From an uncultured Candidatus Saccharibacteria bacterium (GTDB lineage Bacteria > Patescibacteriota > Minisyncoccia > Phycocordibacterales > CALRHW01), in NCBI GenBank assembly GCA_964407105.1, contig CAYOUG010000004.1, positions 6,936-70,935 on the forward strand: a stretch of DNA of 64,000 bases. Direction: 5' to 3'. The translations under genes were made by a program, and so were the position numbers. Of the stretch, positions 1 through 64,000 are shown piece by piece. Position 1 is the first letter of the stretch. Each line of letters begins with the position of its first letter. The notes below the pieces were generated by a model. It saw only the letters and a program-made list of their open reading frames with translations. It did no database searches and was not told where the DNA came from.

Positions 1-208
1 CAAACGCGAAAGTGAGCGAATGATACGTGATGAGGATTATTTTCATCGAGAACTTTATTGGGGTACTTTTTCACGCACCATAATGCTTCCTCAAGAGGTG
101 GAAATAGAAGAAGCAGAAGCTGTAGAAAAACATGGCCTACTTATTATCAAACTCCCGAAGTTAGATAAAACCAAGCAAACAAAACTTCGAGTAAAAAATA
201 ATAGCTAA
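1..208 (+). CDS. Small heat-shock protein (Hsp20/alpha-crystallin family), C-terminal part; the gene starts upstream of the window
   Basis: The frame is open from position 2 with no stop. The translated C-terminus ...YFHRELYWGTFSRTIMLPQEVEIEEAEAVEKHGLLIIKLPKLDK... matches the conserved Hsp20 C-terminal pattern (G.F.R...LP..V......A....GvL.i.lPK). Confidence 0.6.
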   Translation, partial: KRESERMIRDEDYFHRELYWGTFSRTIMLPQEVEIEEAEAVEKHGLLIIKLPKLDKTKQTKLRVKNNS

Positions 209-212
209 AACA

Positions 213-246
213 AAAAAACCGCATCATGTGATGCGGTTTTTTTCTG
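213..246 (+). terminator. Rho-independent terminator after the Hsp20 gene
   Basis: GC-rich inverted repeat ccgcat / atgcgg (219-236) followed by an 8-nt T-run (237-244), directly after the stop at 206-208. Confidence 0.6.
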
Positions 247-320
247 GTGCCGAGGGGCGGACTCGAACCGCCGACCCCATCCTCTTCAGGGACATGCTCT
301 ACCAACTGAGCTACCTCGGC
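245..320 (-). tRNA. tRNA-Phe (anticodon GAA) with encoded CCA
   Basis: The reverse complement reads GCCGAGGTAGCTCAGTTGGTAGAGCATGTCCCTGAAGAGGATGGGGTCGGCGGTTCGAGTCCGCCCCTCGGCACCA. It shows a 7-bp acceptor stem (GCCGAGG/CCTCGGC), D-arm GCTC/GAGC, anticodon loop CTGAAGA (U33, GAA, purine 37), T-arm GGCGG-TTCGAGT-CCGCC and a CCA end. Confidence 0.88.
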
Positions 321-374
321 ATATTGTTTTCAAACTAAACTATTCTTTCACAAACCGATGCATTCTGCCAAGAC

Positions 375-398
375 AGCTACCTCGGCATATTGTTTTCA
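375..398. repeat. 24-bp perfect direct repeat of the tRNA-Phe 5' end plus 12 nt of its upstream flank (copy of 309-332)
   Basis: agctacctcggcatattgttttca occurs at 309-332 (12 nt inside the tRNA 5' acceptor/D region and 12 nt upstream) and again at 375-398. Confidence 0.75.
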
Positions 399-422
399 CA
401 TTATTTTCAAACTTTTTTAAAC

Positions 423-695
423 CTATTTCGGCACAAATAAATTATTTATTTTAATCAAACCGCTATTCACCTTTCCTACACTTTCCTGAAAAGCACCATA
501 TGTAGACCAAAGCTGTTCTAGGTACGGCTGAATATAATAATACGCACCCACAGAAGCCCCAATAAGAATAATCCAATATATGATCCGCGCAACACGAGCC
601 CACCGCTCAATACTGAGCATCTTTCGAAGAATCTTATTGTTTTCTCTTGAAAGGGCAACAGACTCTTCTAGGAGCTGTTTTTCTTGCGGATTCAT
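423..695 (-). CDS. Hypothetical small membrane protein (90 aa)
   Basis: ORF between the two tRNAs with one strongly hydrophobic segment (IIYWIILIGASVGAYYYI). No recognisable family. Confidence 0.4.
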   Translation of the reverse strand: MNPQEKQLLEESVALSRENNKILRKMLSIERWARVARIIYWIILIGASVGAYYYIQPYLEQLWSTYGAFQESVGKVNSGLIKINNLFVPK

Positions 696-771
696 ATGAA
701 GGATTATAGCAGAAAAAGGTCAAAAGACAATAAATACAACGTTTTGTTAACGAAAATTTAGATCTTCAATG

Positions 772-843
772 TGCCACCGGCAGGAATTGAACCTGCAACT
801 ATCCCTTAGGACGGGACTGTTATATCCGTTTAACTACAGCGGC
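772..843 (-). tRNA. tRNA-Arg (anticodon CCT), no encoded CCA
   Basis: The reverse complement reads GCCGCTGTAGTTAAACGGATATAACAGTCCCGTCCTAAGGGATAGTTGCAGGTTCAATTCCTGCCGGTGGCA. It shows an acceptor stem GCCGCTG/CGGTGGC with two G-U pairs, D-stem GTTA/TAAC, anticodon stem GTCCC/GGGAT, loop GTCCTAA (U33, CCT, A37) and T-arm GCAGG-TTCAATT-CCTGC. Confidence 0.75.
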
Positions 844-888
844 AAAACCTTGGCATTATCACCACACCCCATATCCAAGGTTTTTTAT

Positions 889-1128
889 TTAAGCAGGAAG
901 GCCTAGAAGTTGTGCGAGAAGTGGCTTGTTGAAGCCTATCACAAGCTCATCATCAACACGAATGACTGGAACACCCATTTGACCCGTGAGATCAAGCATT
1001 TCTTCTCGCTTTTTTGTATCTTCAGCAACATTAAAATTTTCAAACGGCACATTATTTGCTTGAAAATATTCTTTTGCAAGATTGCAATAATGACACGTTG
1101 GAGTTGAATAAATAGATACTTTTTTCAT
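889..1128 (-). CDS. Glutaredoxin-like protein (NrdH/Grx family, CxxC redox protein)
   Basis: 79 aa with TPTCHYCNLAKEYF active-site motif and GVPVI...G motif typical of the glutaredoxin/NrdH thioredoxin fold. Confidence 0.8.
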   Translation of the reverse strand: MKKVSIYSTPTCHYCNLAKEYFQANNVPFENFNVAEDTKKREEMLDLTGQMGVPVIRVDDELVIGFNKPLLAQLLGLPA

Positions 1129-1221
1129 TAAATTGTGTTTATTATTCGTAAAGTAGGATAATTATACCAACAAAGACAAAAGTGGCAATTGTCGTGTAAT
1201 AAAAAAAATGTTTCTATTAAA

Positions 1222-1614
1222 TTATTCAAATACGGACAAGAAACCAGACCATACTTTTTTTAAAAAACTTTTTTCTTCAATCGGCGCTGGTGGTACTGCA
1301 GACTCGTGCTCTATCAAAAAAACGACTGTTTCCCCCTCTTTTGCAACACTAAATTTTTTCCGAATCTCTTCTTCTGTACCCTTTTCTGTTTTTAAGCGAT
1401 CAATATCTGATACAAGTGCTTTTTGTCGATTTTGTAAATCAACAAGTGTGGCGGAAACACGTTCGAAATCAGCCTGACCTTGTGCTTTGGTACGATACAT
1501 ACTCCACGTGGCGCGCCCCAAAATTATTATCATAAAAAACAATAGAACAACTGTTGTCTTTGAGTATATTATGTTGCGTATTTTACGTTTTTTTTGAAAA
1601 TCTCGCTCAAGCAT
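1222..1614 (-). CDS. FtsB/DivIC-like septum formation initiator (membrane anchor plus coiled coil)
   Basis: N-terminal single TM segment (VVLLFFMIIILG) followed by a heptad-like charged coiled coil (DLQNRQKALVSDIDRLKTEKGTEEEIRKK). Architecture typical of the FtsB/DivIC family. Confidence 0.5.
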   Translation of the reverse strand: MLERDFQKKRKIRNIIYSKTTVVLLFFMIIILGRATWSMYRTKAQGQADFERVSATLVDLQNRQKALVSDIDRLKTEKGTEEEIRKKFSVAKEGETVVFLIEHESAVPPAPIEEKSFLKKVWSGFLSVFE

Positions 1615-1785
1615 GATATGTATAGTATGATATCATTATAGCCATAAAACATATATGTTATTCCACAAAAAAAGCAAAAAAGTGATTGGTATAATTTGGA
1701 TGGTATTGTGCATACTCATCATTATTAGCATGATACTTCTCTACACGCCGTTTTGGAGATAAAAAGGTAAGTTTTGATAATTTGA

Positions 1786-1818
1786 ATAAAAAAAGCAAAA
1801 ATGGTATTTTTGCTTTTT
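1786..1818 (-). terminator. Putative intrinsic terminator of lepA
   Basis: AT-rich hairpin agcaaaaat/atttttgct (1794-1814) flanked by A/T runs, immediately downstream (minus strand) of the lepA stop at 1819. Confidence 0.4.
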
Positions 1819-3606
1819 TTATTCCGACTTCACCATTTTTAAAAACACATCATTTGGAATATTTACTGATCCTCGATCTTTCATTTTCTTCTTTCCTTTT
1901 TTCTGCTTTTCACGAAGTTTCATTTTTCGAGTAATATCACCTCCATACATATGCTGAGTCACGTCTTTTTTCATCGCCGAAAGAGTGCGTGAAGAAATAA
2001 TACGGCCAAGCGCTTTGCCTTGAATTTTTGTGGTAAACATTTGTCGAGGTAAAATATTGAAAAGTTTTTCTACCGCCTGTTCTGCTTCCTGCTCTACCGT
2101 GCGACGAGACGTAACACGCGCAAACGCGGGCACGGCTTCATCTGCCACAAGTATTTCTAGTTTTACAACGTCCGCCGGTCTCATTTCTTTTATCTCATAA
2201 GAAAGTGATGCAAAACCAGAAGAAATACTTTTTATTGTGTCAAAAAAATTCCGCATAAGCTCTCGAAGAGGCATCTCCATATGAATTTGCACACGATTGT
2301 CTCCAAAAGCGTGCGTATCACCCACCACAGCTTCATGTTCGTAAAGCATCTGCATAATTGCTCCGAGATAATCTGATGGGGTTATAATAACAACATTAAC
2401 CCATGGCTCAAGAATGCTTTCTACTAAATGTTCTTCTGGAAATTTTGCCGGTGAATAAATCATTTCTTTTTTTCCGTCTTTGTAAGTAACCTCATAAGTA
2501 ATACTTGGTGTTGTTATTACAAGTTCTAGATTAAATTCTCTACGTAAACGTTCTGAAATAATTTCAAGATGAAGCATTCCCAAAAAACCACAACGAAAAC
2601 CACGACCAAGTGTACCGGAAGATTCTTCTTCATATGTAAATGACGAATCAGAAAGACGGAGTTTGCCAAGAGCTTGTTTTAAAAGAATAAAATCATCTTG
2701 ACTCTCAGGATAAATAGATGACCATACCACTGGACGCGGACTCATATAACCCGAAAGTGCCGGCATTGTGTCGTTTTGTGAGGCAACCGTGTCTCCCACC
2801 GAAGCAATACCCGATTCTTTTATACCCGTGACGATGTATCCAATCTCACCAGCAGAAAGAGATTCTGTTGGCGTTTGTATTGGTGAAAATGTCCCGACCT
2901 CAAGCGCATTAAATGTTCCGCCCGCGATTTTAAATTGAAGTGGACTATTTTTCGCTACAGAACCATTCATAACACGCACATACACCACCACCCCTTTGTG
3001 ATTTGAATATTGGAAATCAAAAACAAGAGAACGAAACGCATTGGATTGTTCTGGAATTTGTGGTGGTGGTATTCGATGAATTACTTCTTGTAAAAGAGCG
3101 TCCACACCATCGCCCGTTTTTCCTGACACTTCAAGAATTTCTTCTGTGGAACAATCAAGTAATTTTGCAACCTCCTCTTTTACTTTTTCGGGTTGTGCTA
3201 GAGGAGAATCAATTTTTGTGATTACTGGAATAATTTTTAAATGTGATTCACGTGCCATACTAAGCGTGGTAAGTGTTTGTGCTTGCACACCCTGGGTGGC
3301 ATCTATGAGCAAAAGTGAACCCTCTACCGCTTTGAGCGCCCGTGATACTTCATATGAAAAATCAATATGTCCGGGAGTATCAATAAGATTTAAAATGTAT
3401 TCTTGTCCATTTAACGTATATTTCATACGTACTGGTTGCATTTTTATGGTAATGCCACGCTCTCGCTCAAGCTCCATAGAATCAAGCACCTGATTCATCA
3501 TTTTGCGCTTTTCTATGGTATGAGTAATTTCAAGCATACGATCAGCAAGTGTTGATTTCCCGTGATCTATATGAGCAATAATAGAAAAATTGCGAATGTG
3601 TTGCAT
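1819..3606 (-). CDS. lepA: Elongation factor 4 (LepA), translational GTPase
   Basis: 595 aa. N-terminal IRNFSIIAHIDHGKSTLADR (G1), DTPGHIDF (G3), and full LepA-specific C-terminal domain including the conserved Lys-rich tail. Confidence 0.95.
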   Translation of the reverse strand: MQHIRNFSIIAHIDHGKSTLADRMLEITHTIEKRKMMNQVLDSMELERERGITIKMQPVRMKYTLNGQEYILNLIDTPGHIDFSYEVSRALKAVEGSLLLIDATQGVQAQTLTTLSMARESHLKIIPVITKIDSPLAQPEKVKEEVAKLLDCSTEEILEVSGKTGDGVDALLQEVIHRIPPPQIPEQSNAFRSLVFDFQYSNHKGVVVYVRVMNGSVAKNSPLQFKIAGGTFNALEVGTFSPIQTPTESLSAGEIGYIVTGIKESGIASVGDTVASQNDTMPALSGYMSPRPVVWSSIYPESQDDFILLKQALGKLRLSDSSFTYEEESSGTLGRGFRCGFLGMLHLEIISERLRREFNLELVITTPSITYEVTYKDGKKEMIYSPAKFPEEHLVESILEPWVNVVIITPSDYLGAIMQMLYEHEAVVGDTHAFGDNRVQIHMEMPLRELMRNFFDTIKSISSGFASLSYEIKEMRPADVVKLEILVADEAVPAFARVTSRRTVEQEAEQAVEKLFNILPRQMFTTKIQGKALGRIISSRTLSAMKKDVTQHMYGGDITRKMKLREKQKKGKKKMKDRGSVNIPNDVFLKMVKSE

Positions 3607-3659
3607 TGCGTTATATTAACAGAAACTAGCCTTTTTTCCAGTTTAAAATATCTTAGAAA

Positions 3660-5339
3660 CTAACTCACCTCCGGATCAGGACCAATGACTTTCGCTTTCC
3701 AAAACTTTCGATGAAGAGCTTTCCACATTTCATCAACCTCTTTATTTTTAAGTAATTTGAGTAACACCACACCACAAAAAATTCCTATAATTCCAGAAAA
3801 AAGACCTTGAAGGAAAATACCAAGTAAAGTATTTATATTAAAAATGTCATCAAAAATATTTAGATATTTATACGCCACAAAGCCCATAATTATTGATGCG
3901 GAAAAACTTTGAAACGCAGTGCCAAGCACCGGCTCAGCAAAAGTTTTAAATTCCCTCTGAAACAAAAACCAATAAATAAGAAAACCAAACCATGAACCCA
4001 AAGAGTATGCCAACGGCAACACAAGTACAATACTTCCCGACAAATCTTCTACTTTAAAAAGTGATTCTATAAAAAACTGAAAAAATTGAATATTTTTAAA
4101 TAAATAAATTAAAAATGCACCACTTATAATCATACAAATCGCAGAAGCAAAATTGACCAACAAAGGAATGCGGGTGTTACCTTTTGAATAATAAGCACGC
4201 GCAAATAAAAGTATGAGAGATTGTGGAATAAGAGAAATGGTAAAAATAGCAAGACATGCGGCGGTGAGTTTTGTATCCGTCCAAGTAAATTGTCCTGACC
4301 CTAAAATTGTTCGAATTATTTGAGCGCGGAGTACGATAAAAAGTGCCATTATCGGCATTGATAAAAAAATCACATGACGAGTGCCAGCAATCATTTGTTC
4401 AATAAATTTTTCTTTTTGACCCGCAACAATGTGTCTGGTGAGAATTGGAAATGCGGCAAGTGAATAACTCACTCCAATAATACTAAGGGGTACAGACTGA
4501 AGATTGCTCGCAAAAGTAAAAACAGAAATCGAACCGGCAGTCATCATGCCCGCAAAAGCCACAAGAGCAAAACGCGCAAGCTCTGGTGCAGAAACACTAA
4601 ATGCACGCGGAATAGAGACGAGCATTACCCTCCACACCTCTTTAAAATGCACACTTAATGTAATGCGTGGCAAAAACCCCTGATTTATAACAAATGGAAT
4701 TTGAATAAGCACATGCAACACGGCACCAGCAATAACTCCCGCAATAAGCCCGCGCACACCATATATCGGCGACAAAAAAACAGCGCCGGCAATAATTCCT
4801 AAATTATAAAGTATTGGACTGAGCGCATAAACAAAAAAACGATTCGCCATTTGCGTAATACTTCCGAGAATACTTGAAATACCAAGCAAAACCGGTGAAA
4901 GTAAAAGGACTCGTGTTAACAAAATAATTTCTGAGGCATTTCCCGCCTCCACAAGATCGGGGAAAAATGACGACACAAGACTTGGCACAAAAAAGAATAC
5001 GACAACACAAACCAAAATAACGAGTCCACAAAAAACCGTAAATAATGAGTTTATAAACTTTCTTGCTTCCTCTTTGTTGTGTTCCGTTTTTTCAATCAAA
5101 AAAGGAATGAGTATCGACATGGAAACAAGTGACGCTACCGTCACAAAGATTAAATCTGGAATACGAAATGAGGCGTAGTAAATATCAAGCTGTTGACCAG
5201 CACCAAAATAATTAGCAAAAAGACGATCTCTCACAAGGGCAAGAAGCTGAGAAAGAATTGCAAAAAAACCAAGCAGATAAGCTGCCTCATGAAGACCTGA
5301 GATTTCTTTATTTAGAAACTGAATAATTTTACTAACCAT
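3660..5339 (-). CDS. murJ: Lipid II flippase MurJ (MviN family)
   Basis: 559 aa polytopic membrane protein. N-terminus LGFFAILSQLLALVRDRLFANYFGAGQQLDIYYASFRIPDLIF matches the MurJ signature (srvlGfvRd...FGag...DafyvAfkiPnl). Confidence 0.85.
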   Translation of the reverse strand: MVSKIIQFLNKEISGLHEAAYLLGFFAILSQLLALVRDRLFANYFGAGQQLDIYYASFRIPDLIFVTVASLVSMSILIPFLIEKTEHNKEEARKFINSLFTVFCGLVILVCVVVFFFVPSLVSSFFPDLVEAGNASEIILLTRVLLLSPVLLGISSILGSITQMANRFFVYALSPILYNLGIIAGAVFLSPIYGVRGLIAGVIAGAVLHVLIQIPFVINQGFLPRITLSVHFKEVWRVMLVSIPRAFSVSAPELARFALVAFAGMMTAGSISVFTFASNLQSVPLSIIGVSYSLAAFPILTRHIVAGQKEKFIEQMIAGTRHVIFLSMPIMALFIVLRAQIIRTILGSGQFTWTDTKLTAACLAIFTISLIPQSLILLFARAYYSKGNTRIPLLVNFASAICMIISGAFLIYLFKNIQFFQFFIESLFKVEDLSGSIVLVLPLAYSLGSWFGFLIYWFLFQREFKTFAEPVLGTAFQSFSASIIMGFVAYKYLNIFDDIFNINTLLGIFLQGLFSGIIGIFCGVVLLKLLKNKEVDEMWKALHRKFWKAKVIGPDPEVS

Positions 5340-5344
5340 ACAAA

Positions 5345-7777
5345 CTATTTTTTCTTTTCTTCAATCGGTAAATCAGCTCGTTTTTCTGGTTTATCGTCTA
5401 CAGGTGGTTCAGCGTTTACAAATGGCGCACGACCCGCATTTAAGTTTTCAAGAATAAGCATAACCTCTGGATTGCCTGGATTTAATGCTAAAATTTCTTC
5501 CATTTGCTTAACGGCGAGCTGTCGTTTGTTTATTTTTTCATAACTCAAACCAAGAAAATACTTTGCATTTGAATATTCTGGCAAAAGCGAAATTGCACGT
5601 TCAAAAGATTTCACTGCACCAACATAATCTTTGTAATTGTATTTGAGTAATCCTAGCTCAAAAAACACACCGACATCATTTGGAGAAATGACAGAAATGT
5701 TTTCAACAGAAGCAATCGCCGACTTTATATCTCCCTGACTCACTTCTATTTTAGATTTTAAGAAAATAGCTTCACTGTAATTTGATTTTTTAGATAACGC
5801 TTGAGCAATATATTCTTTTGCTTTTACAAAATCCTGTTTTGTTGCCTCAAGACGAGCCAAAATAAAGTAAATTTGTGGGTTTGCCGAACTTCTTTTTGAC
5901 GCCTCTTCATATGCATTTTTTGCGTTCTCATAAGCCTGATCCAAACCAAGGGGCATCACCGATTCATAAACCCTACCAAGTGCCACCCAATTTTCATAAT
6001 TTGTATTATTAAATTCAATTGCTTTTTGGGCGCTTACTATTGCATTTCCAAGTATTCTTTGAAATTCTTGCTGCACCGCTTCTGTTACTTCACCGGTAGT
6101 AACAGAAGAAACAATAACACCGAGACGATTGATTTGTAACGCGGAATACTCTCGATAAAACGCATCATTTGCACCATACGTAATGGCTTGTCCAATATTT
6201 TTTTCAGCAAAATCAAGATTACCTCCTGCACGCAAAGTGGATGCACCGCGTTCAAAAAAGTAAGCAGATACCATTTTTTGACTAAAACCATACAAAAACG
6301 CAAGACTCACTATACAGATCAATACAAAAGCAAGAACAAAAACGAAACTTGCCTTTGGGAAAGAGGCGAAAGCAAAAGTTTTAGATTTCAAAACCCCCTG
6401 CATGTGTGCGGTAGCAAAAAACAATCCTGTCATAAAAAACGTAAGCACAATAATTGCTGTGCTCGGAACATAAAATATACACATAATCCAGAAATAAAGG
6501 GAAACAAAAAACGATGTGGTTGAAGCATAACGCACAATACTTCTCTGTTCACGAGTAAAAAGTGATATAAAACCAACATAAACAAAAAGCGCCAAAAAGA
6601 CCAACCACGATAATATACCAAATATTCCTGTGGTCACTAAAAATGTAGGAACAAAACCAATGCCAGAAATAAAATCTAGGTTCCAAAACTGTGTTGTGTT
6701 TATGTCAATTGGTTTAAATTGTTGCCATGCTGTAGAAAAATTGTTTGGGCCTATTCCAAATGCTGGGTTTTCTTTTAGTACATTTTTGGAAATGTTAAAC
6801 GTCGCTGTCCATGATGGGCGCACCTGAATATTAGACGCGCCAAGCATTGAGGAAATTGAATTGCTAAACACACTACCTAAAGGCAATAAAAACATAATGG
6901 AAATAACAAGAACCACTAGTGATCGAATAGATACTTTTCTTGTATTATTTCTTCCTTTTGCAATATGAACAACCTCACCATTTGGACTCGTCTCAATTTT
7001 TTTCTCATAATTCGAAACGCCTTCAATTGAAAAGAAATAAACAAAAAACACCAGAGAAAGACACGCTAACACAATCCAAAGAAGTGAAAAATTGGTGATA
7101 ACCAAAAAACAAATTGCCAACACAAAAATCCCATACATAAACATCTTTAAAACTTTTGAAATCGGCAAAAGTTCTATGGTCATAAGTGAAATAATGAGTG
7201 TAGAACCATACAAAATAGCAAGATCATACCATCCACCCACAGGAGTAGCATCTTGAGTAGTAAACATTCCAAAAGAAAGAAAATTTGGACCAAAAAGAAA
7301 ACGAACGAGATGAAAAAGTGAAACTATTATCACAGAAAATAAAATTGCACCAAAAGCATAAACTAATCTTTTTTCAGATCTAAATAAAAGAGAAACTAAA
7401 AAAGTACAAATTGAAACAATAAACAAAAAACTAAATGTACCAACCTCAAAACCATATCCCATGAATGATCGCGCTGAAGAACTACTAAAAATAGAAGCGA
7501 TCAAAGCAATAAGGGGTATAGAAGCAAGCGCTATGTAAATATAGCTAGTTGGCAACTCAAACTGTCCCCTTTTTAATAAATAAACTATGTAGAGACAAAA
7601 AGAAATAATTACAGTAAAAAATACAAGTGCGACCTTACTAAATTGAAAAGTTATAAAAGCCGATGGAATAAAAAAGAATGAAACACAAGTAAGTAAAATA
7701 AATACGCCCAAAAGTGGTAGTTTTTCCAATGTAAATATCGCTCGAATACCTCTTTTATTAACAGTGTTTTCTTCCAT
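5345..7777 (-). CDS. Polytopic membrane protein with O-antigen-ligase/Wzy_C-like core fused to C-terminal TPR repeats
   Basis: 810 aa. About 12 TM helices with a large periplasmic loop in the Wzy_C position, then about 300 aa of TPR-like repeats (AYENAKNAYEEA..., YFLGLSYEKINKRQLAVKQMEEILALNP). Paralogous to 31645-33843. Confidence 0.6.
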   Translation of the reverse strand: MEENTVNKRGIRAIFTLEKLPLLGVFILLTCVSFFFIPSAFITFQFSKVALVFFTVIISFCLYIVYLLKRGQFELPTSYIYIALASIPLIALIASIFSSSSARSFMGYGFEVGTFSFLFIVSICTFLVSLLFRSEKRLVYAFGAILFSVIIVSLFHLVRFLFGPNFLSFGMFTTQDATPVGGWYDLAILYGSTLIISLMTIELLPISKVLKMFMYGIFVLAICFLVITNFSLLWIVLACLSLVFFVYFFSIEGVSNYEKKIETSPNGEVVHIAKGRNNTRKVSIRSLVVLVISIMFLLPLGSVFSNSISSMLGASNIQVRPSWTATFNISKNVLKENPAFGIGPNNFSTAWQQFKPIDINTTQFWNLDFISGIGFVPTFLVTTGIFGILSWLVFLALFVYVGFISLFTREQRSIVRYASTTSFFVSLYFWIMCIFYVPSTAIIVLTFFMTGLFFATAHMQGVLKSKTFAFASFPKASFVFVLAFVLICIVSLAFLYGFSQKMVSAYFFERGASTLRAGGNLDFAEKNIGQAITYGANDAFYREYSALQINRLGVIVSSVTTGEVTEAVQQEFQRILGNAIVSAQKAIEFNNTNYENWVALGRVYESVMPLGLDQAYENAKNAYEEASKRSSANPQIYFILARLEATKQDFVKAKEYIAQALSKKSNYSEAIFLKSKIEVSQGDIKSAIASVENISVISPNDVGVFFELGLLKYNYKDYVGAVKSFERAISLLPEYSNAKYFLGLSYEKINKRQLAVKQMEEILALNPGNPEVMLILENLNAGRAPFVNAEPPVDDKPEKRADLPIEEKKK

Positions 7778-7865
7778 GGTAAATGTTCGTTATTCTTTTA
7801 TTATTAATCGATAATACTTGCCATTATATAAGATTTTTTGACCCCACTCAACGAACAACTTTTAC

Positions 7866-7895
7866 ACACAAAAACCCGCTTTAGGCGGGTTTTTG
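7866..7895 (-). terminator. Bidirectional intrinsic terminator downstream of rnpB
   Basis: aaaacccgc-tttag-gcgggtttttg; GC stem flanked by A-run and T-run, directly 3' of the rnpB end. Confidence 0.6.
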
Positions 7896-7903
7896 TAATT
7901 TTT

Positions 7904-8248
7904 TTGTCTTGTGTCTATAAGCCGAATTCTGTATCTTTTCAGACGATGATTATTTATCTGTTCTGCTTGTTACCAAGCGAATCAAGCGGCACTCTCTGCT
8001 TTCGCAGAGCACGGCCTTGCATACACGTAAGGATTTAGCCGTTGCAATTTATGTGTTACCACACAAACTTATCCGATTACTCGGATACCGTATTCTTTCG
8101 AAATCCGGCGTCTCTGTTCGCACCTCGCAAGTTACCTTGGACGGGTGTTACCCGCTACGCTCTCCCGCGCGTCCGAAGGCGCGCGGGCTGTATGTTCGGA
8201 CTTTCCTCTATATGCTTTCGCATACAGCAATCATCCAACACAAGACCA
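7904..8248 (-). ncRNA. rnpB: RNase P RNA (bacterial type A)
   Basis: The minus-strand sequence contains the universally conserved P4 region GAGGAAAGTCCGAAC, followed by ...GCCCGCGCGCCTTCGGACGCGCGGGAG...GCGGGTAACACCCGT (cf. E. coli GGGUAACGCCUGGG). The 3' P4 strand ACAGAATTCGGCTTATAG matches E. coli ACAGAACCCGGCUUAUCG. A P1 helix pairs GTCTTGTGT (5' end) with ACACAAGAC (3' end). The region is a GC-rich island in AT-rich DNA. Confidence 0.87.
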
Positions 8249-8283
8249 CAATACTATATCACATTTTAAATTTTATTTCAACC

Positions 8284-11200
8284 TTAGATTTCTGGCTCAA
8301 CCGGAGAAGAATTTTCTGGGGCTGATTCACCCTCAGGTTGTACTTGATCAACAGAAGAAGAATCGTTTGGTGGATTTACATCAGCATCAGCACTAGCATC
8401 TCCAGAAATTTCATCTCCGCCAGTTTGGGCTTGTGTCTGTGGGGGTTGCACTTCGCTAGTAGGCACCTCAACATTATTATTTTGACCACACTCACCAGCG
8501 ACAGAAAGCATTTTTCCATTAGACATCTTCAAACAATAAGGTTCGCCTGTAACCTCATCATAAAGTGTAATTCCTGTTGGCTTTTCACTACTTCCCACTG
8601 TAAATGTTTCTACTATCACATTTTTAAATTGAGCAACATCTTGTGCAATATTTACACCAAAATTTTTCAAATAATTCATTATCGCAACAATCAAAGATTC
8701 TGAATTTACAATTCCAGTAGAGGTTGCAGAGCTTGTTGCGGTAGTAGATGCAACACCAAGCTGATTTTCCAAAGCGGTGACTCGCATTTCTAGATTATCA
8801 AACTTATGTTGAAGTGCTTTTACGCCACCAAGCGTAAACACCGCGAGCTTATATGCATCTATATCTTTACCACCAACAGAAAGAATTTCACTTGGTGCTT
8901 CATCAGCAACAATTCCAAGTCGAAGTGGCGCCGACTCATCTTCATTTTTGTATCGATAAGTTGAAATTGTTGTACCTTTTATTTTATCAAGATACGTATC
9001 TAGATCAGTCTCAGTAAGTGATGTCACTGAATCAAGTTTGTTGCGATCACCAAATACTGAAAATCCGTAGCCAGCAACATCACCTGACACCGTAAGCTTG
9101 AACGAAGGACTTGTAGTACCAATACCTACGTTACCAAACGTGTCTTGTACCAACATATTTCCATAGTAGTAGGTTGGCTCAACTTTCATCATCACTGTTT
9201 TTGTGTAAAGTTTTGAATTTTCATCATATGATTGAATAGCTCGACCAATTACAGGACCAGAGGCTGTTGCTTTCATGGCCACACCAGAAATAGATGAGGA
9301 AGTGAGATAATCTCCTGGTTTAATATCTCCATTTTCAAGAGAGATAAGTACTGGCACACGTCCGGACATTGCTACGTTCACAGTATGTTCATTTGTTTCT
9401 CCAAGATTTTGTACACTTGTCATACCCACCACACCAAAAACATTTGCGTCATAAATTTTATTACTCAAACGCACACGTGAGGTGTCTTTTTCGTGGAAAG
9501 CAACCACCGAGCCCTCAACAAATTGAGTTGGATCTCCCACTAAATATGGCGCGGTAATAGCAGCCGCAGAAACAGAATTATAATTTTTAATATCATCTTC
9601 ACTAAGTGACGCCACACCACCCACTTCTTCAGATTGAGCAATCATTGGTGTAGAAAGAGATCCTGGTGGATCATCCATCCAAAAACGAATAAGAGAAACA
9701 AGTAGACTTGGATTTGCGTTGGCTGTAACACTAGCACCAGCAAAATTTGCAACGAGTGTTATTGGCTGAAGTGTCGCCGAAGGAATGGTTGTATTGTGTA
9801 CCGCCACCACAGCACCATTTATCAAATATGTTGCTGAGGTAGTAGAAAGTTCAATACGCATTTTTAGAAAATTTGTGGTCGAAGTCGCTACGTTTGTATT
9901 AGTAAATGTTTCTCCACTTCTATTTTTAGTAACCATTATCCAATTTGGCCCAGAGGTTGCTGTAAAAAATGCGCCCTGTGTTGGTACGGTTCCTGTATCA
10001 GCACCAAAAGCGGCGTCTGTAAGACCTACAACATAAAGAGGTGTGGTAGTAGCTGTCGCAGTACGTGTAGCTTGTACCCATGCTTCAAATATTGGACTTG
10101 ATGTTGCAGAACTAGTAAAAACCGCTGTGCGAAGTGCGCTTCCGTCTCCAACGGTTGGATTTGTTGCGCCGGCTTGCAATTGAATAGCGGGAGGGTATGT
10201 GTTCCTTGTTAAAATCGCGGTGCCGTCTGTATCTAAGTCGAAAGCAAAATCTCCACAGGCACCAGCAGCATCAGAAGACCAAGCACCTCCTCCAGAACCA
10301 CCCACATCGCAAGAAAGATATCGCCACGTTGTATATACACGACCAGCTACAGTAAGCTGATCTCGAAGTCCACCAGCACCCCACGTGGTTGTTGTACCGA
10401 TAGCTACACGAGCATAATCTAGAAGACCTGTGGTTGTGGAAGTTACATAAAAGAGTGGTTGCTGTCCTCCGTTATTCCAATCACTTGTGGTCGCCACTAT
10501 AAAAGACGGGAGAATACTGTCCGTTCCACCACCCACCACAGAAAGTTTTGCATATGCTGATGTGGTGCCGATTCCAAAATTTCCAACAGAACTTAATGTT
10601 GCTTTTGTTGCATTATTTACTCTAAATCCCATCGATTTTCCTGATGGTGTATTAAATATTGTTCCTTCACCAGCATCCCACAAAAATGAATAACTATTCG
10701 TGTCTGGTGCAACCGTGTTTGCTCCAAACCATATTCCGGGATATGTGGTGTCTCCCACGATATTTCCCAACAAAACCCCCCTTCCAGCTCCAGCGTTAGA
10801 AAATCCAGCAACCAAATTACCAGCAACGTCTAATTTTTGTACTGGTGAGCTAGTACCAATTCCTACATTTCCAATATTATTTACCAAAAAATATGTTGAT
10901 GTGGCGTTTGAAACAGATGATGATGCGATTGCAAATAAAGGAATTTGAGATGAAGCGTTTACGCTTGTTATGGAAAGTTTTGCATATGGTGTAGTTGTAC
11001 CGATTCCAACAAGTCCAGTAGAAGTGATGCGCATACGTTCATTTGATGAAAGTGTGCCAGCTGTATGGAAAATAATATTTGCATTGCCTGTGGTAGACGC
11101 AGTACCAATGGCAAGATTGCTATCTGAACTATAAAGATAGGCATCATTTGCGCCGGTGATAGAAAACGCTGCTTGATTGTATGTAGAACTATTGATACCA

Positions 11201-14200
11201 AGATCTACATAATATTTTGTATCTGAACCCAAATCATTTGTTGCTATCCAGTCAGAAGAAGCTGCACTTCCTGAACTTGAATTTTGAATATTTGCTTGAA
11301 GATATCCATCTGTAGATGAGCCAATATTTAACATTGCGCCAGGAAACAATGATCCTGATCCGATAATTGTCTGTGAAAGATACGAAGTACTCGACGCATA
11401 TATTCCTGCCTTTGCCCACAGTGCTGTGGTGGTAGCTGAGGTATTTACTCCGTAGTTTGTAAGTGGTGTGAATGGGAAAGCACCTCCTGATGCAGTAATA
11501 GCTCCACAGGTTACTACCCCTGATGAATCGGTAGTAAGTGCACTTGATCCACTACAACCAGAGATACCTGAAATATTGAGTGCTGTGGTGGAAGCTGTGC
11601 CTGAGACGGTGATTGCGGTGGTTGAAGCGTATGGGAAGGTGGAGGCAGAGCTTGAGGTAGAGGTAATAGCACCACCAACAAAAAGAGTACTTGAGATGTA
11701 ACCCGCACCGTGTACTGAAAAAAGTTTCCCAGGTGTACTTGTAGCGACTCCCACATTTCCAAAAGCCGAAACACTATTATGACCAAGAACTACATTTCCA
11801 TTAGCGTTTCCTTGACCCGCATAAATAAAGACACTACCACCAGAAGCCTGAGCTTCTGTATCACTACCAGCCCCAATAAACACATCTCCTCCTTGAGTAG
11901 TTACAGTGTCCGCACCCAAAATAGAAAGTCGCCCACCTCCAGCAGTATCAAAACCGATTGTTCTGTTTGTGGCGGCCGATGTAAAATACAAATCACCATT
12001 TACTTCAAGTCTTGCGTTTGGACTCAATGTACCAACCCCAATAAATCCACTTGAATTCCATATTCCAGAACCTGGGAAGTAGGCTGTACCAGAAACAGAA
12101 AGTGCGGTAGTGGTTGCATTTGTTGTGGTTGAGTTATCAAAGATTGCGTTTGCAAAATATGAGGTTGATGATGCAAATATCCCAGACTGTGCCCACAGTG
12201 CTGTGGTGGTAGCTGAGGTATTTACTCCGTAGTTTGTAAGTGGTGTGAATGGGAAAGCTCCTCCTCCACCCACAATAGCTCCACAGGCTACTACTCCTGA
12301 TGCGTTGGTAGTAAGTGCGTTTGATCCACTACAACCCGAGATACCTGAAATATTGAGTGCTGTGGTAGAAGCTGTACCTGTGACAGTGATTGCGGTAGTT
12401 GAAGCGTATGGGAAGGTGGAGGCAGAGCTTGAAGTAGAGGTGATGGTGCCGCCGACAAAGAGAGTACTTGAGATGTAACCCGCGCCCTGAACAGCAAATT
12501 TTGTGCTTGGGGTTGCAGTAGCCACTCCAACATTTCCAAAAATATCAACGATAAATTGTGTCGAGGTTGCAATACCTGTTGAAGAAGAGGCTACTACAAA
12601 TTGTGGTATGAGACTGTTGTGAGAACTAACGGAAAGTTTTGCCCATGGAGTACTTGTACCAACACCAACTCTTCCTCCAGTATCAGCAATAATTACATTT
12701 CCATCGTAAGCAGGAACCCCTCCACTTGAAGCACCACCACGTATGTATATGTTCCCGCCACTTGTTGATCCGCCCACATCTTCATTTCCAGCAGCACCCG
12801 CCGCCAACAAAAGATGACTTCCTGCAACATCAGATGCACTTTGTCCAATAAATATTCTTCTTGTAGCAATTGAAGCTATACCTGGAAAAGAGATATCGCC
12901 AGCAACCAAAAGCTGAGGTAAACCGCTTGGATTTAGATCAGAATTTGATGTAGTAAATCTTTGGTAAGAACCAATTTGTACATACTGATTGTATACAGCG
13001 AGAACATCTCTATCTGATGATGTTGCTACAGTGAGTAGTTTCAAGCCGGGTTCATTATTTCCAAATCCAGTTATTGTTGAACCTACGATAGCAAGTTTCG
13101 CCTTTGCCGAGGTGGTACCTATATAAAGACCTGTTGCAAATGTACTTGTGGCAGAAAAATTCGCAGCCACAAATTGTGAAGTACTCGACGCAAATATTCC
13201 AGACTGTGCCCACAGTGCTGTGGTGGTAGCTGAGGTATTTACTCCGTAGTTTGTAAGTGGTGTGAATGGGAAAGCTCCTCCTCCACCCACAATAGCTCCA
13301 CAGGCTACTACTCCTGATGCGTTGGTAGTAAGTGCACTTGATCCACTACATCCTGAGATACCTGAAATATTGAGTGCAGTGGTGGAAGCTGTGCCTGAGA
13401 CGGTGATTGCTGTGGTTGAAGCGTATGGAAATACTGAAGCTGTTGATGTAGTAGCGGTGAAGTATGCGGATACGGTCTCTCCCACCACAGAAAGTTTTGC
13501 GTATGGTGAGGTGGTGCCGACTCCGACATTGCCGCCATTCAAAACTATTTTTCCATTAGCACCAGCAGAAGCGTTTGCGCCAGATGTGCCCGCAGTAATA
13601 TAAACACTACCTCCCGCACCACCAGTATCTGGACCGCCACTACCAGCTCCGCCATTACCTGCAGTAAGAGTTAAATCTCCACCAACACCCGCTGGACCAC
13701 CTGATCCACCAGCACCACCAGTACCTGTGGTTATGGTTATAGCACCACCCGCTCCACCAGCACCACCTGCTCCAGTTCCAGTTCCACCAGTTCCAGCAAA
13801 AAGAAGCATTTTGCCACCGACACCAGCCGTTGCTCCAGATCCACCCGTTCCACCAAGAACTGAAAACACTGTTGATGCACTAATACCAGAAGATTGATCG
13901 TTTCCTTTTACTGAAAACTTAGCAAATGGCGAACTTGTTCCCACTCCTACATTTCCAATAACATCAACAATAAAATCTGTTGTTGTTGCAAATACACCAG
14001 CAGTAGAAGAAGCAATTACAAATTGTGGTTGTGTTCCTCCGTTTGAACTAACAGAAAGTTTTGCCCATGGAGTAGTTGATGATACACCGATATTTCCAGT
14101 AGAGGTTACTCTTAAATATTCATTGCCTCCAGTAGAAAATCCAACAACATCAGCACTAGGAGAAAATACTCCAGTATTAGTATCACCACTAAATGAAAGA

Positions 14201-15777
14201 CCTGGGGTAGCGGCATTACCAGCACCAGCAATACCTAGAGTTTGAGTAGTATTAATTCTAGCTGTACCAGCAATCCAAAATTGTGTTGAAGCATTAACTA
14301 CACCGTCAGCTCGCCAATAATCGTTGGTGTTATTAAACATGAAATAATCTGTCGCTCCAGAAATTGCAGACGCCGCAAGATTTATACCATATACCGCCGC
14401 AGCACCAAGATTTGAAATATTAAGTCCTGCAAGACCAAGTCCTCCTCCGTCTATAGTAAGTCGTGAACTAGAACCGCTTGAAGCTCCGGGTGTTGATGTA
14501 CCAATACCAATAGATCCATTAAACGAAGATGTCGCGGTAGATGTACCGACAAAAGTTTCTCCTACCACCTGTCCCGCCACAGAAAGTTTTGCATAAGGTG
14601 AGGTGGTGCCGATTCCCACACTTCCAGTAGATGTCCATATTCCAGAACCTGGGAAATAAGCAGTACCAGAAACAGAAAGTGCGGTAGTGGTTGCATTTGT
14701 TGTGGTTGAGTTATCAAAGATTGCGTTTGCAAAATATGAGGTTGATGATGCAAATATCCCAGACTGTGCCCACAGTGCTGTGGTGGTAGCTGAGGTATTT
14801 ACTCCGTAGTTTGTAAGTGGTGTGAATGGGAAAGCTCCTCCTCCACCCACAATAGCTCCACAGGCTACTACTCCTGATGCGTTGGTAGTAAGTGCGTTTG
14901 ATCCACTACAACCCGAGATACCTGAAATATTGAGTGCTGTGGTAGAAGCTGTACCTGTGACAGTGATTGCGGTAGTTGAAGCGTATGGGAAGGTGGAGGC
15001 AGTAGATGTGGTAGCGGTGAAGTATGCGGATACTGTTTGACCAACAACAGAAAGTTTTGCATAAGGTGAGGTGGTGCCGATTCCTACATTTCCTCCACTT
15101 TTTAATGTAAGTACCGATGCAGAACTTGGACCAATAAAGTTTGCAATGTCACCCGCTCCGTTTTGTGTAATCGTCAAAAATGTTGATGCAGTATTTGTAG
15201 CGTTTGTTGCATCAGCGCGCAAAAATTGCTCGCTTGAAAGACCATCTAAGGTATCTGCAACAAACGCTGCCGGCACAGCACCAAGTTTTTTTCGAGGTGT
15301 CATTTCCCCATCCCAAACCGCACCACCACCAGATCCTCCCACCTCAACCCCGAGGTAAAGCGTTTGATTGAAATCTACACTCGTCAGCGGTGTAGAGCTT
15401 CCAAGCATAACACTGAAAAGACCGTTGGTAAGGGTGATACGATCACCTGCCGCAGTACTCCTGTCTTCATCCCAAATACTCGCTCCACCTGTTGCAACAG
15501 TGTAGAGCTTAAATCTCATGTGATACGTGCCATCAGCGACAGCAACATTGCTTGAATTAGTAAGCTTTCCCTGATAATTAATTTCTTTATTAAATGCAGC
15601 GTTTGCACTTTTTGTTTGGCCTAGAAACAAAAGTTGCGGCGATAAAAGAGATACGAGTACAACAAACACAACAGCTGTTGTATATACGCGTAGAAAACGA
15701 CGTGTGCATGCAAAAGCCGTCGTGCGCATTGTGACCGCATTTCTTATATCTATGATGTTTTTAATAAGCGTACGCAT
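8284..15777 (-). CDS. Giant secreted fibre/adhesin-like protein (2497 aa). Repetitive Gly/Thr/Ser-rich tail-fibre-like beta-helical repeats, Gly-rich block, C-terminal Peptidase_S74 intramolecular chaperone domain plus acidic C-terminal extension
   Basis: N-terminal signal/TM (VVFVVLVSLLSPQLLFLGQ). At least 10 copies of G(I/V)GT(T/S)SP(Y/W/F)AKLSV(V/S)G-type repeats. Four copies of a roughly 130-aa module (SAYFTATTSTAS...CSGS...ACGAIVGGGGAFPFTPLTNYGVNTSATTTALWAQSGIFASSTS). Near the C-terminus ...FGDRNKLDSVTSLTETDLDTYLDKIKGTTISTYRYKNEDESAPLRLGIVADEAPSEIL...YKLAVFTLGGVKALQHKFDNLEMRVTALENQL matches the endosialidase-chaperone (S74) domain consensus (SDRRLKenI...l..v.Y.yk......r.GfIAqEv..v.Pe.v........y.l...i.A.kel....eeLe). 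Confidence 0.85.
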   Translation of the reverse strand: MRTLIKNIIDIRNAVTMRTTAFACTRRFLRVYTTAVVFVVLVSLLSPQLLFLGQTKSANAAFNKEINYQGKLTNSSNVAVADGTYHMRFKLYTVATGGASIWDEDRSTAAGDRITLTNGLFSVMLGSSTPLTSVDFNQTLYLGVEVGGSGGGAVWDGEMTPRKKLGAVPAAFVADTLDGLSSEQFLRADATNATNTASTFLTITQNGAGDIANFIGPSSASVLTLKSGGNVGIGTTSPYAKLSVVGQTVSAYFTATTSTASTFPYASTTAITVTGTASTTALNISGISGCSGSNALTTNASGVVACGAIVGGGGAFPFTPLTNYGVNTSATTTALWAQSGIFASSTSYFANAIFDNSTTTNATTTALSVSGTAYFPGSGIWTSTGSVGIGTTSPYAKLSVAGQVVGETFVGTSTATSSFNGSIGIGTSTPGASSGSSSRLTIDGGGLGLAGLNISNLGAAAVYGINLAASAISGATDYFMFNNTNDYWRADGVVNASTQFWIAGTARINTTQTLGIAGAGNAATPGLSFSGDTNTGVFSPSADVVGFSTGGNEYLRVTSTGNIGVSSTTPWAKLSVSSNGGTQPQFVIASSTAGVFATTTDFIVDVIGNVGVGTSSPFAKFSVKGNDQSSGISASTVFSVLGGTGGSGATAGVGGKMLLFAGTGGTGTGAGGAGGAGGAITITTGTGGAGGSGGPAGVGGDLTLTAGNGGAGSGGPDTGGAGGSVYITAGTSGANASAGANGKIVLNGGNVGVGTTSPYAKLSVVGETVSAYFTATTSTASVFPYASTTAITVSGTASTTALNISGISGCSGSSALTTNASGVVACGAIVGGGGAFPFTPLTNYGVNTSATTTALWAQSGIFASSTSQFVAANFSATSTFATGLYIGTTSAKAKLAIVGSTITGFGNNEPGLKLLTVATSSDRDVLAVYNQYVQIGSYQRFTTSNSDLNPSGLPQLLVAGDISFPGIASIATRRIFIGQSASDVAGSHLLLAAGAAGNEDVGGSTSGGNIYIRGGASSGGVPAYDGNVIIADTGGRVGVGTSTPWAKLSVSSHNSLIPQFVVASSSTGIATSTQFIVDIFGNVGVATATPSTKFAVQGAGYISSTLFVGGTITSTSSSASTFPYASTTAITVTGTASTTALNISGISGCSGSNALTTNASGVVACGAIVGGGGAFPFTPLTNYGVNTSATTTALWAQSGIFASSTSYFANAIFDNSTTTNATTTALSVSGTAYFPGSGIWNSSGFIGVGTLSPNARLEVNGDLYFTSAATNRTIGFDTAGGGRLSILGADTVTTQGGDVFIGAGSDTEAQASGGSVFIYAGQGNANGNVVLGHNSVSAFGNVGVATSTPGKLFSVHGAGYISSTLFVGGAITSTSSSASTFPYASTTAITVSGTASTTALNISGISGCSGSSALTTDSSGVVTCGAITASGGAFPFTPLTNYGVNTSATTTALWAKAGIYASSTSYLSQTIIGSGSLFPGAMLNIGSSTDGYLQANIQNSSSGSAASSDWIATNDLGSDTKYYVDLGINSSTYNQAAFSITGANDAYLYSSDSNLAIGTASTTGNANIIFHTAGTLSSNERMRITSTGLVGIGTTTPYAKLSITSVNASSQIPLFAIASSSVSNATSTYFLVNNIGNVGIGTSSPVQKLDVAGNLVAGFSNAGAGRGVLLGNIVGDTTYPGIWFGANTVAPDTNSYSFLWDAGEGTIFNTPSGKSMGFRVNNATKATLSSVGNFGIGTTSAYAKLSVVGGGTDSILPSFIVATTSDWNNGGQQPLFYVTSTTTGLLDYARVAIGTTTTWGAGGLRDQLTVAGRVYTTWRYLSCDVGGSGGGAWSSDAAGACGDFAFDLDTDGTAILTRNTYPPAIQLQAGATNPTVGDGSALRTAVFTSSATSSPIFEAWVQATRTATATTTPLYVVGLTDAAFGADTGTVPTQGAFFTATSGPNWIMVTKNRSGETFTNTNVATSTTNFLKMRIELSTTSATYLINGAVVAVHNTTIPSATLQPITLVANFAGASVTANANPSLLVSLIRFWMDDPPGSLSTPMIAQSEEVGGVASLSEDDIKNYNSVSAAAITAPYLVGDPTQFVEGSVVAFHEKDTSRVRLSNKIYDANVFGVVGMTSVQNLGETNEHTVNVAMSGRVPVLISLENGDIKPGDYLTSSSISGVAMKATASGPVIGRAIQSYDENSKLYTKTVMMKVEPTYYYGNMLVQDTFGNVGIGTTSPSFKLTVSGDVAGYGFSVFGDRNKLDSVTSLTETDLDTYLDKIKGTTISTYRYKNEDESAPLRLGIVADEAPSEILSVGGKDIDAYKLAVFTLGGVKALQHKFDNLEMRVTALENQLGVASTTATSSATSTGIVNSESLIVAIMNYLKNFGVNIAQDVAQFKNVIVETFTVGSSEKPTGITLYDEVTGEPYCLKMSNGKMLSVAGECGQNNNVEVPTSEVQPPQTQAQTGGDEISGDASADADVNPPNDSSSVDQVQPEGESAPENSSPVEPEI
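11377..11706. repeat. Intragenic DNA repeat copy 1 (most divergent) inside the giant fibre gene
   Basis: Shares tgcccacagtgctgtggtggtagctgaggtatttactccgtagtttgtaagtggtgtgaatgggaaagc... through ...gagtacttgagatgtaacccgc with the copy at 12058-12486. The antisense ORF 11468-11701 translates nearly identically to the ORFs at 12245, 13262 and 14822. Confidence 0.75.
12058..12486. repeat. Intragenic DNA repeat copy 2 (about 430 bp), near-identical to copy 4
   Basis: 12058-12426 is essentially identical to 14635-15003 (about 369 bp), and then continues like copy 1. Confidence 0.8.
13166..13436. repeat. Intragenic DNA repeat copy 3
   Basis: agactgtgcccacagtgctgtggtggtagctgaggtatttactccgtagtttgtaagtggtgtgaatgggaaagctcctcctccacccacaatagctccacaggctactactcctgatgcgttggtagtaagtgc... 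is shared with copies 2 and 4. Confidence 0.8.
14635..15003. repeat. Intragenic DNA repeat copy 4, near-identical to copy 2
   Basis: See copy 2. The identity runs from ccatattccagaacctggg... through ...gcgtatgggaaggtggaggcag. Confidence 0.8.
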
Positions 15778-15780
15778 TAA

Positions 15781-17349
15781 TTATTTTTTGAGAAGCGCTC
15801 GGACAAATTTATATCCGAGAAAAAGCAACACAAAGATAAGTATTAGAACAAGAAGAACAGGAATATTTTCTGAAACAAGAACAAACAAACCGTGAAGTGA
15901 TAAATCTGTATTTGATGCAACATTTGGCATCAAAGACACGATCACACCTGCAAGTTTTTTTAATCCTTGATTTTTGTAATCAAGAATCGTTACACCAAAC
16001 TCAAACTTTCCTGAACGACCAAGCGGTGCAATGAGTGCCTCATAAGCTGTTTTCTCTTTATTTACTCGAAGCAAAAACGAAAATGTTTTAGAGTGATCTT
16101 CTGGGTCTCGCATTGTTACCGTAATCGTCTTTAGAATTTCTGGAACTTTTTTGTAATCAAGAGAAATTGTAAGTTCTCGATCTCCTTCTATTTCAACTGA
16201 GTGAGAAGTAACAGAAAGTTTTTTACCATTTTGAAAGAAATCTAAATCAAGCACCGTGAGTCCCGCAATCATTGGATGAACTTTTGATTGAGGTAACTCT
16301 TGTATTTCTCCAAAAAGATCTTCTGAATCATGTGGCTCGCCTATTTTATAGAGTCGGCCTTTTGTAACCGCTCCAGATGAATAGTTACCAAACTCATCGC
16401 GAGCAAAAACTGTGTAGTAATAAACTTTTCCATACTCCACATCTGTGTCTACTAGAAATTCAGCATTTCCTTCATAAACCACTTTTCCATCAAACAAATC
16501 TTTTGGATAAAATTTGTCAGATCGCACTACACGTACAGATTCAAAATCCACAAGAGGATTTTTCCAAGAGAGTGTGATTTTTTTATCATCACCCACCGCT
16601 TTTAAATTTGTAACGTTACTCGGCGGATTTGTATCAGGTAATGATGTAGTTACAAATTGTTGATTGTCTATCACAAGTTTTCGTCCATATGCATCAATAA
16701 GCTCGATTCTGAAATAATATGTCGTACCCGGTGTAAGACTTTCTATACTAATAGAGTGATTTGTGAGAAAGAGCTGTTCGGCAAGAGTACCGATCTCATA
16801 ATCTGGAGTTTCTCCCCACGACACAATCGCTTGTGTGTAGATGTTTGTCTCAAAATTTATGACAGAACTTGTAACGTCTGGTTGCACCGACATGCCAAGC
16901 AATTTAAGCAACAAAGTTCCCGATATGTTTCCATCACTGGTTGTTGGTGGTGGAACTGAGGCTTCAAGTGTTGTCGCAGTAGCGGTTGCTGATGTTGGTG
17001 AATAGTTGAACGATGAATCAAATGCGGTCACTGTATAGTCGTATGTTGTTTCCGGAGAAAGACCAGTATTTGAATATGTCGTTGCGGTAGATGTTGCAAT
17101 AAACACTAGATCACGAAAGACTTGATATCCTGCAACACCATAATTATCTGTTGATGCAGTCCATGAAAGATTTATCTGCGAACTCGATACTGCAGTAGCT
17201 GTAAGATTTGTGGGAGTAGATGGGGCGACACCGTCAACGACCGTTATTGATTGCTCTACTTGAAACGTATCTTCTGCCGCTTGTATAGATAGCACCGCAC
17301 CACAAAGTGTGACGGTGAAAACCATAAAAATGTATAGAAGTTTTTTCAT
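15781..17349 (-). CDS. Cell-surface protein with fibronectin type III domains, N-terminal signal peptide and C-terminal TM anchor
   Basis: 522 aa. Signal peptide (MKKLLYIFMVFTVTLCGAVLSIQA). FN3 hallmark motifs (NLTATAVSSSQINLSWTASTDNYGVAGYQVFRD; KKITLSWKNPLVDFESVRVVRSDKFYP...YYYTVFARDEFGN). C-terminal hydrophobic anchor IPVLLVLILIFVLLFLGYKFVRALLKK. The stop lies 3 nt from the giant gene start. Confidence 0.7.
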   Translation of the reverse strand: MKKLLYIFMVFTVTLCGAVLSIQAAEDTFQVEQSITVVDGVAPSTPTNLTATAVSSSQINLSWTASTDNYGVAGYQVFRDLVFIATSTATTYSNTGLSPETTYDYTVTAFDSSFNYSPTSATATATTLEASVPPPTTSDGNISGTLLLKLLGMSVQPDVTSSVINFETNIYTQAIVSWGETPDYEIGTLAEQLFLTNHSISIESLTPGTTYYFRIELIDAYGRKLVIDNQQFVTTSLPDTNPPSNVTNLKAVGDDKKITLSWKNPLVDFESVRVVRSDKFYPKDLFDGKVVYEGNAEFLVDTDVEYGKVYYYTVFARDEFGNYSSGAVTKGRLYKIGEPHDSEDLFGEIQELPQSKVHPMIAGLTVLDLDFFQNGKKLSVTSHSVEIEGDRELTISLDYKKVPEILKTITVTMRDPEDHSKTFSFLLRVNKEKTAYEALIAPLGRSGKFEFGVTILDYKNQGLKKLAGVIVSLMPNVASNTDLSLHGLFVLVSENIPVLLVLILIFVLLFLGYKFVRALLKK

Positions 17350-17355
17350 TACGTT

Positions 17356-18120
17356 TTAAAGGGGTAGTGCAGTAACTGTTGTTGTGGCTAGATATACTCC
17401 TTCTGGTTGAAGATGTGCAGTGCCAGATTGAGCACGAAATTTTAGTGTTGTAGCGGTACCTGATGGATGATTTGGAGAAGTACTTCTACTTATTACTTCA
17501 TTCGCAGTTGAGAGATTGTACCAACACGCATCTGCTGTATCGGTTGTGTCAACATTGCATGTGTTAGATCCATTGTCTTTAAACTTTTGAACAATGTGTG
17601 AACCTTCAGGTGTAAAAGCAAATTCTGATGCAGAAGCAGCGATTGAAAAGGTGAAATCTGGATTTGCACCAGCTGGTGTATAATCCGCAAAACTATTTGC
17701 ACCACTCACAAGCGCTGGTGAAGAACTTGCTTTGATACTAAGTTCATAACCAGAAGGACTGTCGGTAATAACCGTCACAACCGCGGATCCATTTGAAGTA
17801 CCGCCGGTCACACCACCAATATTTGGACTCATAACCACATCAGAAACAGAAGTAATTGCGATATACACTTCTTGCATCTGTTGATACCCTGCTTTTATTT
17901 TGTAGAGTGTGCCTGAAGATTCGCCAGTAGCTACTTCTCCAGCAGTACTTTCTTGCGTATAACTTGTAGAAGTAGAAAGTCCTCCTCCAAAATTAACGCT
18001 GTCGCTTTGAATTTTGTATAACGTACCGGTCATTTGAGCAAAAGAAACATTGCCAAATGTTGATACCACATACAAAGAAACTGAAACAAATAAAGCTGTA
18101 TACAGATAAGCCTTAAACAT
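17356..18120 (-). CDS. Secreted Ser/Thr-rich protein, paralog A of 19104-19808
   Basis: 254 aa with signal peptide. Shares with 19104-19808 the motifs VTGGTS.G, GY...IKASSSPA, KFKDNGSNTCN, two conserved Cys (..NTCN... ..CW..LST) and a T/A-rich C-terminus (TATATLTAVT / ATTTVTALPL). Confidence 0.55.
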   Translation of the reverse strand: MFKAYLYTALFVSVSLYVVSTFGNVSFAQMTGTLYKIQSDSVNFGGGLSTSTSYTQESTAGEVATGESSGTLYKIKAGYQQMQEVYIAITSVSDVVMSPNIGGVTGGTSNGSAVVTVITDSPSGYELSIKASSSPALVSGANSFADYTPAGANPDFTFSIAASASEFAFTPEGSHIVQKFKDNGSNTCNVDTTDTADACWYNLSTANEVISRSTSPNHPSGTATTLKFRAQSGTAHLQPEGVYLATTTVTALPL

Positions 18121-18122
18121 GA

Positions 18123-19094
18123 TTATGATTTCTTTCGAATTTCAAACCGAGTAACAATAAATCGAATTACAAAGAGCAAGATTATAATGATCACACACGC
18201 AAGAACGAGAAGTTTTATTGGAATTACCCAAAAAGTAAATTCCATTGTGTCTACAATGTTGTCATAACCCCTATTTATAGAAGCTACGGCCGTGTATTTT
18301 CCGAGAAGAAAACCACTATTCCATTGCACCTCTCGAAGTCTCAGCGAGTCAGGCATCGCAAACCAAGGAGCCACTTCTACATTTCCAATTTCCTTTCCAA
18401 GAATATTTTTTATACTGATTTCTCCATAAGGATTTTCGTGCACACTTCCTTTGTTTTCATAAAGAAGTTCAAACTGCACTGGACCAGCACCATAAATTTT
18501 CTTTGTATTTTTTGTTTGGAATTGTGTAAGTTTTCCTTCTTGTTTTACCTCACCCGGTACTCGAATAAAAAACAATGTTCCTATGCGAGTAACTATTGCA
18601 CTTGATGGACCTTTGGCGCCCGTTGGTTTTGAAGCGGTACTTACAAGAACACTTCCATACAAACCACCCGGCTGTGCATCTGCTGGAACAAACACAGTCA
18701 CAGGAATAATTGCTCTCTGTGCGTGCATGAGTTCAAAACTTTTTTCTGGAAAAGAAATATAATCTTTTAGAGAATATGGACCGTGATCTTCACCAAGAAG
18801 AACAACTGTATCTGAGGTATTTTTAGAACCACTAAAATCTTCGGTATCAAGATAAAAGATACGAGTATCTCCCATTCTGTTACTTACTGAAATATTTACT
18901 GTTTTACTTTCTCCGGGTTTTATTTCAAGTTCCTGTTTTCCAGGACCAACCACGAAGTCACTTCGCACAATATCGTCAGGAAGCGCTTCTATCGTGTAAG
19001 AAAAAACTTTAGAAAAAGGAAAAAGAGACACTAAACAAAAAAACATAATGACACCAACCTTCCAGGATATGTAATTTTTTTCTGTAGACGTCAT
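18123..19094 (-). CDS. Surface protein with N-terminal signal peptide, beta-rich ectodomain and C-terminal TM anchor
   Basis: 323 aa. Hydrophobic N-terminal segment, ectodomain beginning YTIEALPDDIVRSDFVVGPGKQELEIKPGESKTVNISVSN, C-terminal TM LLVLACVIIIILLFVIRFIV followed by basic residues. Flanked by the two paralogous secreted proteins. Confidence 0.5.
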   Translation of the reverse strand: MTSTEKNYISWKVGVIMFFCLVSLFPFSKVFSYTIEALPDDIVRSDFVVGPGKQELEIKPGESKTVNISVSNRMGDTRIFYLDTEDFSGSKNTSDTVVLLGEDHGPYSLKDYISFPEKSFELMHAQRAIIPVTVFVPADAQPGGLYGSVLVSTASKPTGAKGPSSAIVTRIGTLFFIRVPGEVKQEGKLTQFQTKNTKKIYGAGPVQFELLYENKGSVHENPYGEISIKNILGKEIGNVEVAPWFAMPDSLRLREVQWNSGFLLGKYTAVASINRGYDNIVDTMEFTFWVIPIKLLVLACVIIIILLFVIRFIVTRFEIRKKS

Positions 19095-19103
19095 ACGGTT
19101 AAT

Positions 19104-19808
19104 TTAGTTTGTAACTGCTGTGAGGGTGGCTGTAGCTGTGTATGTGTCTTGAGCAAGACCTGAATTTGAACCAACAGAAACTCTAAAATAAACACTTGAT
19201 GTCGAACCAGATGCTGTTGTTTCGCTAGAAGATACTATGGTTGATGTTGCCGAAGTAGAAAGACCCATCCAACATGATCCAGATCCACCAGTATCGGCCG
19301 ATCCCGTATTGCATGTATTTGAACCATTATCTTTAAACTTTGTTGCAAGTTCTGCTGTAGTACTTGCAGAAACACTAAAACCAAATTTATGTGTACCCGC
19401 ACCCGCTGCTGAATAAGCATAATCAGGAACACCAGTAACCGCAGGAGAATAATCTGATATTGATCCACCTTGAGAATCTGCTTGCATTGCGGGCGAACTA
19501 CTTGCTTTTATTGTCATGGTATAACCAGCAGCATTGTTGGTTGTAACAATTGCTGTTGTTGTACCGTATGACGTACCTCCAGTAACACCGGCAATAGAAC
19601 CGTTCATTGTGACGTTGTTTGCTCCGGTTAAGAAAGCAATTTCTGAGGTGATTGATTGAGTAACTGTAAATTGATCTTCAACCGCTCGACTTAGTGTGGG
19701 TTCAATAACCACAAAAGCCAACGCAAGTGTAAGAGTCAAAAAGAAACTCGCTGCAATCGCCTGTCTTACATTTATTTTTTTAATCATAATTTTTAATTTA
19801 ACTTTCAA
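19104..19808 (-). CDS. Secreted Ser/Thr-rich protein, paralog B of 17356-18120
   Basis: 234 aa. Signal peptide (start possibly at an internal Met, MIKKINV...). Homology to 17356-18120 through the IKASSSPA / KFKDNGSNTCN / CW.GLST motifs. Confidence 0.55.
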   Translation of the reverse strand: MKVKLKIMIKKINVRQAIAASFFLTLTLALAFVVIEPTLSRAVEDQFTVTQSITSEIAFLTGANNVTMNGSIAGVTGGTSYGTTTAIVTTNNAAGYTMTIKASSSPAMQADSQGGSISDYSPAVTGVPDYAYSAAGAGTHKFGFSVSASTTAELATKFKDNGSNTCNTGSADTGGSGSCWMGLSTSATSTIVSSSETTASGSTSSVYFRVSVGSNSGLAQDTYTATATLTAVTN

Positions 19809-19836
19809 ACTTTAATAATATTTCGACCTTTACAGA

Positions 19837-19889
19837 CTTACGTCTGTTCTCGAGGCTCGCTTACTACAAGCGCCGAGAACAGACGTAAG
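19837..19889. other. GC-rich perfect 16-bp inverted repeat (stem-loop) between two minus-strand genes
   Basis: cttacgtctgttctcg (19837-19852) and cgagaacagacgtaag (19874-19889) around a 21-nt loop. Followed on the plus strand by tatttatttttt. Unusually GC-rich for this window. Confidence 0.5.
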
Positions 19890-19899
19890 TATTTATTTT

Positions 19900-20799
19900 T
19901 TAATCATCAACCGGTACAAGAACATATAAATATTCTTGATCATTTGTATTTTTAAATATTGGTTTTATCACACCAGAAGAACCTGTTTCGTCTGGTACGA
20001 CCTGTGTTTGATCAGAAAATGAATTCTTAATTCTCTGTTTTACTTTTTCATTTTTAAATTCATCTCCTGTACCTGGCACCACAATCATTCCCGTCTTTGA
20101 ATCTTGCGATACAGAATTTCGATGGTTTATATCATCACGCACAACCACTGTTTTATTTATATTCATACGCAACAAAGATGAAATAAATCTGTATGAATTT
20201 AAAGCGATTGAATCAAATTTGTTACGCAACGAATGCGTAAGATCACGAACACTAATCTGGATATTATTTACATTTGAAACACTTGCGGAATCTCGCACAA
20301 GTGCAAGTGTTTTAGATGTTTTAGAAACAAAAGAAGTTATAAATATTTTTTCTGAAGAAATAAAATGTTCTGAAACAACAGCAATATTTGTTTGATATTG
20401 TTTGTTGTTTGAACCATAAGCAAAAAAAGCTATTGCAGAAATTACAATAAACAAAAGGGCATAAAACATTCCTGAATGTGAAAGAAAAGAAAATACTTCA
20501 GAGGGAGCAAATTCTTTTTTGTTCGTTTTTAGGTTTTCTGACGCTTTAAAAACCGAAGCATTTTGTGACACAACACTGACTGGAGGAAATACGATTGTTC
20601 CACGAATTTTTTCAGATGCATCTTTTTGGTGTTCGATGATCGAATCTTCGCTCACAAACCAACCCCTTCCCACCTGTCGGCACTCAAGTTTGCCAGATCG
20701 ACAAAGTTGACCGATATAATCCGAATTATAGCCAGATATTTCTGAACCTCGTTTTGCCGAGATATATTTTTTTCCGTTGAAATAGAGCTCGCTATTCAT
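19900..20799 (-). CDS. Membrane-anchored protein with N-terminal excisionase/MerR-like HTH, single TM and extracytoplasmic C-terminal domain
   Basis: 299 aa. The N-terminal about 60 aa (KKYISAKRGSEISGYNSDYIGQLCRSGKLECRQVGRGWFVSEDSI) has the HTH_17/Xis-MerR pattern (helix...G.L...R.G...W.v.e..i). TM segment MFYALLFIVISAIAFFAYG. Ser/Asn-rich C-terminal domain. Confidence 0.45.
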   Translation of the reverse strand: MNSELYFNGKKYISAKRGSEISGYNSDYIGQLCRSGKLECRQVGRGWFVSEDSIIEHQKDASEKIRGTIVFPPVSVVSQNASVFKASENLKTNKKEFAPSEVFSFLSHSGMFYALLFIVISAIAFFAYGSNNKQYQTNIAVVSEHFISSEKIFITSFVSKTSKTLALVRDSASVSNVNNIQISVRDLTHSLRNKFDSIALNSYRFISSLLRMNINKTVVVRDDINHRNSVSQDSKTGMIVVPGTGDEFKNEKVKQRIKNSFSDQTQVVPDETGSSGVIKPIFKNTNDQEYLYVLVPVDD

Positions 20800-21133
20800 T
20801 GGTAATATTATAGCTTTTTGAGTCGCATAAAAGAACGATTTTTTTGTGGATAACTAAGGTTTTTTTAAGATTATTTTTTTATTCAAAAAAGATCAAAAAT
20901 ATTTATAAAAATATGTAGATATAACAACAAATGATCTATTTTTTATTACCAAAAAATTCTATAAACAAAATTTGGTTGGTAAATAAACAAAAAAATTACG
21001 TTAGAATAAATTAATACAAAAAAAGTCACTTTATAAAAATATAAGTTATCAACATATACAAACCTTGATAAATAGAAGTAATAAACTTATAATTATTACT
21101 AATGTTTATAAAGGTTTAGTAATGTTATGCACA

Positions 21134-21376
21134 ATGAATAATTCATTCTTAACAATCAAACAAGTATCTAAAATTCTAGGTGTAACACCACTTACACTTA
21201 GAAATTGGGACAACTCTGGTAAGTTTGAAGCTACCCGACACCCCATAAATAACTACAGAGTATACAAGCGTGAAGACGTGGAAGCATTCATTCATAAAAT
21301 GGGCACAAAAAACTCCACAACACGACAAAAGAGAAATCAAGTTAAAAAGCTCAATATACTGCATTTGGATGATTAA
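21134..21376 (+). CDS. Small standalone excisionase/MerR-family HTH DNA-binding protein (about 80 aa)
   Basis: LTIKQVSKILGVTPLTLRNWDNSGKFEATRHPINNYRVYKREDVEAFI is a textbook HTH_17 (excisionase/MerR-type) domain. The tabulated ORF starts at 21065 but MNNSFLTIKQ at 21134 (or MLCTM at 21122) is the more plausible start. Basic C-terminal tail. Confidence 0.6.
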   Translation: MNNSFLTIKQVSKILGVTPLTLRNWDNSGKFEATRHPINNYRVYKREDVEAFIHKMGTKNSTTRQKRNQVKKLNILHLDD

Positions 21377-21420
21377 AAATTTATAACTATTTGTAATCTG
21401 AAGAAACAAAATTAACCATT

Positions 21421-21455
21421 AAAAAATCACTTCAGAAAACGAAGTGATTTTTTAA
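21421..21455. terminator. Bidirectional intrinsic terminator between the HTH gene and gatB
   Basis: aaaaaatcacttc-agaaaac-gaagtgatttttt; 12-bp stem flanked by A-run and T-run. Serves the + strand HTH gene and the minus strand gatB (stop at 21474). Confidence 0.65.
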
Positions 21456-21473
21456 TGGTTAATTAATTTATTT

Positions 21474-22916
21474 TTATTTAAGTAAAGACACAAGAACTTC
21501 TTTTAACACTGATGGATTCGCTGAACCCTTTGTTGCTTTCATTCCCTGCCCCACCAAAAATTGCAACGCAGTTTCTTTTCCTTTTTTATAATCAGCGACA
21601 ACGTTTGGATTATCAATAATAATTTTTTCAATAATAATTTTTAATTCTTCCGTGTTACTTTGTTGTAATAAATTTCTAGACGAAGCAATCTCTTCCGGTT
21701 TACCCCCCTCCTCAAACATAATCTTCAAAATATCTTTTGCTCCACGAGATGAGATTTTTTGATCATTTACCATACTCATAAGGAGTGAAAAATTTTCTGG
21801 GCTTATGGTCGGCACAACACCAAACACATCTTCTATATTGGTGTTGGTTGATTTTATTAAACCAAGAAAATCTGAGGAAATATAATTTGAAGTAAGTTTT
21901 ATAAGTTTTATATCACCAACAAAAAAACGGATCACATCTTCAAAATATTTACTAATCAATGGTGTGCTCACATATACAAACGCGTCTTCCCTCTTCATAC
22001 CATACTCACTTATGTATCTCTCCCGCTTCTTCCACGGAAGCTCTGGCATATCACTCATCAACTCATCATAAGAAAATTCTTTTATTTTCGAGATATATAA
22101 TTTAGGAAGATCTGGATCTGGAAAATATCTATAGTCGTGAGATTCTTCTTTTAGACGCTGTGAGAAAGTTATTTCCTTTTTTTCGTCCCATCCGCGTGTT
22201 TCTTGCACAACCTTCTCTCCCGCTTCTAGTAATTCTATGTGTCGTTTCATTTCAAACGCAATAGCTTTTTCAACCGCCCTAAAAGAATTTAGATTTTTCA
22301 CTTCTACCTTGGTGCCCATTTTCCCACTTACTTTTGATACAGAAATATTTGCTTCTACACGCATTTCTCCTTTTTCCATATTTGCTTCTCCAGCACCAAG
22401 ATACTGAAGTAAGAGCTGTAGCTCACGTGCAAAATTTGAAGCATCTTCAGCACTGTGTATCACAGGTTCTGTTACAAGCTCCATAAGTGGCACACCAGCA
22501 CGATTAAAATCAACGAGACTATAATCCCCCACATTGTGAGATGATTTAGCTGTATCTTCTTCTAAATGTATTCGAGTTAAAGCTATTCCTGACACCGATC
22601 CTCCTTCTACAAGTGGATGTTTGTATTGACTAATCTGATAACCTTTTGGAATATCTGGATAAAAATAGTTTTTGCGATCAAACTCAGTAAAGTCTGCTAT
22701 CTTGCCTCCAACAGCAAGACCCATACGAAGAACATGTCGGACCGCCTCTTTGTTTATAACAGGTAGTGTACCGGGGTGTCCCATACATACTGGACATACA
22801 TTTACATTAGGACGTTTTTCTTCTGGATCATTTTTTGAATTACAAAACATCTTACTCTTTGTGTTGAGTTCGGCATGAATTTCAAGACCTACAGTGAGTT
22901 TGTATTCCGATTCCAT
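21474..22916 (-). CDS. gatB: Asp-tRNA(Asn)/Glu-tRNA(Gln) amidotransferase subunit B
   Basis: 480 aa. N-terminus KLTVGLEIHAELNTKSKMFC...CPVCMGHPGTLPVINKEAV and the C-terminal GatB/YqeY domain are diagnostic for GatB. Confidence 0.92.
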   Translation of the reverse strand: MESEYKLTVGLEIHAELNTKSKMFCNSKNDPEEKRPNVNVCPVCMGHPGTLPVINKEAVRHVLRMGLAVGGKIADFTEFDRKNYFYPDIPKGYQISQYKHPLVEGGSVSGIALTRIHLEEDTAKSSHNVGDYSLVDFNRAGVPLMELVTEPVIHSAEDASNFARELQLLLQYLGAGEANMEKGEMRVEANISVSKVSGKMGTKVEVKNLNSFRAVEKAIAFEMKRHIELLEAGEKVVQETRGWDEKKEITFSQRLKEESHDYRYFPDPDLPKLYISKIKEFSYDELMSDMPELPWKKRERYISEYGMKREDAFVYVSTPLISKYFEDVIRFFVGDIKLIKLTSNYISSDFLGLIKSTNTNIEDVFGVVPTISPENFSLLMSMVNDQKISSRGAKDILKIMFEEGGKPEEIASSRNLLQQSNTEELKIIIEKIIIDNPNVVADYKKGKETALQFLVGQGMKATKGSANPSVLKEVLVSLLK

Positions 22917-22944
22917 AAAGAGATTATTAGTACTTGTTATAGTA

Positions 22945-23913
22945 TCATTTTGAAAGCACTTGTGTCAGTGAGTCTACAAGGTTTTTGATAGATACATCAT
23001 CAATTGTGGAAACCGTCAAAATATCTGGATTACATTTTAAAAGAGCTTTCTTTTTTTTCAAAACTTGATCTGGAGTAGATGTGTCTGTTTTAGTCAAAAG
23101 AATTAATTCTTTTTTCGCCACAAGCTCAGCGCTATAATCACCGAGTTCTTTTCGAATGGTTTTGTAAGCCCCAACAACATCTTCATTTTCTACTGAAATA
23201 CAATGTAAAAGTATTCGAGTACGTTTTATGTGACGCAAAAATTTATGTCCAAGACCGCGACCTTCTGATGCGCCCTCTATAAGTCCTGGGATATCTGCAA
23301 TTATAAATCCATACATGTCACCGAGATTTGGTTCGAGTGTAGTAAAAGCATAACTACCCACCGCTGCTTTTGCATTTGTAAGAGCGTTAAGTAAACTAGA
23401 TTTTCCTGCATTTGGAAGTCCAACAAGACCGAGATCAGCCACAAGCTCAAGTTCAATATAAAAATCTGCTTGCTCACCTTCTTTACCAGTAGTAGATTCA
23501 CGTGGTCGTACATTTGTAGACGCCTTAAAATGTTCATTACCCAAACCACCTCGTCCACCCTGAAGTATTAAAATTTTTTCTCCATCGTGTAATAAATTAA
23601 ATTTTTTGCCGGTAGAAAGATTTGTGAGTACGCTACCAATAGGAAGATCCATGATTAAATCTTCACCGTTTTTTCCATGCATACTATTTTTCATACCCGG
23701 ACCACCATTTTCTGCAAGAATCTCTTTTATGTGTTTATATTTTCTAAACAACGCAAGATCACGTACTGCGTGCACATACACGCTACCACCGCCACCACCA
23801 TTACCTCCAGCGGGGCCACCTTTGTCTTTACCTTTTTCTTGAAGCCAGCGTACAACACCGCTTCCACCATCACCAGCTTTTATATGAAGTTGTATTTCGT
23901 CAATGAATGCCAT
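22945..23913 (-). CDS. obg: GTPase Obg/CgtA
   Basis: 322 aa. MAFIDEIQLHIKAGDGGSGVVRWLQEKGKDKGGPAGGNGGGGGSVYV (Gly-rich Obg fold), then G-domain motifs GLVGLPNAGKSSLL and DIPGLIEGA. Short form lacking a TGS/C-terminal extension. Confidence 0.92.
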   Translation of the reverse strand: MAFIDEIQLHIKAGDGGSGVVRWLQEKGKDKGGPAGGNGGGGGSVYVHAVRDLALFRKYKHIKEILAENGGPGMKNSMHGKNGEDLIMDLPIGSVLTNLSTGKKFNLLHDGEKILILQGGRGGLGNEHFKASTNVRPRESTTGKEGEQADFYIELELVADLGLVGLPNAGKSSLLNALTNAKAAVGSYAFTTLEPNLGDMYGFIIADIPGLIEGASEGRGLGHKFLRHIKRTRILLHCISVENEDVVGAYKTIRKELGDYSAELVAKKELILLTKTDTSTPDQVLKKKKALLKCNPDILTVSTIDDVSIKNLVDSLTQVLSK

Positions 23914-23940
23914 TACAGCCTTGATACTATATTATTTTAG

Positions 23941-24834
23941 CTAGTTTTCAAGGGCGAGATGTGCAAGAGCAAGTGCTCCCTCTTTAGAACGTGCAGCAGA
24001 AGTAAAACGTTTATTATGACAAAAAACCGCATCTGAAACCCCTGTAACCATTTGCAACTCAGCGTCTTTTTTTCCAGCCCACGCTTCAGGTAAATCTTTC
24101 CGACTTTTATACGAAAATCGATCTTGCTGAATCGTTTTAAGTCTCCACATATCTTTGGCACTATTTGGATACACCACAAAAAGTGGTTCTGAATATTTTA
24201 AAACAACGTTGTACCAATTATAATCATTATCAAGGATTATTAATCTTTTATCTTCAGCTAATTCATAAGCTTCTTGTACATATTTTTCACCCTCTTTCAC
24301 ATCACGTATTACAGCAATTTCTCTCAACAAAAGAGTTTGAGCAAAAGCAACCATCTGCATAAATGATTGATCGGCTGCCGCATCGTCTTCTTTCCATGTT
24401 GGATTAAAAGAACTTATAAAATTTTGAACAAGATATGGAAAAACATTATCTATACGGGGAGTATAAGTATCAACCCCATTATCACTAGCATCAAGTGGTG
24501 AAATAATTTTTTCATCTATATGCAATGCCACTTCTTCACTACCCGCAATTTGTTTTCCATACGCTTTCCAAACAAGACCACACGATGCATAAGGTACTCC
24601 GTTTTCTCTAATCCCCGCTCCCCCTATCTGATGATGATCAAATCTTTTTAATGTCTCATCGTACATTCCCCCAACATCTACCACATAATCACCAGTCTGT
24701 ATAACAGATTCATCACGTGTACGGATGATATTACTCTTCACACCTTTTCCGAGCATAAGTAAAAGTATGGCCACGGCAAAAACTTCATCTGTATGAAAAT
24801 CTGCATTGTGCGTAATAATATTTACAACTTTCAT
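23941..24834 (-). CDS. MYG1/UPF0160 family metal-dependent hydrolase
   Basis: 297 aa. N-terminal ITHNADFHTDEVFAVAILLLM and DHHQ motif are characteristic of the MYG1 (UPF0160) family. Confidence 0.75.
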   Translation of the reverse strand: MKVVNIITHNADFHTDEVFAVAILLLMLGKGVKSNIIRTRDESVIQTGDYVVDVGGMYDETLKRFDHHQIGGAGIRENGVPYASCGLVWKAYGKQIAGSEEVALHIDEKIISPLDASDNGVDTYTPRIDNVFPYLVQNFISSFNPTWKEDDAAADQSFMQMVAFAQTLLLREIAVIRDVKEGEKYVQEAYELAEDKRLIILDNDYNWYNVVLKYSEPLFVVYPNSAKDMWRLKTIQQDRFSYKSRKDLPEAWAGKKDAELQMVTGVSDAVFCHNKRFTSAARSKEGALALAHLALEN

Positions 24835-24844
24835 TTTTATATTT

Positions 24845-25894
24845 TTATTGAACTGGTTTTATTATCACTGGATAAATATCGAGTAAAGCAAAAAGTAAAC
24901 TAAGCGCGACTGGACCAGCAACAAAACCAACTGGACCAAAAAGTGCGATACCACCAAGTACTGACAAAAGAATAATAAATGGATGAATTTTTACTCCACG
25001 TTCTATAAGAATCGGTCCTAGAAAATTATCTATTAGACCCACAGCACAGACACCCCAAATCAGAAGACCCACAACGCCAAACATATCATTTTTAAAAAAC
25101 AAAAAAGCAATTGCTGGAATAAACACCAAACTCGTACCTATTGATGGTATCAAAGAAGATACGGCAGCAAATGAAGCCCAAATAATCGGATTTGGAACAT
25201 CAAACAAATAAAAACCTACACCCGTTAAAATACCCTGAATAATTGATATCGCGAGCTGTCCCCGAATCACAGAATTTACCGCAAGTTTTATTTTACTAAT
25301 TATTTTTCCATCATACACATCAAATAATGGACTTAACGCTACAAGAGACGCAAGAAAACGTTTTCCGTCTCGAAAAAAATAAAATAAAGCAAGTATCATT
25401 AAGAAAAAACCAATGAGACCACGCAGTACACTTGAAAAAAATATTGCCAAATGGTTTGAAAGCCAACCAAGAAACTTTCCAGCATATTGATTTAAATTAA
25501 CATGATCCCTTAAATCAAAAGATAGTTTTGGGAAAAAACCATGAATAAAATCATCAGTTGTTTGTATTCCTCTGTTTGCTATTTCTATTAAACTACTGTT
25601 TCCAGATGATATTTTTATATATACATCACTTGATTCTTGAAATAAAAGTAAGCCAAAAATTACAAGAGGAGTAAATATAAAAATAAGAACCATAAACACC
25701 GAAAATAAAGCCGAAAGTGTGGTCCTTCCACTAAAAAACTTTAAAATACTTTTATGTAGTGGCTCAAAAATTATCGCAAAAATACCGGCCAAAAAAATGA
25801 TACTGAAATATGGTAAAAATATAAAAAAGTTGAGCGCGAGTGCGCCAGCAATAAAAGTAATAAAAAAGGTAAGTTGTATTTTGTGTATATTCAT
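24845..25894 (-). CDS. AI-2E family transporter (UPF0118/PerM-like) membrane protein
   Basis: 349 aa with about 8 TM helices. C-terminal LIWGVCAVGLIDNFLGPILIERGVKIHPFIILLSVLGGIALFGPVGFVAGPVALSL matches the AI-2E family signature. Confidence 0.7.
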   Translation of the reverse strand: MNIHKIQLTFFITFIAGALALNFFIFLPYFSIIFLAGIFAIIFEPLHKSILKFFSGRTTLSALFSVFMVLIFIFTPLVIFGLLLFQESSDVYIKISSGNSSLIEIANRGIQTTDDFIHGFFPKLSFDLRDHVNLNQYAGKFLGWLSNHLAIFFSSVLRGLIGFFLMILALFYFFRDGKRFLASLVALSPLFDVYDGKIISKIKLAVNSVIRGQLAISIIQGILTGVGFYLFDVPNPIIWASFAAVSSLIPSIGTSLVFIPAIAFLFFKNDMFGVVGLLIWGVCAVGLIDNFLGPILIERGVKIHPFIILLSVLGGIALFGPVGFVAGPVALSLLFALLDIYPVIIKPVQ

Positions 25895-25900
25895 ATTTTT

Positions 25901-26440
25901 TTAAACAATACTAGAAAGACGATATGTTTTTCGTGCCGCCAAACACACTGCTACAATACACGCAAAAAGTGTTAAAGACATCATTGGAATAGTAATGTAA
26001 CCGAATTCAAGCACAAATATTTTTGAACATGCTCCACCAAATGAGGTGCATGGAGTAAAAGAATGCCCACCAAGCTGTGTAAAAGAATGATAAAGTGCGA
26101 CAGCTCCACCAAAAAGCGACAAAATATAAATATAAGGCAAAATATGTCTTTCTCTACGCCACAAAGCAAGACCCAACAAAGCTACCTGTGGATACAAAAA
26201 CAATCTTTGAACCCAACACAAAACACAAGGCTCAAAACCAATCGCTTCTGAATACACCAAACTTCCCACCAAGCCAGCTAAAGATAAAAAAAATGCAACA
26301 CTAATAGCTCTTTCCCCCACCCATCTCACGATCCTGTCATTTAGTGTCGCACGAACGGAAAGAGCAACGACAAACAAAACGAGTAGTATCTGTAAAAAAA
26401 GTGTGGACCAAACAAAAACTGAAGTTATTAATTCTGACAT
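25901..26440 (-). CDS. Disulfide bond formation protein B (DsbB/BdbC family)
   Basis: 179 aa, 4 TM. First-loop motif EPCVLCWVQRLFLYPQ matches BdbC (PCxLCWYQRIxMYP), with a second Cys pair in the distal loop (PCTSFGGAC). Confidence 0.78.
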   Translation of the reverse strand: MSELITSVFVWSTLFLQILLVLFVVALSVRATLNDRIVRWVGERAISVAFFLSLAGLVGSLVYSEAIGFEPCVLCWVQRLFLYPQVALLGLALWRRERHILPYIYILSLFGGAVALYHSFTQLGGHSFTPCTSFGGACSKIFVLEFGYITIPMMSLTLFACIVAVCLAARKTYRLSSIV

Positions 26441-26452
26441 TTTTATAATAAA

Positions 26453-26848
26453 TTATTTTGGTAACTCACATTGAGTGATGCTCGACAATTCTGCAAGTGG
26501 CAATACACCCTCTTTTCTTGTACCGTCAGAAAATTCCCACGTTGGATATGTTTTTATGTTTTTATCCTTGCATACTTGTAATTGAGATTGACCATCTGGT
26601 GTAGAACATTCTGTGTAAGGAAGCGTTGACTGTGATTTACCAAACAAAGCTTTTTGCTCCCTACAATGTGGACACCAAAACGCACCGTAAAACACTGTCC
26701 CTTTATCCTTTAAACACTGAGCAAATTGATCAAATTCCCCTGATTTTCCTGGGGTTTTTATCAAAAAAATTGAAAAGCCTATAAGCAATAACACCACCAA
26801 AATCGTGATAATTGTTCCCTTATGTTTCATATGCGCCCAGTATATCAC
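26453..26848 (-). CDS. Membrane-anchored thioredoxin-fold thiol-disulfide oxidoreductase (DsbA/BdbA-like partner)
   Basis: 131 aa. N-terminal TM anchor then FYGAFWCPHCREQK (CxxC thioredoxin active site). Gene overlaps the DedA gene end and lies adjacent to the DsbB homolog. Confidence 0.72.
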   Translation of the reverse strand: MIYWAHMKHKGTIITILVVLLLIGFSIFLIKTPGKSGEFDQFAQCLKDKGTVFYGAFWCPHCREQKALFGKSQSTLPYTECSTPDGQSQLQVCKDKNIKTYPTWEFSDGTRKEGVLPLAELSSITQCELPK

Positions 26849-27483
26849 ATCGTTTTTCTTTTGTAGATTTTATATCCAATAAAAAATAAGACACAAATTA
26901 CAATGATTATAAAAATATCTTTCTCAATAGACGCAATGGTTTTAGCATATGTATAATAAAAAGCACCGACCTGCCAACCCACAAGCGCTAAAATAATAGC
27001 TCTAACAAAAGTACCGAGTATCGTAAATAAAATATATTTTTTCAAACCAAAACGAACAATTCCATACCAAGCAGAAATGGCAACGCTCGGAATTATTGGT
27101 ATAGCACGTAATGAAAAAAGTGCTAATTCATCTACTTTTCTTGTATCAAACTTTTTTTGAAGTTTTTCAATATCTGCCCAAGACAATCCCATCCATTTAC
27201 CCCATTTTTCTAACGCTGGTTTACCAAAATAATAAGCTATACCGTAAATAAATAAAGAACCGACTGTGATACCTATAGAAGCTGGTAATGCCACCACAAA
27301 AAAAAGTTTTAAAATAAGAGCAAGAGAAAAAGATCCTTTTAAAAATAAAAATCCGGAAAGTGTAATAACAAGGGCCGAAGGAATGGGAGCAATGACCTCT
27401 TCAATAACAGAAGCAAAAAAAACACCCCAACCACCAAGTGGTAAAAGCACATGCTCTATAAAATTAATTGCCAGATCAATCAT
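26845..27483 (-). CDS. DedA/VTT-domain family membrane protein
   Basis: 212 aa. EEVIAPIPSALVITLSGFLF matches the DedA motif (E..i.PiPg..ll...G). Confidence 0.7.
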   Translation of the reverse strand: MIDLAINFIEHVLLPLGGWGVFFASVIEEVIAPIPSALVITLSGFLFLKGSFSLALILKLFFVVALPASIGITVGSLFIYGIAYYFGKPALEKWGKWMGLSWADIEKLQKKFDTRKVDELALFSLRAIPIIPSVAISAWYGIVRFGLKKYILFTILGTFVRAIILALVGWQVGAFYYTYAKTIASIEKDIFIIIVICVLFFIGYKIYKRKTM

Positions 27484-27503
27484 AGATAAATAAGATCATA
27501 AGT

Positions 27504-30035
27504 TTAGTGATTTATCATTTTTTGCTTGTGTTCTTCTGTGTTTAAAAGACCACACTGTTTATATTTTTTTCCACTACCACAAGGACACTGGTCATTACGC
27601 CCAATTTTTTCTCCATTTTTATTTCTCAAAGAAATACTCGCTTCAGATTTAACGCGACTATCACCATCACCCCCACCAATAACCAAAGCTTGATCGTGTA
27701 TTTCTTTTAAATTTTCTGGTTCATTAAAATACATCTCAATGGCAATATTTGGCAAGATTTTTATAATCTCCTGTTCTATCGACATTTCCATATCTTTAAA
27801 AAGTCGAAGTCCTTCTTTTTTGTATTCTACCAATGGATCGCGTTGACCATAAGCACGCAAATTAACACTTGAACGCATATAATCCATAATTTCCAAATGA
27901 TCAATCCAAAACATATCTATTGTTTGAAGTACAACACGACGCACTACGTTTGCAAACGCATCATCGCTAAGATGTTTTGATTTTTCAATAAATAAATCCT
28001 TTTGTTTTTCATCATCAATATTTTCAGTGAGATCTTGAATATATTTTACAAGCTCATCTTTTGTACTAAAAAGCATATCTCGACGACGTTTGTAAACAAT
28101 TTTTCTCTGATGATTTAAAACGTCATCAAATTCAAGCACGTGTTTGCGTGCATCAAAATTAAAACCTTCTATTTTTGTTTGAGCTGATTCAAGTGAACGA
28201 GTAATGAGACTGTTTTGTATTGGTTCATCTTCTGGAATTCCAAAACGTCCCATCAATTTTTTTATTGTATCAGACGCAAAAATACGCATAAGTGAATCCT
28301 CAAGTGAAACAAAAAATTGTGTTTCTCCGGGATCACCCTGACGACCAGATCGCCCTCGAAGCTGATTGTCTATACGTCTAGCATCATGACGCTCGGTACC
28401 AAGAACAAAAAGACCGCCAAGTTTTTTTATCTCTTCAGACTCCTCTACTGTCGCTGGATTACCACCAAGCTTAATGTCCACTCCTCTGCCCGCCATGTTT
28501 GTAGCAATAGTTACCGCATTCTTTTTTCCAGCCTGTGAAATAATTTCTCCCTCCTTTTCGTGGTTTTTCGCATTAAGAAGCTGGTGAATAATTCCTTCCT
28601 GCGACAAATATTTTGAGAGAAGCTCGTTTTTATCAATAGATGCAGTACCTATAAGCACGGGGCGACCATTAGCATTAAGCTCTTTTACTTTTCTGGCCAC
28701 CGCCTTAAACTTTCCTTGTTCTGTTTGAAAAATAAAATCACCTCTATCTGTTCTTTGTGATGGTTTGTGTGTTGGCACAGCAATGGTCTGCAAACCATAA
28801 ACTTTATAAAACTCTTCGGCGGACGTCATAGCAGTACCGGTCATACCAGCAAGTTTTGTGTAAAGACGAAAATAATTTTGAAATGTTATAGACGCAAAAG
28901 TACGAGATTCTTTTTGAATACTTACACCCTCTTTTGCTTCTATGGCTTGATGTAAACCCTCAGACCATCGTCGTCCGGGCTGAAGTCGACCGGTAAATTC
29001 ATCGACGATCACCACCTCTCCGTCGCGTACCACATATTCTGTATCACGTACAAAAAGTGCTTTCGCACGCACGGCCGTTTCAAGATGGTGTACATATTTA
29101 ATACCTCGTTCTGTATAAATATTTTCAACTCCAAGAAGTTTTTCAGCAAAAGTAATACCTTCATCTGTAAGAGAAATGGCTCGCATTTTTTCATCCACAG
29201 TAAAATGAATATCTTTTTGCATTTTTTCTGCAATCCCAGAAAAAACAGTATATAAATTTTCAGAATTAGTTGTGGGTGAAGAAATAATAAGTGGAGTACG
29301 CGCTTCATCAATCAAAATTGAGTCAACTTCGTCGACTATTGCAAAGTTGTGCCCACGTTGTCGCAATTTTGCTGAATCATATTCAATATTGTCACGCAAA
29401 TAATCAAAACCAAATTCATTATTGGTACCATAAGTAATATCAGCTAAGTAAGCTTCTTTACGAGTTACTGGACGTAAAAATTCATATACAACCTTAAAAG
29501 AACCTTTCTCGTCACGCTCGGCATCAAGTTCTTTATGTGATGCATCATACAAAAAAGAACTTTCGTGATTGATAACACCCACGGTCAAACCAAGAAGTGA
29601 ATATATTTGTCCCATCCACGCGGCATCACGCCTTGAAAGATAATCATTAACCGTCACCACGTGCACACCCTTACTAGTAAGTGCATTCAAATATGTTGGA
29701 AGTGTTGCTACAAGTGTTTTTCCTTCACCTGTACGCATTTCTGTGCAACTACCACGATGAAGCATAATGCCTCCTATCATCTGAACGTCAAAATGGCGCT
29801 GGTTTAACGTTCTTTTTGCTGATTCACGCACCACAGCAAAAGCTTCTGGGAGAATATCTTCAAGTGTCTCTCCCTTTTCTAAACGTGCCTTAAATTCATC
29901 TGTTTTTGCTTTTAGTTGGTCGTTTGAAAGAGATAAGATACTGGCTTCAAAATCGTTAATTTGCGCCACTAAAGGAACGATTTTTTTAATCGCTTTGTCA
30001 TTTTGAGAGCCAAAAATTGTATCAACTAAAAACAT
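27504..30035 (-). CDS. secA: Preprotein translocase ATPase SecA
   Basis: 843 aa. DEAD-motor motifs (MRTGEGKTLVATLPTYLNAL; IVDEVDSILIDEARTPLIIS), preprotein cross-linking domain, helical scaffold and C-terminal zinc finger CPCGSGKKYKQCG. Confidence 0.96.
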   Translation of the reverse strand: MFLVDTIFGSQNDKAIKKIVPLVAQINDFEASILSLSNDQLKAKTDEFKARLEKGETLEDILPEAFAVVRESAKRTLNQRHFDVQMIGGIMLHRGSCTEMRTGEGKTLVATLPTYLNALTSKGVHVVTVNDYLSRRDAAWMGQIYSLLGLTVGVINHESSFLYDASHKELDAERDEKGSFKVVYEFLRPVTRKEAYLADITYGTNNEFGFDYLRDNIEYDSAKLRQRGHNFAIVDEVDSILIDEARTPLIISSPTTNSENLYTVFSGIAEKMQKDIHFTVDEKMRAISLTDEGITFAEKLLGVENIYTERGIKYVHHLETAVRAKALFVRDTEYVVRDGEVVIVDEFTGRLQPGRRWSEGLHQAIEAKEGVSIQKESRTFASITFQNYFRLYTKLAGMTGTAMTSAEEFYKVYGLQTIAVPTHKPSQRTDRGDFIFQTEQGKFKAVARKVKELNANGRPVLIGTASIDKNELLSKYLSQEGIIHQLLNAKNHEKEGEIISQAGKKNAVTIATNMAGRGVDIKLGGNPATVEESEEIKKLGGLFVLGTERHDARRIDNQLRGRSGRQGDPGETQFFVSLEDSLMRIFASDTIKKLMGRFGIPEDEPIQNSLITRSLESAQTKIEGFNFDARKHVLEFDDVLNHQRKIVYKRRRDMLFSTKDELVKYIQDLTENIDDEKQKDLFIEKSKHLSDDAFANVVRRVVLQTIDMFWIDHLEIMDYMRSSVNLRAYGQRDPLVEYKKEGLRLFKDMEMSIEQEIIKILPNIAIEMYFNEPENLKEIHDQALVIGGGDGDSRVKSEASISLRNKNGEKIGRNDQCPCGSGKKYKQCGLLNTEEHKQKMINH

Positions 30036-30059
30036 ATCTGTGGGCGTATTCTAACACAA

Positions 30060-30097
30060 AAAAACAATCTCCCAAAATGGAGAGATTGTTTTTTATA
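30060..30097 (-). terminator. Intrinsic terminator (bidirectional hairpin) upstream of secA, after a small ORF
   Basis: aaaaacaatctccc-aaaatg-ggagagattgtttttt hairpin flanked by runs, immediately after the stop (30101) of the small basic ORF on the minus strand. Confidence 0.6.
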
Positions 30098-30100
30098 TTA

Positions 30101-30190
30101 CTATCGTCGGCGAGAAGCTTTTCGTTTTGTTGTCTTCTTCGCTTTTTTTGTAGTTCGTTTCTTAGTAGATTTTCGTTTTTTTGCAGCCAT
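30101..30190 (-). CDS. Tiny Lys/Arg-rich ORF (29 aa, MAAKKRKSTKKRTTKKAKKTTKRKASRRR)
   Basis: ATG at 30190 (minus), stop at 30101-30103, immediately followed by a terminator hairpin. 22 of 29 residues are K/R. Not in the supplied ORF track (below the size cutoff). Confidence 0.3.
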   Translation of the reverse strand: MAAKKRKSTKKRTTKKAKKTTKRKASRRR

Positions 30191-30352
30191 AGTATTTTTT
30201 TAATTTTTAAAGTGACTTTGTACAACGACCTTTCTCTTACTGACAAAGATTACATATTCATTATCATACAAATATTTTTCAAACACAATAATTTTTTACA
30301 CACATGTGTGGATAACAAATTATTTTATTTTTTTATTAATAAAAAAATAAAA

Positions 30353-31384
30353 TTAAAAACCAAGCATTACAACTTCAGTCTCAAGATTAATGTGTGTATT
30401 TTTTTTCACACAAGCGCGCATTGATTCAGCGAGTTCTAAAATTTCCTGTGCTGTTCCATTACTAAAATTTATTAATACAAGGGGTTGGTGTTCATAAACA
30501 CCCACATTACCCGCACGATATCCTTTATATTTACATACATAATCAAGAATCCATGCAGCAGGAATTTTTTTCTTTCCATCTTGAGTATCAAAAGAAGGCA
30601 TCGTGGGAAACATACCTTTCAACATGTCATGATGATCTGTAGAAATAATTGGATTTTTAAAAAATGAACCAGCTGTACCAAATATCGAAAGATCTGGAAG
30701 TTTTGATTTACGTATAGCAAGCACAGCTTCACGTACTTCTTTGGTTGATGGATTTAATTTGTTATTTTGTGCAAAAAAATCTTTTAAATCTTTATAAGAA
30801 ATATCAGATACACCACCTAAAGAAAGAATGAAAGCGACACGTGTAATAATATATTTTTTTCCTTCATTTTGTTTAAAAATACTGTCTCTATATCCAAATT
30901 TACAATCTTGCGCTTGAAAAATTTTAAAAATCATTGATTCTGTGTCAAAAACCTCAACCCAAGAAAACATATCTTTTATTTCTTTTCCATAAGCGCCAAT
31001 ATTTTGCACAGGCGAAGCTCCCACTGTGCCAGGAATACCAGATAAATTTTCAAAACCAAATAAACCACGTTCAACACTAAGCGCTACCACATCATCCCAA
31101 CGCTCACCAGCACCCACAACAACCTCCACACACCCACCAGAAATAGTGTTCCATTCTACTCCCCTAATTTCCATTTTAAACACAGCCCCAGCAAAACCAT
31201 CGTCTGAAACAAGAATATTTGATCCTTCTCCAAGTACAAACCAAGGAAGTTTTTTTTCACAAACAAAAGTAACGGCTTCAGTAAGTTGGTCTTTAGATTG
31301 AATTGGAATAAAATACTGAGCCTTACCACCAATACGAAATGTAGTATAAAAAGAAAGAGGAACCTGTAACTGCAACGACTTCAT
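30353..31384 (-). CDS. murB: UDP-N-acetylenolpyruvoylglucosamine reductase MurB
   Basis: 343 aa. FAD-binding N-terminal motifs FRIGGKAQYF and LGEGSNILVSDDGFAGAVFKM, and the MurB C-terminal domain. Confidence 0.9.
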   Translation of the reverse strand: MKSLQLQVPLSFYTTFRIGGKAQYFIPIQSKDQLTEAVTFVCEKKLPWFVLGEGSNILVSDDGFAGAVFKMEIRGVEWNTISGGCVEVVVGAGERWDDVVALSVERGLFGFENLSGIPGTVGASPVQNIGAYGKEIKDMFSWVEVFDTESMIFKIFQAQDCKFGYRDSIFKQNEGKKYIITRVAFILSLGGVSDISYKDLKDFFAQNNKLNPSTKEVREAVLAIRKSKLPDLSIFGTAGSFFKNPIISTDHHDMLKGMFPTMPSFDTQDGKKKIPAAWILDYVCKYKGYRAGNVGVYEHQPLVLINFSNGTAQEILELAESMRACVKKNTHINLETEVVMLGF

Positions 31385-31399
31385 ATAGAATCGTATTAC

Positions 31400-31620
31400 A
31401 TCAAATCACGGCCGGCGGTGCAAACTCCAAAACAAATGTCTATGTGAGCGCAATCGCCGGCCACGGCTTGATACAATACGTTCTATTATTATATTGCCAG
31501 ATCAACATAAACGCAAAACCCCACACGAGGTGGGGGCTTACGTAGACATTTGTTTGTTTTGGCGCAAGCACATGCTCACGCTCACAAACACAACATTATC
31601 AGTTATTGCAACAAAAGTCA
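31400..31620 (-). other. GC-rich structured leader/intergenic element upstream of murB (candidate cis-regulatory RNA or small ncRNA)
   Basis: Local GC spike in AT-rich DNA. Nested inverted repeats: ggccggcg/cgccggcc (31409-31456), cccaca-cgag-gtggg (31527-31542), caaatgtcta(31427-31436)/tagacatttg(31548-31557), gtgagcg(31439-31445)/cgctcac(31580-31592). The swapped arm order suggests mutually exclusive helices. Confidence 0.3.
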
Positions 31621-31644
31621 AATAAACGCTGTGTATTGTTTTTG

Positions 31645-33843
31645 CTATGGATTTCTGCCAGCTTTTATTTCTTTGATGTAAAACTCTCCCTGCTCTTTAA
31701 ATTTTACTGGATCAAGAGCAATAAAATCTTCCAAAGTTTTTATCGCTAAGTCGCGCTGTCCCGCCTCAATGTATCCCGCCGCAAGTGACAATCTATACTG
31801 CGGATTAACCGGATTAATTTCAACACGCTTCTTAAGCATTCCGATCATTGTGTCAAATTGTTTTGTTTGTAAAAACAACATAATAGCCTGATCGTTGAAA
31901 ATTAAGGTGTTTGGATCAATGGTAGCAAATAGTTCTTTAGTAAGTGGTATATTGCCATTTTCAAACGCAGACAACGTATACAACAAACGAACCTGTACAA
32001 ATGTTGGATCTAAATCAAACGCTTCTTTCAAAATAGCGAAAGCTTCAGGAAACTTTTTTTGAATTCTGTATACTTCCGCAATTTCAATCAAAATCGATTG
32101 TTTTTTAGGGCTTAGTTTGTTTGCCTCTTTCAAATACTTAAGTGCGTCATCAAACGCACCATAACGTGATAAAAGAGAACCTAGGAAAAGAGCGTAGCGT
32201 GCATCTGGCTCTGGATTTTCATCAATCTGTTTTTTCATTTCCATACTTGCAGCCTCAAACGCTTTCATACGAATATCTTGTGGAACATCTGGTAAATTTA
32301 TACGTTGTGAAAGAAGTACGAGTTGTTCTCGAGCTTCCGCTTTTCCAAATGTGTTATAACCAATAGATCTTTTAAGTGATTCTACATTTTTAAGATAATC
32401 CTTACTACCGTTTGCCTCTGCAGCAAGACCGTCAAGAATTGCCATGTTTGCCTTCATTGGTTTAACGTTTACAAAATACAAAGTACAAAGAGTCGCTAAA
32501 CTCACAAACACAATGATGCTTTGAAAAACTACGGGCGCAACAAGTGGTTTTTGAGATATTAGAGTAGGAGCATCTGACGGTGTTCGTATAGCATAAACAT
32601 ATGCTACAAGTATCATAAAAAGAATATAACTTGTGAGATTATCGAACACAAAAAGATTTTGGAAAAAATAAGCAGAAATTAAACCAGTAAGAAGAGCTTT
32701 GTCTGTAACAGAAAACAATCCTCCACGACCACGCCAAATGTAATAAAGTAATGCGATAAAAATAGAGAGATAAGAAATAAGTCCCAATAATCCTCCAGCA
32801 ATAAGCCAATCTAGTATTACGTTGTGTGTGCGATCAAACCATTGTTCTTGACCCCACATAAGCGGATCATAATTTTTATTAAAAACATAATTAAAATTTT
32901 CCTGACCCCAACCAAGTATTGGTCTTTCTTTAAAACCCTTAATAGCCATTGGCCATATGTAATAACGTCCCTGACTTTTCAAGAAATTTTCAGACAAAGA
33001 AATTTGGGCAAAACGAAGCATGGTTGGACTTTTTTGTACAAAAGCAGTGTCTTTTATAAGAAAAAACGTAAAAATAACCACAACAATCAAACCAATACCA
33101 CCAAATGCAATTTTTCTAAAAACTTTTCTCTCTCGTTCAAAGATGGCTACAAGTATGGTAGCGATACAAAGACCACCAATAAGTCCAAGGAGCGCACCTC
33201 TTGTTTGTGTAAAATACAATAAATAAAGCTGAAGTGCGATACTTAGTCCATAAAGTATTCTTTCGTAAATTTTTCCTGAACGTGCAAGTAAAAACAGTGC
33301 AATAAATATGTGTATCATCAAATAAGCAGCAAAATATGTAGCATTACCAAGTGTTGCATCCAAACGATCAATGCTTTGATGAACCGCTGTTTTACCAAAT
33401 ATTTGTGGTAGACCATAAAACAAACACAAAATAGTATTTGCACCCAAAGCAATATTAAAAAAATAATGCCATAGTTTTTCTGTAGAAATTATCGTTCCGA
33501 GCATCAAGAAATATACGTATAGATGAAGTAGTGTTACCAAACCTTCCATGCGTTCATAGTTACTCCAAAAACTTCTATAAAAATTAACACCGAAAAAATC
33601 TGCGATTGCAATAACTACAACAAAAATACCAAAACTATAAAGTAACCATGATTTCTTGGGTCGATAAGAAACATCTATGAGTGCAAGCAGAATCCACAAA
33701 GCAAAAGCTAGCTCAATAATAATTTTAAAGACAAAACCTTTGGCAGTTATAAATGGAAAGAAAAACTGATTTAGTACTATAAACGGCACAAACAGTGTTG
33801 CACACAAACCGCACAAGATACTGATTTTAAGAACTTTGGTCAT
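31645..33843 (-). CDS. Polytopic membrane protein with O-antigen-ligase/Wzy_C-like core fused to C-terminal TPR repeats (paralog of 5345-7777)
   Basis: 732 aa. About 12 TM helices, then about 270 aa of TPR-like repeats (AEVYRIQKKFPEAFAILKEAFDLDP; AAGYIEAGQRDLAIKTLEDFIALDP). Same architecture as 5345-7777. Confidence 0.6.
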   Translation of the reverse strand: MTKVLKISILCGLCATLFVPFIVLNQFFFPFITAKGFVFKIIIELAFALWILLALIDVSYRPKKSWLLYSFGIFVVVIAIADFFGVNFYRSFWSNYERMEGLVTLLHLYVYFLMLGTIISTEKLWHYFFNIALGANTILCLFYGLPQIFGKTAVHQSIDRLDATLGNATYFAAYLMIHIFIALFLLARSGKIYERILYGLSIALQLYLLYFTQTRGALLGLIGGLCIATILVAIFERERKVFRKIAFGGIGLIVVVIFTFFLIKDTAFVQKSPTMLRFAQISLSENFLKSQGRYYIWPMAIKGFKERPILGWGQENFNYVFNKNYDPLMWGQEQWFDRTHNVILDWLIAGGLLGLISYLSIFIALLYYIWRGRGGLFSVTDKALLTGLISAYFFQNLFVFDNLTSYILFMILVAYVYAIRTPSDAPTLISQKPLVAPVVFQSIIVFVSLATLCTLYFVNVKPMKANMAILDGLAAEANGSKDYLKNVESLKRSIGYNTFGKAEAREQLVLLSQRINLPDVPQDIRMKAFEAASMEMKKQIDENPEPDARYALFLGSLLSRYGAFDDALKYLKEANKLSPKKQSILIEIAEVYRIQKKFPEAFAILKEAFDLDPTFVQVRLLYTLSAFENGNIPLTKELFATIDPNTLIFNDQAIMLFLQTKQFDTMIGMLKKRVEINPVNPQYRLSLAAGYIEAGQRDLAIKTLEDFIALDPVKFKEQGEFYIKEIKAGRNP

Positions 33844-33919
33844 ATTCTGAATTTTAGTTTGTTAATAATGACAAATTAATGACTAAATAACTATAACCCA
33901 CAATCAACCTAATGGAAAA

Positions 33920-35815
33920 TCACAGGGATTGTATTTTTGTGACCAATGAATCACAGTCAAAACCGTAGTACGCGAGTGTTTCGTGGTTTAAACCACAAAC
34001 AGGTACCTCTGTTAAACCAAAAGAAATTACTGTTGGAAAATCTTTCTTTTGCGCACACTTAGCAGAAAAAACGTTGCCCTGACCAAATAAAACATAATGA
34101 TTATCAAATGTGACAATTTTTTTATATTTTGCAAGATTTTTTTCAAACCAATTATCATTTAATTTATTGAGCCAAGGAAAATTAAACACAGCAACAGAAA
34201 CGCCTTTTTGTTCAAGTTTTGTAGCAGCTTTGTATATTTCTGAAAGCATAATTGGCCCATAGGAAATAATCGCAAGATCTTTTCCCTCTTTTAAACAAGT
34301 TCCCTCTCCCTCTTCAAATCGAGCTTCTGGTGGTAACCTAAAGGGTATATCGTATGGTATAGAAACCAATCTTATATAAGTACTATTTTTATTTTTTTCA
34401 ACTGCCCAACGTATAGCTTTTCTGGTTTCTTCTTCATTACAAGGCTCAATTAAAGTAAGTTTGGGAATTGAACCGAGACATGAAATATCTCGGACAGATT
34501 GGTGAGAATGCCCTGGACCAGAAGGCAACATTCCAGCCAAAGAACCCACATAAATGATTTTTGTCTGTTCTGTAGCGTTGTTATAAATTTGTTCATTTGG
34601 ACGAGTAGAAAGAAAACAAGCAAACGAGTGAACCACCGGAAGCATATTTTTTATTGCAAATCCACCAGCTTGAGATACCATGTCTTGCTCGGCAATACCA
34701 CACTCTACAAATCTTTCAGGAAATTTATTTTTAAATGGAATAAGTCCGGTATCAAGCACAAGATCAGCATCTAAAGCAACAATATCTTTTCTTTCTTCAG
34801 CTATTTTCAAAAGTTCATCACCGTATGCAGAAACTAATTTTTCTGGATTTGATGCAGTTATTTTTACAGGTCGTTCTACTTCTTCTATTACAAGAGTCGG
34901 TAATGAGTAATCTAAAAAATATTTTTGTATTCTTTGAATAATTTCTTCAATTCCTTTTTTGTACAATTCCACACTTGGTGCACCACTATGAAATTTGTAA
35001 TATCCGTCATCAGACATAAGTTCCATAAAAGAAACACCCGCTCCTTTCTTTGTATCAGCAATAATAATCTGTGGGCGGTCTTTTATTGTTTTTGAATAAG
35101 CAATACTGTCTCTTATAGATTCAAAAGAATGTCCATCACATTTAGATACAGCCCAACCAAATGATGCAAATTTCTTTTCAAGATCACCCAGATCACTTAC
35201 TGATTCTACATAAGTGTCTGATTGAATTTTGTTATGATCAACAATAACAGTTATTTCAAAAAGTTTTTCGTTTGCCGCTTGCTGAAGAGATTCCCAAATC
35301 TGACCCTCCTGAAGTTCTCCATCACCAGTCAAAACAAAAAACCTGCCTTCTTTACCATTTAAACGATTTGCCTTCAACATCCCCTTTGCTTTTGAAATAC
35401 CCATTCCTAGTGGTCCGGTATTTGTAATTAAAAATGGAATTGTAATGTCTGGGTGGCCTGGTAAACCACCAAGTCGTCTTAATTGTTTTAAATATGTACT
35501 ATCAAGTTTTCCTAGACCAATCAATAAAGAATACAAACCCGGAACATCATGTCCTTTTGAAGAAAAATATGTATCAGAATTGTTTTCCTTTCCGTTTGGA
35601 TTATTTAATTCTTCTGTCCAAAGCCAAGTAATAATATCCATTGCGCTAAAACTTGATCCAATATGACCAGATCCAGCGTACATGATCATGGAAAGGGTGT
35701 TGAATCTAAAAATATCAGATAAGATACTTGCTCTTTTTATTGGATCAGACACACCAGCAATCACTTTCTGAGTTTCTGATGGCGGAATAAAACAAATATT
35801 TTTTTCTAAATTCAT
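33920..35815 (-). CDS. Transketolase-family thiamine-diphosphate-dependent enzyme (full-length, N-terminal TPP domain plus Pyr domain plus C-terminal domain)
   Basis: 631 aa. MYAGSGHIGSSFSAMDI (cf. transketolase GSGHpG...s..di), GDGELQEGQIWE (TPP-binding GDG...EG motif), central Pyr domain (FIECGIAEQDMVSQAGGFA). Confidence 0.7.
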   Translation of the reverse strand: MNLEKNICFIPPSETQKVIAGVSDPIKRASILSDIFRFNTLSMIMYAGSGHIGSSFSAMDIITWLWTEELNNPNGKENNSDTYFSSKGHDVPGLYSLLIGLGKLDSTYLKQLRRLGGLPGHPDITIPFLITNTGPLGMGISKAKGMLKANRLNGKEGRFFVLTGDGELQEGQIWESLQQAANEKLFEITVIVDHNKIQSDTYVESVSDLGDLEKKFASFGWAVSKCDGHSFESIRDSIAYSKTIKDRPQIIIADTKKGAGVSFMELMSDDGYYKFHSGAPSVELYKKGIEEIIQRIQKYFLDYSLPTLVIEEVERPVKITASNPEKLVSAYGDELLKIAEERKDIVALDADLVLDTGLIPFKNKFPERFVECGIAEQDMVSQAGGFAIKNMLPVVHSFACFLSTRPNEQIYNNATEQTKIIYVGSLAGMLPSGPGHSHQSVRDISCLGSIPKLTLIEPCNEEETRKAIRWAVEKNKNSTYIRLVSIPYDIPFRLPPEARFEEGEGTCLKEGKDLAIISYGPIMLSEIYKAATKLEQKGVSVAVFNFPWLNKLNDNWFEKNLAKYKKIVTFDNHYVLFGQGNVFSAKCAQKKDFPTVISFGLTEVPVCGLNHETLAYYGFDCDSLVTKIQSL

Positions 35816-35826
35816 ATGTTTATTTT

Positions 35827-37479
35827 TTATTTATCAAAATTACCACCAGATTGAAATCTTTTAAATGCAACGGTTGTGTCTCCGGCATTTGTCACCCTTG
35901 CTTTATCATGAAAATCAACATAAACCTGTTTTATATATGTTACTTCATCGATACTACCAGCTTCACGACCAAAACCAGAATCTTTTATACCACCAAAAGG
36001 TTTTCCTTCTTCTGCTCCGGTGGTTCCACGTCCAATATAAAACACACCAGTTTTTACACGTTCCATACATCGCATTGCAAGAGGAATATTATGCGTGAGA
36101 ATTGCATTACTCAAACCGTAACGAGATTTATGTACCATATCAAGAGCATTCATTAATGCCTTCTCATTTGTTTCACCATCAAATGACATCACTGAAATAA
36201 TAGGACCAAACACCTCATCAGACATGGTCGGACTATTAAATTTTGTCTCAGTAAGAATGGTTGGGGTACAATAATTACCATTTTTATTTTCTATTTTACC
36301 GCCACACAAAATTTTAGCGCCGGTTTTTACACTTTTATCTATTGCAGATTTTATATTTTTTAAAGAAGATTTATTTATGACCGGACCCATATCGGTTTTT
36401 TCTTCTGATGGATCTCCTACTGTATATTTTTGAGACTGATCCACCAATCGAGAAATAAAATTTTTATATATATTTTTGTGAACAAAAATAGCACGGAGAG
36501 CAACACATCTCTGTCCAGAATCACCAAATCCAGCAATTATTGATTCAGATACTGCTCTTTCGATATCAAAATCATCCATTAAAATAATTGATGCGTGTCC
36601 ACCAAGTTCAAGACTAACCGGTTTTATGCGGGCACCAGCTTTTTGTGCTATTAATGCTCCTGTAGCTCTAGACCCTGTAAACAAAATTTTGTCATAATCC
36701 CCCTTCTCAACAAGTATATTTCCAACGGTAGCACCGATACCGTGCACAACCTGAATAATATTTATAACTTCTTTTGCATGACCACCCAACACTTCTTCTA
36801 GAACTTTATGAAATAAGAAACAGAAAAAAGAAAGTGCAAGGGGTGTTTGTTCAGAATCCTTCAAAATAATTGCATTGCCACCAGCAAGCGCTGCAAACAT
36901 TTTGCGTGCTGGTAAAACCAAACTAGAATTCCATGGTGTTATTCCCAATATCACACCATAAGGTTCACGCGTTGAAATAGAACTCTTGTCTTTCATTTGA
37001 GAGCGAGAAAAAGAACCTTGTATACGAGAAATTTCTCCATGAAAATGCCACAAACTATTTAACATTCCTTGCACTTCTGCATCAGCAAATTTCCAAAGTC
37101 TACCACCCTCCTCCACTTGAATTTTTACAAAAGTGCCCCGATGTTCTTCAACAAGTTGAGCTGTTTTTTGAAAAATTTTTTCTTTTTCTTTTTGACTAAC
37201 CTGAAAATGCCAATATTCCTGAGCCTTACGTGCATCTTCACATAAAATTTTTATCTGTCTTTCTGAAAGATCTTTAATAAAATATATAGATTTTTGGTTT
37301 GCTGGATTGATTATTTCAAATTCACTAGCGCCACCACCGTTTTGCCAAGACCCAGCAAAAAAACTTTGAACATATTTTTTGTTATTTTCTTTTTTAATTG
37401 AAAAAATCTTCTTTTCTGCTTCTTTAATAAGTGTCATAAAATTCATATTACCACGCAGTCCAACCGCCATCGACAACAA
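35827..37479 (-). CDS. Aldehyde dehydrogenase family protein
   Basis: 550 aa. SLELGGHASIILMDDFD (ELGG(K/N)) and GQRCVA (catalytic Cys) motifs. The real start may be an internal Met, since the 5' end overlaps the SDR gene by 32 nt. Confidence 0.8.
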   Translation of the reverse strand: MLSMAVGLRGNMNFMTLIKEAEKKIFSIKKENNKKYVQSFFAGSWQNGGGASEFEIINPANQKSIYFIKDLSERQIKILCEDARKAQEYWHFQVSQKEKEKIFQKTAQLVEEHRGTFVKIQVEEGGRLWKFADAEVQGMLNSLWHFHGEISRIQGSFSRSQMKDKSSISTREPYGVILGITPWNSSLVLPARKMFAALAGGNAIILKDSEQTPLALSFFCFLFHKVLEEVLGGHAKEVINIIQVVHGIGATVGNILVEKGDYDKILFTGSRATGALIAQKAGARIKPVSLELGGHASIILMDDFDIERAVSESIIAGFGDSGQRCVALRAIFVHKNIYKNFISRLVDQSQKYTVGDPSEEKTDMGPVINKSSLKNIKSAIDKSVKTGAKILCGGKIENKNGNYCTPTILTETKFNSPTMSDEVFGPIISVMSFDGETNEKALMNALDMVHKSRYGLSNAILTHNIPLAMRCMERVKTGVFYIGRGTTGAEEGKPFGGIKDSGFGREAGSIDEVTYIKQVYVDFHDKARVTNAGDTTVAFKRFQSGGNFDK

Positions 37480-38254
37480 TATTAGAACCCGTCATATATG
37501 ATGATGCGTCAGAAACAAGAAAAAGTAATGCACCGTTAAACTCATTTCTTTTTGCCATTCTACCCATTGGCACAAGTGAATTATAATTTTTCAAAAACTC
37601 TTCATCTTGATTATTGAATACTCCACCTGGAGTAAGTGTATTAACACGAACATTTTTTTTTGCCCAATAGGTTGCAAGATATCTAGTTAAATTCAAAACG
37701 CCTGATTTAGAAACACTGTACGCTACCGGTTTCACAAAAGGTACCGCTGTTTTTGCTTTTCGATATTCATAAATAGATTGATTTGGCGAAACCAATCCAT
37801 AAGTCGAGCAAATATTTACAATACTTCCACCACCTTTTTCTGACATTTTTCCACCTATAACCTGACAACATAAAAAAGTTCCTGTTAGCGTTACATTCAT
37901 AACAGTATTCCAGGTTTTAATAGAATAATTTTCAAAAGATTGATTTTCTTTTGGATTTGCACCGGGAGGAGAATCTACTGCGGCATTATTTACAAGAATG
38001 TTAGGTGTACCCCAATTAATTTCAATTTCTTTTAGAGCTTTTTCTATTTGTTTTTTATTAGTAATATCTAGTGTAAACAATTTTATTGGATATTTTTTTG
38101 AAAGTTTTTTCAATTCTTCATTTAAGATTTTTGTAACATCAAAAATAGCAACTTTTGTTCCAGACAACACCAGAGTTTTTACATACTCAGTGCCAAGCTG
38201 GCCATTTCCACCAGTTACCACGGCGATCTTTCCTTTTATATTAAATTCTTCCAT
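37448..38254 (-). CDS. Short-chain dehydrogenase/reductase (SDR) family oxidoreductase
   Basis: 268 aa. KIAVVTGGNGQLGTEYVKTL (TGxxxGxG Rossmann motif), NNAAV, and S...Y..AK catalytic motif (YSVSKSG). Confidence 0.85.
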   Translation of the reverse strand: MEEFNIKGKIAVVTGGNGQLGTEYVKTLVLSGTKVAIFDVTKILNEELKKLSKKYPIKLFTLDITNKKQIEKALKEIEINWGTPNILVNNAAVDSPPGANPKENQSFENYSIKTWNTVMNVTLTGTFLCCQVIGGKMSEKGGGSIVNICSTYGLVSPNQSIYEYRKAKTAVPFVKPVAYSVSKSGVLNLTRYLATYWAKKNVRVNTLTPGGVFNNQDEEFLKNYNSLVPMGRMAKRNEFNGALLFLVSDASSYMTGSNIVVDGGWTAW

Positions 38255-38277
38255 TTTTAATTAATTTTTAATAAAAA

Positions 38278-39426
38278 TTAAATCGAAATATGTTCTTTTG
38301 TAATAACAGAATCTTCTGAAATATCTACTTTTGCTTTTTTCCCAACAATTAAAGACAGTTGGTATGGTTTAAGGCCGTGACCAGGACTTTTAAATACAAT
38401 CATGTTTGCGGTAATTTTTGTTCCGGCAACAATATGATGTTTTGCCACAAGACTTTTGCTATGTTTTTCGCGTGCTGGCTTTTCTTCTTCAAGAATTTCT
38501 TTTATATGAACATGACCAATAGCTTTTTCAATACGTCGGGTGTGTTCTATCATTGTCTTAAATTCTTCAACATCCAAACTTACTGTAGCATGATCTGGTC
38601 CAGGAAGAGTTTTATCTATAGTAATATGACGTTCAATACATCTTGCTCCAAGTGTAGCTGCTGCAACAGAAGGCTCAAAACCTTTTTCGTGACCAGAATA
38701 TCCAACGGGTAATGGTGCATATCGCTCCGCTAGCATCTGCATAGTGGACAAACTAATCTTGTCGTCTGGAGTTGGATATATAGACACACAGTGAAGAATA
38801 GAAAGTTTGTTTGTATATTTTAAAACCGTCGCAATAGCATTATCAAGTTCCTCTAGAGTTGCCATGCCAGTAGAAAGAATTATTGGTTTCTCTTTTTTTG
38901 CAACATACTCAATAAGTGGAATGTTTGTAACATCAAAGGATGCAATCTTATAAACATCAACGCCAACTTTATCAAGAAAATCTGCACTTTTTTTATCAAA
39001 AGGTGTTGCAAAAAAAGTTATCTTTTCTTTTTCTGCAACTTTTTTTAAATTTACAAAATCATCAAAACTAAGCTCGAGGTGTTGGCGATATTCTCCGTAT
39101 GTTTTACCCAGCTCCAAATCTTTCACTTGTGGCTTGTTTCTAAGTTCTTTTGCAAAAACCTCTTCAATGTGTCGCTTTTGAAATTTAACGGCATTTGCAC
39201 CAATACGAGCAGATTCTTCAATAAGTTTTTTGGCGAGAAAAAAATCTCCATTATGGTTGTTGCCTATTTCTGCAATAAAATATGTGGGGCAATTCTCTCC
39301 AATATATGTTGACTTTATTTTTATTCTATTCGGCAATGCTTCTATATATTTTATGAGATTAGAGAACGCGGTGCTGAATATGTTGGTCATAAAATGCTGA
39401 GAATTATTGAAATAATAAACAGCCAC
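38278..39426 (-). CDS. NeuB-family nonulosonic acid (sialic-acid-like) synthase with C-terminal SAF domain
   Basis: 382 aa. YFIAEIGNNHNGDFFLAKKLIEESARIGANAVKFQKR matches the NeuB/PseI/LegI signature (IAEiG.NHnGd...A..mi..A...GadavKfQ). C-terminal SAF/antifreeze-like domain present. Confidence 0.85.
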   Translation of the reverse strand: MAVYYFNNSQHFMTNIFSTAFSNLIKYIEALPNRIKIKSTYIGENCPTYFIAEIGNNHNGDFFLAKKLIEESARIGANAVKFQKRHIEEVFAKELRNKPQVKDLELGKTYGEYRQHLELSFDDFVNLKKVAEKEKITFFATPFDKKSADFLDKVGVDVYKIASFDVTNIPLIEYVAKKEKPIILSTGMATLEELDNAIATVLKYTNKLSILHCVSIYPTPDDKISLSTMQMLAERYAPLPVGYSGHEKGFEPSVAAATLGARCIERHITIDKTLPGPDHATVSLDVEEFKTMIEHTRRIEKAIGHVHIKEILEEEKPAREKHSKSLVAKHHIVAGTKITANMIVFKSPGHGLKPYQLSLIVGKKAKVDISEDSVITKEHISI

Positions 39427-39465
39427 AGTATATGCAAAAACGACTTTTTACGCAACACAAAACGA

Positions 39466-40242
39466 TTAAGGCAAATGCTTGGTTGCTTCCACGTTTACAC
39501 CGGTTGCAAGCCACCAAAAAGATGTGGTTATAAGCCATTCAAATGTTTTAGATAGAAAAACTGAAACATAAGGAAACCAACCATCAAAAGGTCTCGGTAG
39601 TAAACGAATATTATATGCAACAATACGAACATTGATAAAACCGTTTTTCTCTAAAAGTTTTTTATATCTACTTGGTATATATTCTCTATGAAAAATATTT
39701 TTTGTTTTCTTTCCATTCAACAAACGCACAAATTTTGCTATTGGGGTAAGTACGTGACGATCCCACAAACGCACCGGACTAAATCTATTTGGTAAAGAAA
39801 CAATGAGTTTACCACCATTTTTTAAAACTCGAGACATTTCACGAATAGCAATTTCATCATCATCAACATATTCAACAAGTCCCATAGCAACCACAACATC
39901 AAAAGATTCATTTTCACTTGCAATATGTTCTACTGTACCTACCTGAAAATGTACCCACGGTAATTCTTCTGTTCTTTTTTTTGCCTCTTCTATCATTGCC
40001 AAAGAAATGTCTATTCCAACATATTTCCAACCCAAATCGGTTATTTCTTTTGTCATCACTGCTGGACCACAACCAATATCAAGCACAGCACCATTGCCAC
40101 CTCCAAGAGATTTTAAAAGTTGCTCCTTACGAATACGAAATGAATAACCCTCTGGGGTTTCTTTTTTGTAATGTTCAGCATATTCGAAAGGATTCTTGCT
40201 AAAATATTCTGTTACGGTTGATTGGTTTTTAGATATATTCAT
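39466..40242 (-). CDS. Class I SAM-dependent methyltransferase
   Basis: 258 aa. GAVLDIGCGPAVMTKEITDLGWKYVGIDIS (motif I) and VLKNGGKLIVSLP (motif post-II/III). Confidence 0.8.
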   Translation of the reverse strand: MNISKNQSTVTEYFSKNPFEYAEHYKKETPEGYSFRIRKEQLLKSLGGGNGAVLDIGCGPAVMTKEITDLGWKYVGIDISLAMIEEAKKRTEELPWVHFQVGTVEHIASENESFDVVVAMGLVEYVDDDEIAIREMSRVLKNGGKLIVSLPNRFSPVRLWDRHVLTPIAKFVRLLNGKKTKNIFHREYIPSRYKKLLEKNGFINVRIVAYNIRLLPRPFDGWFPYVSVFLSKTFEWLITTSFWWLATGVNVEATKHLP

Positions 40243-41276
40243 ATAAAGTGTTCAAACATTGATTTTATACTAGGAACCACATTTGAAACAAGGGCTACAA
40301 AACGAGCATGACCATATTTTGTGTAATCAAGACTTATTCTGGGTAATGCATATTTTAAAGAATTAGAAGATACTCGACCAGAAAGAGTCGCCCAAACAAG
40401 GGGTATTTTTTGTTCATTAAATACCCGAACCGTGTCTTCATTCCAATCGTCTTCTTGTCCATTTGGATGAGCAAAGTGAACACACTGTCCTATTTGGTTT
40501 TTTATAACAGAAAAACTATTAGAAATTTCTTGTGTTTGTTCAAAATAAGACTGTTGAGAAAGTATTGGATGTGTCACGGTGTGGGCGCCAATGGTTACGT
40601 TATGGTTTTGCATTTCTTTCATATCATCCCAAGTAAGTGGAGAAAAGTCGGTATTTTGTGACGATTCAAAATCTAATAATATTTTTGTCTGCAAAAACAA
40701 AGTAGAAAGTATCTCTTCGCGTATAGATACAGAATATTTTTTTAAGCGTTGACGAATATCGTTGTCAGCAACTTTTTTTTCTTCAATAGAATGAAGGGGG
40801 TAAATTATTTTTTGTTTAGGAAAAACAACAGTAATAGATGGTTTTGTGGTTTTACTTATCATATACTCAAGTCTATCTGGCCACAAAAAAGATTTTTTAT
40901 CAACAAAATCTGTTGTCACAAAGATTGTCGCTGGCACATCATATTTCTTTAAAACAGGAAAAGCTGTTGTGTAATTATTTTTATAACCATCATCAAAAGT
41001 AATGGCACAAATGTTTTTTTTAGTGTAATCATTTTCCTGCACCATTTTTTCAACCACAGACAAAGGAACAATTTCAAAATGTTTTTTAAGCCACTTTATT
41101 TCCCGCTCAAATTCTGAGACAAAAACATGTTTACCACGATAATTTAAAATACCATCTTGAATATCTTTATTGGTGACGCCGTGATATAAAACAACAAGAG
41201 GTTTGTATCTAAAAAACCAACACCCAAGTCGTGCAATTAATGATATTGCAAAAAAATTCATCAAAATACGTTTCAT
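40239..41276 (-). CDS. Polysaccharide deacetylase (NodB-homology, CE4) family protein
   Basis: 345 aa. ICAITFDDGYKNNYTTAFPVLKKYDVPATIFVTTDFV (TFDDG motif 1) and HTVTHPIL (His motif). Confidence 0.8.
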   Translation of the reverse strand: MKRILMNFFAISLIARLGCWFFRYKPLVVLYHGVTNKDIQDGILNYRGKHVFVSEFEREIKWLKKHFEIVPLSVVEKMVQENDYTKKNICAITFDDGYKNNYTTAFPVLKKYDVPATIFVTTDFVDKKSFLWPDRLEYMISKTTKPSITVVFPKQKIIYPLHSIEEKKVADNDIRQRLKKYSVSIREEILSTLFLQTKILLDFESSQNTDFSPLTWDDMKEMQNHNVTIGAHTVTHPILSQQSYFEQTQEISNSFSVIKNQIGQCVHFAHPNGQEDDWNEDTVRVFNEQKIPLVWATLSGRVSSNSLKYALPRISLDYTKYGHARFVALVSNVVPSIKSMFEHFI

Positions 41277-41288
41277 GTTTTAATACAA

Positions 41289-42143
41289 TTATTTTACTCT
41301 TTCAAAAACACAATTAAATAAAGTTGTGCTTTTTCCTTTTCCAAGCGGGTGTTTATCAACCAAAACAAAACCTGCTTCTAACATTATTTTTTGAATAATA
41401 TCGCTGTGTGCCTTTTGTGTTGTATCAATTTCAACAATGACCGAACGAAGTTGTGGCTTTTTAAGTGTATTACGAGCGCCTTCAAGTACCCCCAATTCCA
41501 CACCATCAACATCAATCTTTATTAAATTTGGTATTGGAATATTAAAAGTATTTATAAAATTATCCAAACTATAAGCTAATACTGGCTGAATATTTGTGTT
41601 TGAAATATCAAAATGATCAAAAAGCATGTGTTGTGCAGAACCAGCACCCATATCTGAATAATTAAATCCAGATATTTGTGTAACACCTGACAGTGCCACA
41701 CATAGGGGCACAATTTTTTGAGATAAATTATTGAGAATAATATTTTGACTTAATGAAACAAAAGTAAAAAAATTAGGCTCAAATGCGTAAACAATGCACT
41801 GTGTGTCTGCTTTGGCACTAGCAATAAAAGAATAAGCTCCAATATTTGCACCGATATCATAAAAAACATCTCCGGATTTTAAGTTTTCTTCAATCCACTG
41901 AACAGTTTTTGGTTCTTTTGTGCACGGTGTTAATCTGGCAATTTCTGTAAAAGAATTCAAAACAATCGGAATTTCTTTTTTAGAATAATCAAGAACACCT
42001 TTTGTTCCACCATATTCTTTTTTTGCAATTCTGATGACATCAAAAACACCGACACGCCCAACATCACGAAAACTATATGTTTTTATGTATCTAAAAGTGT
42101 TCCATAAAAAACTAGGAATAATGTGTTTAAAAAAAATTTTCAT
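41289..42143 (-). CDS. FkbM-family methyltransferase
   Basis: 284 aa. DIGANIGAYSFIASA...VYAFEPNFFTFVSL matches the FkbM domain (DiGAN.G.y......VyAFEP). Confidence 0.7.
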   Translation of the reverse strand: MKIFFKHIIPSFLWNTFRYIKTYSFRDVGRVGVFDVIRIAKKEYGGTKGVLDYSKKEIPIVLNSFTEIARLTPCTKEPKTVQWIEENLKSGDVFYDIGANIGAYSFIASAKADTQCIVYAFEPNFFTFVSLSQNIILNNLSQKIVPLCVALSGVTQISGFNYSDMGAGSAQHMLFDHFDISNTNIQPVLAYSLDNFINTFNIPIPNLIKIDVDGVELGVLEGARNTLKKPQLRSVIVEIDTTQKAHSDIIQKIMLEAGFVLVDKHPLGKGKSTTLFNCVFERVK

Positions 42144-42145
42144 AA

Positions 42146-42880
42146 TTATTTTGCACCCTCATTTCTTTTGTTAATCAAAATTTCTGCAAGCAAAAAATCT
42201 TCTAATGAGTCAATGTCTATAGACTCATTTTTTGGAACAATATGATATAAAACACGCTTCCCCGCCATTTCTTTTTTTTCTATAAGAGTGTTCCAACGAA
42301 GTGCTATTACATCTACGTGCTGATAGGCCTCAGGAAAAGATTGTCTTGGCATATTGTGCGCATCTTTCAAACCAGTAAATTTTTCTGATAAAAATGGAAC
42401 GATTGTATTATTTTCAATTTTCCACAATTTATAGGGGTGTTTTGAAGCTTTTATGATTGTTCTAGAAGAATCAGCACTTTCATCATTCATTAATAGTTCA
42501 ACACATGCGTCTATGTGTTCTGTTGTGCATAGTGGTGATGTGGGAGGCAAACGAAGTATGATATCTGCTTTAAAATTTTCATTTTCTTTCATCCGCATTG
42601 CGGCATGAAAAAGAAAATCAAAATCTGGAACAGAATCAAGAGCAAGCTCTGGTGGTCGAATAAAAGGTGCTTCTGCTCCATACTGTTTAGCAATATTTGC
42701 ATACTCTTCAGAATCAGTAGAAACAATAAGTTTATTAATATATTTAGATTTTAGACCAGCTTCAATAATCCAAGCCATGAGTGGTTTACCAGCAAAAAGT
42801 TTTATATTTTTATTCGGAATACCTTTTGAGCCAGATCTCGCTCCAACAACACCAAGTACATTATATTTCTTATTAGCCAT
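42146..42880 (-). CDS. Acylneuraminate cytidylyltransferase family (CMP-nonulosonic acid synthetase, NeuA/PseF/LegF-like)
   Basis: 244 aa. VLGVVGARSGSKGIPNKNIKLFAGKPLMAWIIEAGLKS matches the CTP_transf_3 N-terminal signature (iiPAR.gSkgipnKnl..l.gkPli.wti). Confidence 0.85.
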   Translation of the reverse strand: MANKKYNVLGVVGARSGSKGIPNKNIKLFAGKPLMAWIIEAGLKSKYINKLIVSTDSEEYANIAKQYGAEAPFIRPPELALDSVPDFDFLFHAAMRMKENENFKADIILRLPPTSPLCTTEHIDACVELLMNDESADSSRTIIKASKHPYKLWKIENNTIVPFLSEKFTGLKDAHNMPRQSFPEAYQHVDVIALRWNTLIEKKEMAGKRVLYHIVPKNESIDIDSLEDFLLAEILINKRNEGAK

Positions 42881-42889
42881 AAATTATTT

Positions 42890-44275
42890 CTAATCTTTAA
42901 GTGCGGACATCACAGCCAACGCAACGCGTTGTGCAGATTTTCCATCAAGTTTATATAGAAGTTTTTGTTGAAGCTCTTTTCGACCCAAAGTATCTTGAGA
43001 AGAATTTTTCAAATACAAATTAATATAAGAAACGAGTTCTTCTGGACTTTTTGCAATACGCACGCCTCCAGTTTTTATCACATTTGTATAATGATCTCTA
43101 TCATAATTTCTAATCATTGATCTCCAATAATCAAGTTTTTGAAAACCATCAAATCCCACCAAAACCACAGGCTTATCTAGTGCCGCAGCATCAAGGGTCA
43201 TTGTTGACTCTGTGTTTACGGTCACATCGCTATGTTTTATTGAATTTGCAAGATGAATAAGATCTTTATTTGTAAATGTCCACTGAAGAGCAACAGATGC
43301 AGAGGTGTCAATTGATCTCTCAGTATTAACACCGAAATATTTACCCGGACGATCCATAATAAAATGGTTCAGATTTTTTAAACCCTCACCCGTTGCTGGA
43401 TATTTGGGATGAAAACGCGCAAGCACCTGAACGGGTTCGTCAAATTTTCCTTGCTCAATAGCATTATTAAGACCAATCATCACCTCATGAGTATAAGGAT
43501 TTTTCCAATCACCCGGCACAGCAAATAAAATCAATTTTTTATTTATATCTGCACCAATTTCTTTGAAAAATTCTTCTCTAGAAACATAAATAGATTGATC
43601 TATATAAGCATCAAATTGGGGAAAGCCACAAATTATTATTTTGTTTGCATTATAATCTCCTATATCTATAGCCTCTTCTTTGTTGTATTCATTAAAAACA
43701 ATAAGTTTGTCGGCTTTTACTCGAGTAAAAGCTTTTGTTGTAAGCACATCCCAACTTTTTACAGTAGTGATAGTTTTTACACCGTGTTTTTTTGCGTATC
43801 GTACAAGTCTAAAATCTTCCGCTGAAAACATACTTGGCGAAAACAGTACGTCTGGATTATATTTTTTAAAAATATCGCCAGCATAATTGTCTGGTAAAAA
43901 ATAGTATGTTGCACGTATAAACTCACGCCACATACGAAATTTTCCCAAAAAACCACAAATTCGCTCTATTGCATAACGAATTTTCTTTTTATGCACCAAA
44001 TACATATCATGTCGACGTAAAAACACAGAGTATGTTGGAATGCTATTCCATCCCAAATGATGGAATATGCGCTCAGCTTTTGTAAGTGCGTATGGCAACA
44101 ACTCTATATAGACATTTTTATCTCCAAAATTTTCCTTATAATATTCAATTCTATCTTTTGAGCGCACGAGTAAAACAAGGGTGTGACCAGCATTTTTTAA
44201 TATAGGAAAAACGTTAGTGCGTAAAATATTTTTTTCCGTATCGCCATCGTAAAGAGATATGAAAATTGTGCTCAT
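42890..44275 (-). CDS. Hypothetical protein, possibly a GT-B-like (TagF/capsule-type) transferase
   Basis: 461 aa, soluble. Weak resemblance of the C-terminal half (ILFAVPGDW...; SDVTVNTESTMTLDAAALDKPVVLV) to glycerophosphotransferase/capsule-biosynthesis GT-B enzymes. Assignment is tentative. Confidence 0.35.
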   Translation of the reverse strand: MSTIFISLYDGDTEKNILRTNVFPILKNAGHTLVLLVRSKDRIEYYKENFGDKNVYIELLPYALTKAERIFHHLGWNSIPTYSVFLRRHDMYLVHKKKIRYAIERICGFLGKFRMWREFIRATYYFLPDNYAGDIFKKYNPDVLFSPSMFSAEDFRLVRYAKKHGVKTITTVKSWDVLTTKAFTRVKADKLIVFNEYNKEEAIDIGDYNANKIIICGFPQFDAYIDQSIYVSREEFFKEIGADINKKLILFAVPGDWKNPYTHEVMIGLNNAIEQGKFDEPVQVLARFHPKYPATGEGLKNLNHFIMDRPGKYFGVNTERSIDTSASVALQWTFTNKDLIHLANSIKHSDVTVNTESTMTLDAAALDKPVVLVGFDGFQKLDYWRSMIRNYDRDHYTNVIKTGGVRIAKSPEELVSYINLYLKNSSQDTLGRKELQQKLLYKLDGKSAQRVALAVMSALKD

Positions 44276-44315
44276 AATCGTTGTAGAAACATTAAACTAG
44301 TATATTATACATAGT

Positions 44316-45740
44316 GTGATTTCAGAAACAAATGCGTGGCTACGACGACATAAAATAGGTGTTGCTATCTTTTTTTTCGCACTGGCCATACGTCTATTTT
44401 TCATTTTATCAGCACCGCCAGAAAAAATTACTACTTTTGCTTTGGGTGCAGATGGTTCAGACTACGCAAACGAAGCTCTAAATATCGTAAATGGACACGG
44501 TTTTAGTAGAAATATTCAGACTCCGTTTTTGCCAGACATGATCCGTACACCCATTTACCCCCTCGTTCTGGCCTTAGTTTATGTGTTATTTAATAGTTTT
44601 TATCCAATACTTTTTTTACAAGCATTATTATCTTCGTGTATTCCGCTTATAGGAATGTCACTTATGAGACTTTTTAGTGATAAAAAAAGTAGTGTACTTG
44701 TGGCTGGTTTAGCTCTTGCAATAGAACCCCACATGGTTTTTTACACGATATTTTTTACATCAGAAACAATATTTGTTCCTTTGTTTTGTATTTTTATTTA
44801 TACGTTTGTTAAATGGATGATAAATCAAAAAATCTCTTATCTAGCTATCGCAAGTATAACGCTTGGCGTCGCAACCCTCACTCGTCCAATTTCTATACTT
44901 ATACCAATACTTTGTATTGGATGTGCTCTCATTTTGTATCAAACACACAAAAACAAAAATATCCTTGTTCACATTGGTATATTTATTTTAATATTTATTG
45001 CCACACTTTCTCCATGGATGATACGAAACAAAATCCAATTTAATACTTTTTCAATTTCAACGGTTGGTTGGTTTAATGTTTATACTCGTTTTACTACAGA
45101 CATAATGGCTACCCACAATAAAACAGATTTTTACACCTCATATCAACGCAATTTAGATATTCTATCCATAAAAGGATACGTAAAACATCCCCCACCCGTA
45201 AGTGAGCTAGAAATACAAAAAGCAGAATTTATGCCGATTTTGAAAAAAGAATCTATTGAAATTATTCAAAGATATCCAAAAGATTTTTTAATTGTATCTA
45301 CCCTTGCTGCACTTTCTGTTTTAACTCAAGACAACACCCTAAACATTCTTGAAACAAATTGGGAAATAAAAAGCAAACGACCCTCACTCTCACCAACACT
45401 TTATTTTGCGCAAAATGGTTTTAAAAAAACATTTTCCTATCTATTACCTTACATACATGGGACATATATAATTCCTTATATAGGAAGAGCCTTGTGGACA
45501 CTCGTATTTATAATGACTATTTACGGATTTTTTGTAATACAACAACATAATAAAGAAAAAAAAATACTCGCAACGTTCTTGTGTTCGATCATTATATACT
45601 TTATTATTTTTACTATTAACGCCAGCCCGCAAATAGATGGTCGTTATAGAACACAGTTTTTTATTTGTGAGCTTGTACTATGTTTGGTGGCTTTTGAACA
45701 TTTAATACAATATACAAAAAAACAAAAGAAAATTTCATGA
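44316..45740 (+). CDS. GT-C superfamily membrane glycosyltransferase (PMT_2/ArnT-like, GT39/GT83-type), paralog of 49336-50745
   Basis: 474 aa, about 11 TM. N-terminal region ...GADGSDYANEALNIVNGHGFS...TPFLPDMIRTPIYPLVLALVY is typical of dolichyl/undecaprenyl-phosphate-sugar dependent GT-C enzymes. Shares the F(L/I)PD..(R/N)TP.YP..LA motif with 49336-50745. Confidence 0.6.
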   Translation: MISETNAWLRRHKIGVAIFFFALAIRLFFILSAPPEKITTFALGADGSDYANEALNIVNGHGFSRNIQTPFLPDMIRTPIYPLVLALVYVLFNSFYPILFLQALLSSCIPLIGMSLMRLFSDKKSSVLVAGLALAIEPHMVFYTIFFTSETIFVPLFCIFIYTFVKWMINQKISYLAIASITLGVATLTRPISILIPILCIGCALILYQTHKNKNILVHIGIFILIFIATLSPWMIRNKIQFNTFSISTVGWFNVYTRFTTDIMATHNKTDFYTSYQRNLDILSIKGYVKHPPPVSELEIQKAEFMPILKKESIEIIQRYPKDFLIVSTLAALSVLTQDNTLNILETNWEIKSKRPSLSPTLYFAQNGFKKTFSYLLPYIHGTYIIPYIGRALWTLVFIMTIYGFFVIQQHNKEKKILATFLCSIIIYFIIFTINASPQIDGRYRTQFFICELVLCLVAFEHLIQYTKKQKKIS

Positions 45741-46444
45741 GTTATCGTACTATTATCGTCATACCGACATACAACGAAAGAGAAAATATTGCTGTTCTGA
45801 TACCGCAAATTTTTGAATATTTACCGAATACAAGAATTTTTGTTGTAGACGATAATTCACCAGACAACACTGCAGAAATGGTATTTTCATTACAAAAACA
45901 ATATCCACTTGTTTCACTCACAAGTCGATCTGAAAAAAATGGCCTTGGTTCAGCATATATTCATTCGTTTAATTTACTTAAAAAGGAAACTGATATTGAC
46001 TGGGTTATTACAATGGATGCCGACGGCTCACATCATCCAAAATATATCGCTGATTTTATTAAAAAATTTGATGAGGCAGATTTGGTTATTGGTTCGAGAT
46101 ATACAAAAGGTGGGGGCATTAAAGATTGGGAGTGGCATAGATATTTACTTAGTTTTTTTGGTAATTTATACGTCAGAACTCTACTAAGATTACCCATTAA
46201 AGATATTACTGCTGGTTATAATTGTTATAAAAAATCAACCCTTGATGAACTAAATTTTGATTTAATCAGAGCAAATGGTTATGCCTTTCAAATCGATATG
46301 AAAACGCATTATTCAAAACAGGGTAAAAATATAGTAGAGGTACCAATTATTTTTACAGGAAGAGTTGGTGGAGAAAGTAAAATTAGTGGTTCTATTATTT
46401 TAGAGGGTCTAAAATACCCCTTTCGATGGTTATGGAAAAAATAA
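45737..46444 (+). CDS. GT2 polyprenyl-phosphate sugar synthase (Dpm1/GtrB-like)
   Basis: 235 aa. IIVIPTYNERENIAVLIPQIF...RIFVVDDNSPDNT...DADGSHHP matches dolichol-phosphate mannose synthase-type GT2. Start overlaps the upstream GT-C gene by 4 nt. Confidence 0.85.
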   Translation: MSYRTIIVIPTYNERENIAVLIPQIFEYLPNTRIFVVDDNSPDNTAEMVFSLQKQYPLVSLTSRSEKNGLGSAYIHSFNLLKKETDIDWVITMDADGSHHPKYIADFIKKFDEADLVIGSRYTKGGGIKDWEWHRYLLSFFGNLYVRTLLRLPIKDITAGYNCYKKSTLDELNFDLIRANGYAFQIDMKTHYSKQGKNIVEVPIIFTGRVGGESKISGSIILEGLKYPFRWLWKK

Positions 46445-47319
46445 TATGCCCTGTTTGTAAAAATGAATCTACGTCACATTTGTTTCAAAAAAATAAATTT
46501 TATGTAAATGTGTGCTCTAAATGTACGTTGGTATTTATTTCAAACCCACCCGCTGACACCGGTATAATTTACGACCAAAGCTATTTTTGGGGCGGATCTA
46601 AAAACGGCGGTTATGTAAACTACGAAGAAGAAAAACAAGCGATGCGTTCGGTTTTTGAAGACTATCTTACACGTATTAATAAATATACCGAGACTGGAAA
46701 CATGCTTGATGTTGGTGCGGCTACAGGCTTTTTTTTACGAGTTGCTAGAGATCGGGGGTGGAATGTTGCTGGTGTAGAAATATCACCACAAGCCTCTGCA
46801 GAAGCGCAAAACAAAGGAATAAAAATGCATACCGGTAGTCTTGAAACTTCTACTTTTCCAAATAGCTATTTTGATTGTATTACAATGTTTGATCTCATAG
46901 AACATGTTACAAACCCTCACGCGGTAATTAAAAAAACTAGTGAAATATTAAAAACAAACGGTTTACTTGTAATTAATACACCAAACATAGGAAGTTTATA
47001 TGCACGCGTACTTGGTAAACAGTGGCATTTGTTATGTCCACCAGAACACTTGATTTTATTTAATAAAAAAAGTATTGAAACACTCCTCACAACATACGGC
47101 TTTAAAATACTTTGGTTTGGTAATATCGGAAAAACATTTACCATTCAATATATTATTCATCAAGCAATTCACTGGATTCCAGCTTTAAAATACTTATTTA
47201 AATTAATACCTTTAGAAAAAACTTTTCTAGGAAAAATTTCTATTCCACTTAATCTTCATGATAATATGTTTTTGATCGCTCAAAAACAAACACTTCCACA
47301 CACGCAAGACGTTCTATAA
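46426..47319 (+). CDS. Class I SAM-dependent methyltransferase with N-terminal Cys4 zinc ribbon
   Basis: 297 aa. CPVCKNES...CSKCTLVF zinc ribbon, LDVGAATGFFLRVARDRGWNVAGVEISPQA (motif I), LKTNGLLVINTPN. Confidence 0.75.
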   Translation: MVMEKIICPVCKNESTSHLFQKNKFYVNVCSKCTLVFISNPPADTGIIYDQSYFWGGSKNGGYVNYEEEKQAMRSVFEDYLTRINKYTETGNMLDVGAATGFFLRVARDRGWNVAGVEISPQASAEAQNKGIKMHTGSLETSTFPNSYFDCITMFDLIEHVTNPHAVIKKTSEILKTNGLLVINTPNIGSLYARVLGKQWHLLCPPEHLILFNKKSIETLLTTYGFKILWFGNIGKTFTIQYIIHQAIHWIPALKYLFKLIPLEKTFLGKISIPLNLHDNMFLIAQKQTLPHTQDVL

Positions 47320-47950
47320 AAGGTATTTTACCAACGACATCATTTATAAAAAATGACACAAGTGGGATATATTTTGGGAAAAGTAATCTCCATTCTCGAC
47401 CAACAAGCTGAAGTCTCTGCTTTTTTGCAATATTAATCAAACTACCGGCCGATATTCTATAATGTGGACCCTCAGGCATTTTCATGTGCAATTTTTCAGC
47501 AACCATTAAAATACCCTCCCACAAAGGATTCGCCATCGAAATAACCACAATACCATTTTCATTCACCGATCGATATAAGCCGGCAAGAATTTTTTCTGGA
47601 TATTGTACGTGTTCTATAACATCAAAAAAAATAACCACATCAAACTGACCAACGTTTATATCAGCTATATCTCCCTTTATAAAATCAATATTTGGTTCAG
47701 TGTGTCTTTTTTTAGCAATTTCTATCATTTCACCAGAAATATCTACCCCCAGACGCTTGGGTACATTTAACGCCTTAAGAATGGTACCCGTACCACAACC
47801 AGCATCAAGTACACTTTTAGCACTCACCGTATAACTACGAGCTATATCTTGAAGATTTTTATAATAAAACCAATTTTTAGATTTCCAATAATCGTAATTT
47901 TTTGCAACCTCATCAAAATGTTCTTCTACTCTTCTTTGTTCCATAAACAT
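47249..47950 (-). CDS. Class I SAM-dependent methyltransferase (Methyltransf_11/UbiE-like)
   Basis: 233 aa. VLDAGCGTGTILKALNVPKRLGVDISGEMIEIAKKR, DVVIFFDVIEHVQYP. The 3' end overlaps the convergent gene 46426-47319 by 71 nt. Confidence 0.8.
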   Translation of the reverse strand: MFMEQRRVEEHFDEVAKNYDYWKSKNWFYYKNLQDIARSYTVSAKSVLDAGCGTGTILKALNVPKRLGVDISGEMIEIAKKRHTEPNIDFIKGDIADINVGQFDVVIFFDVIEHVQYPEKILAGLYRSVNENGIVVISMANPLWEGILMVAEKLHMKMPEGPHYRISAGSLINIAKKQRLQLVGREWRLLFPKYIPLVSFFINDVVGKIPFIERLACVEVFVFERSKTYYHED

Positions 47951-47952
47951 TT

Positions 47953-49308
47953 TTATTGAATAAATTTTATTTTTTTAGCAGCAAAAACACACATCTGTAA
48001 CAACAACCATCCGTGACGAAAACGTTGAATTTGAGTTGTACCATAAACCCTGTCTTTATATCTAATTGGCAAATCAACAATTTTTAAATTAAGTTTTGAC
48101 GCACCAAACAACAAATCAAAATCACCAAACGGATCGAAGTCGCCAAAATATTTTCTACCTTCTTTTACGTGTTCATAATTTTTACGCGTCAAAACTTTTG
48201 TACCACAAAGCGTATCTTTTATTTTTTGAGACAATAACCAAGAAAACATGCTAGCAAAAAATTTGTTACCCAGAATGTTTAAAAAACGCATAGCTTGCGC
48301 CTCCATTTCATATACAAGACGTGAACCGTTTACAAAATCAGCACGACCAGACACAATTGTATTGTAAAATTTTGGCAATTCTTCTGGAGGTACGGTCATA
48401 TCAGCATCCAAAATCATCAGTATGTCCATTGTAGCCATAGAAAAGCCCTTTCGAACCGCATCCCCCTTTCCCTTTCCTTCTTGTTGAGCAAATAATATTT
48501 TATGAGTTGAGGCGTGCAATTTTGCTACCCTCTGTATTTCTTCCCACGTTCCATCAGATGAATGTCCTTCTATAAAAATGAGTTCTGTTGCTACACCCAT
48601 GTTTGGTGTGCGTTTTACAATTGATTCAATATTTCCCTTCTCATTACGAGCAGGAACGATAACAGAAACACCCAGTTCTTTTCTTTCAGCTTTTGGTATT
48701 TGTCGTGCAACAATATATTGTGTTATACAAAAAAGAGAAAAAAATGGTAGTTGAGAAACATAACGATTAAGAAAATTTGAAATAAGTGGAATATAAATAG
48801 GACAAATCATTCTTTTGCCTTTTTTTACCACCTCCAAATCAGCAAGATACAACAAATTTTCAACATCACTCACTGAAAGCCAATTTTGCACCTGTTGTAT
48901 TTCTTTTAAACCAATTTTTTCTGCCAAAGAAAAAATTGGTTGCCAAAGATGGTTGTGAAATGTAATAACCAAACGACTCTCTTTATGCATCATTTGATGC
49001 ATATTTTTAAAAGATGTTTCTATATCATGAAGTGTGTTTATTACATCAACACACAAAACATAATCAAACAGATCTTTTAACGACGTCTTTTCTATATTAT
49101 CTTTAAAAAATTTTATTGACGGATAAGATTTCTTTGCTTTTGCAACAAAAGAGGCGTTTGAATCAATACCAACCTTATTTTGGGTTTGAAGTGTATATAA
49201 TAAATCACCGCTACCACACCCAACATCAAGCACAGATGCATGTGTTGGAACCAAAAATGATAAGAGTTTTATTTTATCAGTATGATAATAGTGGTGTAAT
49301 TTGAGCAT
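47953..49308 (-). CDS. Bifunctional fusion: N-terminal SAM methyltransferase plus C-terminal GT2 glycosyltransferase
   Basis: 451 aa. VLDVGCGSGDLLYTL (methyltransferase motif I) in the N-terminal 200 aa. VSVIVPARNEKGNIESIV...ILDADMTVPPEELPKF (GT2 DxD region) in the C-terminal half. Confidence 0.75.
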   Translation of the reverse strand: MLKLHHYYHTDKIKLLSFLVPTHASVLDVGCGSGDLLYTLQTQNKVGIDSNASFVAKAKKSYPSIKFFKDNIEKTSLKDLFDYVLCVDVINTLHDIETSFKNMHQMMHKESRLVITFHNHLWQPIFSLAEKIGLKEIQQVQNWLSVSDVENLLYLADLEVVKKGKRMICPIYIPLISNFLNRYVSQLPFFSLFCITQYIVARQIPKAERKELGVSVIVPARNEKGNIESIVKRTPNMGVATELIFIEGHSSDGTWEEIQRVAKLHASTHKILFAQQEGKGKGDAVRKGFSMATMDILMILDADMTVPPEELPKFYNTIVSGRADFVNGSRLVYEMEAQAMRFLNILGNKFFASMFSWLLSQKIKDTLCGTKVLTRKNYEHVKEGRKYFGDFDPFGDFDLLFGASKLNLKIVDLPIRYKDRVYGTTQIQRFRHGWLLLQMCVFAAKKIKFIQ

Positions 49309-49335
49309 TGTAATTTATTAATAAATGCTCAATTA

Positions 49336-50745
49336 CTATACACGATTTTCTCTTACCAACAAAGAACGAATAAATTTAAACGATTTTTTATCATACAAAG
49401 CAAACAGTGTATAAATAGCCATAGGAAAAAGAAATAGAGTAATTGGTACTCTATAGCGAGCCTGCGCCACCGGACCAGTAATTAATCCGAAATATAGTAT
49501 TGATAAAATAGAAAACGTAAAAACCAAAAAAAGTAAACGCGAATCACGTTTATACCAAACAAAAAAAGGAGCGAAAATGGCACACAAATTAACAATAATC
49601 CAAAATAAAAATCCAAACAAAAACAACAAACCATTTAGTGGATCTGAATATAAATATTTTATTACACCAGAAACATCACCCCGAAATAAAAGCAAACTAA
49701 TATTTGGTAATGGTTTTGTAGAAATTCGCAATTCTCTCAAAAGCAAACGATATCCATCAGAAAAGAAAAGTGTTGCAAAAGAAACCGCGTGCATTTTTGC
49801 ATATAAAATCGGATCTTTTCCTATTATCTCAAATGTTTTTTGGGTAAGATATTTACCATAAAAAACATTTTTCAAATCATCTTTTTGTTGTACTTCAGGA
49901 TTATCTTTTTTGGCCTGATCTATAAGCATTCTCTCAGCCTCGCTTGCAAGTATACCTTTTTTGTAAACCAGAAACTGCCCGGCATCATAAAAATATAATG
50001 TGTACGCACCCTTAGTGGTAAGACTAAAACTATTAAAATGAATATAATTTCTAAAAGACCAACCACCCACCACAGAATACAGAGCCAAAAAACAAACAAG
50101 TGTGTACACAAAAAAATTCTTTTTTTGTTTTATCCAGAAATAAACACCATATGTAATGAAAAAGAGTGGTAAAAAGTAAAGTGTAACTGGTCGTATGATT
50201 GTTGCAATACTTAGTAAAAATCCAGCAAATAAAACATATCTTAAATTAAAAACAAAAAAAGAACGAACGAAAAAATATAATCCAGAAATAAAAAAAACAA
50301 GAAACATTGCCTCCGAAAGAACTGTATTTGATGTATAAACATTCCATGGTTCAACAGCAAACAAAATTGTAGAAACAAAAGAAACACGTTCAGAAAATAA
50401 ATAACTAAGGGTGCGATAAAATAAAACTGTAACAAAAGAAAGTAATACAATCTGTATTAAAATTGATAAAAATGCAGTATTAAACGGTATAGCGGTAATA
50501 GCAAGATAAAATGGATAACCCGGAGTGTTTAGGGCGTCTGGAATAAAAGGTGCTTCTGTTGCATCAGAAAAAATTTGTTCATGAACAATATTTCCAGCCA
50601 AACGCATATATCCCCAAGAATCATCTGTAGAGAAAAAACCATGCGTACCAAACATCATGTATATGGGAATAAAAAGTAGAATTTTAACCACCAACGCAAT
50701 AGTAAAAATTCTTTTTTCAACCTTGCTTAACGACACAAATTTCAT
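49336..50745 (-). CDS. GT-C superfamily membrane glycosyltransferase (PMT_2/ArnT-like), paralog of 44316-45740
   Basis: 469 aa, about 11 TM. ...STDDSWGYMRLAGNIVHEQIFSDATEAPFIPDALNTPGYPFYLAITAIP mirrors the N-terminal loop of 44316-45740. Confidence 0.6.
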   Translation of the reverse strand: MKFVSLSKVEKRIFTIALVVKILLFIPIYMMFGTHGFFSTDDSWGYMRLAGNIVHEQIFSDATEAPFIPDALNTPGYPFYLAITAIPFNTAFLSILIQIVLLSFVTVLFYRTLSYLFSERVSFVSTILFAVEPWNVYTSNTVLSEAMFLVFFISGLYFFVRSFFVFNLRYVLFAGFLLSIATIIRPVTLYFLPLFFITYGVYFWIKQKKNFFVYTLVCFLALYSVVGGWSFRNYIHFNSFSLTTKGAYTLYFYDAGQFLVYKKGILASEAERMLIDQAKKDNPEVQQKDDLKNVFYGKYLTQKTFEIIGKDPILYAKMHAVSFATLFFSDGYRLLLRELRISTKPLPNISLLLFRGDVSGVIKYLYSDPLNGLLFLFGFLFWIIVNLCAIFAPFFVWYKRDSRLLFLVFTFSILSILYFGLITGPVAQARYRVPITLFLFPMAIYTLFALYDKKSFKFIRSLLVRENRV

Positions 50746-52094
50746 GTTTGTTTTTTAAAATATTTTATTACAGAACCGACAATAAGCTCATCGTTTTCAT
50801 CATACGAAACAAGATCGCGTGCCTTAATATGAAATTCTGGTAGTCGATTTTTAATCACACGATACCTTTCAAACACAAAAATAACTGGATTTAAAACATA
50901 TTCGATAGCAATACCAAAAACACCAAAAAATGATATTCCCAACGGCAAAAGCACAACTACAGAAATAAATTTAAGAATGTTGGAAAAAAACAAATTTTTC
51001 TGAGCTTTGAGAGCGTAAAAGATTGGAGTAAAAACACTTGCTATGCTAAGCGGTATTAACGCCGGAAGTAAAGCACGGAAAAGTGGTACGGCTTCTTCAT
51101 ACTTTGGAAACAAGAAAATAATAAGTTGTGGCAATATCGCATAAGACAGTGCCAAAACAATTAGAGAATTTATAATTTGGTATTTTAAAGTTTTTTCAAT
51201 CAAAGTATAAAACTTATCTCGATATGAAATATATTGTGGAATAATTGGTGTGATAATTGACGTTAGTGGAAACAGTGAAAGTGTGTGAGAAAATAAACCG
51301 GAAGCAAGAGCAAAAAGTGCAACCGTCTCTGTACCGAGAAACATTTTTATGATAAATACTCTAGCGTTTTGAGTAAGTGTACCAAGATATGTTGAGAAAA
51401 TCCCCCATTTTCCATGATGTTTTAAAAGATGCCAACATGATGTATAAGAATTTGTTGGTGCATAAGAAAACAATCTATAAACACCCAGAAAAACAGGCAA
51501 CATAATCGTTAGTGCAATAAATTGAGACAATACTGCGGAAAGAGCAACACCATGCATTCTAAAATCAAAAATATAAAGAAATAAAATTATACAAAAGAGA
51601 CGACTGGCTTCTTCGGTAATTGTATAAAGTGCTTGAGAAGAAAACTTAAAATACACAGCATATATTGTCATCATACTTGATCTAATTGGTGATGTTAGAA
51701 AAATGAAAGACATTATTTTAAATAAAATACTTATGTGTGTATTGTAATAATACGCCAACAAATTTGAACCAAAAAAAACACACAAAAAAGCGCAAAAACC
51801 CAAAATAACCTGAAGTGAAAAAAATTGTTTAAAAATAACATGCACCTGTTCTATATTTCCCTCGCCTCTTTTAACCCCCATATCTGCAACGACCGTATTT
51901 CCAAAACCCGGTAATAAAAAAATATTAAACAAGGCTACGCCTGTAAGTGTAAGTTCCACAACGCCATATTCATAAAGTGTAAGTTTGTGAAGTACTAAAA
52001 AAACACTACATAAACCTATAATTTTTAATACAAAAACACTTGAGATCGACCACACTGCACCATTTCTCACTGTGTGTACAAAAGTTTTAGACAT
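50742..52094 (-). CDS. Wzx-like oligosaccharide flippase (polysaccharide biosynthesis protein, MOP superfamily)
   Basis: 450 aa, 12-14 TM. N-terminus TVRNGAVWSISSVFVLKIIGLCSVFLVLHKLTLYEYGVVELTLTGVALFNIF is typical of Wzx/PST-family flippases. Confidence 0.72.
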   Translation of the reverse strand: MSKTFVHTVRNGAVWSISSVFVLKIIGLCSVFLVLHKLTLYEYGVVELTLTGVALFNIFLLPGFGNTVVADMGVKRGEGNIEQVHVIFKQFFSLQVILGFCAFLCVFFGSNLLAYYYNTHISILFKIMSFIFLTSPIRSSMMTIYAVYFKFSSQALYTITEEASRLFCIILFLYIFDFRMHGVALSAVLSQFIALTIMLPVFLGVYRLFSYAPTNSYTSCWHLLKHHGKWGIFSTYLGTLTQNARVFIIKMFLGTETVALFALASGLFSHTLSLFPLTSIITPIIPQYISYRDKFYTLIEKTLKYQIINSLIVLALSYAILPQLIIFLFPKYEEAVPLFRALLPALIPLSIASVFTPIFYALKAQKNLFFSNILKFISVVVLLPLGISFFGVFGIAIEYVLNPVIFVFERYRVIKNRLPEFHIKARDLVSYDENDELIVGSVIKYFKKQT

Positions 52095-53268
52095 TGTTGT
52101 TTTCTAAATTAGAAAAAATTCTTTGTGCACGCCTACTCCACGTATACATTTTAACGCGCTCAAATGCATTATAAGCTCTTTTTTCTGCTTCCTCAGTATT
52201 CTCAATAGCTTGCACAATAGTACCAGCAAGTGCTTGTGGGTTATCGGCAGTGCATAAAAAAGCACTAGTATCATCTATAATTTCAACAATTGAAGGAATA
52301 CGTGAAGCAATAATTGGACGGTTGCTGGCCATATATTCAAATAATTTCATCGGAGAAGTATAGAATGCAGAAATATTTTCTTTTGCGGTATTTGGTAACA
52401 CCACAGCATCTGCCGCTTTTTGCCAAATGGGTATTTCTGTATATGGTTTATGCCCAGCCATAAAAATATTAGAAATATGTCCATATTTATTAGTAAAAAC
52501 AAAAATATCTGATTCGGTTCCTCCCACAAAAACAACAAGGAAATTTGGTGACAATAATGCTGATGCTTGAGCGAGAACATCTACACCTTTCCACCCATAA
52601 AGATGTCCAGTATAAACTATTATTTTTTTATCCAAAGGTAAATGAAGCTTTTTTCTTGCCTCGTCTTTTGAAATATCAATATCAAAAGTCTTCAATTCAA
52701 CCGCATTTGGTTCATAAAAGGCTTTTTTCATATCATTACCCATCAATTCTTTTAAACGCTGTAATTTCCATTTATTATGGACAAGAATTGATCGAACTCG
52801 TGAAAATAACCATTTATGAAAATAAAGTGAACGTTCTGGAAAATCATGCATTTCATAACAAGTACGAGAAAATAAAAAAGAAGTAAAAAAAAGTGGAACA
52901 CTTTCGTTTGAATAGAAAATATCGTTACGTTTTCCAACAACACATAAATACCAAAAACAACTAAAAGCAAATGACACGAAACTCATTCTAAATGCAATTT
53001 TTTTAAAAAAGGTGTAAGAAAAAAGATCTACAACCGGTAAATAGACGAGTTTAAAATTTTTATCCACACCATAATATTTAAACGGATCTTCGTTTATTCG
53101 ACCCCTTCTATTTGGAACCACGAGCGTTACATTCTTGCCGTATTTAGCAAAAGATTCAGCACTTTTTGCTGCAAAAATGGCCGCCGCTTTTTCACTGGGA
53201 AATCGGCCATGAAATATTATAAATACGCTATCGGTAGTAGTCATACTATTCGGTACGAATACGAGCAT
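52087..53268 (-). CDS. GT4 family glycosyltransferase
   Basis: 393 aa. IVYTGHLYGWKGVDVLAQA...SPMKLFEYMASNRPIIAS matches the Glycos_transf_1 E..g...lEAma.G.PvIas signature. Confidence 0.75.
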   Translation of the reverse strand: MLVFVPNSMTTTDSVFIIFHGRFPSEKAAAIFAAKSAESFAKYGKNVTLVVPNRRGRINEDPFKYYGVDKNFKLVYLPVVDLFSYTFFKKIAFRMSFVSFAFSCFWYLCVVGKRNDIFYSNESVPLFFTSFLFSRTCYEMHDFPERSLYFHKWLFSRVRSILVHNKWKLQRLKELMGNDMKKAFYEPNAVELKTFDIDISKDEARKKLHLPLDKKIIVYTGHLYGWKGVDVLAQASALLSPNFLVVFVGGTESDIFVFTNKYGHISNIFMAGHKPYTEIPIWQKAADAVVLPNTAKENISAFYTSPMKLFEYMASNRPIIASRIPSIVEIIDDTSAFLCTADNPQALAGTIVQAIENTEEAEKRAYNAFERVKMYTWSRRAQRIFSNLENNNV

Positions 53269-53307
53269 TATCTCATAAAAATGATAAAAATCCTAACAGA
53301 AAATTTC

Positions 53308-53745
53308 TTATAAAATTGTTTCCGACACCGTTTTAAATATAAAAAATTTGTAAATAAAAAAACTTACTATCGCCAAAACACCACTAATCAAAATCTGTGA
53401 CAACATATAGTGTAAATAAAAATGATCTACGAGAATATAAAGAGCGATTGTATTAATAACAAGGTTTACGAGACCCAAACAAAAATGGAGAATCATTTGA
53501 ATATGAATATTGTGTCTTGACATATCACGAAACGTCCAAAATTTTTGAAGAACAAAACTAGCAAAAAAAGCGACCATATACGCAATAATGGCTGAAAAAA
53601 TATACCAAACATAAATATACTCAACCAAAATATGAAGAAGAAGTAAATCTAAAAAAGCAGCAGTTCCACCCGACACTAAAAAACGAAATACTTTTTTATA
53701 CTTATCACTATGATTGTCTAAATGTCGGTTGATAAAATTAATCAT
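53308..53745 (-). CDS. GtrA-family membrane protein
   Basis: 145 aa, 4 TM. FRFLVSGGTAAFLDLLLLHILVEYI...AYMVAFFASFVLQKFWTFRD matches the GtrA signature. Confidence 0.8.
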   Translation of the reverse strand: MINFINRHLDNHSDKYKKVFRFLVSGGTAAFLDLLLLHILVEYIYVWYIFSAIIAYMVAFFASFVLQKFWTFRDMSRHNIHIQMILHFCLGLVNLVINTIALYILVDHFYLHYMLSQILISGVLAIVSFFIYKFFIFKTVSETIL

Positions 53746-53748
53746 ATT

Positions 53749-54786
53749 TTAAGATTGTGGCTTGTATCTAGATAAGGTTTCATTATTAAATACTTCTTTA
53801 ATAAAAGCTGGCATGAATAAATATTTTTCAAATATAATTCTAGCTTTTTTTTGTCGATCTTCATATTCATTAGATGACCAATTTTTATATAGGTTAACAA
53901 TAGTATCTGTTATCGATCGGATATTTTTATAATCAATGCGAATTATAATATCATCATAAGGAATTTTATCTTCAAGCGGCAATACCATATCAGTATCAAC
54001 AAGGATCGGTATTCTGCTCATAGAAAGAGTTTCATAAAATCTAAGTGAGTAGTTGCCATCCCCTTTTGGCGCAAGAGTAAAATCATTTTCTTGCATATTG
54101 TGTATATATTCTTTACGAGCCAAAACCGGATCAAGAGTAATGCTTTTTTTGTTGCCAGAGTACGACGACCGAGTAATAAAATTAGATTTTATTCTATGAT
54201 CACCAGACAAAATCCTCATAGCTTCCCTACGAAAATACAAACCATCTTTCAAAGGACCTCGTTTTAATATTGTGTTTTTATATAAAAAACGTAAGTGATG
54301 CTGAAAATTTTCAAAATCAGCCTTACCCACAAAACCCACAGAAGGCGTAGCGGTTTTTTCTTTTAATGATATTCCGTACAACACACCAAGATCTTCCACA
54401 AAGGCCGGCATAATAATTTCGTTTAAAGCTAAGGTTTTTTTGTATTGAGAGGGTCTAAAAATGATTGTGTTTGGAATATCTATTTTTTCTGCACCATCTT
54501 GATAAGCGAAAAGTAAAAGAGTTTTCGAGTATTTTTTTGATAGATCAACACACCTCTCTAAATACGATGGCTCTCTTTTAAGTCGTGCGTACATATGAGG
54601 AATTAAAAAATAATCTGCATCTGTGGGGTTATCTACGATAGTAAAAATATCTTTATAAGAAGTGGGGTCAATATTCTGAAAAAGATTGTTGGTAACACGT
54701 TCACCAAAAACAAAATCCAAAATAGGAATCCACGAAACATTTGGTAACAATGGGGTGCAGTAAACCTTAAGAATGTTTTTTTGCAT
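53749..54786 (-). CDS. Exostosin-like (GT47-type) putative glycosyltransferase
   Basis: 345 aa. FTLAPKGDGNYSLRFYETLSMSRIPILVDTDMVLP resembles the exostosin C-terminal motif (f.l.prG.g..s.Rl.Eal..GcIPVi). Tentative. Confidence 0.45.
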   Translation of the reverse strand: MQKNILKVYCTPLLPNVSWIPILDFVFGERVTNNLFQNIDPTSYKDIFTIVDNPTDADYFLIPHMYARLKREPSYLERCVDLSKKYSKTLLLFAYQDGAEKIDIPNTIIFRPSQYKKTLALNEIIMPAFVEDLGVLYGISLKEKTATPSVGFVGKADFENFQHHLRFLYKNTILKRGPLKDGLYFRREAMRILSGDHRIKSNFITRSSYSGNKKSITLDPVLARKEYIHNMQENDFTLAPKGDGNYSLRFYETLSMSRIPILVDTDMVLPLEDKIPYDDIIIRIDYKNIRSITDTIVNLYKNWSSNEYEDRQKKARIIFEKYLFMPAFIKEVFNNETLSRYKPQS

Positions 54787-55405
54787 AAAAAGTATATCCT
54801 AGTGGGTAGCGATCGATTATCTTCGGCCTTAATTTCAAAAATAATTTGTTCAGAAAAAAATAAGGAATAAACAATATTGGTCTAAAAAAGTTTGGAACAG
54901 AAAGCATGAGATTGTTGTAATTTACATAAAAAGCACTGCTACCCACTGTTTGTATTTTTATATTATCAAAACCGGCCTCAGAAAAAATCTTATAAAGAGT
55001 TTCACTAGTATATCTAAAGTAGTCATGTGGATCTGGATGATAATTTATCATGAATGGCACGAAGCCAATTAGCACACCAGATGGTTTTAATATTCTATTT
55101 ATTTCTCCCAATAAAAATCGATAGTTAAAAATATGCTCGAGAACGTTACATAAAACAACCGTGTCTATTGAATTATCAAAAAATGGCAGTGGATCTTTCT
55201 CAAAATCTATAGGCATAATAGATCCATCTACCGGAGTTATAAGAGAAACTTTCTTAGTATCAAAATATGAAAAATAATCCGGTTTACGACCCCCACCAAC
55301 ATCTACAACGTGTCCAAAAAGTTCAAATTTTTTAAAAGAAAAATTCATTAAAACACGCGCCAAACTTTGTCCCAATATTATTTTTTTAATAATTTCTAAA
55401 AACAT
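54767..55405 (-). CDS. Class I SAM-dependent methyltransferase
   Basis: 212 aa. GHVVDVGGGRKPDYF...VVLCNVLEHIFNYRFLLGEINRILKPSGVLI. Confidence 0.7.
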   Translation of the reverse strand: MFLEIIKKIILGQSLARVLMNFSFKKFELFGHVVDVGGGRKPDYFSYFDTKKVSLITPVDGSIMPIDFEKDPLPFFDNSIDTVVLCNVLEHIFNYRFLLGEINRILKPSGVLIGFVPFMINYHPDPHDYFRYTSETLYKIFSEAGFDNIKIQTVGSSAFYVNYNNLMLSVPNFFRPILFIPYFFLNKLFLKLRPKIIDRYPLGYTFYAKKHS

Positions 55406-56016
55406 TTTTTTTCAAGCACAAAAAAATGATGATACTGATTTTCAAAAGGAATAAAATGCTTTTTAACTAACATTTGTTTTGATAATTTTTCTAAAATTAA
55501 TGATAATTTATAACCACTCTTACCAACTTCCCAATAATGCTGACCGTTAAAAATATGTTTTTTATAAAATGGTATTTTAAATGCAAAACGTATTTCTGAT
55601 AAAAAAGGAATTTTGATACTAAACTTTATTGGTGGACCGAAATGTGGAATACTAATAATTACATGTTTTTTTGATACTCTTTTCATTTCTTCAATACATT
55701 TTTCAAGTTTTTCAAAAGGAAGATGTTCAAGTACTTCAAATGCACACACCACATCGAAGGAATTTTCCGGAACAGGAATAGATTCAACCGAACCAAGTAT
55801 GTCTGGGTGTAAATCATCAGCAATATCAATATTTTTATAATCTATAGAGGTATTGTTTTGTATATATTGTTTTATTACCCCATCCCCAACACCAACCTCA
55901 AGAATAGAGGATGGGCTACACTCTGTGAGGGTGTGAAGTTGATAATAATAACTAGCCCAGCGATCTGGGTAACAGTATTTTTCAAATTTATAATGTTCTT
56001 TATCTACTTGTTTCAT
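55396..56016 (-). CDS. Class I SAM-dependent methyltransferase
   Basis: 206 aa. ILEVGVGDGVIKQYI...DVVCAFEVLEHLPFEKLEKCIEEMKRVSKKHVIISIP. Confidence 0.7.
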   Translation of the reverse strand: MKQVDKEHYKFEKYCYPDRWASYYYQLHTLTECSPSSILEVGVGDGVIKQYIQNNTSIDYKNIDIADDLHPDILGSVESIPVPENSFDVVCAFEVLEHLPFEKLEKCIEEMKRVSKKHVIISIPHFGPPIKFSIKIPFLSEIRFAFKIPFYKKHIFNGQHYWEVGKSGYKLSLILEKLSKQMLVKKHFIPFENQYHHFFVLEKKCF

Positions 56017-57053
56017 ATCAGATTTATAATATTTTCAACAAGATTAGAGAGTGAATGATTTTGTACAACAATATTTCTTAATTTTAATGATATTTGTTGC
56101 ATATTATTTTGATTCTCAAACAGGTTTTTTATAATTTCTGAAATTTTTACTAAATCTATCCCATCAACAAATAAACCAAACGGTAAAAGCATATTTTTAA
56201 AAGCTTCATTTGATGTAACTACAACATTACCACAAGCCATAGCCTCAAGAACAGCTTTATCTAAACTTCCAGTATTACTCATGTTTATAAAAATATCCTG
56301 TTGAGAAATATACTCTGGGATATCGTCGTGTTTAATTTCTCCCACAAATACCACTTCGTTATTTAAATAATGCTCAGAAACAATCTCTTTCAACGTATTT
56401 AAATAATCACTGTCTTTTTCTGTTACTGGTCCACCCACAATTTTTAAAAAAACCAACATTCCAGATTTCTTCAAAAGATCAACCACTTCAATAATGCGGT
56501 GATGATTTTTAATTTTTGCTATACGTCCCACAGTTACAAGTCTTAATGTATCGGAAATATTTTTTGTGTGTGGAATAAAAACATCAGTATCAATACCATG
56601 ACCCATAACGTGTAACTTTTTACTTTTGAGTCTAAAGCTTTCTTTTGAAGCACTAAAAATTACGTTAGAAATTTTCTCAGCAATTCTAAGTTTTATATCT
56701 ACATGTTTATGTGTGTACCATAAAGATATTTTTTTACACCAAATTTTCCAAAAAAATCCACCCAATATTACATAAACAGGATTCATGTGTACAAAAACAC
56801 AATCATATTCTTTTCTTAATTTAAAAATATACAAATAAAACCTAAAAATATAGGTAAACCGCGAGACACCAAACTCTTTACCGAGAGAGAAAACTCGCAC
56901 ATTTTCAGGCAAATTATAATCCCCTTTTTCTAAACAAATAACAGTTACCTTGTCACACTTTCGAGCAAACTCTTCTATCCATCTATGAAAAAACCCCAAG
57001 ATGCTATCTTGGCGATTTACTTTTTGTGTAATTATTAGAATATTTTTTTTCAT
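56013..57053 (-). CDS. GT4 family glycosyltransferase
   Basis: 346 aa. LRLVTVGRIAKIKNHHRII...LEAMACGNVVVTSNEA. Confidence 0.8.
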   Translation of the reverse strand: MKKNILIITQKVNRQDSILGFFHRWIEEFARKCDKVTVICLEKGDYNLPENVRVFSLGKEFGVSRFTYIFRFYLYIFKLRKEYDCVFVHMNPVYVILGGFFWKIWCKKISLWYTHKHVDIKLRIAEKISNVIFSASKESFRLKSKKLHVMGHGIDTDVFIPHTKNISDTLRLVTVGRIAKIKNHHRIIEVVDLLKKSGMLVFLKIVGGPVTEKDSDYLNTLKEIVSEHYLNNEVVFVGEIKHDDIPEYISQQDIFINMSNTGSLDKAVLEAMACGNVVVTSNEAFKNMLLPFGLFVDGIDLVKISEIIKNLFENQNNMQQISLKLRNIVVQNHSLSNLVENIINLI

Positions 57054-57063
57054 AAATATTCGC

Positions 57064-58311
57064 CTATTTCTTTACCAAAAAATCATTTGCTGAATTTATT
57101 GAGGTTTTATATTCTTCAAGATAAACTGATTTTGATTGAAATGTTACTTTAGCCAAACGCAACATCGCTTCTTCAGCAAAAGTTTCTCGAAGCGCATTAT
57201 TTTCAATACAAAGTTTTATTTTTTCATATAAACAATAGTCATCTCCCACCGGACAAACAAACACGTCACCATCTGACAGAACATCACGAGCAATACCTAC
57301 GTCGGTAGCAATCGTTGGACAATGAGAAGCGAGCGCTTCAACGATAGTCATTCCATATCCCTCGTAGTTTGAGGTAACCAAAAAAAGATGTGCTGTTTTG
57401 TAGTAAGAAATAAGATCTTGTTGCCACGACTCAAACATAACATTTTTAGAAAGTCCTAAATTTTTCACTTCTTTTTTTAGTGAAAATTCTTCTCTACCGC
57501 TTCCCGCAATCACTAAACCCACACCGGGATATTGGGTGATGATACGACCGAGAGCCTTTAGTGCCAATGAAATATTTTTTTCTTTTGTAAGACGAGAAGC
57601 CACAAGCACAATAAATTTAAATTGTGGATATTTTTTCTTAAGATCAAAAGTAATTGGTGTTTGCTTTATTTTTTCAATATCAACAAAAATTGGTAAAACT
57701 TTTGGATCAACATGGATCAAATTTGTTTTTAAAAGACTTGTTTTTATTCTTTCTGAAACAACACGTACTGCATCTGCAAAAGGAAGTACTTTTTTAGCAA
57801 TACGAACACGAAACATATTAAAAAAACTTTCTTTTTTAAAAAATGGACTCAAAAAATCTGTGTGAATTTGAATGTGAAGAGCAATGTTCGTTTTTTTCTT
57901 AAGTCGCATACCAACGAGACCGCAACCAAAAGGATCCTCACAGGTCACAATAATATTATTGAGATTTTGATTTATTTTCTTATAAATATCGAAAGCTGTC
58001 TTTGTTGCATCTCTAACATACAAAAAACGTGAAAATGAATTTGTTGGATAAATCCACATATTTGGTGAAATTTTTTCTGGTTTGTATTTAGAAGATAGTT
58101 TTGTAAAAACAACAATATGCATTTCTTCAAAAAGCGCACCGTATTCCAAAATACGCGCCCGCACTACGCTTTCTTTATCAAATAAATTTCTATCTGTTCC
58201 AATACTTATGATTTTCATATGCTTATTGTATACGAGAATAGAGTGCAAGAAATTCACGAGCAATGTCTTCTGTGGTATGAACAAAAGAAAATGTTTGCGC
58301 GCGATCTGCAT
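57064..58311 (-). CDS. GT4 family glycosyltransferase (likely true start at the internal MKIISIG near 58218)
   Basis: FIVLVASRLTKEKNISLALKAL...GLVIAGSGREE...TSNYEGYGMTIVEALASHCPTIATDVGIARDVL. The tabulated 5' extension overlaps the upstream gene by 89 nt and is probably not translated. Confidence 0.8.
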   Translation of the reverse strand: MQIARKHFLLFIPQKTLLVNFLHSILVYNKHMKIISIGTDRNLFDKESVVRARILEYGALFEEMHIVVFTKLSSKYKPEKISPNMWIYPTNSFSRFLYVRDATKTAFDIYKKINQNLNNIIVTCEDPFGCGLVGMRLKKKTNIALHIQIHTDFLSPFFKKESFFNMFRVRIAKKVLPFADAVRVVSERIKTSLLKTNLIHVDPKVLPIFVDIEKIKQTPITFDLKKKYPQFKFIVLVASRLTKEKNISLALKALGRIITQYPGVGLVIAGSGREEFSLKKEVKNLGLSKNVMFESWQQDLISYYKTAHLFLVTSNYEGYGMTIVEALASHCPTIATDVGIARDVLSDGDVFVCPVGDDYCLYEKIKLCIENNALRETFAEEAMLRLAKVTFQSKSVYLEEYKTSINSANDFLVKK

Positions 58312-59257
58312 AAATTTTATAAATTTCTGGCTCGGCCATATTAAGTATTTTTTGTTCTATATCTTTTTGATCAAGCGGATCAATATAAAGTACCGTATCA
58401 TTTAAACGATCTTTGATACCGTTCTCTTTTGTCACGATACACGGTTTGCCAAAACCAATAGCTTCAAGTACAACGTTTGGACTCACATCAGAAAGCGATG
58501 GCAAAATAAAAGCATAACACTGGGCAATACGCGAATAAAGCTCTTCTTTTGAAACACCCGAAACAAGAGAAAGCTCAAGTGACGAATCTTTCTTTTGTGC
58601 CTCAGTAAACGCTTTTTTAAGACGTACTATATTTTTCAGCGTAATATCTCGCCCAGCCCAAAGATAAATCTTCTTTAGATTTTGTTCATTTTTAAAATTA
58701 CTATCAAGTGTTTTTTCATTTGATATTTTGTATTCATTTTCAATCACCACATTTTTTTCTGGATTAAGTCCATACGCTTTTGTCCAAATATCTTTTTGCC
58801 ATGATGTACTAAAAACACACACAGAAGAATTTTCAAGTGTAAAACGTGTGATAAGAAAAATTAATTTTTCTTTTAAATTAAGTTTTTTATAAAATGTTTT
58901 GTAAAAATCAGAAAGCGTCACATCTTCATGTGTACGCTCTACATATGATTCCCACAAAAAATCTCCGCCGATACGCAAAATATTTTTTTTACCAAATAGA
59001 CGCGAAGCCATCATCGATGGCCAACCCACAGAAAAAGTATCAAGTGCAATCACAAAATCAACACCAAAAAGACTAAAACACGTTCTAAGAAAAAAATAAA
59101 TATGACGAACAATCGGTGGTAATTTGCGTTCAAAACCATAAGTAAGGACCCTTACCGTATGTCCCTGTCTCCTAAACTCATTTTCAAGCCCCAGAGCATA
59201 GTAGGCCGGACCACCTATAGCTGGAGGATAAATGCCTGTACATATGAGTATCTTCAT
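58223..59257 (-). CDS. GT4-like glycosyltransferase
   Basis: 344 aa. MKILICTGIYPPAIGGPAYYALGL (GT4 N-terminal domain), ...FILPSLSDVSPNVVLEAIGFGKPCIVTKENG (C-terminal motif). Confidence 0.7.
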   Translation of the reverse strand: MKILICTGIYPPAIGGPAYYALGLENEFRRQGHTVRVLTYGFERKLPPIVRHIYFFLRTCFSLFGVDFVIALDTFSVGWPSMMASRLFGKKNILRIGGDFLWESYVERTHEDVTLSDFYKTFYKKLNLKEKLIFLITRFTLENSSVCVFSTSWQKDIWTKAYGLNPEKNVVIENEYKISNEKTLDSNFKNEQNLKKIYLWAGRDITLKNIVRLKKAFTEAQKKDSSLELSLVSGVSKEELYSRIAQCYAFILPSLSDVSPNVVLEAIGFGKPCIVTKENGIKDRLNDTVLYIDPLDQKDIEQKILNMAEPEIYKIYADRAQTFSFVHTTEDIAREFLALYSRIQ

Positions 59258-59330
59258 ACCCCTTACCCTAGCAAATTTTGGCTTTATTTTAAAGGAAAAA
59301 AGAAATAAAAAAAATACGACTTCTTTTATA

Positions 59331-60533
59331 CTAAAAAGTCTTAAAGATCTGAGAATTCATAGCAGAGGCAATATCTTTCCAATCATAACGCAAAACCACC
59401 ATTTTTAATGCATTTTTTATAATATTATTTCTCAATAATTCATCATCAATGAGTTTGTTTACACACATTGCGATACTTTCAGAATCATTCACTTTACAAA
59501 ATAGACCCGTCTCTTTATCAACAAGAAAATCTGGTATTCCACCCACAGGCGTAGCAATCACAGGAATACTAGAAGCCATTGCTTCAATAAAAGAATTACC
59601 CATACCTTCAGAAAGTGATGGTCGAATAAAAATATCAGAAATTTTTAGGTATCGAGGAATATCTTTATAATCCACAAAGCCTTGAAATATCACTCTTTTT
59701 TCTACACCAAGTTCGTGTGCGAGTTTTTTAAGTTCCGACTCAAGCTCACCCACACCAAGAATTAAAAATTTTACGCGATCAGAAAGAAGTGGTAATGATT
59801 TTATTACATCAGCCAAGCCGTTTTTTATCACAAGGCGTGACGTGGTCACCAAAAATATATCATTTGTTTCCTTATGAAGATTCCAACGCAACACACCGAG
59901 TTCTTGTTCACCATAACTACGTGTGAAAAGAGATATATCAACACCGTTTGGTATCACAAAAATATCTTTTTTGTGACCCATACTTTTACCAAAATCTGCT
60001 AGGTATGAAGATATTGCTTGCACCACATCAGCTTTTTTAAAAATTTGCTTAAAAATTGGATAAAAAATACCAACCCTTCTACGAATATGACTTATTGGAT
60101 CACCTTCTTGAAGAGTGAGTATAAAAGGCACATCTGGTTTTCGCCATTTAAAAAACAAAGCAGCAAAACCAGCATACGCTGCCATAATAGACCACGTAGC
60201 ATCAAAACGATATTTTTTATGTAAACGTAGTGCCTTAAAAAAACCAAAAAAAGGAAAAAGTGTTTTATTTATTTGGTGAAGTGTTGAGGAAAAATTTGAT
60301 ACAGTTTTTTTTCTATTCCATAAACCAATCCTATGTACATGCACATTACCCACCTTTTCATATTTAAGTAAATCTTTATGTGCACGCAAAGTAACCATAT
60401 GAAATTCAATATCAGACGGACTGATACGATCGGTGATTTCTTTCACAGCTACCTCTGCGCCCCCTATGTATCGAGGATAATATACAGTTGAAAATATAAG
60501 GATTTTTTTCATGTATACGCGTATTATGCACAC
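59331..60533 (-). CDS. GT4 family glycosyltransferase (likely start at MKKILIF near 60512)
   Basis: FLILGVGELESELKKLAHELGVEKRVIFQGFVDYKDIPRYLKISDIFIRPSLSEGMGNSFIEAMASSIPVIATPVGGIPDFL. Confidence 0.8.
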   Translation of the reverse strand: MCIIRVYMKKILIFSTVYYPRYIGGAEVAVKEITDRISPSDIEFHMVTLRAHKDLLKYEKVGNVHVHRIGLWNRKKTVSNFSSTLHQINKTLFPFFGFFKALRLHKKYRFDATWSIMAAYAGFAALFFKWRKPDVPFILTLQEGDPISHIRRRVGIFYPIFKQIFKKADVVQAISSYLADFGKSMGHKKDIFVIPNGVDISLFTRSYGEQELGVLRWNLHKETNDIFLVTTSRLVIKNGLADVIKSLPLLSDRVKFLILGVGELESELKKLAHELGVEKRVIFQGFVDYKDIPRYLKISDIFIRPSLSEGMGNSFIEAMASSIPVIATPVGGIPDFLVDKETGLFCKVNDSESIAMCVNKLIDDELLRNNIIKNALKMVVLRYDWKDIASAMNSQIFKTF

Positions 60534-60575
60534 ATCTGTACACTATCGCAACAAAACACAAACGATCAAAAATGT

Positions 60576-62459
60576 TTATTTAGAAACGTCAAGAATTTTA
60601 CGCAAAACATCCTCAGGAACTTCTTTTGGATCTTGTGGTGTGTTTTTGTGTGTAAAATTTTGTTGCGCAGGATTGTTTGGTTTTTCAGAAATAGGGTTTG
60701 TCTTTTGAGTAACAGCTGCGAGTGCTTCTTTTAAACTAGCCACATTTTCTTTTGTGGGCGCTTTTGGATCTGGTGCATCTTTTGATGTTTTTTGTCGAAG
60801 TGTTTGAAGTGATACCGTTTCTGGTGGCTTTTCTTCTTTTACGTGCAATTTTCCGTCAGAACCAACCGCAATTTCTTCAAATGGATTTTTTTGTGACACA
60901 TTAAATTCTGGCACATTAACATCTGGCGATTTTTCTCTAGAAAAAATAGCGGATGGGTGTTCGTGGGATTTTTCTGATGGTGATTTTCCAAAATGTGGGT
61001 GTTTTTCTTGAGGTGTTTGAGGTGTGTGTGGAGCTTGTGATGTTTGTGGCGCAGAAAATTGCTTATCGTGTCTTTGTCCACCATCGTTTTGCGGTCTTTC
61101 ATTTTGTGGCCTTTTCTGCCCACCATGACCACCTCCGCTATTTCCAGAACCAGGAGTCACAACAGGCTTATGCCACTCAACAATATCGTGCTCCACATCC
61201 TGTCTTGGACGAGCAAACATCTTCCTTGAATTTTCAATTATTTCGTCTCTATACATCACCTCAGGTTTTTTTATAGGCGGAAGAGTTGTCGCAGAAAAGG
61301 GTGGTGAGGTTACACCGTCAATCATGAGCTTTAAATAAATCTGCACAAAACCAAGATTTACCAAGTCTTCTGCGGTAAATGTAGGCATGAATTCTTTTTC
61401 AAGAACCTCAGCATCATACGCACCAACACGAAAAGCGACCATTGTTCCAACGTTACCAAAAACAGCAGCACGCACCTCCTCGGACATTTGTTCTATATAT
61501 TGATGCGCAACAGTAAGATTAAGTTTGTATTTTCGCGCCTCAGAAAGAATGTCAGCAAAAGATTCATTGGCAAAATTTTGAAACTCATCAACAAAAAGAT
61601 AAAATTGTGGCAATCCGTTTAATACTGTTTCATTTACGTCAGCGCGAGACATTGCACCAAGATAAATTTTGGTAATAAGCATACTTCCAAGAAGATTGGC
61701 GTTTGCCTCGCCCACTCTACCTTTTGAAAGATTGATAATCATAATCTTTCGCTCATCCATTAATTTACGAATATCAAAGGTAGATTTTGGCTGACCAATA
61801 ATATTACGTACAAGAGGATTGGCTACAAACTGACCAATTTTATTTTGAATAGCTGCACCCGCCTCCTGCATATATCTCTCACCATATTTTTCAAATTCAT
61901 CTACCCAAAAAGATTTTACAGAAGGATCAGAAATATTTGCTACCACTTTTTTGCGATAATCTTTGTCTGCAAGCATTCTGTTGACACCTATGAGTGTGGA
62001 GTCTGGATATTCCAAAAGAGCCAGAAGAATATTATTTAAAATATATTCCATACGAGCAGACCACGCGTCTACCCAAATCTTTTTAAACGCACTCATGAGA
62101 CCGTTGGCAACCAAATGTCTTTTGTCCACCCCCACGTCTTCCATCACATTAAATGAAATTGGATAATCTGTATCAAAAGGAGCAAAATAAACAATATCTT
62201 TTATTCTTTCTTTTGGAACATATTCTAGAAGAAGATCAGCCGTTTTTCCGTGTGGATCGATAAAAGCCATACCTTCACCATTTTGAATATCCTGCACAGC
62301 AAGATTTTCAAGCAGGGTTGATTTTCCCATGCCTGTTTTTCCGATGATATAAACATGACGAGAGCGATCTTTAGATTTTATGCCAAACGGCACCCGCTGA
62401 TTGCGCGCGTCAGTCTGAGCAAAATATGAAACAGTATTAGGATTCATATAGTGTTTCAA
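60576..62459 (-). CDS. Soluble VirD4/TraG/TraD-like (type IV coupling protein family, AAA-like/DUF87) P-loop NTPase with about 200-aa disordered Pro/Gln/Lys-rich C-terminal tail
   Basis: 627 aa. Walker A IIGKTGMGKSTLLENL followed by FIDPHG. Walker B-like LFVDEFQNF. LNLTVAHQYIEQMSEEVRAAVFGNVGTMVAFRVGAYDAEVL resembles the TraG-D_C region (Q.isQL...yG......il.n..t.i.lr..D.eta). No TM helices. The C-terminal 200 aa are low-complexity (GGGHGGQKRPQNERPQNDGGQ...). Confidence 0.6.
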   Translation of the reverse strand: MKHYMNPNTVSYFAQTDARNQRVPFGIKSKDRSRHVYIIGKTGMGKSTLLENLAVQDIQNGEGMAFIDPHGKTADLLLEYVPKERIKDIVYFAPFDTDYPISFNVMEDVGVDKRHLVANGLMSAFKKIWVDAWSARMEYILNNILLALLEYPDSTLIGVNRMLADKDYRKKVVANISDPSVKSFWVDEFEKYGERYMQEAGAAIQNKIGQFVANPLVRNIIGQPKSTFDIRKLMDERKIMIINLSKGRVGEANANLLGSMLITKIYLGAMSRADVNETVLNGLPQFYLFVDEFQNFANESFADILSEARKYKLNLTVAHQYIEQMSEEVRAAVFGNVGTMVAFRVGAYDAEVLEKEFMPTFTAEDLVNLGFVQIYLKLMIDGVTSPPFSATTLPPIKKPEVMYRDEIIENSRKMFARPRQDVEHDIVEWHKPVVTPGSGNSGGGHGGQKRPQNERPQNDGGQRHDKQFSAPQTSQAPHTPQTPQEKHPHFGKSPSEKSHEHPSAIFSREKSPDVNVPEFNVSQKNPFEEIAVGSDGKLHVKEEKPPETVSLQTLRQKTSKDAPDPKAPTKENVASLKEALAAVTQKTNPISEKPNNPAQQNFTHKNTPQDPKEVPEDVLRKILDVSK

Positions 62460-62480
62460 TCATTATACCACACGAATTAT

Positions 62481-63692
62481 TTATTCCTTAAGCAATGCTC
62501 CAGTTGTGTATTTATTACTTGGACTCCAAATCATCCAAGACATAACGCCCGCATCATAACTCGCTTTTATTTCCGCTTTTATTTCTGGAACATCATAATT
62601 TCCACCGTAATCAAAATCTTGTATCCAAGTGCGAAGTTTTTTTGCAGAATCATCTTTATACCATTCTGGTGCGAGACGCGGTGTGGTGGTAGAAATAGGA
62701 TTATCAAATTCTTGCGCTTTTTTTACAGCACTCAACATAGACATATATACCACCTCATAGACATGATCATTTGGATTACTCCAACCGTTGAAATTTTTAG
62801 GATAATGGGAAGGATAAACCATGGGGGCAACATAATCAAAATATGGAAATGTGTTTTCTATAACCTGACCAATATTAAGATCATCTTTATTGGTTGTGGT
62901 CATACCAAAAAGATCAACGGAGGTTTTCATACCTGTATCTTTTAATGCATTGTGTAAATATACAAAAAATTCCTTTAGGGCATCGGCTTTATTTTTTCCT
63001 GAAGAGTGTGTATATAAAGTATCGTCCATTTTTCCATCTGACGGAAAACGAATGTAATCAAAATTTATTTCATCAAAACCAATAGCGTAAGATTCTTTTG
63101 CTAATTCAATAATATAATCCCAATGTTCTTTGGCACCAACATCAATAAAACTTAAACCTTTAAAATCTTTCCAAACACCACCCGACTTGCTTTGCACCGC
63201 AAGATCTGGACGACGAGCCACCATGTGTGGATCCTGAAATACCGTAATCCGAGCGATAATATAAATTCCTTTTTCATGAAGTATCTCCAAAAAACCCTTC
63301 ATGTCTGATGCTCCGCATTTATTTGAAATCGCATGTGAAAGTTTTGGATTATCAGTATCAAAAGAAATCATACCGGTATAATCTTTTACATCAATCACGA
63401 TAGAATTGATTTCTGTCTCTTCAGCAATTTTTACAAGACTGTCTCGAAAAGATGGGGTTCCCACAACACATTGTGTCATATATATTGACTTTACTTGATT
63501 GGGTGTAGGTATATGCACCACAGCTTTTTGAGAAATTTGATTGATATTTGTGTCAGATTTAATTGAAACATTATCATTTGCCACAATATAATCAGAAGGG
63601 AAAAATTGTGGCGCAATATACATACCAAAAAGCAATCCTGTCGCCAAGATTGCTACGATTGCAAATTTTTTAGTCTTCGAAAATGCGACCAT
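62481..63692 (-). CDS. Secreted/anchored putative glycoside hydrolase (GHL/DUF4015-like TIM-barrel)
   Basis: 403 aa. N-terminal signal anchor (FAIVAILATGLLFGMYIA), FDEINFDYIRFP and Asp/Glu-rich barrel motifs resembling the YngK/DUF4015 putative glycosyl hydrolase family. Tentative. Confidence 0.45.
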   Translation of the reverse strand: MVAFSKTKKFAIVAILATGLLFGMYIAPQFFPSDYIVANDNVSIKSDTNINQISQKAVVHIPTPNQVKSIYMTQCVVGTPSFRDSLVKIAEETEINSIVIDVKDYTGMISFDTDNPKLSHAISNKCGASDMKGFLEILHEKGIYIIARITVFQDPHMVARRPDLAVQSKSGGVWKDFKGLSFIDVGAKEHWDYIIELAKESYAIGFDEINFDYIRFPSDGKMDDTLYTHSSGKNKADALKEFFVYLHNALKDTGMKTSVDLFGMTTTNKDDLNIGQVIENTFPYFDYVAPMVYPSHYPKNFNGWSNPNDHVYEVVYMSMLSAVKKAQEFDNPISTTTPRLAPEWYKDDSAKKLRTWIQDFDYGGNYDVPEIKAEIKASYDAGVMSWMIWSPSNKYTTGALLKE

Positions 63693-63695
63693 GCA

Positions 63696-63929
63696 TTATG
63701 TGTTATTAGATTTATCATCTAAAACGACTTCGTCTACTTTATCTGCAACACCATCTATATCAGAAACAGAAGGAACACCAAATAAATCTTCTCGACTTAT
63801 TTCTTCTTGCGTTTCTGGTATTAATGTTTCTTCTTCTGAAAAAGGCACGGATTCAACAATTTCCTTTTTTAAAATTTTGGGCGACATCAGTATTTCTTCT
63901 TCTTTTGTTTTTATTTTTTTAGAAGACAT
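63696..63929 (-). CDS. Small acidic hypothetical protein (77 aa)
   Basis: ORF directly upstream (3-nt gap) of the putative hydrolase. Glu/Asp-rich, no recognisable domain. Confidence 0.3.
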   Translation of the reverse strand: MSSKKIKTKEEEILMSPKILKKEIVESVPFSEEETLIPETQEEISREDLFGVPSVSDIDGVADKVDEVVLDDKSNNT

Positions 63930-64000
63930 TTTTCTATTGATACGTTTGTGTCGAGCAAGTAAAAAAGAAAATGTTGCGATAGCAAGACCAGAGACAACAT

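Follow-up and report, generated by a model that had tools for sequence, protein, structure and literature searches.

A variable surface-glycan locus of an uncultivated ultra-small bacterium with two putative Gtr/Arn-like modules for pre-methylated sugars

Glycosylation systems of the Gtr/Arn, or "three-component", type combine a GT2 synthase, a GtrA flippase and a GT-C transferase. Tailoring of the sugar while it is on its lipid carrier is known; ArnD acts on Und-P-Ara4FN. Likewise, Und-P-ribofuranose is converted to its xylofuranose epimer before a GT-C transfers it (PMC11127046). Teichoic acids are established targets of three-component glycosylation (PMC7389260). We found no precedent in the literature for a methylated polyprenyl-phosphate sugar donor. 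Here we describe two modules likened to this type, each of which pairs a Dpm1-like GT2 with a GT-C and a methyltransferase, in a stretch of 64,000 nucleotides (the window). The SecA protein of the window was 79% identical to 'Candidatus Paceibacterota' proteins and about 69% identical to those of other Parcubacteria, and these relatives assign the window to a Paceibacterota/Parcubacteria (CPR/Patescibacteria) chromosome from an uncultivated ultra-small bacterium.

Glycan-related Pfam domains were present in all 16 ORFs between 44316 and 60533, the span that a first-pass annotation had delimited as a glycosylation island, and every ORF that it named was found in place, with Pfam confirming the domains, including those of GtrA, Wzx, five GT4s, an exostosin-like glycosyltransferase and a methyltransferase-GT2 fusion (Table 1). 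The island is larger, however, as sugar genes extend leftward to 31645 and encode a TagF-like protein, a CMP-nonulosonate synthetase, NeuB, a CE4 deacetylase and a Wzy_C-TPR protein. Six methyltransferases besides the fusion do occur in this wider region, but two of them lie left of 44316 and only four free ones plus the fusion lie inside the original span; a tally of seven and a fusion was one too many.

Table 1. Genes of the locus, with their positions in the window and the matches on which each assignment is based (GA, gathering threshold)
Feature	Position	Strand	Evidence
Wzy_C (O-antigen ligase/polymerase family) membrane protein, C-terminal TPR repeats	31645-33843	-	Pfam Wzy_C 81.5 bits + TPRs
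Transketolase-like	33920-35815	-	Pfam
Aldehyde dehydrogenase	35827-37479	-	Pfam
Short-chain dehydrogenase	37448-38254	-	Pfam
NeuB-family nonulosonic-acid synthase	38278-39426	-	Pfam NeuB 266.7 bits + SAF
Class I SAM methyltransferase	39466-40242	-	Pfam Methyltransf_11 87.8 bits
CE4 polysaccharide deacetylase	40239-41276	-	Pfam Polysacc_deac_1 83.5 bits
FkbM-type methyltransferase	41289-42143	-	Pfam Methyltransf_21 80.7 bits
CMP-nonulosonate (PseF/NeuA-like) cytidylyltransferase	42146-42880	-	Pfam CTP_transf_3 87.2 bits
TagF/TagB-like GT-B protein	42890-44275	-	Pfam Glyphos_transf 36.7 bits
GT-C1, GT-C-fold membrane glycosyltransferase	44316-45740	+	PMT_2 44.1 bits (GA 26.1)
Dpm1-like polyprenyl-phosphate sugar synthase, GT2	45737-46444	+	Pfam GT2 99.3 bits
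Zn-ribbon SAM methyltransferase MT23_b	46426-47319	+	Methyltransf_23 102.8 bits
Free methyltransferase MT_c	47249-47950	-	Methyltransf_23/11/31, 67-69 bits
Methyltransferase::Dpm1-like GT2 fusion	47953-49308	-	Pfam; methyltransferase residues 6-162, GT2 residues 215-344
GT-C2, paralog of GT-C1	49336-50745	-	PMT_2 24.7 bits, just under GA
Wzx-type flippase	50742-52094	-	Polysacc_synt 30.9 bits (GA 28.2)
GT4 glycosyltransferase	52087-53268	-	Pfam Glycos_transf_1 83.8 bits
GtrA-family small 4-TM protein	53308-53745	-	Pfam GtrA_DPMS_TM 72.7 bits
GT47/exostosin-like protein	53749-54786	-	Pfam Exostosin_GT47 45.5 bits
Methyltransferase, first of adjacent pair	54767-55405	-	Pfam; in variable segment
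Methyltransferase MT_e, second of adjacent pair	55396-56016	-	Pfam; conserved core
GT4 glycosyltransferase	56013-57053	-	Pfam Glycos_transf_1 (42-139 bits, four core GT4s)
GT4 glycosyltransferase	57064-58311	-	As above
GT4 glycosyltransferase	58223-59257	-	As above
GT4 glycosyltransferase	59331-60533	-	As above

The region forms the variable centre of an O-antigen/capsule-type surface-glycan biosynthesis locus, bordered by a conserved DUF87 ATPase gene on one side and a conserved Wzy_C-TPR-MurB-SecA block on the other. In a close relative (L098) the same flanks held only GT4_5-GT4_4-GT4_3-GT4_2-MT_e, and the absence of any counterpart of 33920-55405 between them marks a variable locus in the O-antigen/capsule style. 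The four GT4s next to the DUF87 ATPase are the conserved core, with orthologues in matching order in L098 (37-58% identity), where MT_e also has a counterpart (67%). At the other end, the conserved Wzy_C-TPR gene anchors the locus: its product, with about 10 hydrophobic segments, was 51-57% identical to those in L098 and a second relative (L097), in the same place adjoining MurB-SecA, whereas the neighbouring glycan genes differed. O-oligosaccharyltransferases are among the enzymes of the Wzy_C family. L097 carried a different set, namely Wzx, a TagF-like protein (33% identity) and NeuB (47%), against 79% for SecA. The transketolase-like, aldehyde dehydrogenase and short-chain dehydrogenase genes, which may serve in tailoring of a sugar or acyl group, lie within the variable segment and were missing from the site in both relatives; the first two also flank a GT-C module in a Saccharibacteria locus (L005). 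On independent metagenomic contigs the same gene set and order recurred at 36-56% amino acid identity, and the clustering is therefore not due to chance.

All NCBIfam equivalog matches in the island fell under their cut-offs. The NeuB-family protein scored 328.7 bits to NeuB_NnaB (cut-off, 399.65) and 254 bits to PseI (cut-off, 340), the cytidylyltransferase scored 134 bits to PseF (cut-off, 205.7), and the TagF-like protein scored 60.4 bits to the BFO_1060 family (model positions 42-363 of 365; cut-off, 200). The Tannerella Pse/Leg-derivative transferases Tanf_01245/TFUB4_00887, of which BFO_1060 is a strain homologue, have a genetically demonstrated role and belong to a protein O-glycan pathway (PMC5420450). 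The TagF-like protein, whose gene adjoins that of the cytidylyltransferase in the window as well as in L001, L002 and L008, resembles such a transferase and is a candidate nonulosonic-acid transferase.

Module 1 (44316-47319) consists of GT-C1, a Dpm1-like GT2 and the Zn-ribbon methyltransferase MT23_b, a triad conserved in L001-L003 and L005. In GT-C1, D46 and D49 of the first outer loop were invariant, and further conserved motifs lay in the loop at 243-385. Among solved structures the GT2 was closest to 5mlz, the dolichol-phosphate mannose synthase of P. furiosus (E 2.1e-32, residues 3-232), with ArnC next, and the protein carries MDADGSHHPKY, which includes the Dpm1-type motif MDADGSHHP. 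MT23_b has a CxxC...CxxC motif at its N-terminus and, among weak PDB relatives, the sugar C-methyltransferase TcaB9. Module 2 (47249-50745) comprises GT-C2, the fusion protein and MT_c, which adjoined the fusion gene at 50-53% identity in L001, L002, L004, L013 and L015. The GT2 half of the fusion also matched 5mlz (E 3.5e-16), followed by ArnC, and in a fold search of the fusion protein the first glycosyltransferase match was DPMS 9ep0 (29% identity). This half is thus itself Dpm1-like, and the island encodes two lipid-sugar synthases instead of the single one reported before; the best NCBIfam matches of the two were AglJ, Dol-P hexose transferase and PpgS. Proteins of the fusion type form a very large, conserved family (53-67% identity), although by a crude neighbourhood count only 23 of 52 loci had a GT-C-like ORF at most three genes away. 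As had been proposed, the two GT-Cs are paralogous (27% identity over 411 aa, E 2e-26): judged by this alignment GT-C2, with nine hydrophobic segments, is a true paralog, although PMT_2 passed its threshold in GT-C1 only. The set fusion-MT_c-GT-C2-Wzx-GT4-GT47, like the module 1 triad, recurred in L001-L005; the Wzx-type protein has at least nine hydrophobic segments.

Gene fusions in relatives linked the same components. In L007, L008 and L012, GT-C1 continued at its C-terminus straight into an MT23_b orthologue, and GT-C1::methyltransferase fusions were found in five further 50%-identity clusters (P0152, P0154, P0157, P0159 and P0198). Other GT-C1 relatives were fused to GT2, GT4, CE4 (at the C-terminus of P0180) or GtrA (P0004 and P0155), and a GT-C2 relative was fused to GT4 in L004; the further fusions were GT-C::GT2, GT-C::CE4 deacetylase, GT-C::GT4 (P0279), GT4::GT-C (L004 and P0292), GT4::GT-C::GT4, GtrA::GT-C and Dpm1-GT2::GT4 (L008). 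The C-terminal partners depend on SAM or NDP-sugars, which places both the methyltransferase and the C-terminus of the GT-C in the cytoplasm, with the GT-C active-site loop facing outward. The fusions prove association; the methyl acceptor could be the lipid-linked sugar, a nucleotide sugar or an Und-PP-linked oligosaccharide.

We favor, with modest confidence, a reading in which two Gtr/Arn-like three-component modules add pre-methylated sugars outside the cell, beside a Wzx-dependent glycan; this and the other functional readings are drawn from sequence, predicted fold and the neighbourhood of the genes. In the main pathway, cytoplasmic GT4, GT47-like and TagF-like transferases would assemble an oligosaccharide on a polyprenyl carrier, probably ending in a CMP-activated nonulosonic acid, which Wzx would flip over the membrane and the Wzy_C-TPR protein would polymerise or ligate to its final acceptor. 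The window and the gene tables of L001-L004 contained no phosphoglycosyl transferase of the WbaP or WecA type, so that this pathway lacks a priming enzyme at the locus; the gene for it may lie elsewhere in the genome, as that for WecA does in enterobacteria. In both modules the GT2 would charge polyprenyl phosphate with one sugar, the methyltransferase would modify that sugar or its nucleotide precursor at the cytoplasmic face before export, GtrA (in relatives, a small EamA-type protein) would flip the lipid-linked sugar, and the GT-C would pass it to an acceptor outside the membrane, more likely an exported glycan than bare protein. The enzyme inventory of the first-pass annotation was correct, and the order of synthase, flippase and outer-face GT-C with heavy methylation that it suggested is supported.

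The same inventory had been taken to indicate O-mannosylation-like glycosylation of surface proteins, in which the GT-Cs would be PMT-like and transfer (methyl-)hexoses from polyprenyl phosphate to Ser/Thr-rich proteins such as a 2497-aa fibre and small secreted proteins at 17356-19808. We consider this unlikely. It would fit the Dpm1-type synthase adjoining the GT-C, the same pairing as Ppm1/Pmt, and the composition of these secreted proteins, which are indeed 25-30% S+T (window median, 12%); Pfam PMT (PF02366) was passed by the family member P0154 and was also carried by P0005 and P0019, pilin-like genes adjoin the module in L015, and pilin-glycosylating GT-Cs with lipid-phosphate donors are known, such as TfpW (bioRxiv 10.1101/2020.04.19.049825). 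The window GT-Cs themselves, however, had no Pfam match to PMT, PMT_4TMC or MIR beyond the catch-all PMT_2, and a sequence search with a profile of the family brought up neither a solved PMT nor a solved ArnT. In the AF2 model of GT-C1 (pLDDT 89.6) the outer loop at 243-385 is all-helical instead of a beta-trefoil. Foldseek significance (E ≤ 0.001) was reached by PglB, AglB and STT3 (E 4e-6 to 7e-4), ahead of ArnT (2e-3) and of Pmt1/2/4 (0.06-0.15 over about 280 columns), with TM-scores all 0.5 or lower, and every match down to E of about 0.5 was a GT-C-type membrane protein. These sequence and fold matches place GT-C1 outside all characterised GT-C classes, neither with PMT nor with the ArnT/arabinan enzymes that the first-pass annotation had named as the contrary outcome. 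The modules were also missing at this locus in L098, and homologues (59-62%) of the small Ser/Thr-rich + WxLIP proteins occurred in L097, which had no GT-C in the 10 kb shown, although its locus stops at Wzx. The fibre gene, whose Peptidase_S74 match (16.8 bits) is under GA 22, lies about 28 kb from the region first delimited and about 16 kb from the nearest gene of the island, across the housekeeping genes GatB, Obg, SecA and MurB, and in none of 12 related loci did a homologue of the fibre lie closer than 10 kb to the island. As the analysis brought up no PMT-specific feature and no tie between the island and the fibre gene, direct protein O-mannosylation is unsupported, if still conceivable. 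Glycosylation of proteins as such may occur, in view of the O-oligosaccharyltransferases in the Wzy_C family and of the likeness of the TagF-like protein to a transferase of a protein O-glycan pathway.

Quite improbable is a route like that of Haloferax AglJ/AglG/AglI/AglE/AglP, in which the Dpm1/AglJ-like GT2s would prime on polyprenyl monophosphate, GT4s would extend, methyltransferases would modify the lipid-linked oligosaccharide, Wzx would flip it and the GT-Cs would be oligosaccharyltransferases. The best NCBIfam matches were AglJ for both GT2s and Agl23 for GT-C1, but the scores were far under the cut-offs (61 and 112 versus 325 bits, and 28.5 versus 126 bits). Similarly, PglB, AglB and STT3 were the best fold matches of GT-C1, yet at TM-scores of only 0.45-0.5, and its chain stops directly after the last membrane helix, lacking the C-terminal outer domain of oligosaccharyltransferases. 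The fusions that link chain-extending GT4s to synthase and GT-C would suit this route, as would the lack of a phosphoglycosyl transferase in this and related loci, although the latter has the simple alternative given above, and the locus is anchored by a Wzy_C-family protein, whereas known Wzy_C systems use diphosphate-linked donors.

CPR cells are generally regarded as monoderm, and a teichoic-acid-like wall polymer, with a polyol- or sugar-phosphate chain made by the TagF-like protein, methylation of a cytoplasmic precursor and outside decoration by GT-C, GT2 and GtrA as CsbB/GtcA/YfhO decorate lipoteichoic acid, would agree with the three-component precedent, the Glyphos_transf match and the best NCBIfam match of GT4_1 (the teichuronic-acid enzyme TuaC, 68 bits versus a cut-off of 550), but it is very unlikely given that the Glyphos_transf match is weak and surpassed by that to the BFO_1060 family, that the TagF-like gene always lies beside CMP-nonulosonate synthetase and NeuB instead of CDP-glycerol/CDP-ribitol genes, and that the window lacks both TagD/TarI/TarJ and an ABC exporter of the TagGH type.

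The preferred reading, two modules beside a Wzx-dependent glycan, also draws support from Moranbacteria-like and groundwater CPR contigs, in which an operon of the fusion, a methyltransferase, a small EamA protein and a GT-C follows the same logic as ArnC/ArnE-F/ArnT. The kind of locus is familiar; its unusual detail is a pair of membrane modules that probably add sugars already methylated to an acceptor outside the cell.

Glycan-related domains were identified by Pfam scans in all 16 open reading frames (ORFs) of 44316-60533, where the first-pass annotation had proposed a dense methyl-glycan and protein-glycosylation island. ORF listing and Pfam scans placed every gene named there at the coordinates it had given, and the observation was largely right; the count of SAM methyltransferases (MTs) had to be amended, with four free MTs and one fused MT inside this region and the remaining two to the left of its start. 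The sugar genes run on leftward, unbroken, past that start and down to the gene for a Wzy_C-TPR protein.

Features of the window, with domain scores
Feature	Coordinates	Strand	Remarks
tRNA-Phe	245-320	-	
tRNA-Arg(CCT)	771-843	-	
810-aa membrane/TPR protein	5345-7777	-	~12 membrane segments, C-terminal TPRs
Bacterial class A RNase P RNA	7902-8246	-	108.5 bits, slightly over gathering score of 100
Fibre	8284-15777	-	2497 aa, Gly- and Ser/Thr-rich surface protein
Small secreted protein	17356-18120	-	Ser/Thr 27%
WxL-interacting-protein-like	18123-19094		
Small secreted protein, paralog	19104-19808	-	Ser/Thr 30%
Wzy_C-TPR	31645-33843		Wzy_C, 81.5 bits
Transketolase, aldehyde dehydrogenase, SDR	33920-38254		left extension of sugar genes
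CE4 deacetylase			left extension of sugar genes
NeuB	38278-39426		
Free MT	39466-40242		
Free MT	41289-42143		
CMP-nonulosonate synthetase	42146-42880		
TagF-like	42890-44275		
GT-C1 (module 1)	44316-45740	+	PMT_2, 44 bits
Free Dpm1-like GT2 (module 1)	45737-46444	+	235 aa
Zn-ribbon MT (module 1)	46426-47319	+	
Free MT, MT_c (module 2)	47249-47950	-	
MT::GT2 fusion (module 2)	47953-49308	-	
GT-C2 (module 2)	49336-50745	-	PMT_2, 24.7 bits, slightly under gathering score of 26.1
Wzx	50742-52094		Polysacc_synt, 30.9 bits (gathering score 28.2)
GT4	52087-53268		
GtrA	53308-53745		GtrA_DPMS_TM, 72.7 bits
GT47-like	53749-54786		
Two MTs	54767-56016		includes MT_e, 55396-56016
Four more GT4	rightward to 60533		
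DUF87/TrwB/VirD4-like ATPase and secreted DUF4015 putative glycoside hydrolase	60576-63692	-	right flank; DUF4015, 298 bits

The genes of module 1 (GT-C1, GT2, and MT) overlap one another in the ORF listing and form the sole plus-strand block within an otherwise minus-strand array, with 40 bp to the neighbour on one side and a 71-bp convergent overlap on the other. In two related loci (L001 and L002) this triad runs in the direction of the genes around it, and it has therefore been inverted in place in the window. A search for inverted repeats flanking the triad gave only short AT-rich chance pairs, and no mechanism for the inversion was found; a promoter and terminator scan of 43500-61000 gave fewer or no more sites than shuffled sequences and was uninformative. 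An 89-nt overlap between two minus-strand GT4 ORFs (57064-58311 and 58223-59257) was due solely to the mechanical choice of the first ATG, and an internal MKIISIGTD start (~58218) together with a 380-aa orthologue in L098 suggests that the true gene is 57064-58218, without overlap. GC content of the glycan island was 0.31 to 0.34, the low end of the window.

SecA of the window was 79% identical to proteins of "Candidatus Paceibacterota" and ~69% identical to those of Kaiser-, Lloyd-, and other Parcubacteria. The label "S74 fibre" suggested that the region came from a phage, but this was ruled out by the presence of LepA, MurJ, RNase P RNA, GatB, Obg, SecA, and MurB; judged by these cellular genes and two tRNAs, the window is cellular CPR/Patescibacteria chromosome. 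In the close relative L098 (SecA 75%), the flanks are as in the window, with the DUF87/TrwB-like ATPase (62%) and Wzy_C-TPR (51%), MurB, and SecA, and between them lie only orthologues of four GT4 genes (GT4_5, GT4_4, GT4_3, and GT4_2) and of MT_e (37 to 67% identity). This locus (1124-8418 of L098) has no counterpart of window segment 33920-55405 (~21.5 kb), which contains both GT-C modules, Wzx, GtrA, the nonulosonate genes, and the transketolase, aldehyde dehydrogenase, and SDR genes. A third arrangement adjoins Wzy_C-TPR (57%) in L097 (1-8393; SecA 79%) and comprises Wzx, a PhyH-like gene, a TagF-like gene (33%), CMP synthetase (49%), an MT, and NeuB (47%). Because the flanks and the Wzy_C-family gene are conserved and the glycan genes between them divergent, the locus is of the O-antigen/capsule-type hypervariable kind, and the region 44316-60533 is, on these alignments, its variable middle. 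That a Paceibacteria lineage maintains such a site suggests that hosts, phages, or competitors exert selection on its surface glycan.

The full-length transketolase, aldehyde dehydrogenase, and SDR genes lie within the variable glycan segment, and in a Saccharibacteria contig (L005, 1-2698) transketolase (55% identity) and aldehyde dehydrogenase also flank a GT-C module. That they are mere housekeeping neighbours was ruled out by their absence from the same site in both L097 and L098; their role may be in the synthesis of an unusual sugar or acyl substituent and not in central metabolism.

The free GT2 matched Pyrococcus dolichol-phosphate mannose synthase (5mlz) over its whole length (E = 2.1e-32) and then ArnC, and the GT2 half of the fusion gave the same order (5mlz, E = 3.5e-16). 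The free enzyme carries the motif MDADGSHHPKY. For the AF2 model of the fusion (pLDDT 72, with the C-terminal third below 50; the domain orientation was not interpreted), the first glycosyltransferase fold match was DPMS 9ep0 (29% identity). The best NCBIfam matches of the GT2s were AglJ, Dol-P hexose transferase, and PpgS, all under their family-specific cut-offs. Both are predicted to be polyprenyl-phosphate monosaccharide synthases, and the locus contains two complete sets, GT-C1 with GT2 and the Zn-ribbon MT, and GT-C2 with MT::GT2 and the free MT. The candidate small flippase is GtrA in the window, and in relatives EamA-like 4-TM genes stand at the equivalent place. In L001 to L005, the GT-C1-GT2-MT triad recurs at 36 to 56% identity, as does the set of fusion, MT_c, GT-C2, Wzx, GT4, GT47, TagF-like, CMP synthetase, NeuB, and Wzy_C-TPR genes. 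Moranbacteria-like and groundwater CPR contigs have an operon of fusion, MT, small EamA-like protein, and GT-C, an arrangement that follows the ArnC/ArnE-F/ArnT logic. An already exported glycan may be the acceptor of the modules, as is indirectly suggested by their position within a Wzx/Wzy_C locus and by their absence from the equivalent site of L098, where they are dispensable.

GT-C1 and GT-C2 are distant true paralogs (27% identity over 411 aa; E = 2e-26). GT-C1 has ~11 hydrophobic segments, and its AF2 model (pLDDT 89.6) gave significant Foldseek matches (E ≤ 0.001) to PglB (4e-6), AglB, and STT3 and weaker ones to ArnT (2e-3; TM-score 0.41), PIG-U, Pmt4 and Pmt1-Pmt2 (0.06 to 0.15), ALG9, and PimE. 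Every match to E ~0.5 was a GT-C-type membrane protein, and the model thereby supports GT-C1 as a polytopic membrane protein of GT-C fold, with GT-C2 as its homologue. TM-scores were all ≤0.5, and therefore no characterised class fits GT-C1. Its family profile (A1), searched against all PDB sequences at E ≤ 1, matched a spurious phage protein and no solved GT-C, ArnT included, so that assignment to PMT, ArnT, Emb, or OST was not possible at the sequence level; the exact GT-C1 sequence was not on record in a database look-up. In the first outer loop, D46 and D49 (GADGSDY) were invariant across 14 family members, and GT-C2 has DD aligned to this position. The loop 243-385 (~140 aa, helical) carries the invariant family-specific motifs GWFNVYTR, HPPPVSExEIQ, and TQDNT. 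A polyprenyl-phosphate-linked donor is suggested for the GT-Cs by their context, namely, the adjoining Dpm1-like GT2 and a GT-C::GT2 fusion in one relative (P0268).

A profile search gave 515 representatives of the GT-C1 family at E ≤ 1e-30; the relatives are metagenomic, from genomes titled Saccharibacteria, Uhrbacteria, Sungbacteria, and Patescibacteria and three Gammaproteobacteria-labelled bins. These "uncultured Gammaproteobacteria" bins (L007, L008, and L009; GC 0.52 to 0.57) include two GT-C::MT fusions, and one member of the MT::GT2 fusion family is named Deltaproteobacteria. Either such bins are mislabelled or the module reaches outside CPR.

Gene fusions tied the MTs to both enzymes of the modules. 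In L007, L008, and L012, and in five more 50%-identity clusters, the C-terminus of GT-C1 is fused to an MT, in the three named loci an orthologue of the Zn-ribbon MT placed straight after the last membrane helix. Other partners of GT-Cs are a CE4 deacetylase (P0180), GT4 (P0279 and P0292, and a GT-C2-type relative in L004), and GtrA (P0004 and P0155), and a Dpm1-like GT2 is fused to a GT4 in L008. Since SAM- and NDP-sugar-dependent fused domains must be cytoplasmic, the C-terminus of the GT-C lies inside the cell, with which the positive residues at both GT-C termini agree, and a fused MT has no access to what the GT-C produces outside. The MT::GT2 fusion family gave at least 8000 matches, the best 120 of which were 53 to 67% identical, and at least 587 relatives in metagenomes (GC 0.22 to 0.72). 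Our neighbourhood census of 80 metagenomic fusion loci rested on ORFs called in-house and on a cut-off of hydropathy; it is crude, above all where GC exceeds 55%, and is to be read as a lower bound. A fusion in reverse order (GT2 and then MT, ~506 aa) adjoins another PMT_2 GT-C in Moranbacteria-like contigs (12088-13608 of L013; L036, L055, L064, and L084), and the pairing of synthase and methyltransferase may have arisen more than once.

In the proposed mechanism, GT4, GT47-like, and TagF-like enzymes would build an oligosaccharide on a polyprenyl carrier, Wzx would export the unit, and the conserved Wzy_C-TPR protein would polymerise or ligate it. For the side branches, each Dpm1-like GT2 would charge polyprenyl phosphate with a hexose, the MT, attached or adjacent, would methylate that hexose or its NDP precursor in the cytoplasm, GtrA would flip the lipid-linked sugar, and the GT-C would add it outside; these modules are the best-supported part of the scheme. 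The fusion pattern predicts that methylation precedes export, on or ahead of the lipid carrier. Tailoring on the carrier has a precedent in ArnD, which acts on Und-P-Ara4FN. It has another in Und-P-Ribf, which is epimerised to Und-P-Xylf ahead of GT-C transfer (PMC11127046). Our literature searches found no precedent for methylation at the lipid-carrier stage, no report of methylated polyprenyl-phosphate sugar donors, no described three-component system with an MT fused to synthase or GT-C, and no described CPR glycan locus.

Of the interpretation first offered for the island, the lipid-phosphate-sugar/GT-C logic and the heavy methylation were retained, and protein O-mannosylation of the fibre was unsupported. 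We consider direct PMT-like O-glycosylation of proteins unlikely. It would agree with the Dpm1-type synthase, with Ser/Thr-rich secreted proteins in the window (25 to 30% Ser plus Thr), with the few GT-C relatives that match Pfam PMT, PF02366 (P0005, P0019, and P0154), and with pilin-like genes that adjoin the module in L015. However, the PMT-like label found no PMT-specific feature behind it: neither window GT-C matched PMT (PF02366) or PMT_4TMC, PMT_2 (PF13231) being the only match at E ≤ 0.01; no match to MIR, the lumenal beta-trefoil domain of eukaryotic PMTs, was obtained, and the outer loop 243-385 of GT-C1 was predicted to be all-helical; and the Pmt4 and Pmt1-Pmt2 fold matches (264 to 300 columns) ranked under PglB, AglB, STT3, and ArnT. 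In addition, both modules are dispensable at the same site in L098, and the fibre gene is unlinked to the island in the related loci compared. A more far-reaching variant, which we regard as quite improbable, is a polyprenyl-monophosphate route in CPR and other uncultivated bacteria in which the sugar would be methylated on the carrier by MTs fused to a Dpm1/AglJ-like synthase or to the GT-C, and the GT-C would then put the premethylated sugar directly on Ser/Thr-rich surface proteins or pilins. If true, bacteria would have an equivalent of the Dol-P-based glycosylation of proteins in eukaryotes and archaea, with a methylated polyprenyl-phosphate sugar as an undescribed type of donor.

The C-terminal segment of the fibre resembles the Peptidase_S74 intramolecular chaperone (16.8 bits, under threshold), with GDRNK at the place of the catalytic Ser-x-x-x-x-Lys motif, so that self-cleavage may be lost. 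GC content over the fibre region (10001-16000) was 0.43 to 0.46, versus 0.31 to 0.39 in the remaining window. The two small secreted paralogs share the motifs GGVTGGTS, IKASSSPA, and KFKDNGSNTCN, with the WxL-interacting-protein-like gene between them; the latter and the 19104-19808 gene are kept at 59 to 62% beside GatB in L097, and the three genes look like a Gram-positive-type WxL surface complex.

For the main glycan, the locus holds both a Wzx flippase and a Wzy/WaaL-family protein. The 810-aa protein that adjoins MurJ, the membrane part of which has no Pfam match, is by alignment to Wzy_C-TPR (19% over 532 aa; E = 2e-8) a distant, second Wzy_C-like/TPR paralog. No Bac_transf or MraY/WecA-type domain, as expected of a priming phosphoglycosyl transferase, was found in window ORFs of ≥120 aa (1-40000) or ≥100 aa (40000-64000), and none was found in the gene tables of L001 to L004; the priming enzyme could be encoded elsewhere in the genome. 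An Agl-like route via monophosphate-linked oligosaccharides, with the GT-Cs as oligosaccharyltransferases, would account for the missing priming transferase and for the OST-like fold matches, but the GT-Cs have no OST outer domain and all scores are far under cut-offs, which makes it very unlikely. NeuB and CTP_transf_3 were clear Pfam matches; the NCBIfam equivalogs scored 328.7 (cut-off 399.65) for the synthase, 134 (205.7) for the cytidylyltransferase, and 60 (200) for the transferase. Pfam scans of the window gave no nonulosonate precursor genes (dehydratase, aminotransferase, NeuC/PseG type, PseB/C, or Leg-type). The TagF-like protein aligned with nearly the full length of the BFO_1060 family model and is probably a distant member of that family, members of which add Pse/Leg derivatives to the protein O-glycan of Tannerella (PMC5420450). 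As the TagF-like gene always adjoins CMP-nonulosonate synthetase, a terminal nonulosonic acid is likely, and a teichoic-acid-type polymer is highly improbable because that gene stands in a nonulosonate context.

CPR/Patescibacteria spend their lives attached to other microbes, yet next to nothing is known of the chemistry of their surfaces, and a recent study of Saccharibacteria pili called their glycosylation "unexplored" (PMC11623550). A very widespread and tightly conserved family of MT::Dpm1-like synthases works with GT-C enzymes. If sugars are indeed methylated ahead of export, three-component glycosylation gains a new tailoring step, and a function can be assigned to thousands of proteins for which "bifunctional methyltransferase/glycosyltransferase" is the sole annotation.

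Among known systems, the general protein O-glycosylation of Tannerella forsythia, with its terminal Pse/Leg derivative (PMC5420450), likewise has a TagB-like nonulosonate transferase beside CMP-nonulosonate genes and a methyltransferase nearby; in contrast, the window score is far under the family cut-off, the window has no precursor genes, and neither a glycosylation motif of the Bacteroidota type nor S-layer genes were found. O-antigen and capsule loci share strain-variable glycosyltransferases between conserved flanks and the combination of Wzx with a Wzy_C-family protein, whereas here a priming transferase and a chain-length regulator are absent and an outer membrane is probably lacking in the organism. 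Wzy_C is kept while the glycan genes change, as would be expected if it were a ligase of relaxed specificity, like the Wzy_C-family ligases and O-oligosaccharyltransferases (WaaL, PglL, PilO, and WsaB), but here it bears a long C-terminal TPR domain. As in the protein O-mannosylation by actinobacterial Ppm1/Pmt and eukaryotic Dpm1/PMT, a Dpm1-type synthase is combined with a GT-C in the window, where the synthase carries MDADGSHHP and the GT-C matches PMT_2; the window GT-Cs differ in having no PMT, PMT_4TMC, or MIR domain and only partial, weak likeness to the Pmt1/2/4 fold, and in being embedded in a variable polysaccharide-type locus.

The Arn pathway for lipid A aminoarabinose (ArnC, ArnD, ArnE/F, and ArnT) follows the same order of synthase, cytoplasmic tailoring, small EamA/SMR-type flippase, and GT-C. 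Among solved structures, ArnC ranks second for both window GT2s, a small EamA-like gene lies within the operon in relatives, and a CE4 (ArnD-type) domain is present in one relative of GT-C1. Here, however, tailoring would be by methylation rather than deformylation, ArnT is a weak fold match, Pfam scans of the window revealed no lipid A genes and such a pathway is not evident, and, given a Dpm1-like synthase, a hexose is the probable sugar. In the three-component systems (GtrA/GtrB/Gtr* of Shigella and Salmonella, GacI-L of Streptococcus, CsbB/GtcA/YfhO, and the pentofuranose systems of Kelly et al. 2024 [PMC11127046], which likewise modify the sugar on its lipid carrier), the same trio of GT2 synthase, small flippase, and GT-C is encoded together, likewise beside a Wzx-type glycan pathway. 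The present locus differs from them in its two modules, in GT-Cs without sequence match to any solved GT-C, in its CPR host with an uncharacterised envelope glycan, and in the SAM methyltransferase that each module has of its own, fused either, in the window, to the synthase or, in relatives, to the cytoplasmic C-terminus of the GT-C. In kind the locus is familiar, a variable island for surface glycans with side-branch modules of the three-component type, but its host is not, and what is new is the coupling of methyltransferases to both synthase and GT-C.

Follow-up and report, generated by a model that had tools for sequence, protein, structure and literature searches.

Coupling proteins (T4CPs) of type IV secretion systems (T4SS) include, as established subtypes, anchorless forms and forms with partner-binding C-terminal tails (PMC7434980). 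T4CPs without a transmembrane (TM) domain, such as TraJ of the TraJ/TraI pair of pIP501, are thought to depend on a separately encoded membrane protein, and the variable C-terminal regions of T4CPs bind partners, as with TraD and TraM of the F plasmid and with DotL and IcmSW (PMC7434980). Among the Patescibacteria, the T4SS is essential in the sole genetically tractable species, and the T4SS cluster of Southlakia is without a recognisable coupling protein (PMC10633639). According to the pertinent passages of Quinonero-Coronel et al. (2025, PMC12102498), 5,713 VirD4-like T4CP homologues occur in 2,918 of 3,035 Patescibacteria genomes and only 148 of the 5,713 lie near virB4, with a genome coverage of 96% for T4CP homologues versus 80% for VirB4; the authors there consider an exaptation of these homologues to another function possible.

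Here, we report on a gene for a T4CP-like ATPase in a stretch of 64,000 nucleotides, referred to as the window, from an uncultured Candidatus Saccharibacteria bacterium (contig CAYOUG010000004.1). The gene is an ordinary representative of an already reported family. New here are the synteny of the family with an envelope-gene backbone, a DUF8128 partner in sister clades and two conserved motifs in the tail, all of which, together with the missing anchor and the existence of fused and split forms, go beyond the above-mentioned passages of PMC12102498.

Coding sequence and features

The mechanical call of the open reading frame begins at a TTG codon. The 100%-identical NCBI protein has 623 aa, the N-termini of all homologues read MNPN or MD.N, and the alignment begins at the Met encoded by an ATG further in, so that this ATG, at position 62447, is most likely the true translation start (Table 1). 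An extended −10-like sequence, TGgTATAAT, may represent the gene's own putative promoter and would leave a very short leader. It was missed by a consensus promoter scan as it has no −35 element, and the number of promoter and terminator sites in that scan was not above that of shuffled controls.

Table 1. Positions in the window of the ATPase gene, its parts and its immediate neighbours.
Feature	Position	Strand	Remarks
Open reading frame, mechanical call	60576..62459	(-)	627 aa; TTG start at 62459
T4CP-like ATPase CDS	60576..62447	(-)	623 aa; ATG at 62447, most likely start; TAA stop 60576-60578
TGgTATAAT, extended −10-like, putative	62462..62470	(-)	14 nt 5' of ATG; by eye from sequence
ATPase core, residues 1-435	61143..62447	(-)	RecA-like NBD and inserted all-alpha domain; pLDDT >90 throughout
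Walker A GKTGMGKST, residues 36-44	62316..62342	(-)	homologue alignments
FIDPHG motif, residues 62-67	62247..62264	(-)	aligned with TrwB VIVDPNG
All-alpha domain, predicted	61797..62129	(-)	helices within residues 107-217, between Walker A and Walker B
Walker B FYLFVDEF, residues 282-289 (D287, E288)	61581..61604	(-)	aligned with TrwB LWLFIDEL
TraG-D_C-like segment	61422..61604	(-)	Pfam PF12696, 25.7 bits, cut-off 22
Disordered C-terminal tail, residues ~436-623 (~190 aa)	60579..61142	(-)	composition, pLDDT, homologue comparison
Internal tail motif VSLQTL...KAPTKENVASLKEALAAVT, residues 545-580	60708..60815	(-)	predicted helix 566-580
C-terminal peptide PKEVPEDVLRKILDVSK, residues 607-623	60579..60629	(-)	predicted amphipathic helix 612-619
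Upstream neighbour: DUF4015 putative glycoside hydrolase, N-terminal signal/TM segment	62481..63692	(-)	Pfam PF13200, 298 bits
Downstream neighbour: first GT4 glycosyltransferase of glycan island	59331..60533	(-)	Pfam scan

The ATPase core

Judged from its sequence, the gene product is a soluble ATPase of the T4CP lineage with its catalytic motifs intact. The Walker A motif, the FIDPHG motif and the TraG-D_C-like segment from which an earlier note on this DNA had deduced a T4CP/DUF87-type NTPase are all present, and the catalytic motifs, with G36, G39, G41 and K42 of Walker A among the residues, are invariant in a diverse alignment of 35 sequences with 37–59% identity to the window protein. 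Besides TraG-D_C, the Pfam families DUF87 (35.2 bits versus a cut-off of 23.2, the top single Pfam score), TrwB_AAD_bind (29.3 versus 20.5, spanning residues 29–345) and T4SS-DNA_transf (26.5 versus 20.1) were matched, and all four matches exceed the gathering scores only modestly. In a Foldseek search of the predicted model, TrwB came first (E 4e-13), followed by HerA (4d2i, E 1.5e-11), Cagbeta and DotL; the structural alignment of the model with TrwB covers about 420 columns at a TM-score of 0.60–0.64 normalised to TrwB. A profile of the family searched against the PDB retrieved TrwB (E 6.5e-7) and DotL (E 6e-5). Matches were thus not confined to FtsK and HerA: TrwB outranks HerA, and T4CP-specific domains are over threshold, in agreement with the earlier assignment. 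NCBIfam equivalogs remained far under their cut-offs (SXT_TraD 49 versus 366, conj_TOL_TraD 36 versus 648, conju_CD1115 34 versus 250), as did the VirB4 profile TIGR00929 (19 bits versus 643); the ATPase has no VirB4 N-terminal domain, and VirB4 chains are absent from its top 50 fold matches.

With TrwB of R388, VirD4 and TraG the window protein shares the RecA-like NBD, the Walker A and B motifs, a FIDPHG motif resembling VIVDPNG and the inserted all-alpha domain, for which seven helices are predicted with pLDDT >90 in the AlphaFold model. It differs from them in being without the N-terminal TM domain, with about 14% identity to TrwB, and in its housekeeping chromosomal context free of relaxase, VirB4 or oriT-type neighbours. 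The family also departs from these proteins in its extreme conservation within the phylum and in a distribution that is not plasmid-like.

T4CP, FtsK and HerA belong to one superfamily composed mostly of DNA pumps, and SftA of Bacillus subtilis is a soluble FtsK-like protein. With TrwB and HerA as top structural matches and with a near-universal, strongly conserved family, the protein could by analogy, although we find this unlikely, be a T4SS-independent housekeeping DNA translocase, that is, a soluble hexameric pump that its tail brings to the divisome or the membrane and that handles chromosomal or incoming DNA. However, it is without a domain for DNA recognition like FtsK gamma; FtsK_SpoIIIE scored 11.6 bits (cut-off 24), aligning with the P-loop alone and leaving the gamma domain unmatched, and an annotated ftsK is present in at least one Patescibacterium (TM7x). 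The DUF87 domain and the second rank of HerA among the fold matches liken the protein to HerA/DUF87 translocases, from which its T4CP-type helical insertion and TraG-D_C segment set it apart. Neither next to the ATPase gene, where DUF4015 and GT4 genes are found instead, nor in related loci was a NurA, HerA-partner or other nuclease gene detected.

The missing anchor and the tail

Kyte-Doolittle means over 19 residues peak at 1.28 and thus predict no TM helix, in accordance with the earlier observation that an N-terminal anchor is lacking, and Walker A lies only about 35 residues from the N-terminus. The anchorless form is already known among T4CPs, TraJ of pIP501 being an established example (PMC7434980). 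The window ATPase resembles the TraJ/TraI type as a soluble coupling-type ATPase for which sister clades have an adjacent membrane partner, DUF8128. In contrast, TraJ and TraI are encoded in a plasmid tra operon, and the small membrane protein of that type differs from the sister-clade partner, which has about 440 aa and a predicted fold tentatively likened to the VirB4 N-terminal domain and is absent from the loci of the window's clade.

The tail is composed of 12.7% P, 11.2% K, 8.6% S, 8.1% Q and 8.1% E, contains 15% hydrophobic residues versus 38% in the core and has an AlphaFold pLDDT below 50 apart from two short helices. Among the 119 closest homologues it is variable in both sequence and length (90–312 aa, median 178). 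The disorder ascribed to it in the earlier note is upheld by these values, but the tail is not featureless, as two conserved motifs are embedded in it. In the internal motif, K562, L572 and L576 are invariant in homologue alignment A1, the local pLDDT peaks at about 74, and 87 of the 119 close homologues fit a strict pattern for it. The C-terminal peptide, with E609 and L615 invariant in the same alignment and a pLDDT of about 80, occurs in 105 of the 119 and is essentially confined to the window's clade. The cores of the two motifs can be written as an ENLxxLKxAL helix and an EVPEDVLRKIL terminus.

Like the C-terminal regions of TraD and DotL, the tail is variable, in part acidic and equipped with a short conserved segment; unlike theirs, its motifs are unrelated in sequence, and relaxosome or effector-adaptor genes are not present. 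A disordered linker ending in a peptide also loosely recalls the layout of FtsZ, which would suit a DNA translocase at the divisome. As a mimic of the C-terminal peptide of FtsZ, EVPEDVLRKIL was nevertheless judged weak, because its hydrophobic spacing differs from that of the FtsZ C-terminus at locus L072, DDDLSVPAFIRKKMN.

Distribution and gene neighbourhood

More than 8000 close homologues of the window protein were found by sequence search, and 6138 cluster representatives at E ≤1e-30. The best 120 of the more than 8000 homologues have identities of 60–92% and scores above 800 bits, and the named ones among them are all Patescibacteria; ATPase loci drawn from a genome collection were in Patescibacteria-type MAGs in 80 of 80 cases. 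The window protein has full-length similarity and a shared neighbourhood with the chromosomal T4CP-like family of Patescibacteria, whose members are named 'type IV secretion system DNA-binding domain-containing protein' by NCBI. Far from being the orphan of the initial description, the gene is one of a very large family that is passed on vertically and keeps a conserved gene order with genes for the cell envelope. This family is a large and strongly conserved chromosomal core gene of Patescibacteria and not part of a conjugative element. It most probably coincides with the set of homologues in the passages of PMC12102498, an overlap that we infer rather than match protein by protein.

The conserved backbone reads MurD-MurC-RsmI-DUF4015-ATPase-glycosyltransferases-Wzy_C-MurB, and the glycan island of the window is an expansion within this MurD...MurB backbone. 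DUF4015 is found at most four genes upstream of the ATPase in 28 of the 46 loci of the window's clade (at least two upstream genes being visible in 39 of 46), and glycosyltransferases at most five genes downstream in 34 of 46 (at least two downstream genes visible in 45). The order DUF4015-ATPase-GT is common to loci L001-L004 and to most of the 46. An LTD/PKD surface protein is encoded directly 3' of the ATPase in 12 loci, and likewise 3' of it in Niyogibacteria loci that retain DUF8128. The ATPase module of sister clades comes after SecA-SecD-SecF and has PGK, MnmA, AlaRS, DHH and RNase H as its neighbours. Locus L072 has the arrangement FtsA-FtsZ...FtsE-FtsX.

The window contains 51 open reading frames of at least 120 aa. 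A scan of 30 of these besides the ATPase gene, covering all but about 20 frames of the glycan island, gave no match to VirB4, relaxase or pilus families or to any further family of the T4SS, consistent with the earlier statement that such genes are missing from the 64 kb. T4SS genes were seen in none of the 46 clade loci, and neither the Pfam annotation of five loci nor the Pfam-scanned representatives of recurrent neighbour clusters from 84 related loci included a relaxase or VirB4. Together with the envelope-gene synteny, this bears out a non-conjugative chromosomal context. Apart from the ATPase gene, just two frames of the window have a canonical Walker A motif, those of LepA and of a small GTPase; the window further encodes SecA. 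For the proposed involvement of the protein in pili, in DNA uptake or in host-directed transfer, the neighbourhoods give no specific support.

The synteny could indicate a motor for envelope or glycan assembly, with the ATPase powering export or assembly of a surface product of the flanking genes (DUF4015 hydrolase, GT4s, LTD/PKD protein, Wzy_C). The frequencies of DUF4015 and glycosyltransferases in the clade, the LTD/PKD protein also near DUF8128-bearing modules and the position of the sister-clade module after the Sec genes point in this direction. Yet the linkage to DUF4015 and GT genes is limited to one clade, and the intergenic sequences suggest separate promoters. To our knowledge, no ATPase of the T4CP/HerA type drives glycan export, and we consider such a motor quite improbable. 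The cell wall and division genes, MurC, MurD, MurB and a PBP in the window's clade and the Fts genes at L072, are also what a housekeeping DNA translocase might be expected to accompany, but this synteny may merely mirror the conserved gene order of small genomes. Nor does essentiality favour that reading: in the passages of PMC12102498, the Southlakia t4cp homologue, a putative orthologue only, is reported as non-essential and the T4SS as essential.

If the gene were left over from an integrated conjugative element, or encoded a defence ATPase of HerA/MADS type, this would account for the T4CP domains and for matches to PADLOC mad8 (46 bits) and HerA models (16–36 bits). Both readings are highly improbable and were rejected on the grounds of synteny and distribution: the same gene order recurs in dozens of species, and the family is near-universal in the phylum as far as the passages of PMC12102498 report. 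Furthermore, no integrase, relaxase, nuclease or DNA methyltransferase partner lies nearby, the GC content of the gene is similar to that of its neighbours, and the catalytic motifs are all intact.

The DUF8128 partner and phage relatives

DUF8128 is encoded directly upstream of the ATPase in 30 of 33 sister-clade loci, and fused ATPase forms of 850–1100 aa have an N-terminal extension homologous to it. This adjacent or fused membrane partner amends the earlier note. This membrane protein carries a TM hairpin at its N-terminus. A search of the window and the 46 clade loci with the DUF8128 HMM gave no match; a literature search retrieved no paper naming DUF8128. When its predicted model was compared with the PDB by Foldseek, the top 14 matches were TrwK/VirB4 (E 1e-4) at low TM-scores (0.3), and a sequence profile search of the PDB lent no support to the likeness; the resemblance of the modelled fold, which is to the VirB4 N-terminal domain, is thus tentative. 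An upstream gene of sister clades with sigma region 4 and a HARE-HTH was considered as a relaxosome-like DNA-binding partner and set aside, since the combination of sigma region 4 with a delta-like domain looks RNA-polymerase-associated.

The strongest profile match of the window protein overall is to phrog_5156 (207 bits over residues 13–424), and the phage homologues have 25–29% identity over about 90% of the core. Homologues in phrog_5156 include gp156 of phage G and proteins of SPO1-like Bacillus phages. Phage G gp156 consists of a DUF8128-like N-terminal half and the ATPase, with a VirB4-like gp155 encoded adjacently; the phage proteins are fused and longer, unlike the free-standing ATPase of the window. 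In a tree rooted on the phage homologues, the window's clade is derived.

These relationships would also accommodate a hitherto uncharacterised core machine of Patescibacteria that combines DUF8128, as a VirB3/VirB4-N-terminal-like membrane part, with a T4CP-like motor in one chimera, the motor having departed from T4SS and conjugation altogether, and that serves an essential-like housekeeping translocation of DNA or of protein or glycoprotein at the envelope. The motor of the window's clade would then be free-standing and recruited purely by its short tail peptides. We hold this to be somewhat unlikely.

A possible mechanism

The best explanation as a whole, to which we assign a probability of roughly 0.45, is a hexameric motor of the T4CP lineage that is recruited by its tail to a membrane machine and does not serve classical conjugation. 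The ancestral form of the family would have combined the DUF8128 membrane protein and the ATPase, either fused or with the ATPase directly downstream. In the window's clade, the ATPase would have come to stand alone, moved beside DUF4015 in the peptidoglycan/glycan backbone and acquired its clade-specific C-terminal peptide. The ATPase would form a TrwB-like hexameric ring tethered by the long flexible tail, whose two helical motifs may dock on a partner by analogy with TraD-TraM and DotL-IcmSW, and ATP may drive a macromolecular substrate, DNA or protein, or its handover at the membrane machine. The likeliest machine would be the Patescibacteria-type VirB4 secretion apparatus, which has no coupling protein gene of its own and would be encoded elsewhere in the genome.

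A T4SS link is opposed by the lack of T4SS genes in the window and the 46 clade loci, by T4CP homologues being commoner than VirB4, and by the reported non-essentiality of the Southlakia t4cp homologue, a putative orthologue, beside an essential T4SS. Plasmid T4CPs would be expected to be far less conserved in sequence than this family, and its high conservation and housekeeping envelope neighbours fit a T4SS-independent role equally well.

Significance

A large part of bacterial diversity belongs to the Patescibacteria, whose interactions with their hosts are little understood. In the only species amenable to genetics, the T4SS is essential and its cluster devoid of a coupling protein (PMC10633639), while a T4CP-like ATPase resides at unrelated loci in about 96% of genomes according to the passages of PMC12102498. 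The tail peptides, the DUF8128 partner, the clade-specific loss of its adjacency and the envelope synteny make it experimentally approachable whether this ATPase serves the T4SS or has been exapted to housekeeping, and the answer would clarify the cargo of the patescibacterial T4SS.

A coupling-protein core with a flexible tail

The start of the T4CP-like (type IV coupling protein) ATPase gene of the window is taken as the ATG at 62447, because a 100%-identical NCBI protein of 623 aa begins there and the first residue of all aligned homologues is its equivalent. Both motifs named in the earlier note, GKTGMGKST and FIDPHG, were found in the protein. Its Pfam matches to DUF87 (35.2 bits), TrwB_AAD_bind (29.3 bits), T4SS-DNA_transf (26.5 bits) and TraG-D_C (25.7 bits) all lie above the family gathering scores, if only slightly, and agree with the T4CP/DUF87 NTPase and TraG-D_C-like segment first proposed from the sequence. 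FtsK_SpoIIIE reached only 11.6 bits, in the P-loop part, and the NCBIfam coupling-protein equivalogs scored far under their cut-offs. A hydrophobicity scan of the whole protein revealed no transmembrane-like stretch, in keeping with the missing N-terminal anchor noted previously, and the catalytic residues are invariant in the family alignment.

In the AlphaFold model, for which 35 sequences were aligned, residues 1 to ~435 exceed pLDDT 90, and a helical insertion (residues 107-217) lies between Walker A and Walker B. Matches 1-32 in a Foldseek search of the PDB were all TrwB chains (E down to 4e-13; TM 0.60-0.64 normalised to TrwB; ~420 aligned columns), followed by HerA, Cagbeta, DotL and DndH, and the family sequence profile first matched TrwB (6.5e-7) and DotL (6e-5). 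Since fold and profile both put TrwB first, the T4CP assignment is sound; the matches are thus not restricted to FtsK/HerA or to unrelated AAA families devoid of a T4CP-specific domain. The core is an intact T4CP-type ATPase. The fold is that of classical T4CPs, though neither their transmembrane domain (TMD) nor their genetic association with relaxase or T4SS genes was found in the protein or its examined neighbourhood; the protein fits the recognised subtype of T4CP lacking TMD (PMC7434980).

The tail (residues ~436-623) is rich in P (12.7%), K (11.2%), S (8.6%), Q (8.1%) and E (8.1%), with only 15% hydrophobic residues and a net charge of about +2. Apart from two helices its pLDDT is <50, so that the low-complexity, disordered character claimed earlier is borne out by composition and model prediction. 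Among 22 close homologues its length and sequence vary freely except in two blocks, which coincide with the sole tail helices of raised model confidence; this long flexible tail thus carries two conserved short helices. Of the 119 nearest homologues, 105 have the terminal motif and 87 the internal one under a strict pattern; tail length spans 90 to 312 aa. Where the membrane partner described below is encoded by a neighbouring gene (the split form), tails finish in LKPGQxIKFD or an LKEAL helix, which makes EVPE...L an ending specific to the clade of the window. Partner-binding C-terminal extensions are a recognised T4CP feature (PMC7434980).

Features of the window, the ATPase tail and related loci (L-numbers, database loci)
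Feature	Position	Strand	Remark
tRNA-Phe(GAA)	245..320	-	
tRNA-Arg(CCT)	771..843	-	
RNase P RNA, bacterial class A	7902..8246	-	108.5 bits
2497-aa ORF	8284..15777	-	
Fibronectin-type-III protein	15781..17349	-	adjoins 2497-aa ORF
SecA	27504..30035	-	with Wzy_C and MurB, downstream of ATPase
MurB	30353..31384	-	~27 kb downstream of ATPase
Wzy_C/TPR	31645..33843	-	~27 kb downstream of ATPase
GT4 ORF	57064..58311	-	later Met start (MKIISIG...) probable
GT4 ORF	58223..59257	-	
GT4 ORF	59331..60533		start probably ATG at 60512
ATPase ORF	60576..62459	-	
TGgTATAAT, extended -10-like	62462..62470	-	14 nt upstream of ATPase ATG
Tail block 1	residues 545-580		ISLxxL...KGPTxENLSxLKxALA; alignment of 22 close homologues
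Tail block 2	residues 607-623, C-terminus		PKEVPEDVLRKIL; alignment of 22 close homologues
Phage CP-51 homologue	L086 2753-5488		
gp155/gp156 region, Bacillus phage G	L087 1196-5338		
DUF8128 gene	L056:8657-9997; L085:6001-7341		28 further loci; none in window
Sigma-70 region 4 (N-terminal)/HARE-HTH (near C-terminus) protein	L056:7678-8652; L067:7405-8559		23 further loci
Fused DUF8128-ATPase gene, 856 aa	L074 132-2702		
Split DUF8128 + ATPase pair	L074 8546-11900		6 kb from fused gene

A widespread family in an envelope-gene backbone

A word-indexed protein search returned at least 8000 significant proteins, and 6138 of the 50%-identity representatives, searched exhaustively, matched at E<=1e-30. 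The best 120 homologues all exceed 800 bits at 60-92% identity, their named organisms being exclusively Patescibacteria, Parcubacteria or Paceibacterota, and the titles of the best 80 loci from a one-genome-per-species scan are essentially all Patescibacteria-group MAGs. The earlier note called the ATPase an orphan. Comparable homologues away from virB4 are on record: Quinonero-Coronel et al. (PMC12102498) count 5,713 VirD4-like homologues, spread over 2,918 of 3,035 Patescibacteria genomes and close to virB4 in just 148 cases; VirB4 itself occurs in 2,417 genomes. Together with the T4SS cluster of the genetically tractable Southlakia, which has no recognisable coupling protein (Wang et al., PMC10633639), this means that an orphan T4CP in a CPR genome has already been published.

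The window is ordinary chromosome, with LepA, MurJ, GatB, SecA, MurB, transketolase and a long glycan island, a context confirmed by the housekeeping RNase P RNA and tRNAs. A DUF4015 putative glycoside hydrolase lies upstream of the ATPase and a run of GT4 glycosyltransferases downstream, and four database contigs share the order MurD-MurC-(RsmI)-DUF4015-[ATPase]-GT4...methyltransferase-Wzy_C/TPR-MurB. ORFs were called and proteins clustered for 84 related loci and the window. Within the clade, DUF4015 occurs at most 4 genes upstream in 28 of 46 loci (at least 2 upstream genes visible in 39) and glycosyltransferases at most 5 genes downstream in 34 of 46 (at least 2 visible in 45). Judged by gene order, the ATPase is a constant part of the MurD-to-MurB backbone; it is vertically inherited in a housekeeping context. 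This synteny and the distribution speak against a defence ATPase or ICE remnant. In loci L002 and L004 the Wzy_C-MurB pair follows only ~5 kb beyond the ATPase, with glycosyltransferase genes between, versus ~27 kb in the window. The window's glycan island, where transketolase and aldehyde dehydrogenase are also encoded, therefore resembles an expansion that one lineage has made within the conserved backbone.

The 33-nt gap between the DUF4015 stop codon and the ATPase includes a TGgTATAAT site, which suggests a promoter of its own and an mRNA almost without a leader. In the mechanical ORF calls, two GT4 genes share 89 nt. The 2497-aa ORF (G/T/S/A 13/13/12/11%, a single N-terminal hydrophobic segment, no match in Pfam or NCBIfam) probably encodes a secreted surface protein of giant size.

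The DUF8128 membrane partner of sister lineages

The more distant loci, from Nealson-, Uhr-, Magasanik-, Buchanan-, Moran-, Yanofsky- and Niyogibacteria among others, have a different but equally conserved order, SecA-SecD-SecF-[sigma-70 region 4 + delta-like HARE-HTH protein]-[~440-aa protein]-[ATPase]-PGK/MnmA/AlaRS... The conserved sigma-70 region 4/RNA-polymerase-delta-like protein (~330-385 aa) always stands between SecF and the ~440-aa protein, which is Pfam DUF8128 by precomputed annotation. This protein carries one or two TM helices near its N-terminus and shares homology with the N-terminal extension (350-460 aa) of fused proteins of 850-1100 aa, a second architecture present among the 50%-identity representatives. 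In 30 of 33 sister-clade loci a DUF8128 HMM matched the gene directly preceding the ATPase; it gave nothing in the window or the 46 clade loci. The 14 best Foldseek matches of the DUF8128 model in the PDB were all TrwK/VirB4, but with low TM-scores; a search of the available literature found no mention of DUF8128. In a neighbour-joining tree of ATPase domains, rooted on phage homologues and, without bootstrap, indicative only, fused forms are basal, split forms next, and the window's clade derived and monophyletic. An ancestral membrane partner exists that is not adjacent to the ATPase in the window's clade. Since one UBA2196 contig (L074) holds both fused and split versions, paralogous copies of the module coexist in one genome.

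The top profile match of the ATPase across all libraries is phrog_5156 (207 bits; function unknown), with 25%-identical homologues in SPO1-like Bacillus phages. Phage G gp156 fuses a DUF8128-like domain (E 7e-21) to an ATPase of the window type, next to gp155, which resembles the VirB4 C-terminal domain (E 5e-13 to 4ag5). The phrog_5156 match and the gp155-gp156 pair fit a T4SS ancestry of the DUF8128-ATPase module.

Candidate partner machine

By analogy to TrwB, TraD-TraM and DotL-IcmSW (PMC7434980), the ATPase would assemble as a hexameric ring, its tail peptides would dock it onto a partner, and ATP hydrolysis would drive or gate macromolecule transfer at a membrane machine. For this machine the Patescibacteria-type VirB4 T4SS, with no coupling protein in its own gene cluster, would be the most parsimonious choice, at a probability of about 45%. 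A T4SS-independent housekeeping role fits almost as well: the family is commoner than VirB4, very strongly conserved, without virB4 linkage anywhere in the examined loci, and placed among envelope and division genes. In the Patescibacterium of L072, for example, where DUF8128 is not adjacent, the ATPase comes 5 kb downstream of ftsA-ftsZ (FtsZ C-terminus DDDLSVPAFIRKKMN) with nrdR-nrdD-nrdG in between, and is followed by a PBP/L,D-transpeptidase gene and ftsE-ftsX (L072 2409-4883 and 9998-11911). Of the specific alternatives, a DNA translocase is rather unlikely and an envelope or glycan-export motor improbable.

The Patescibacteria T4CP-like population is already counted in print, and the available part of that report (PMC12102498) yielded no description of a DUF8128 partner with split, fused and absent states, of clade-specific tail peptides or of a conserved envelope-gene backbone around the ATPase. 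These three features add interest to the family rather than to the window's locus in particular.
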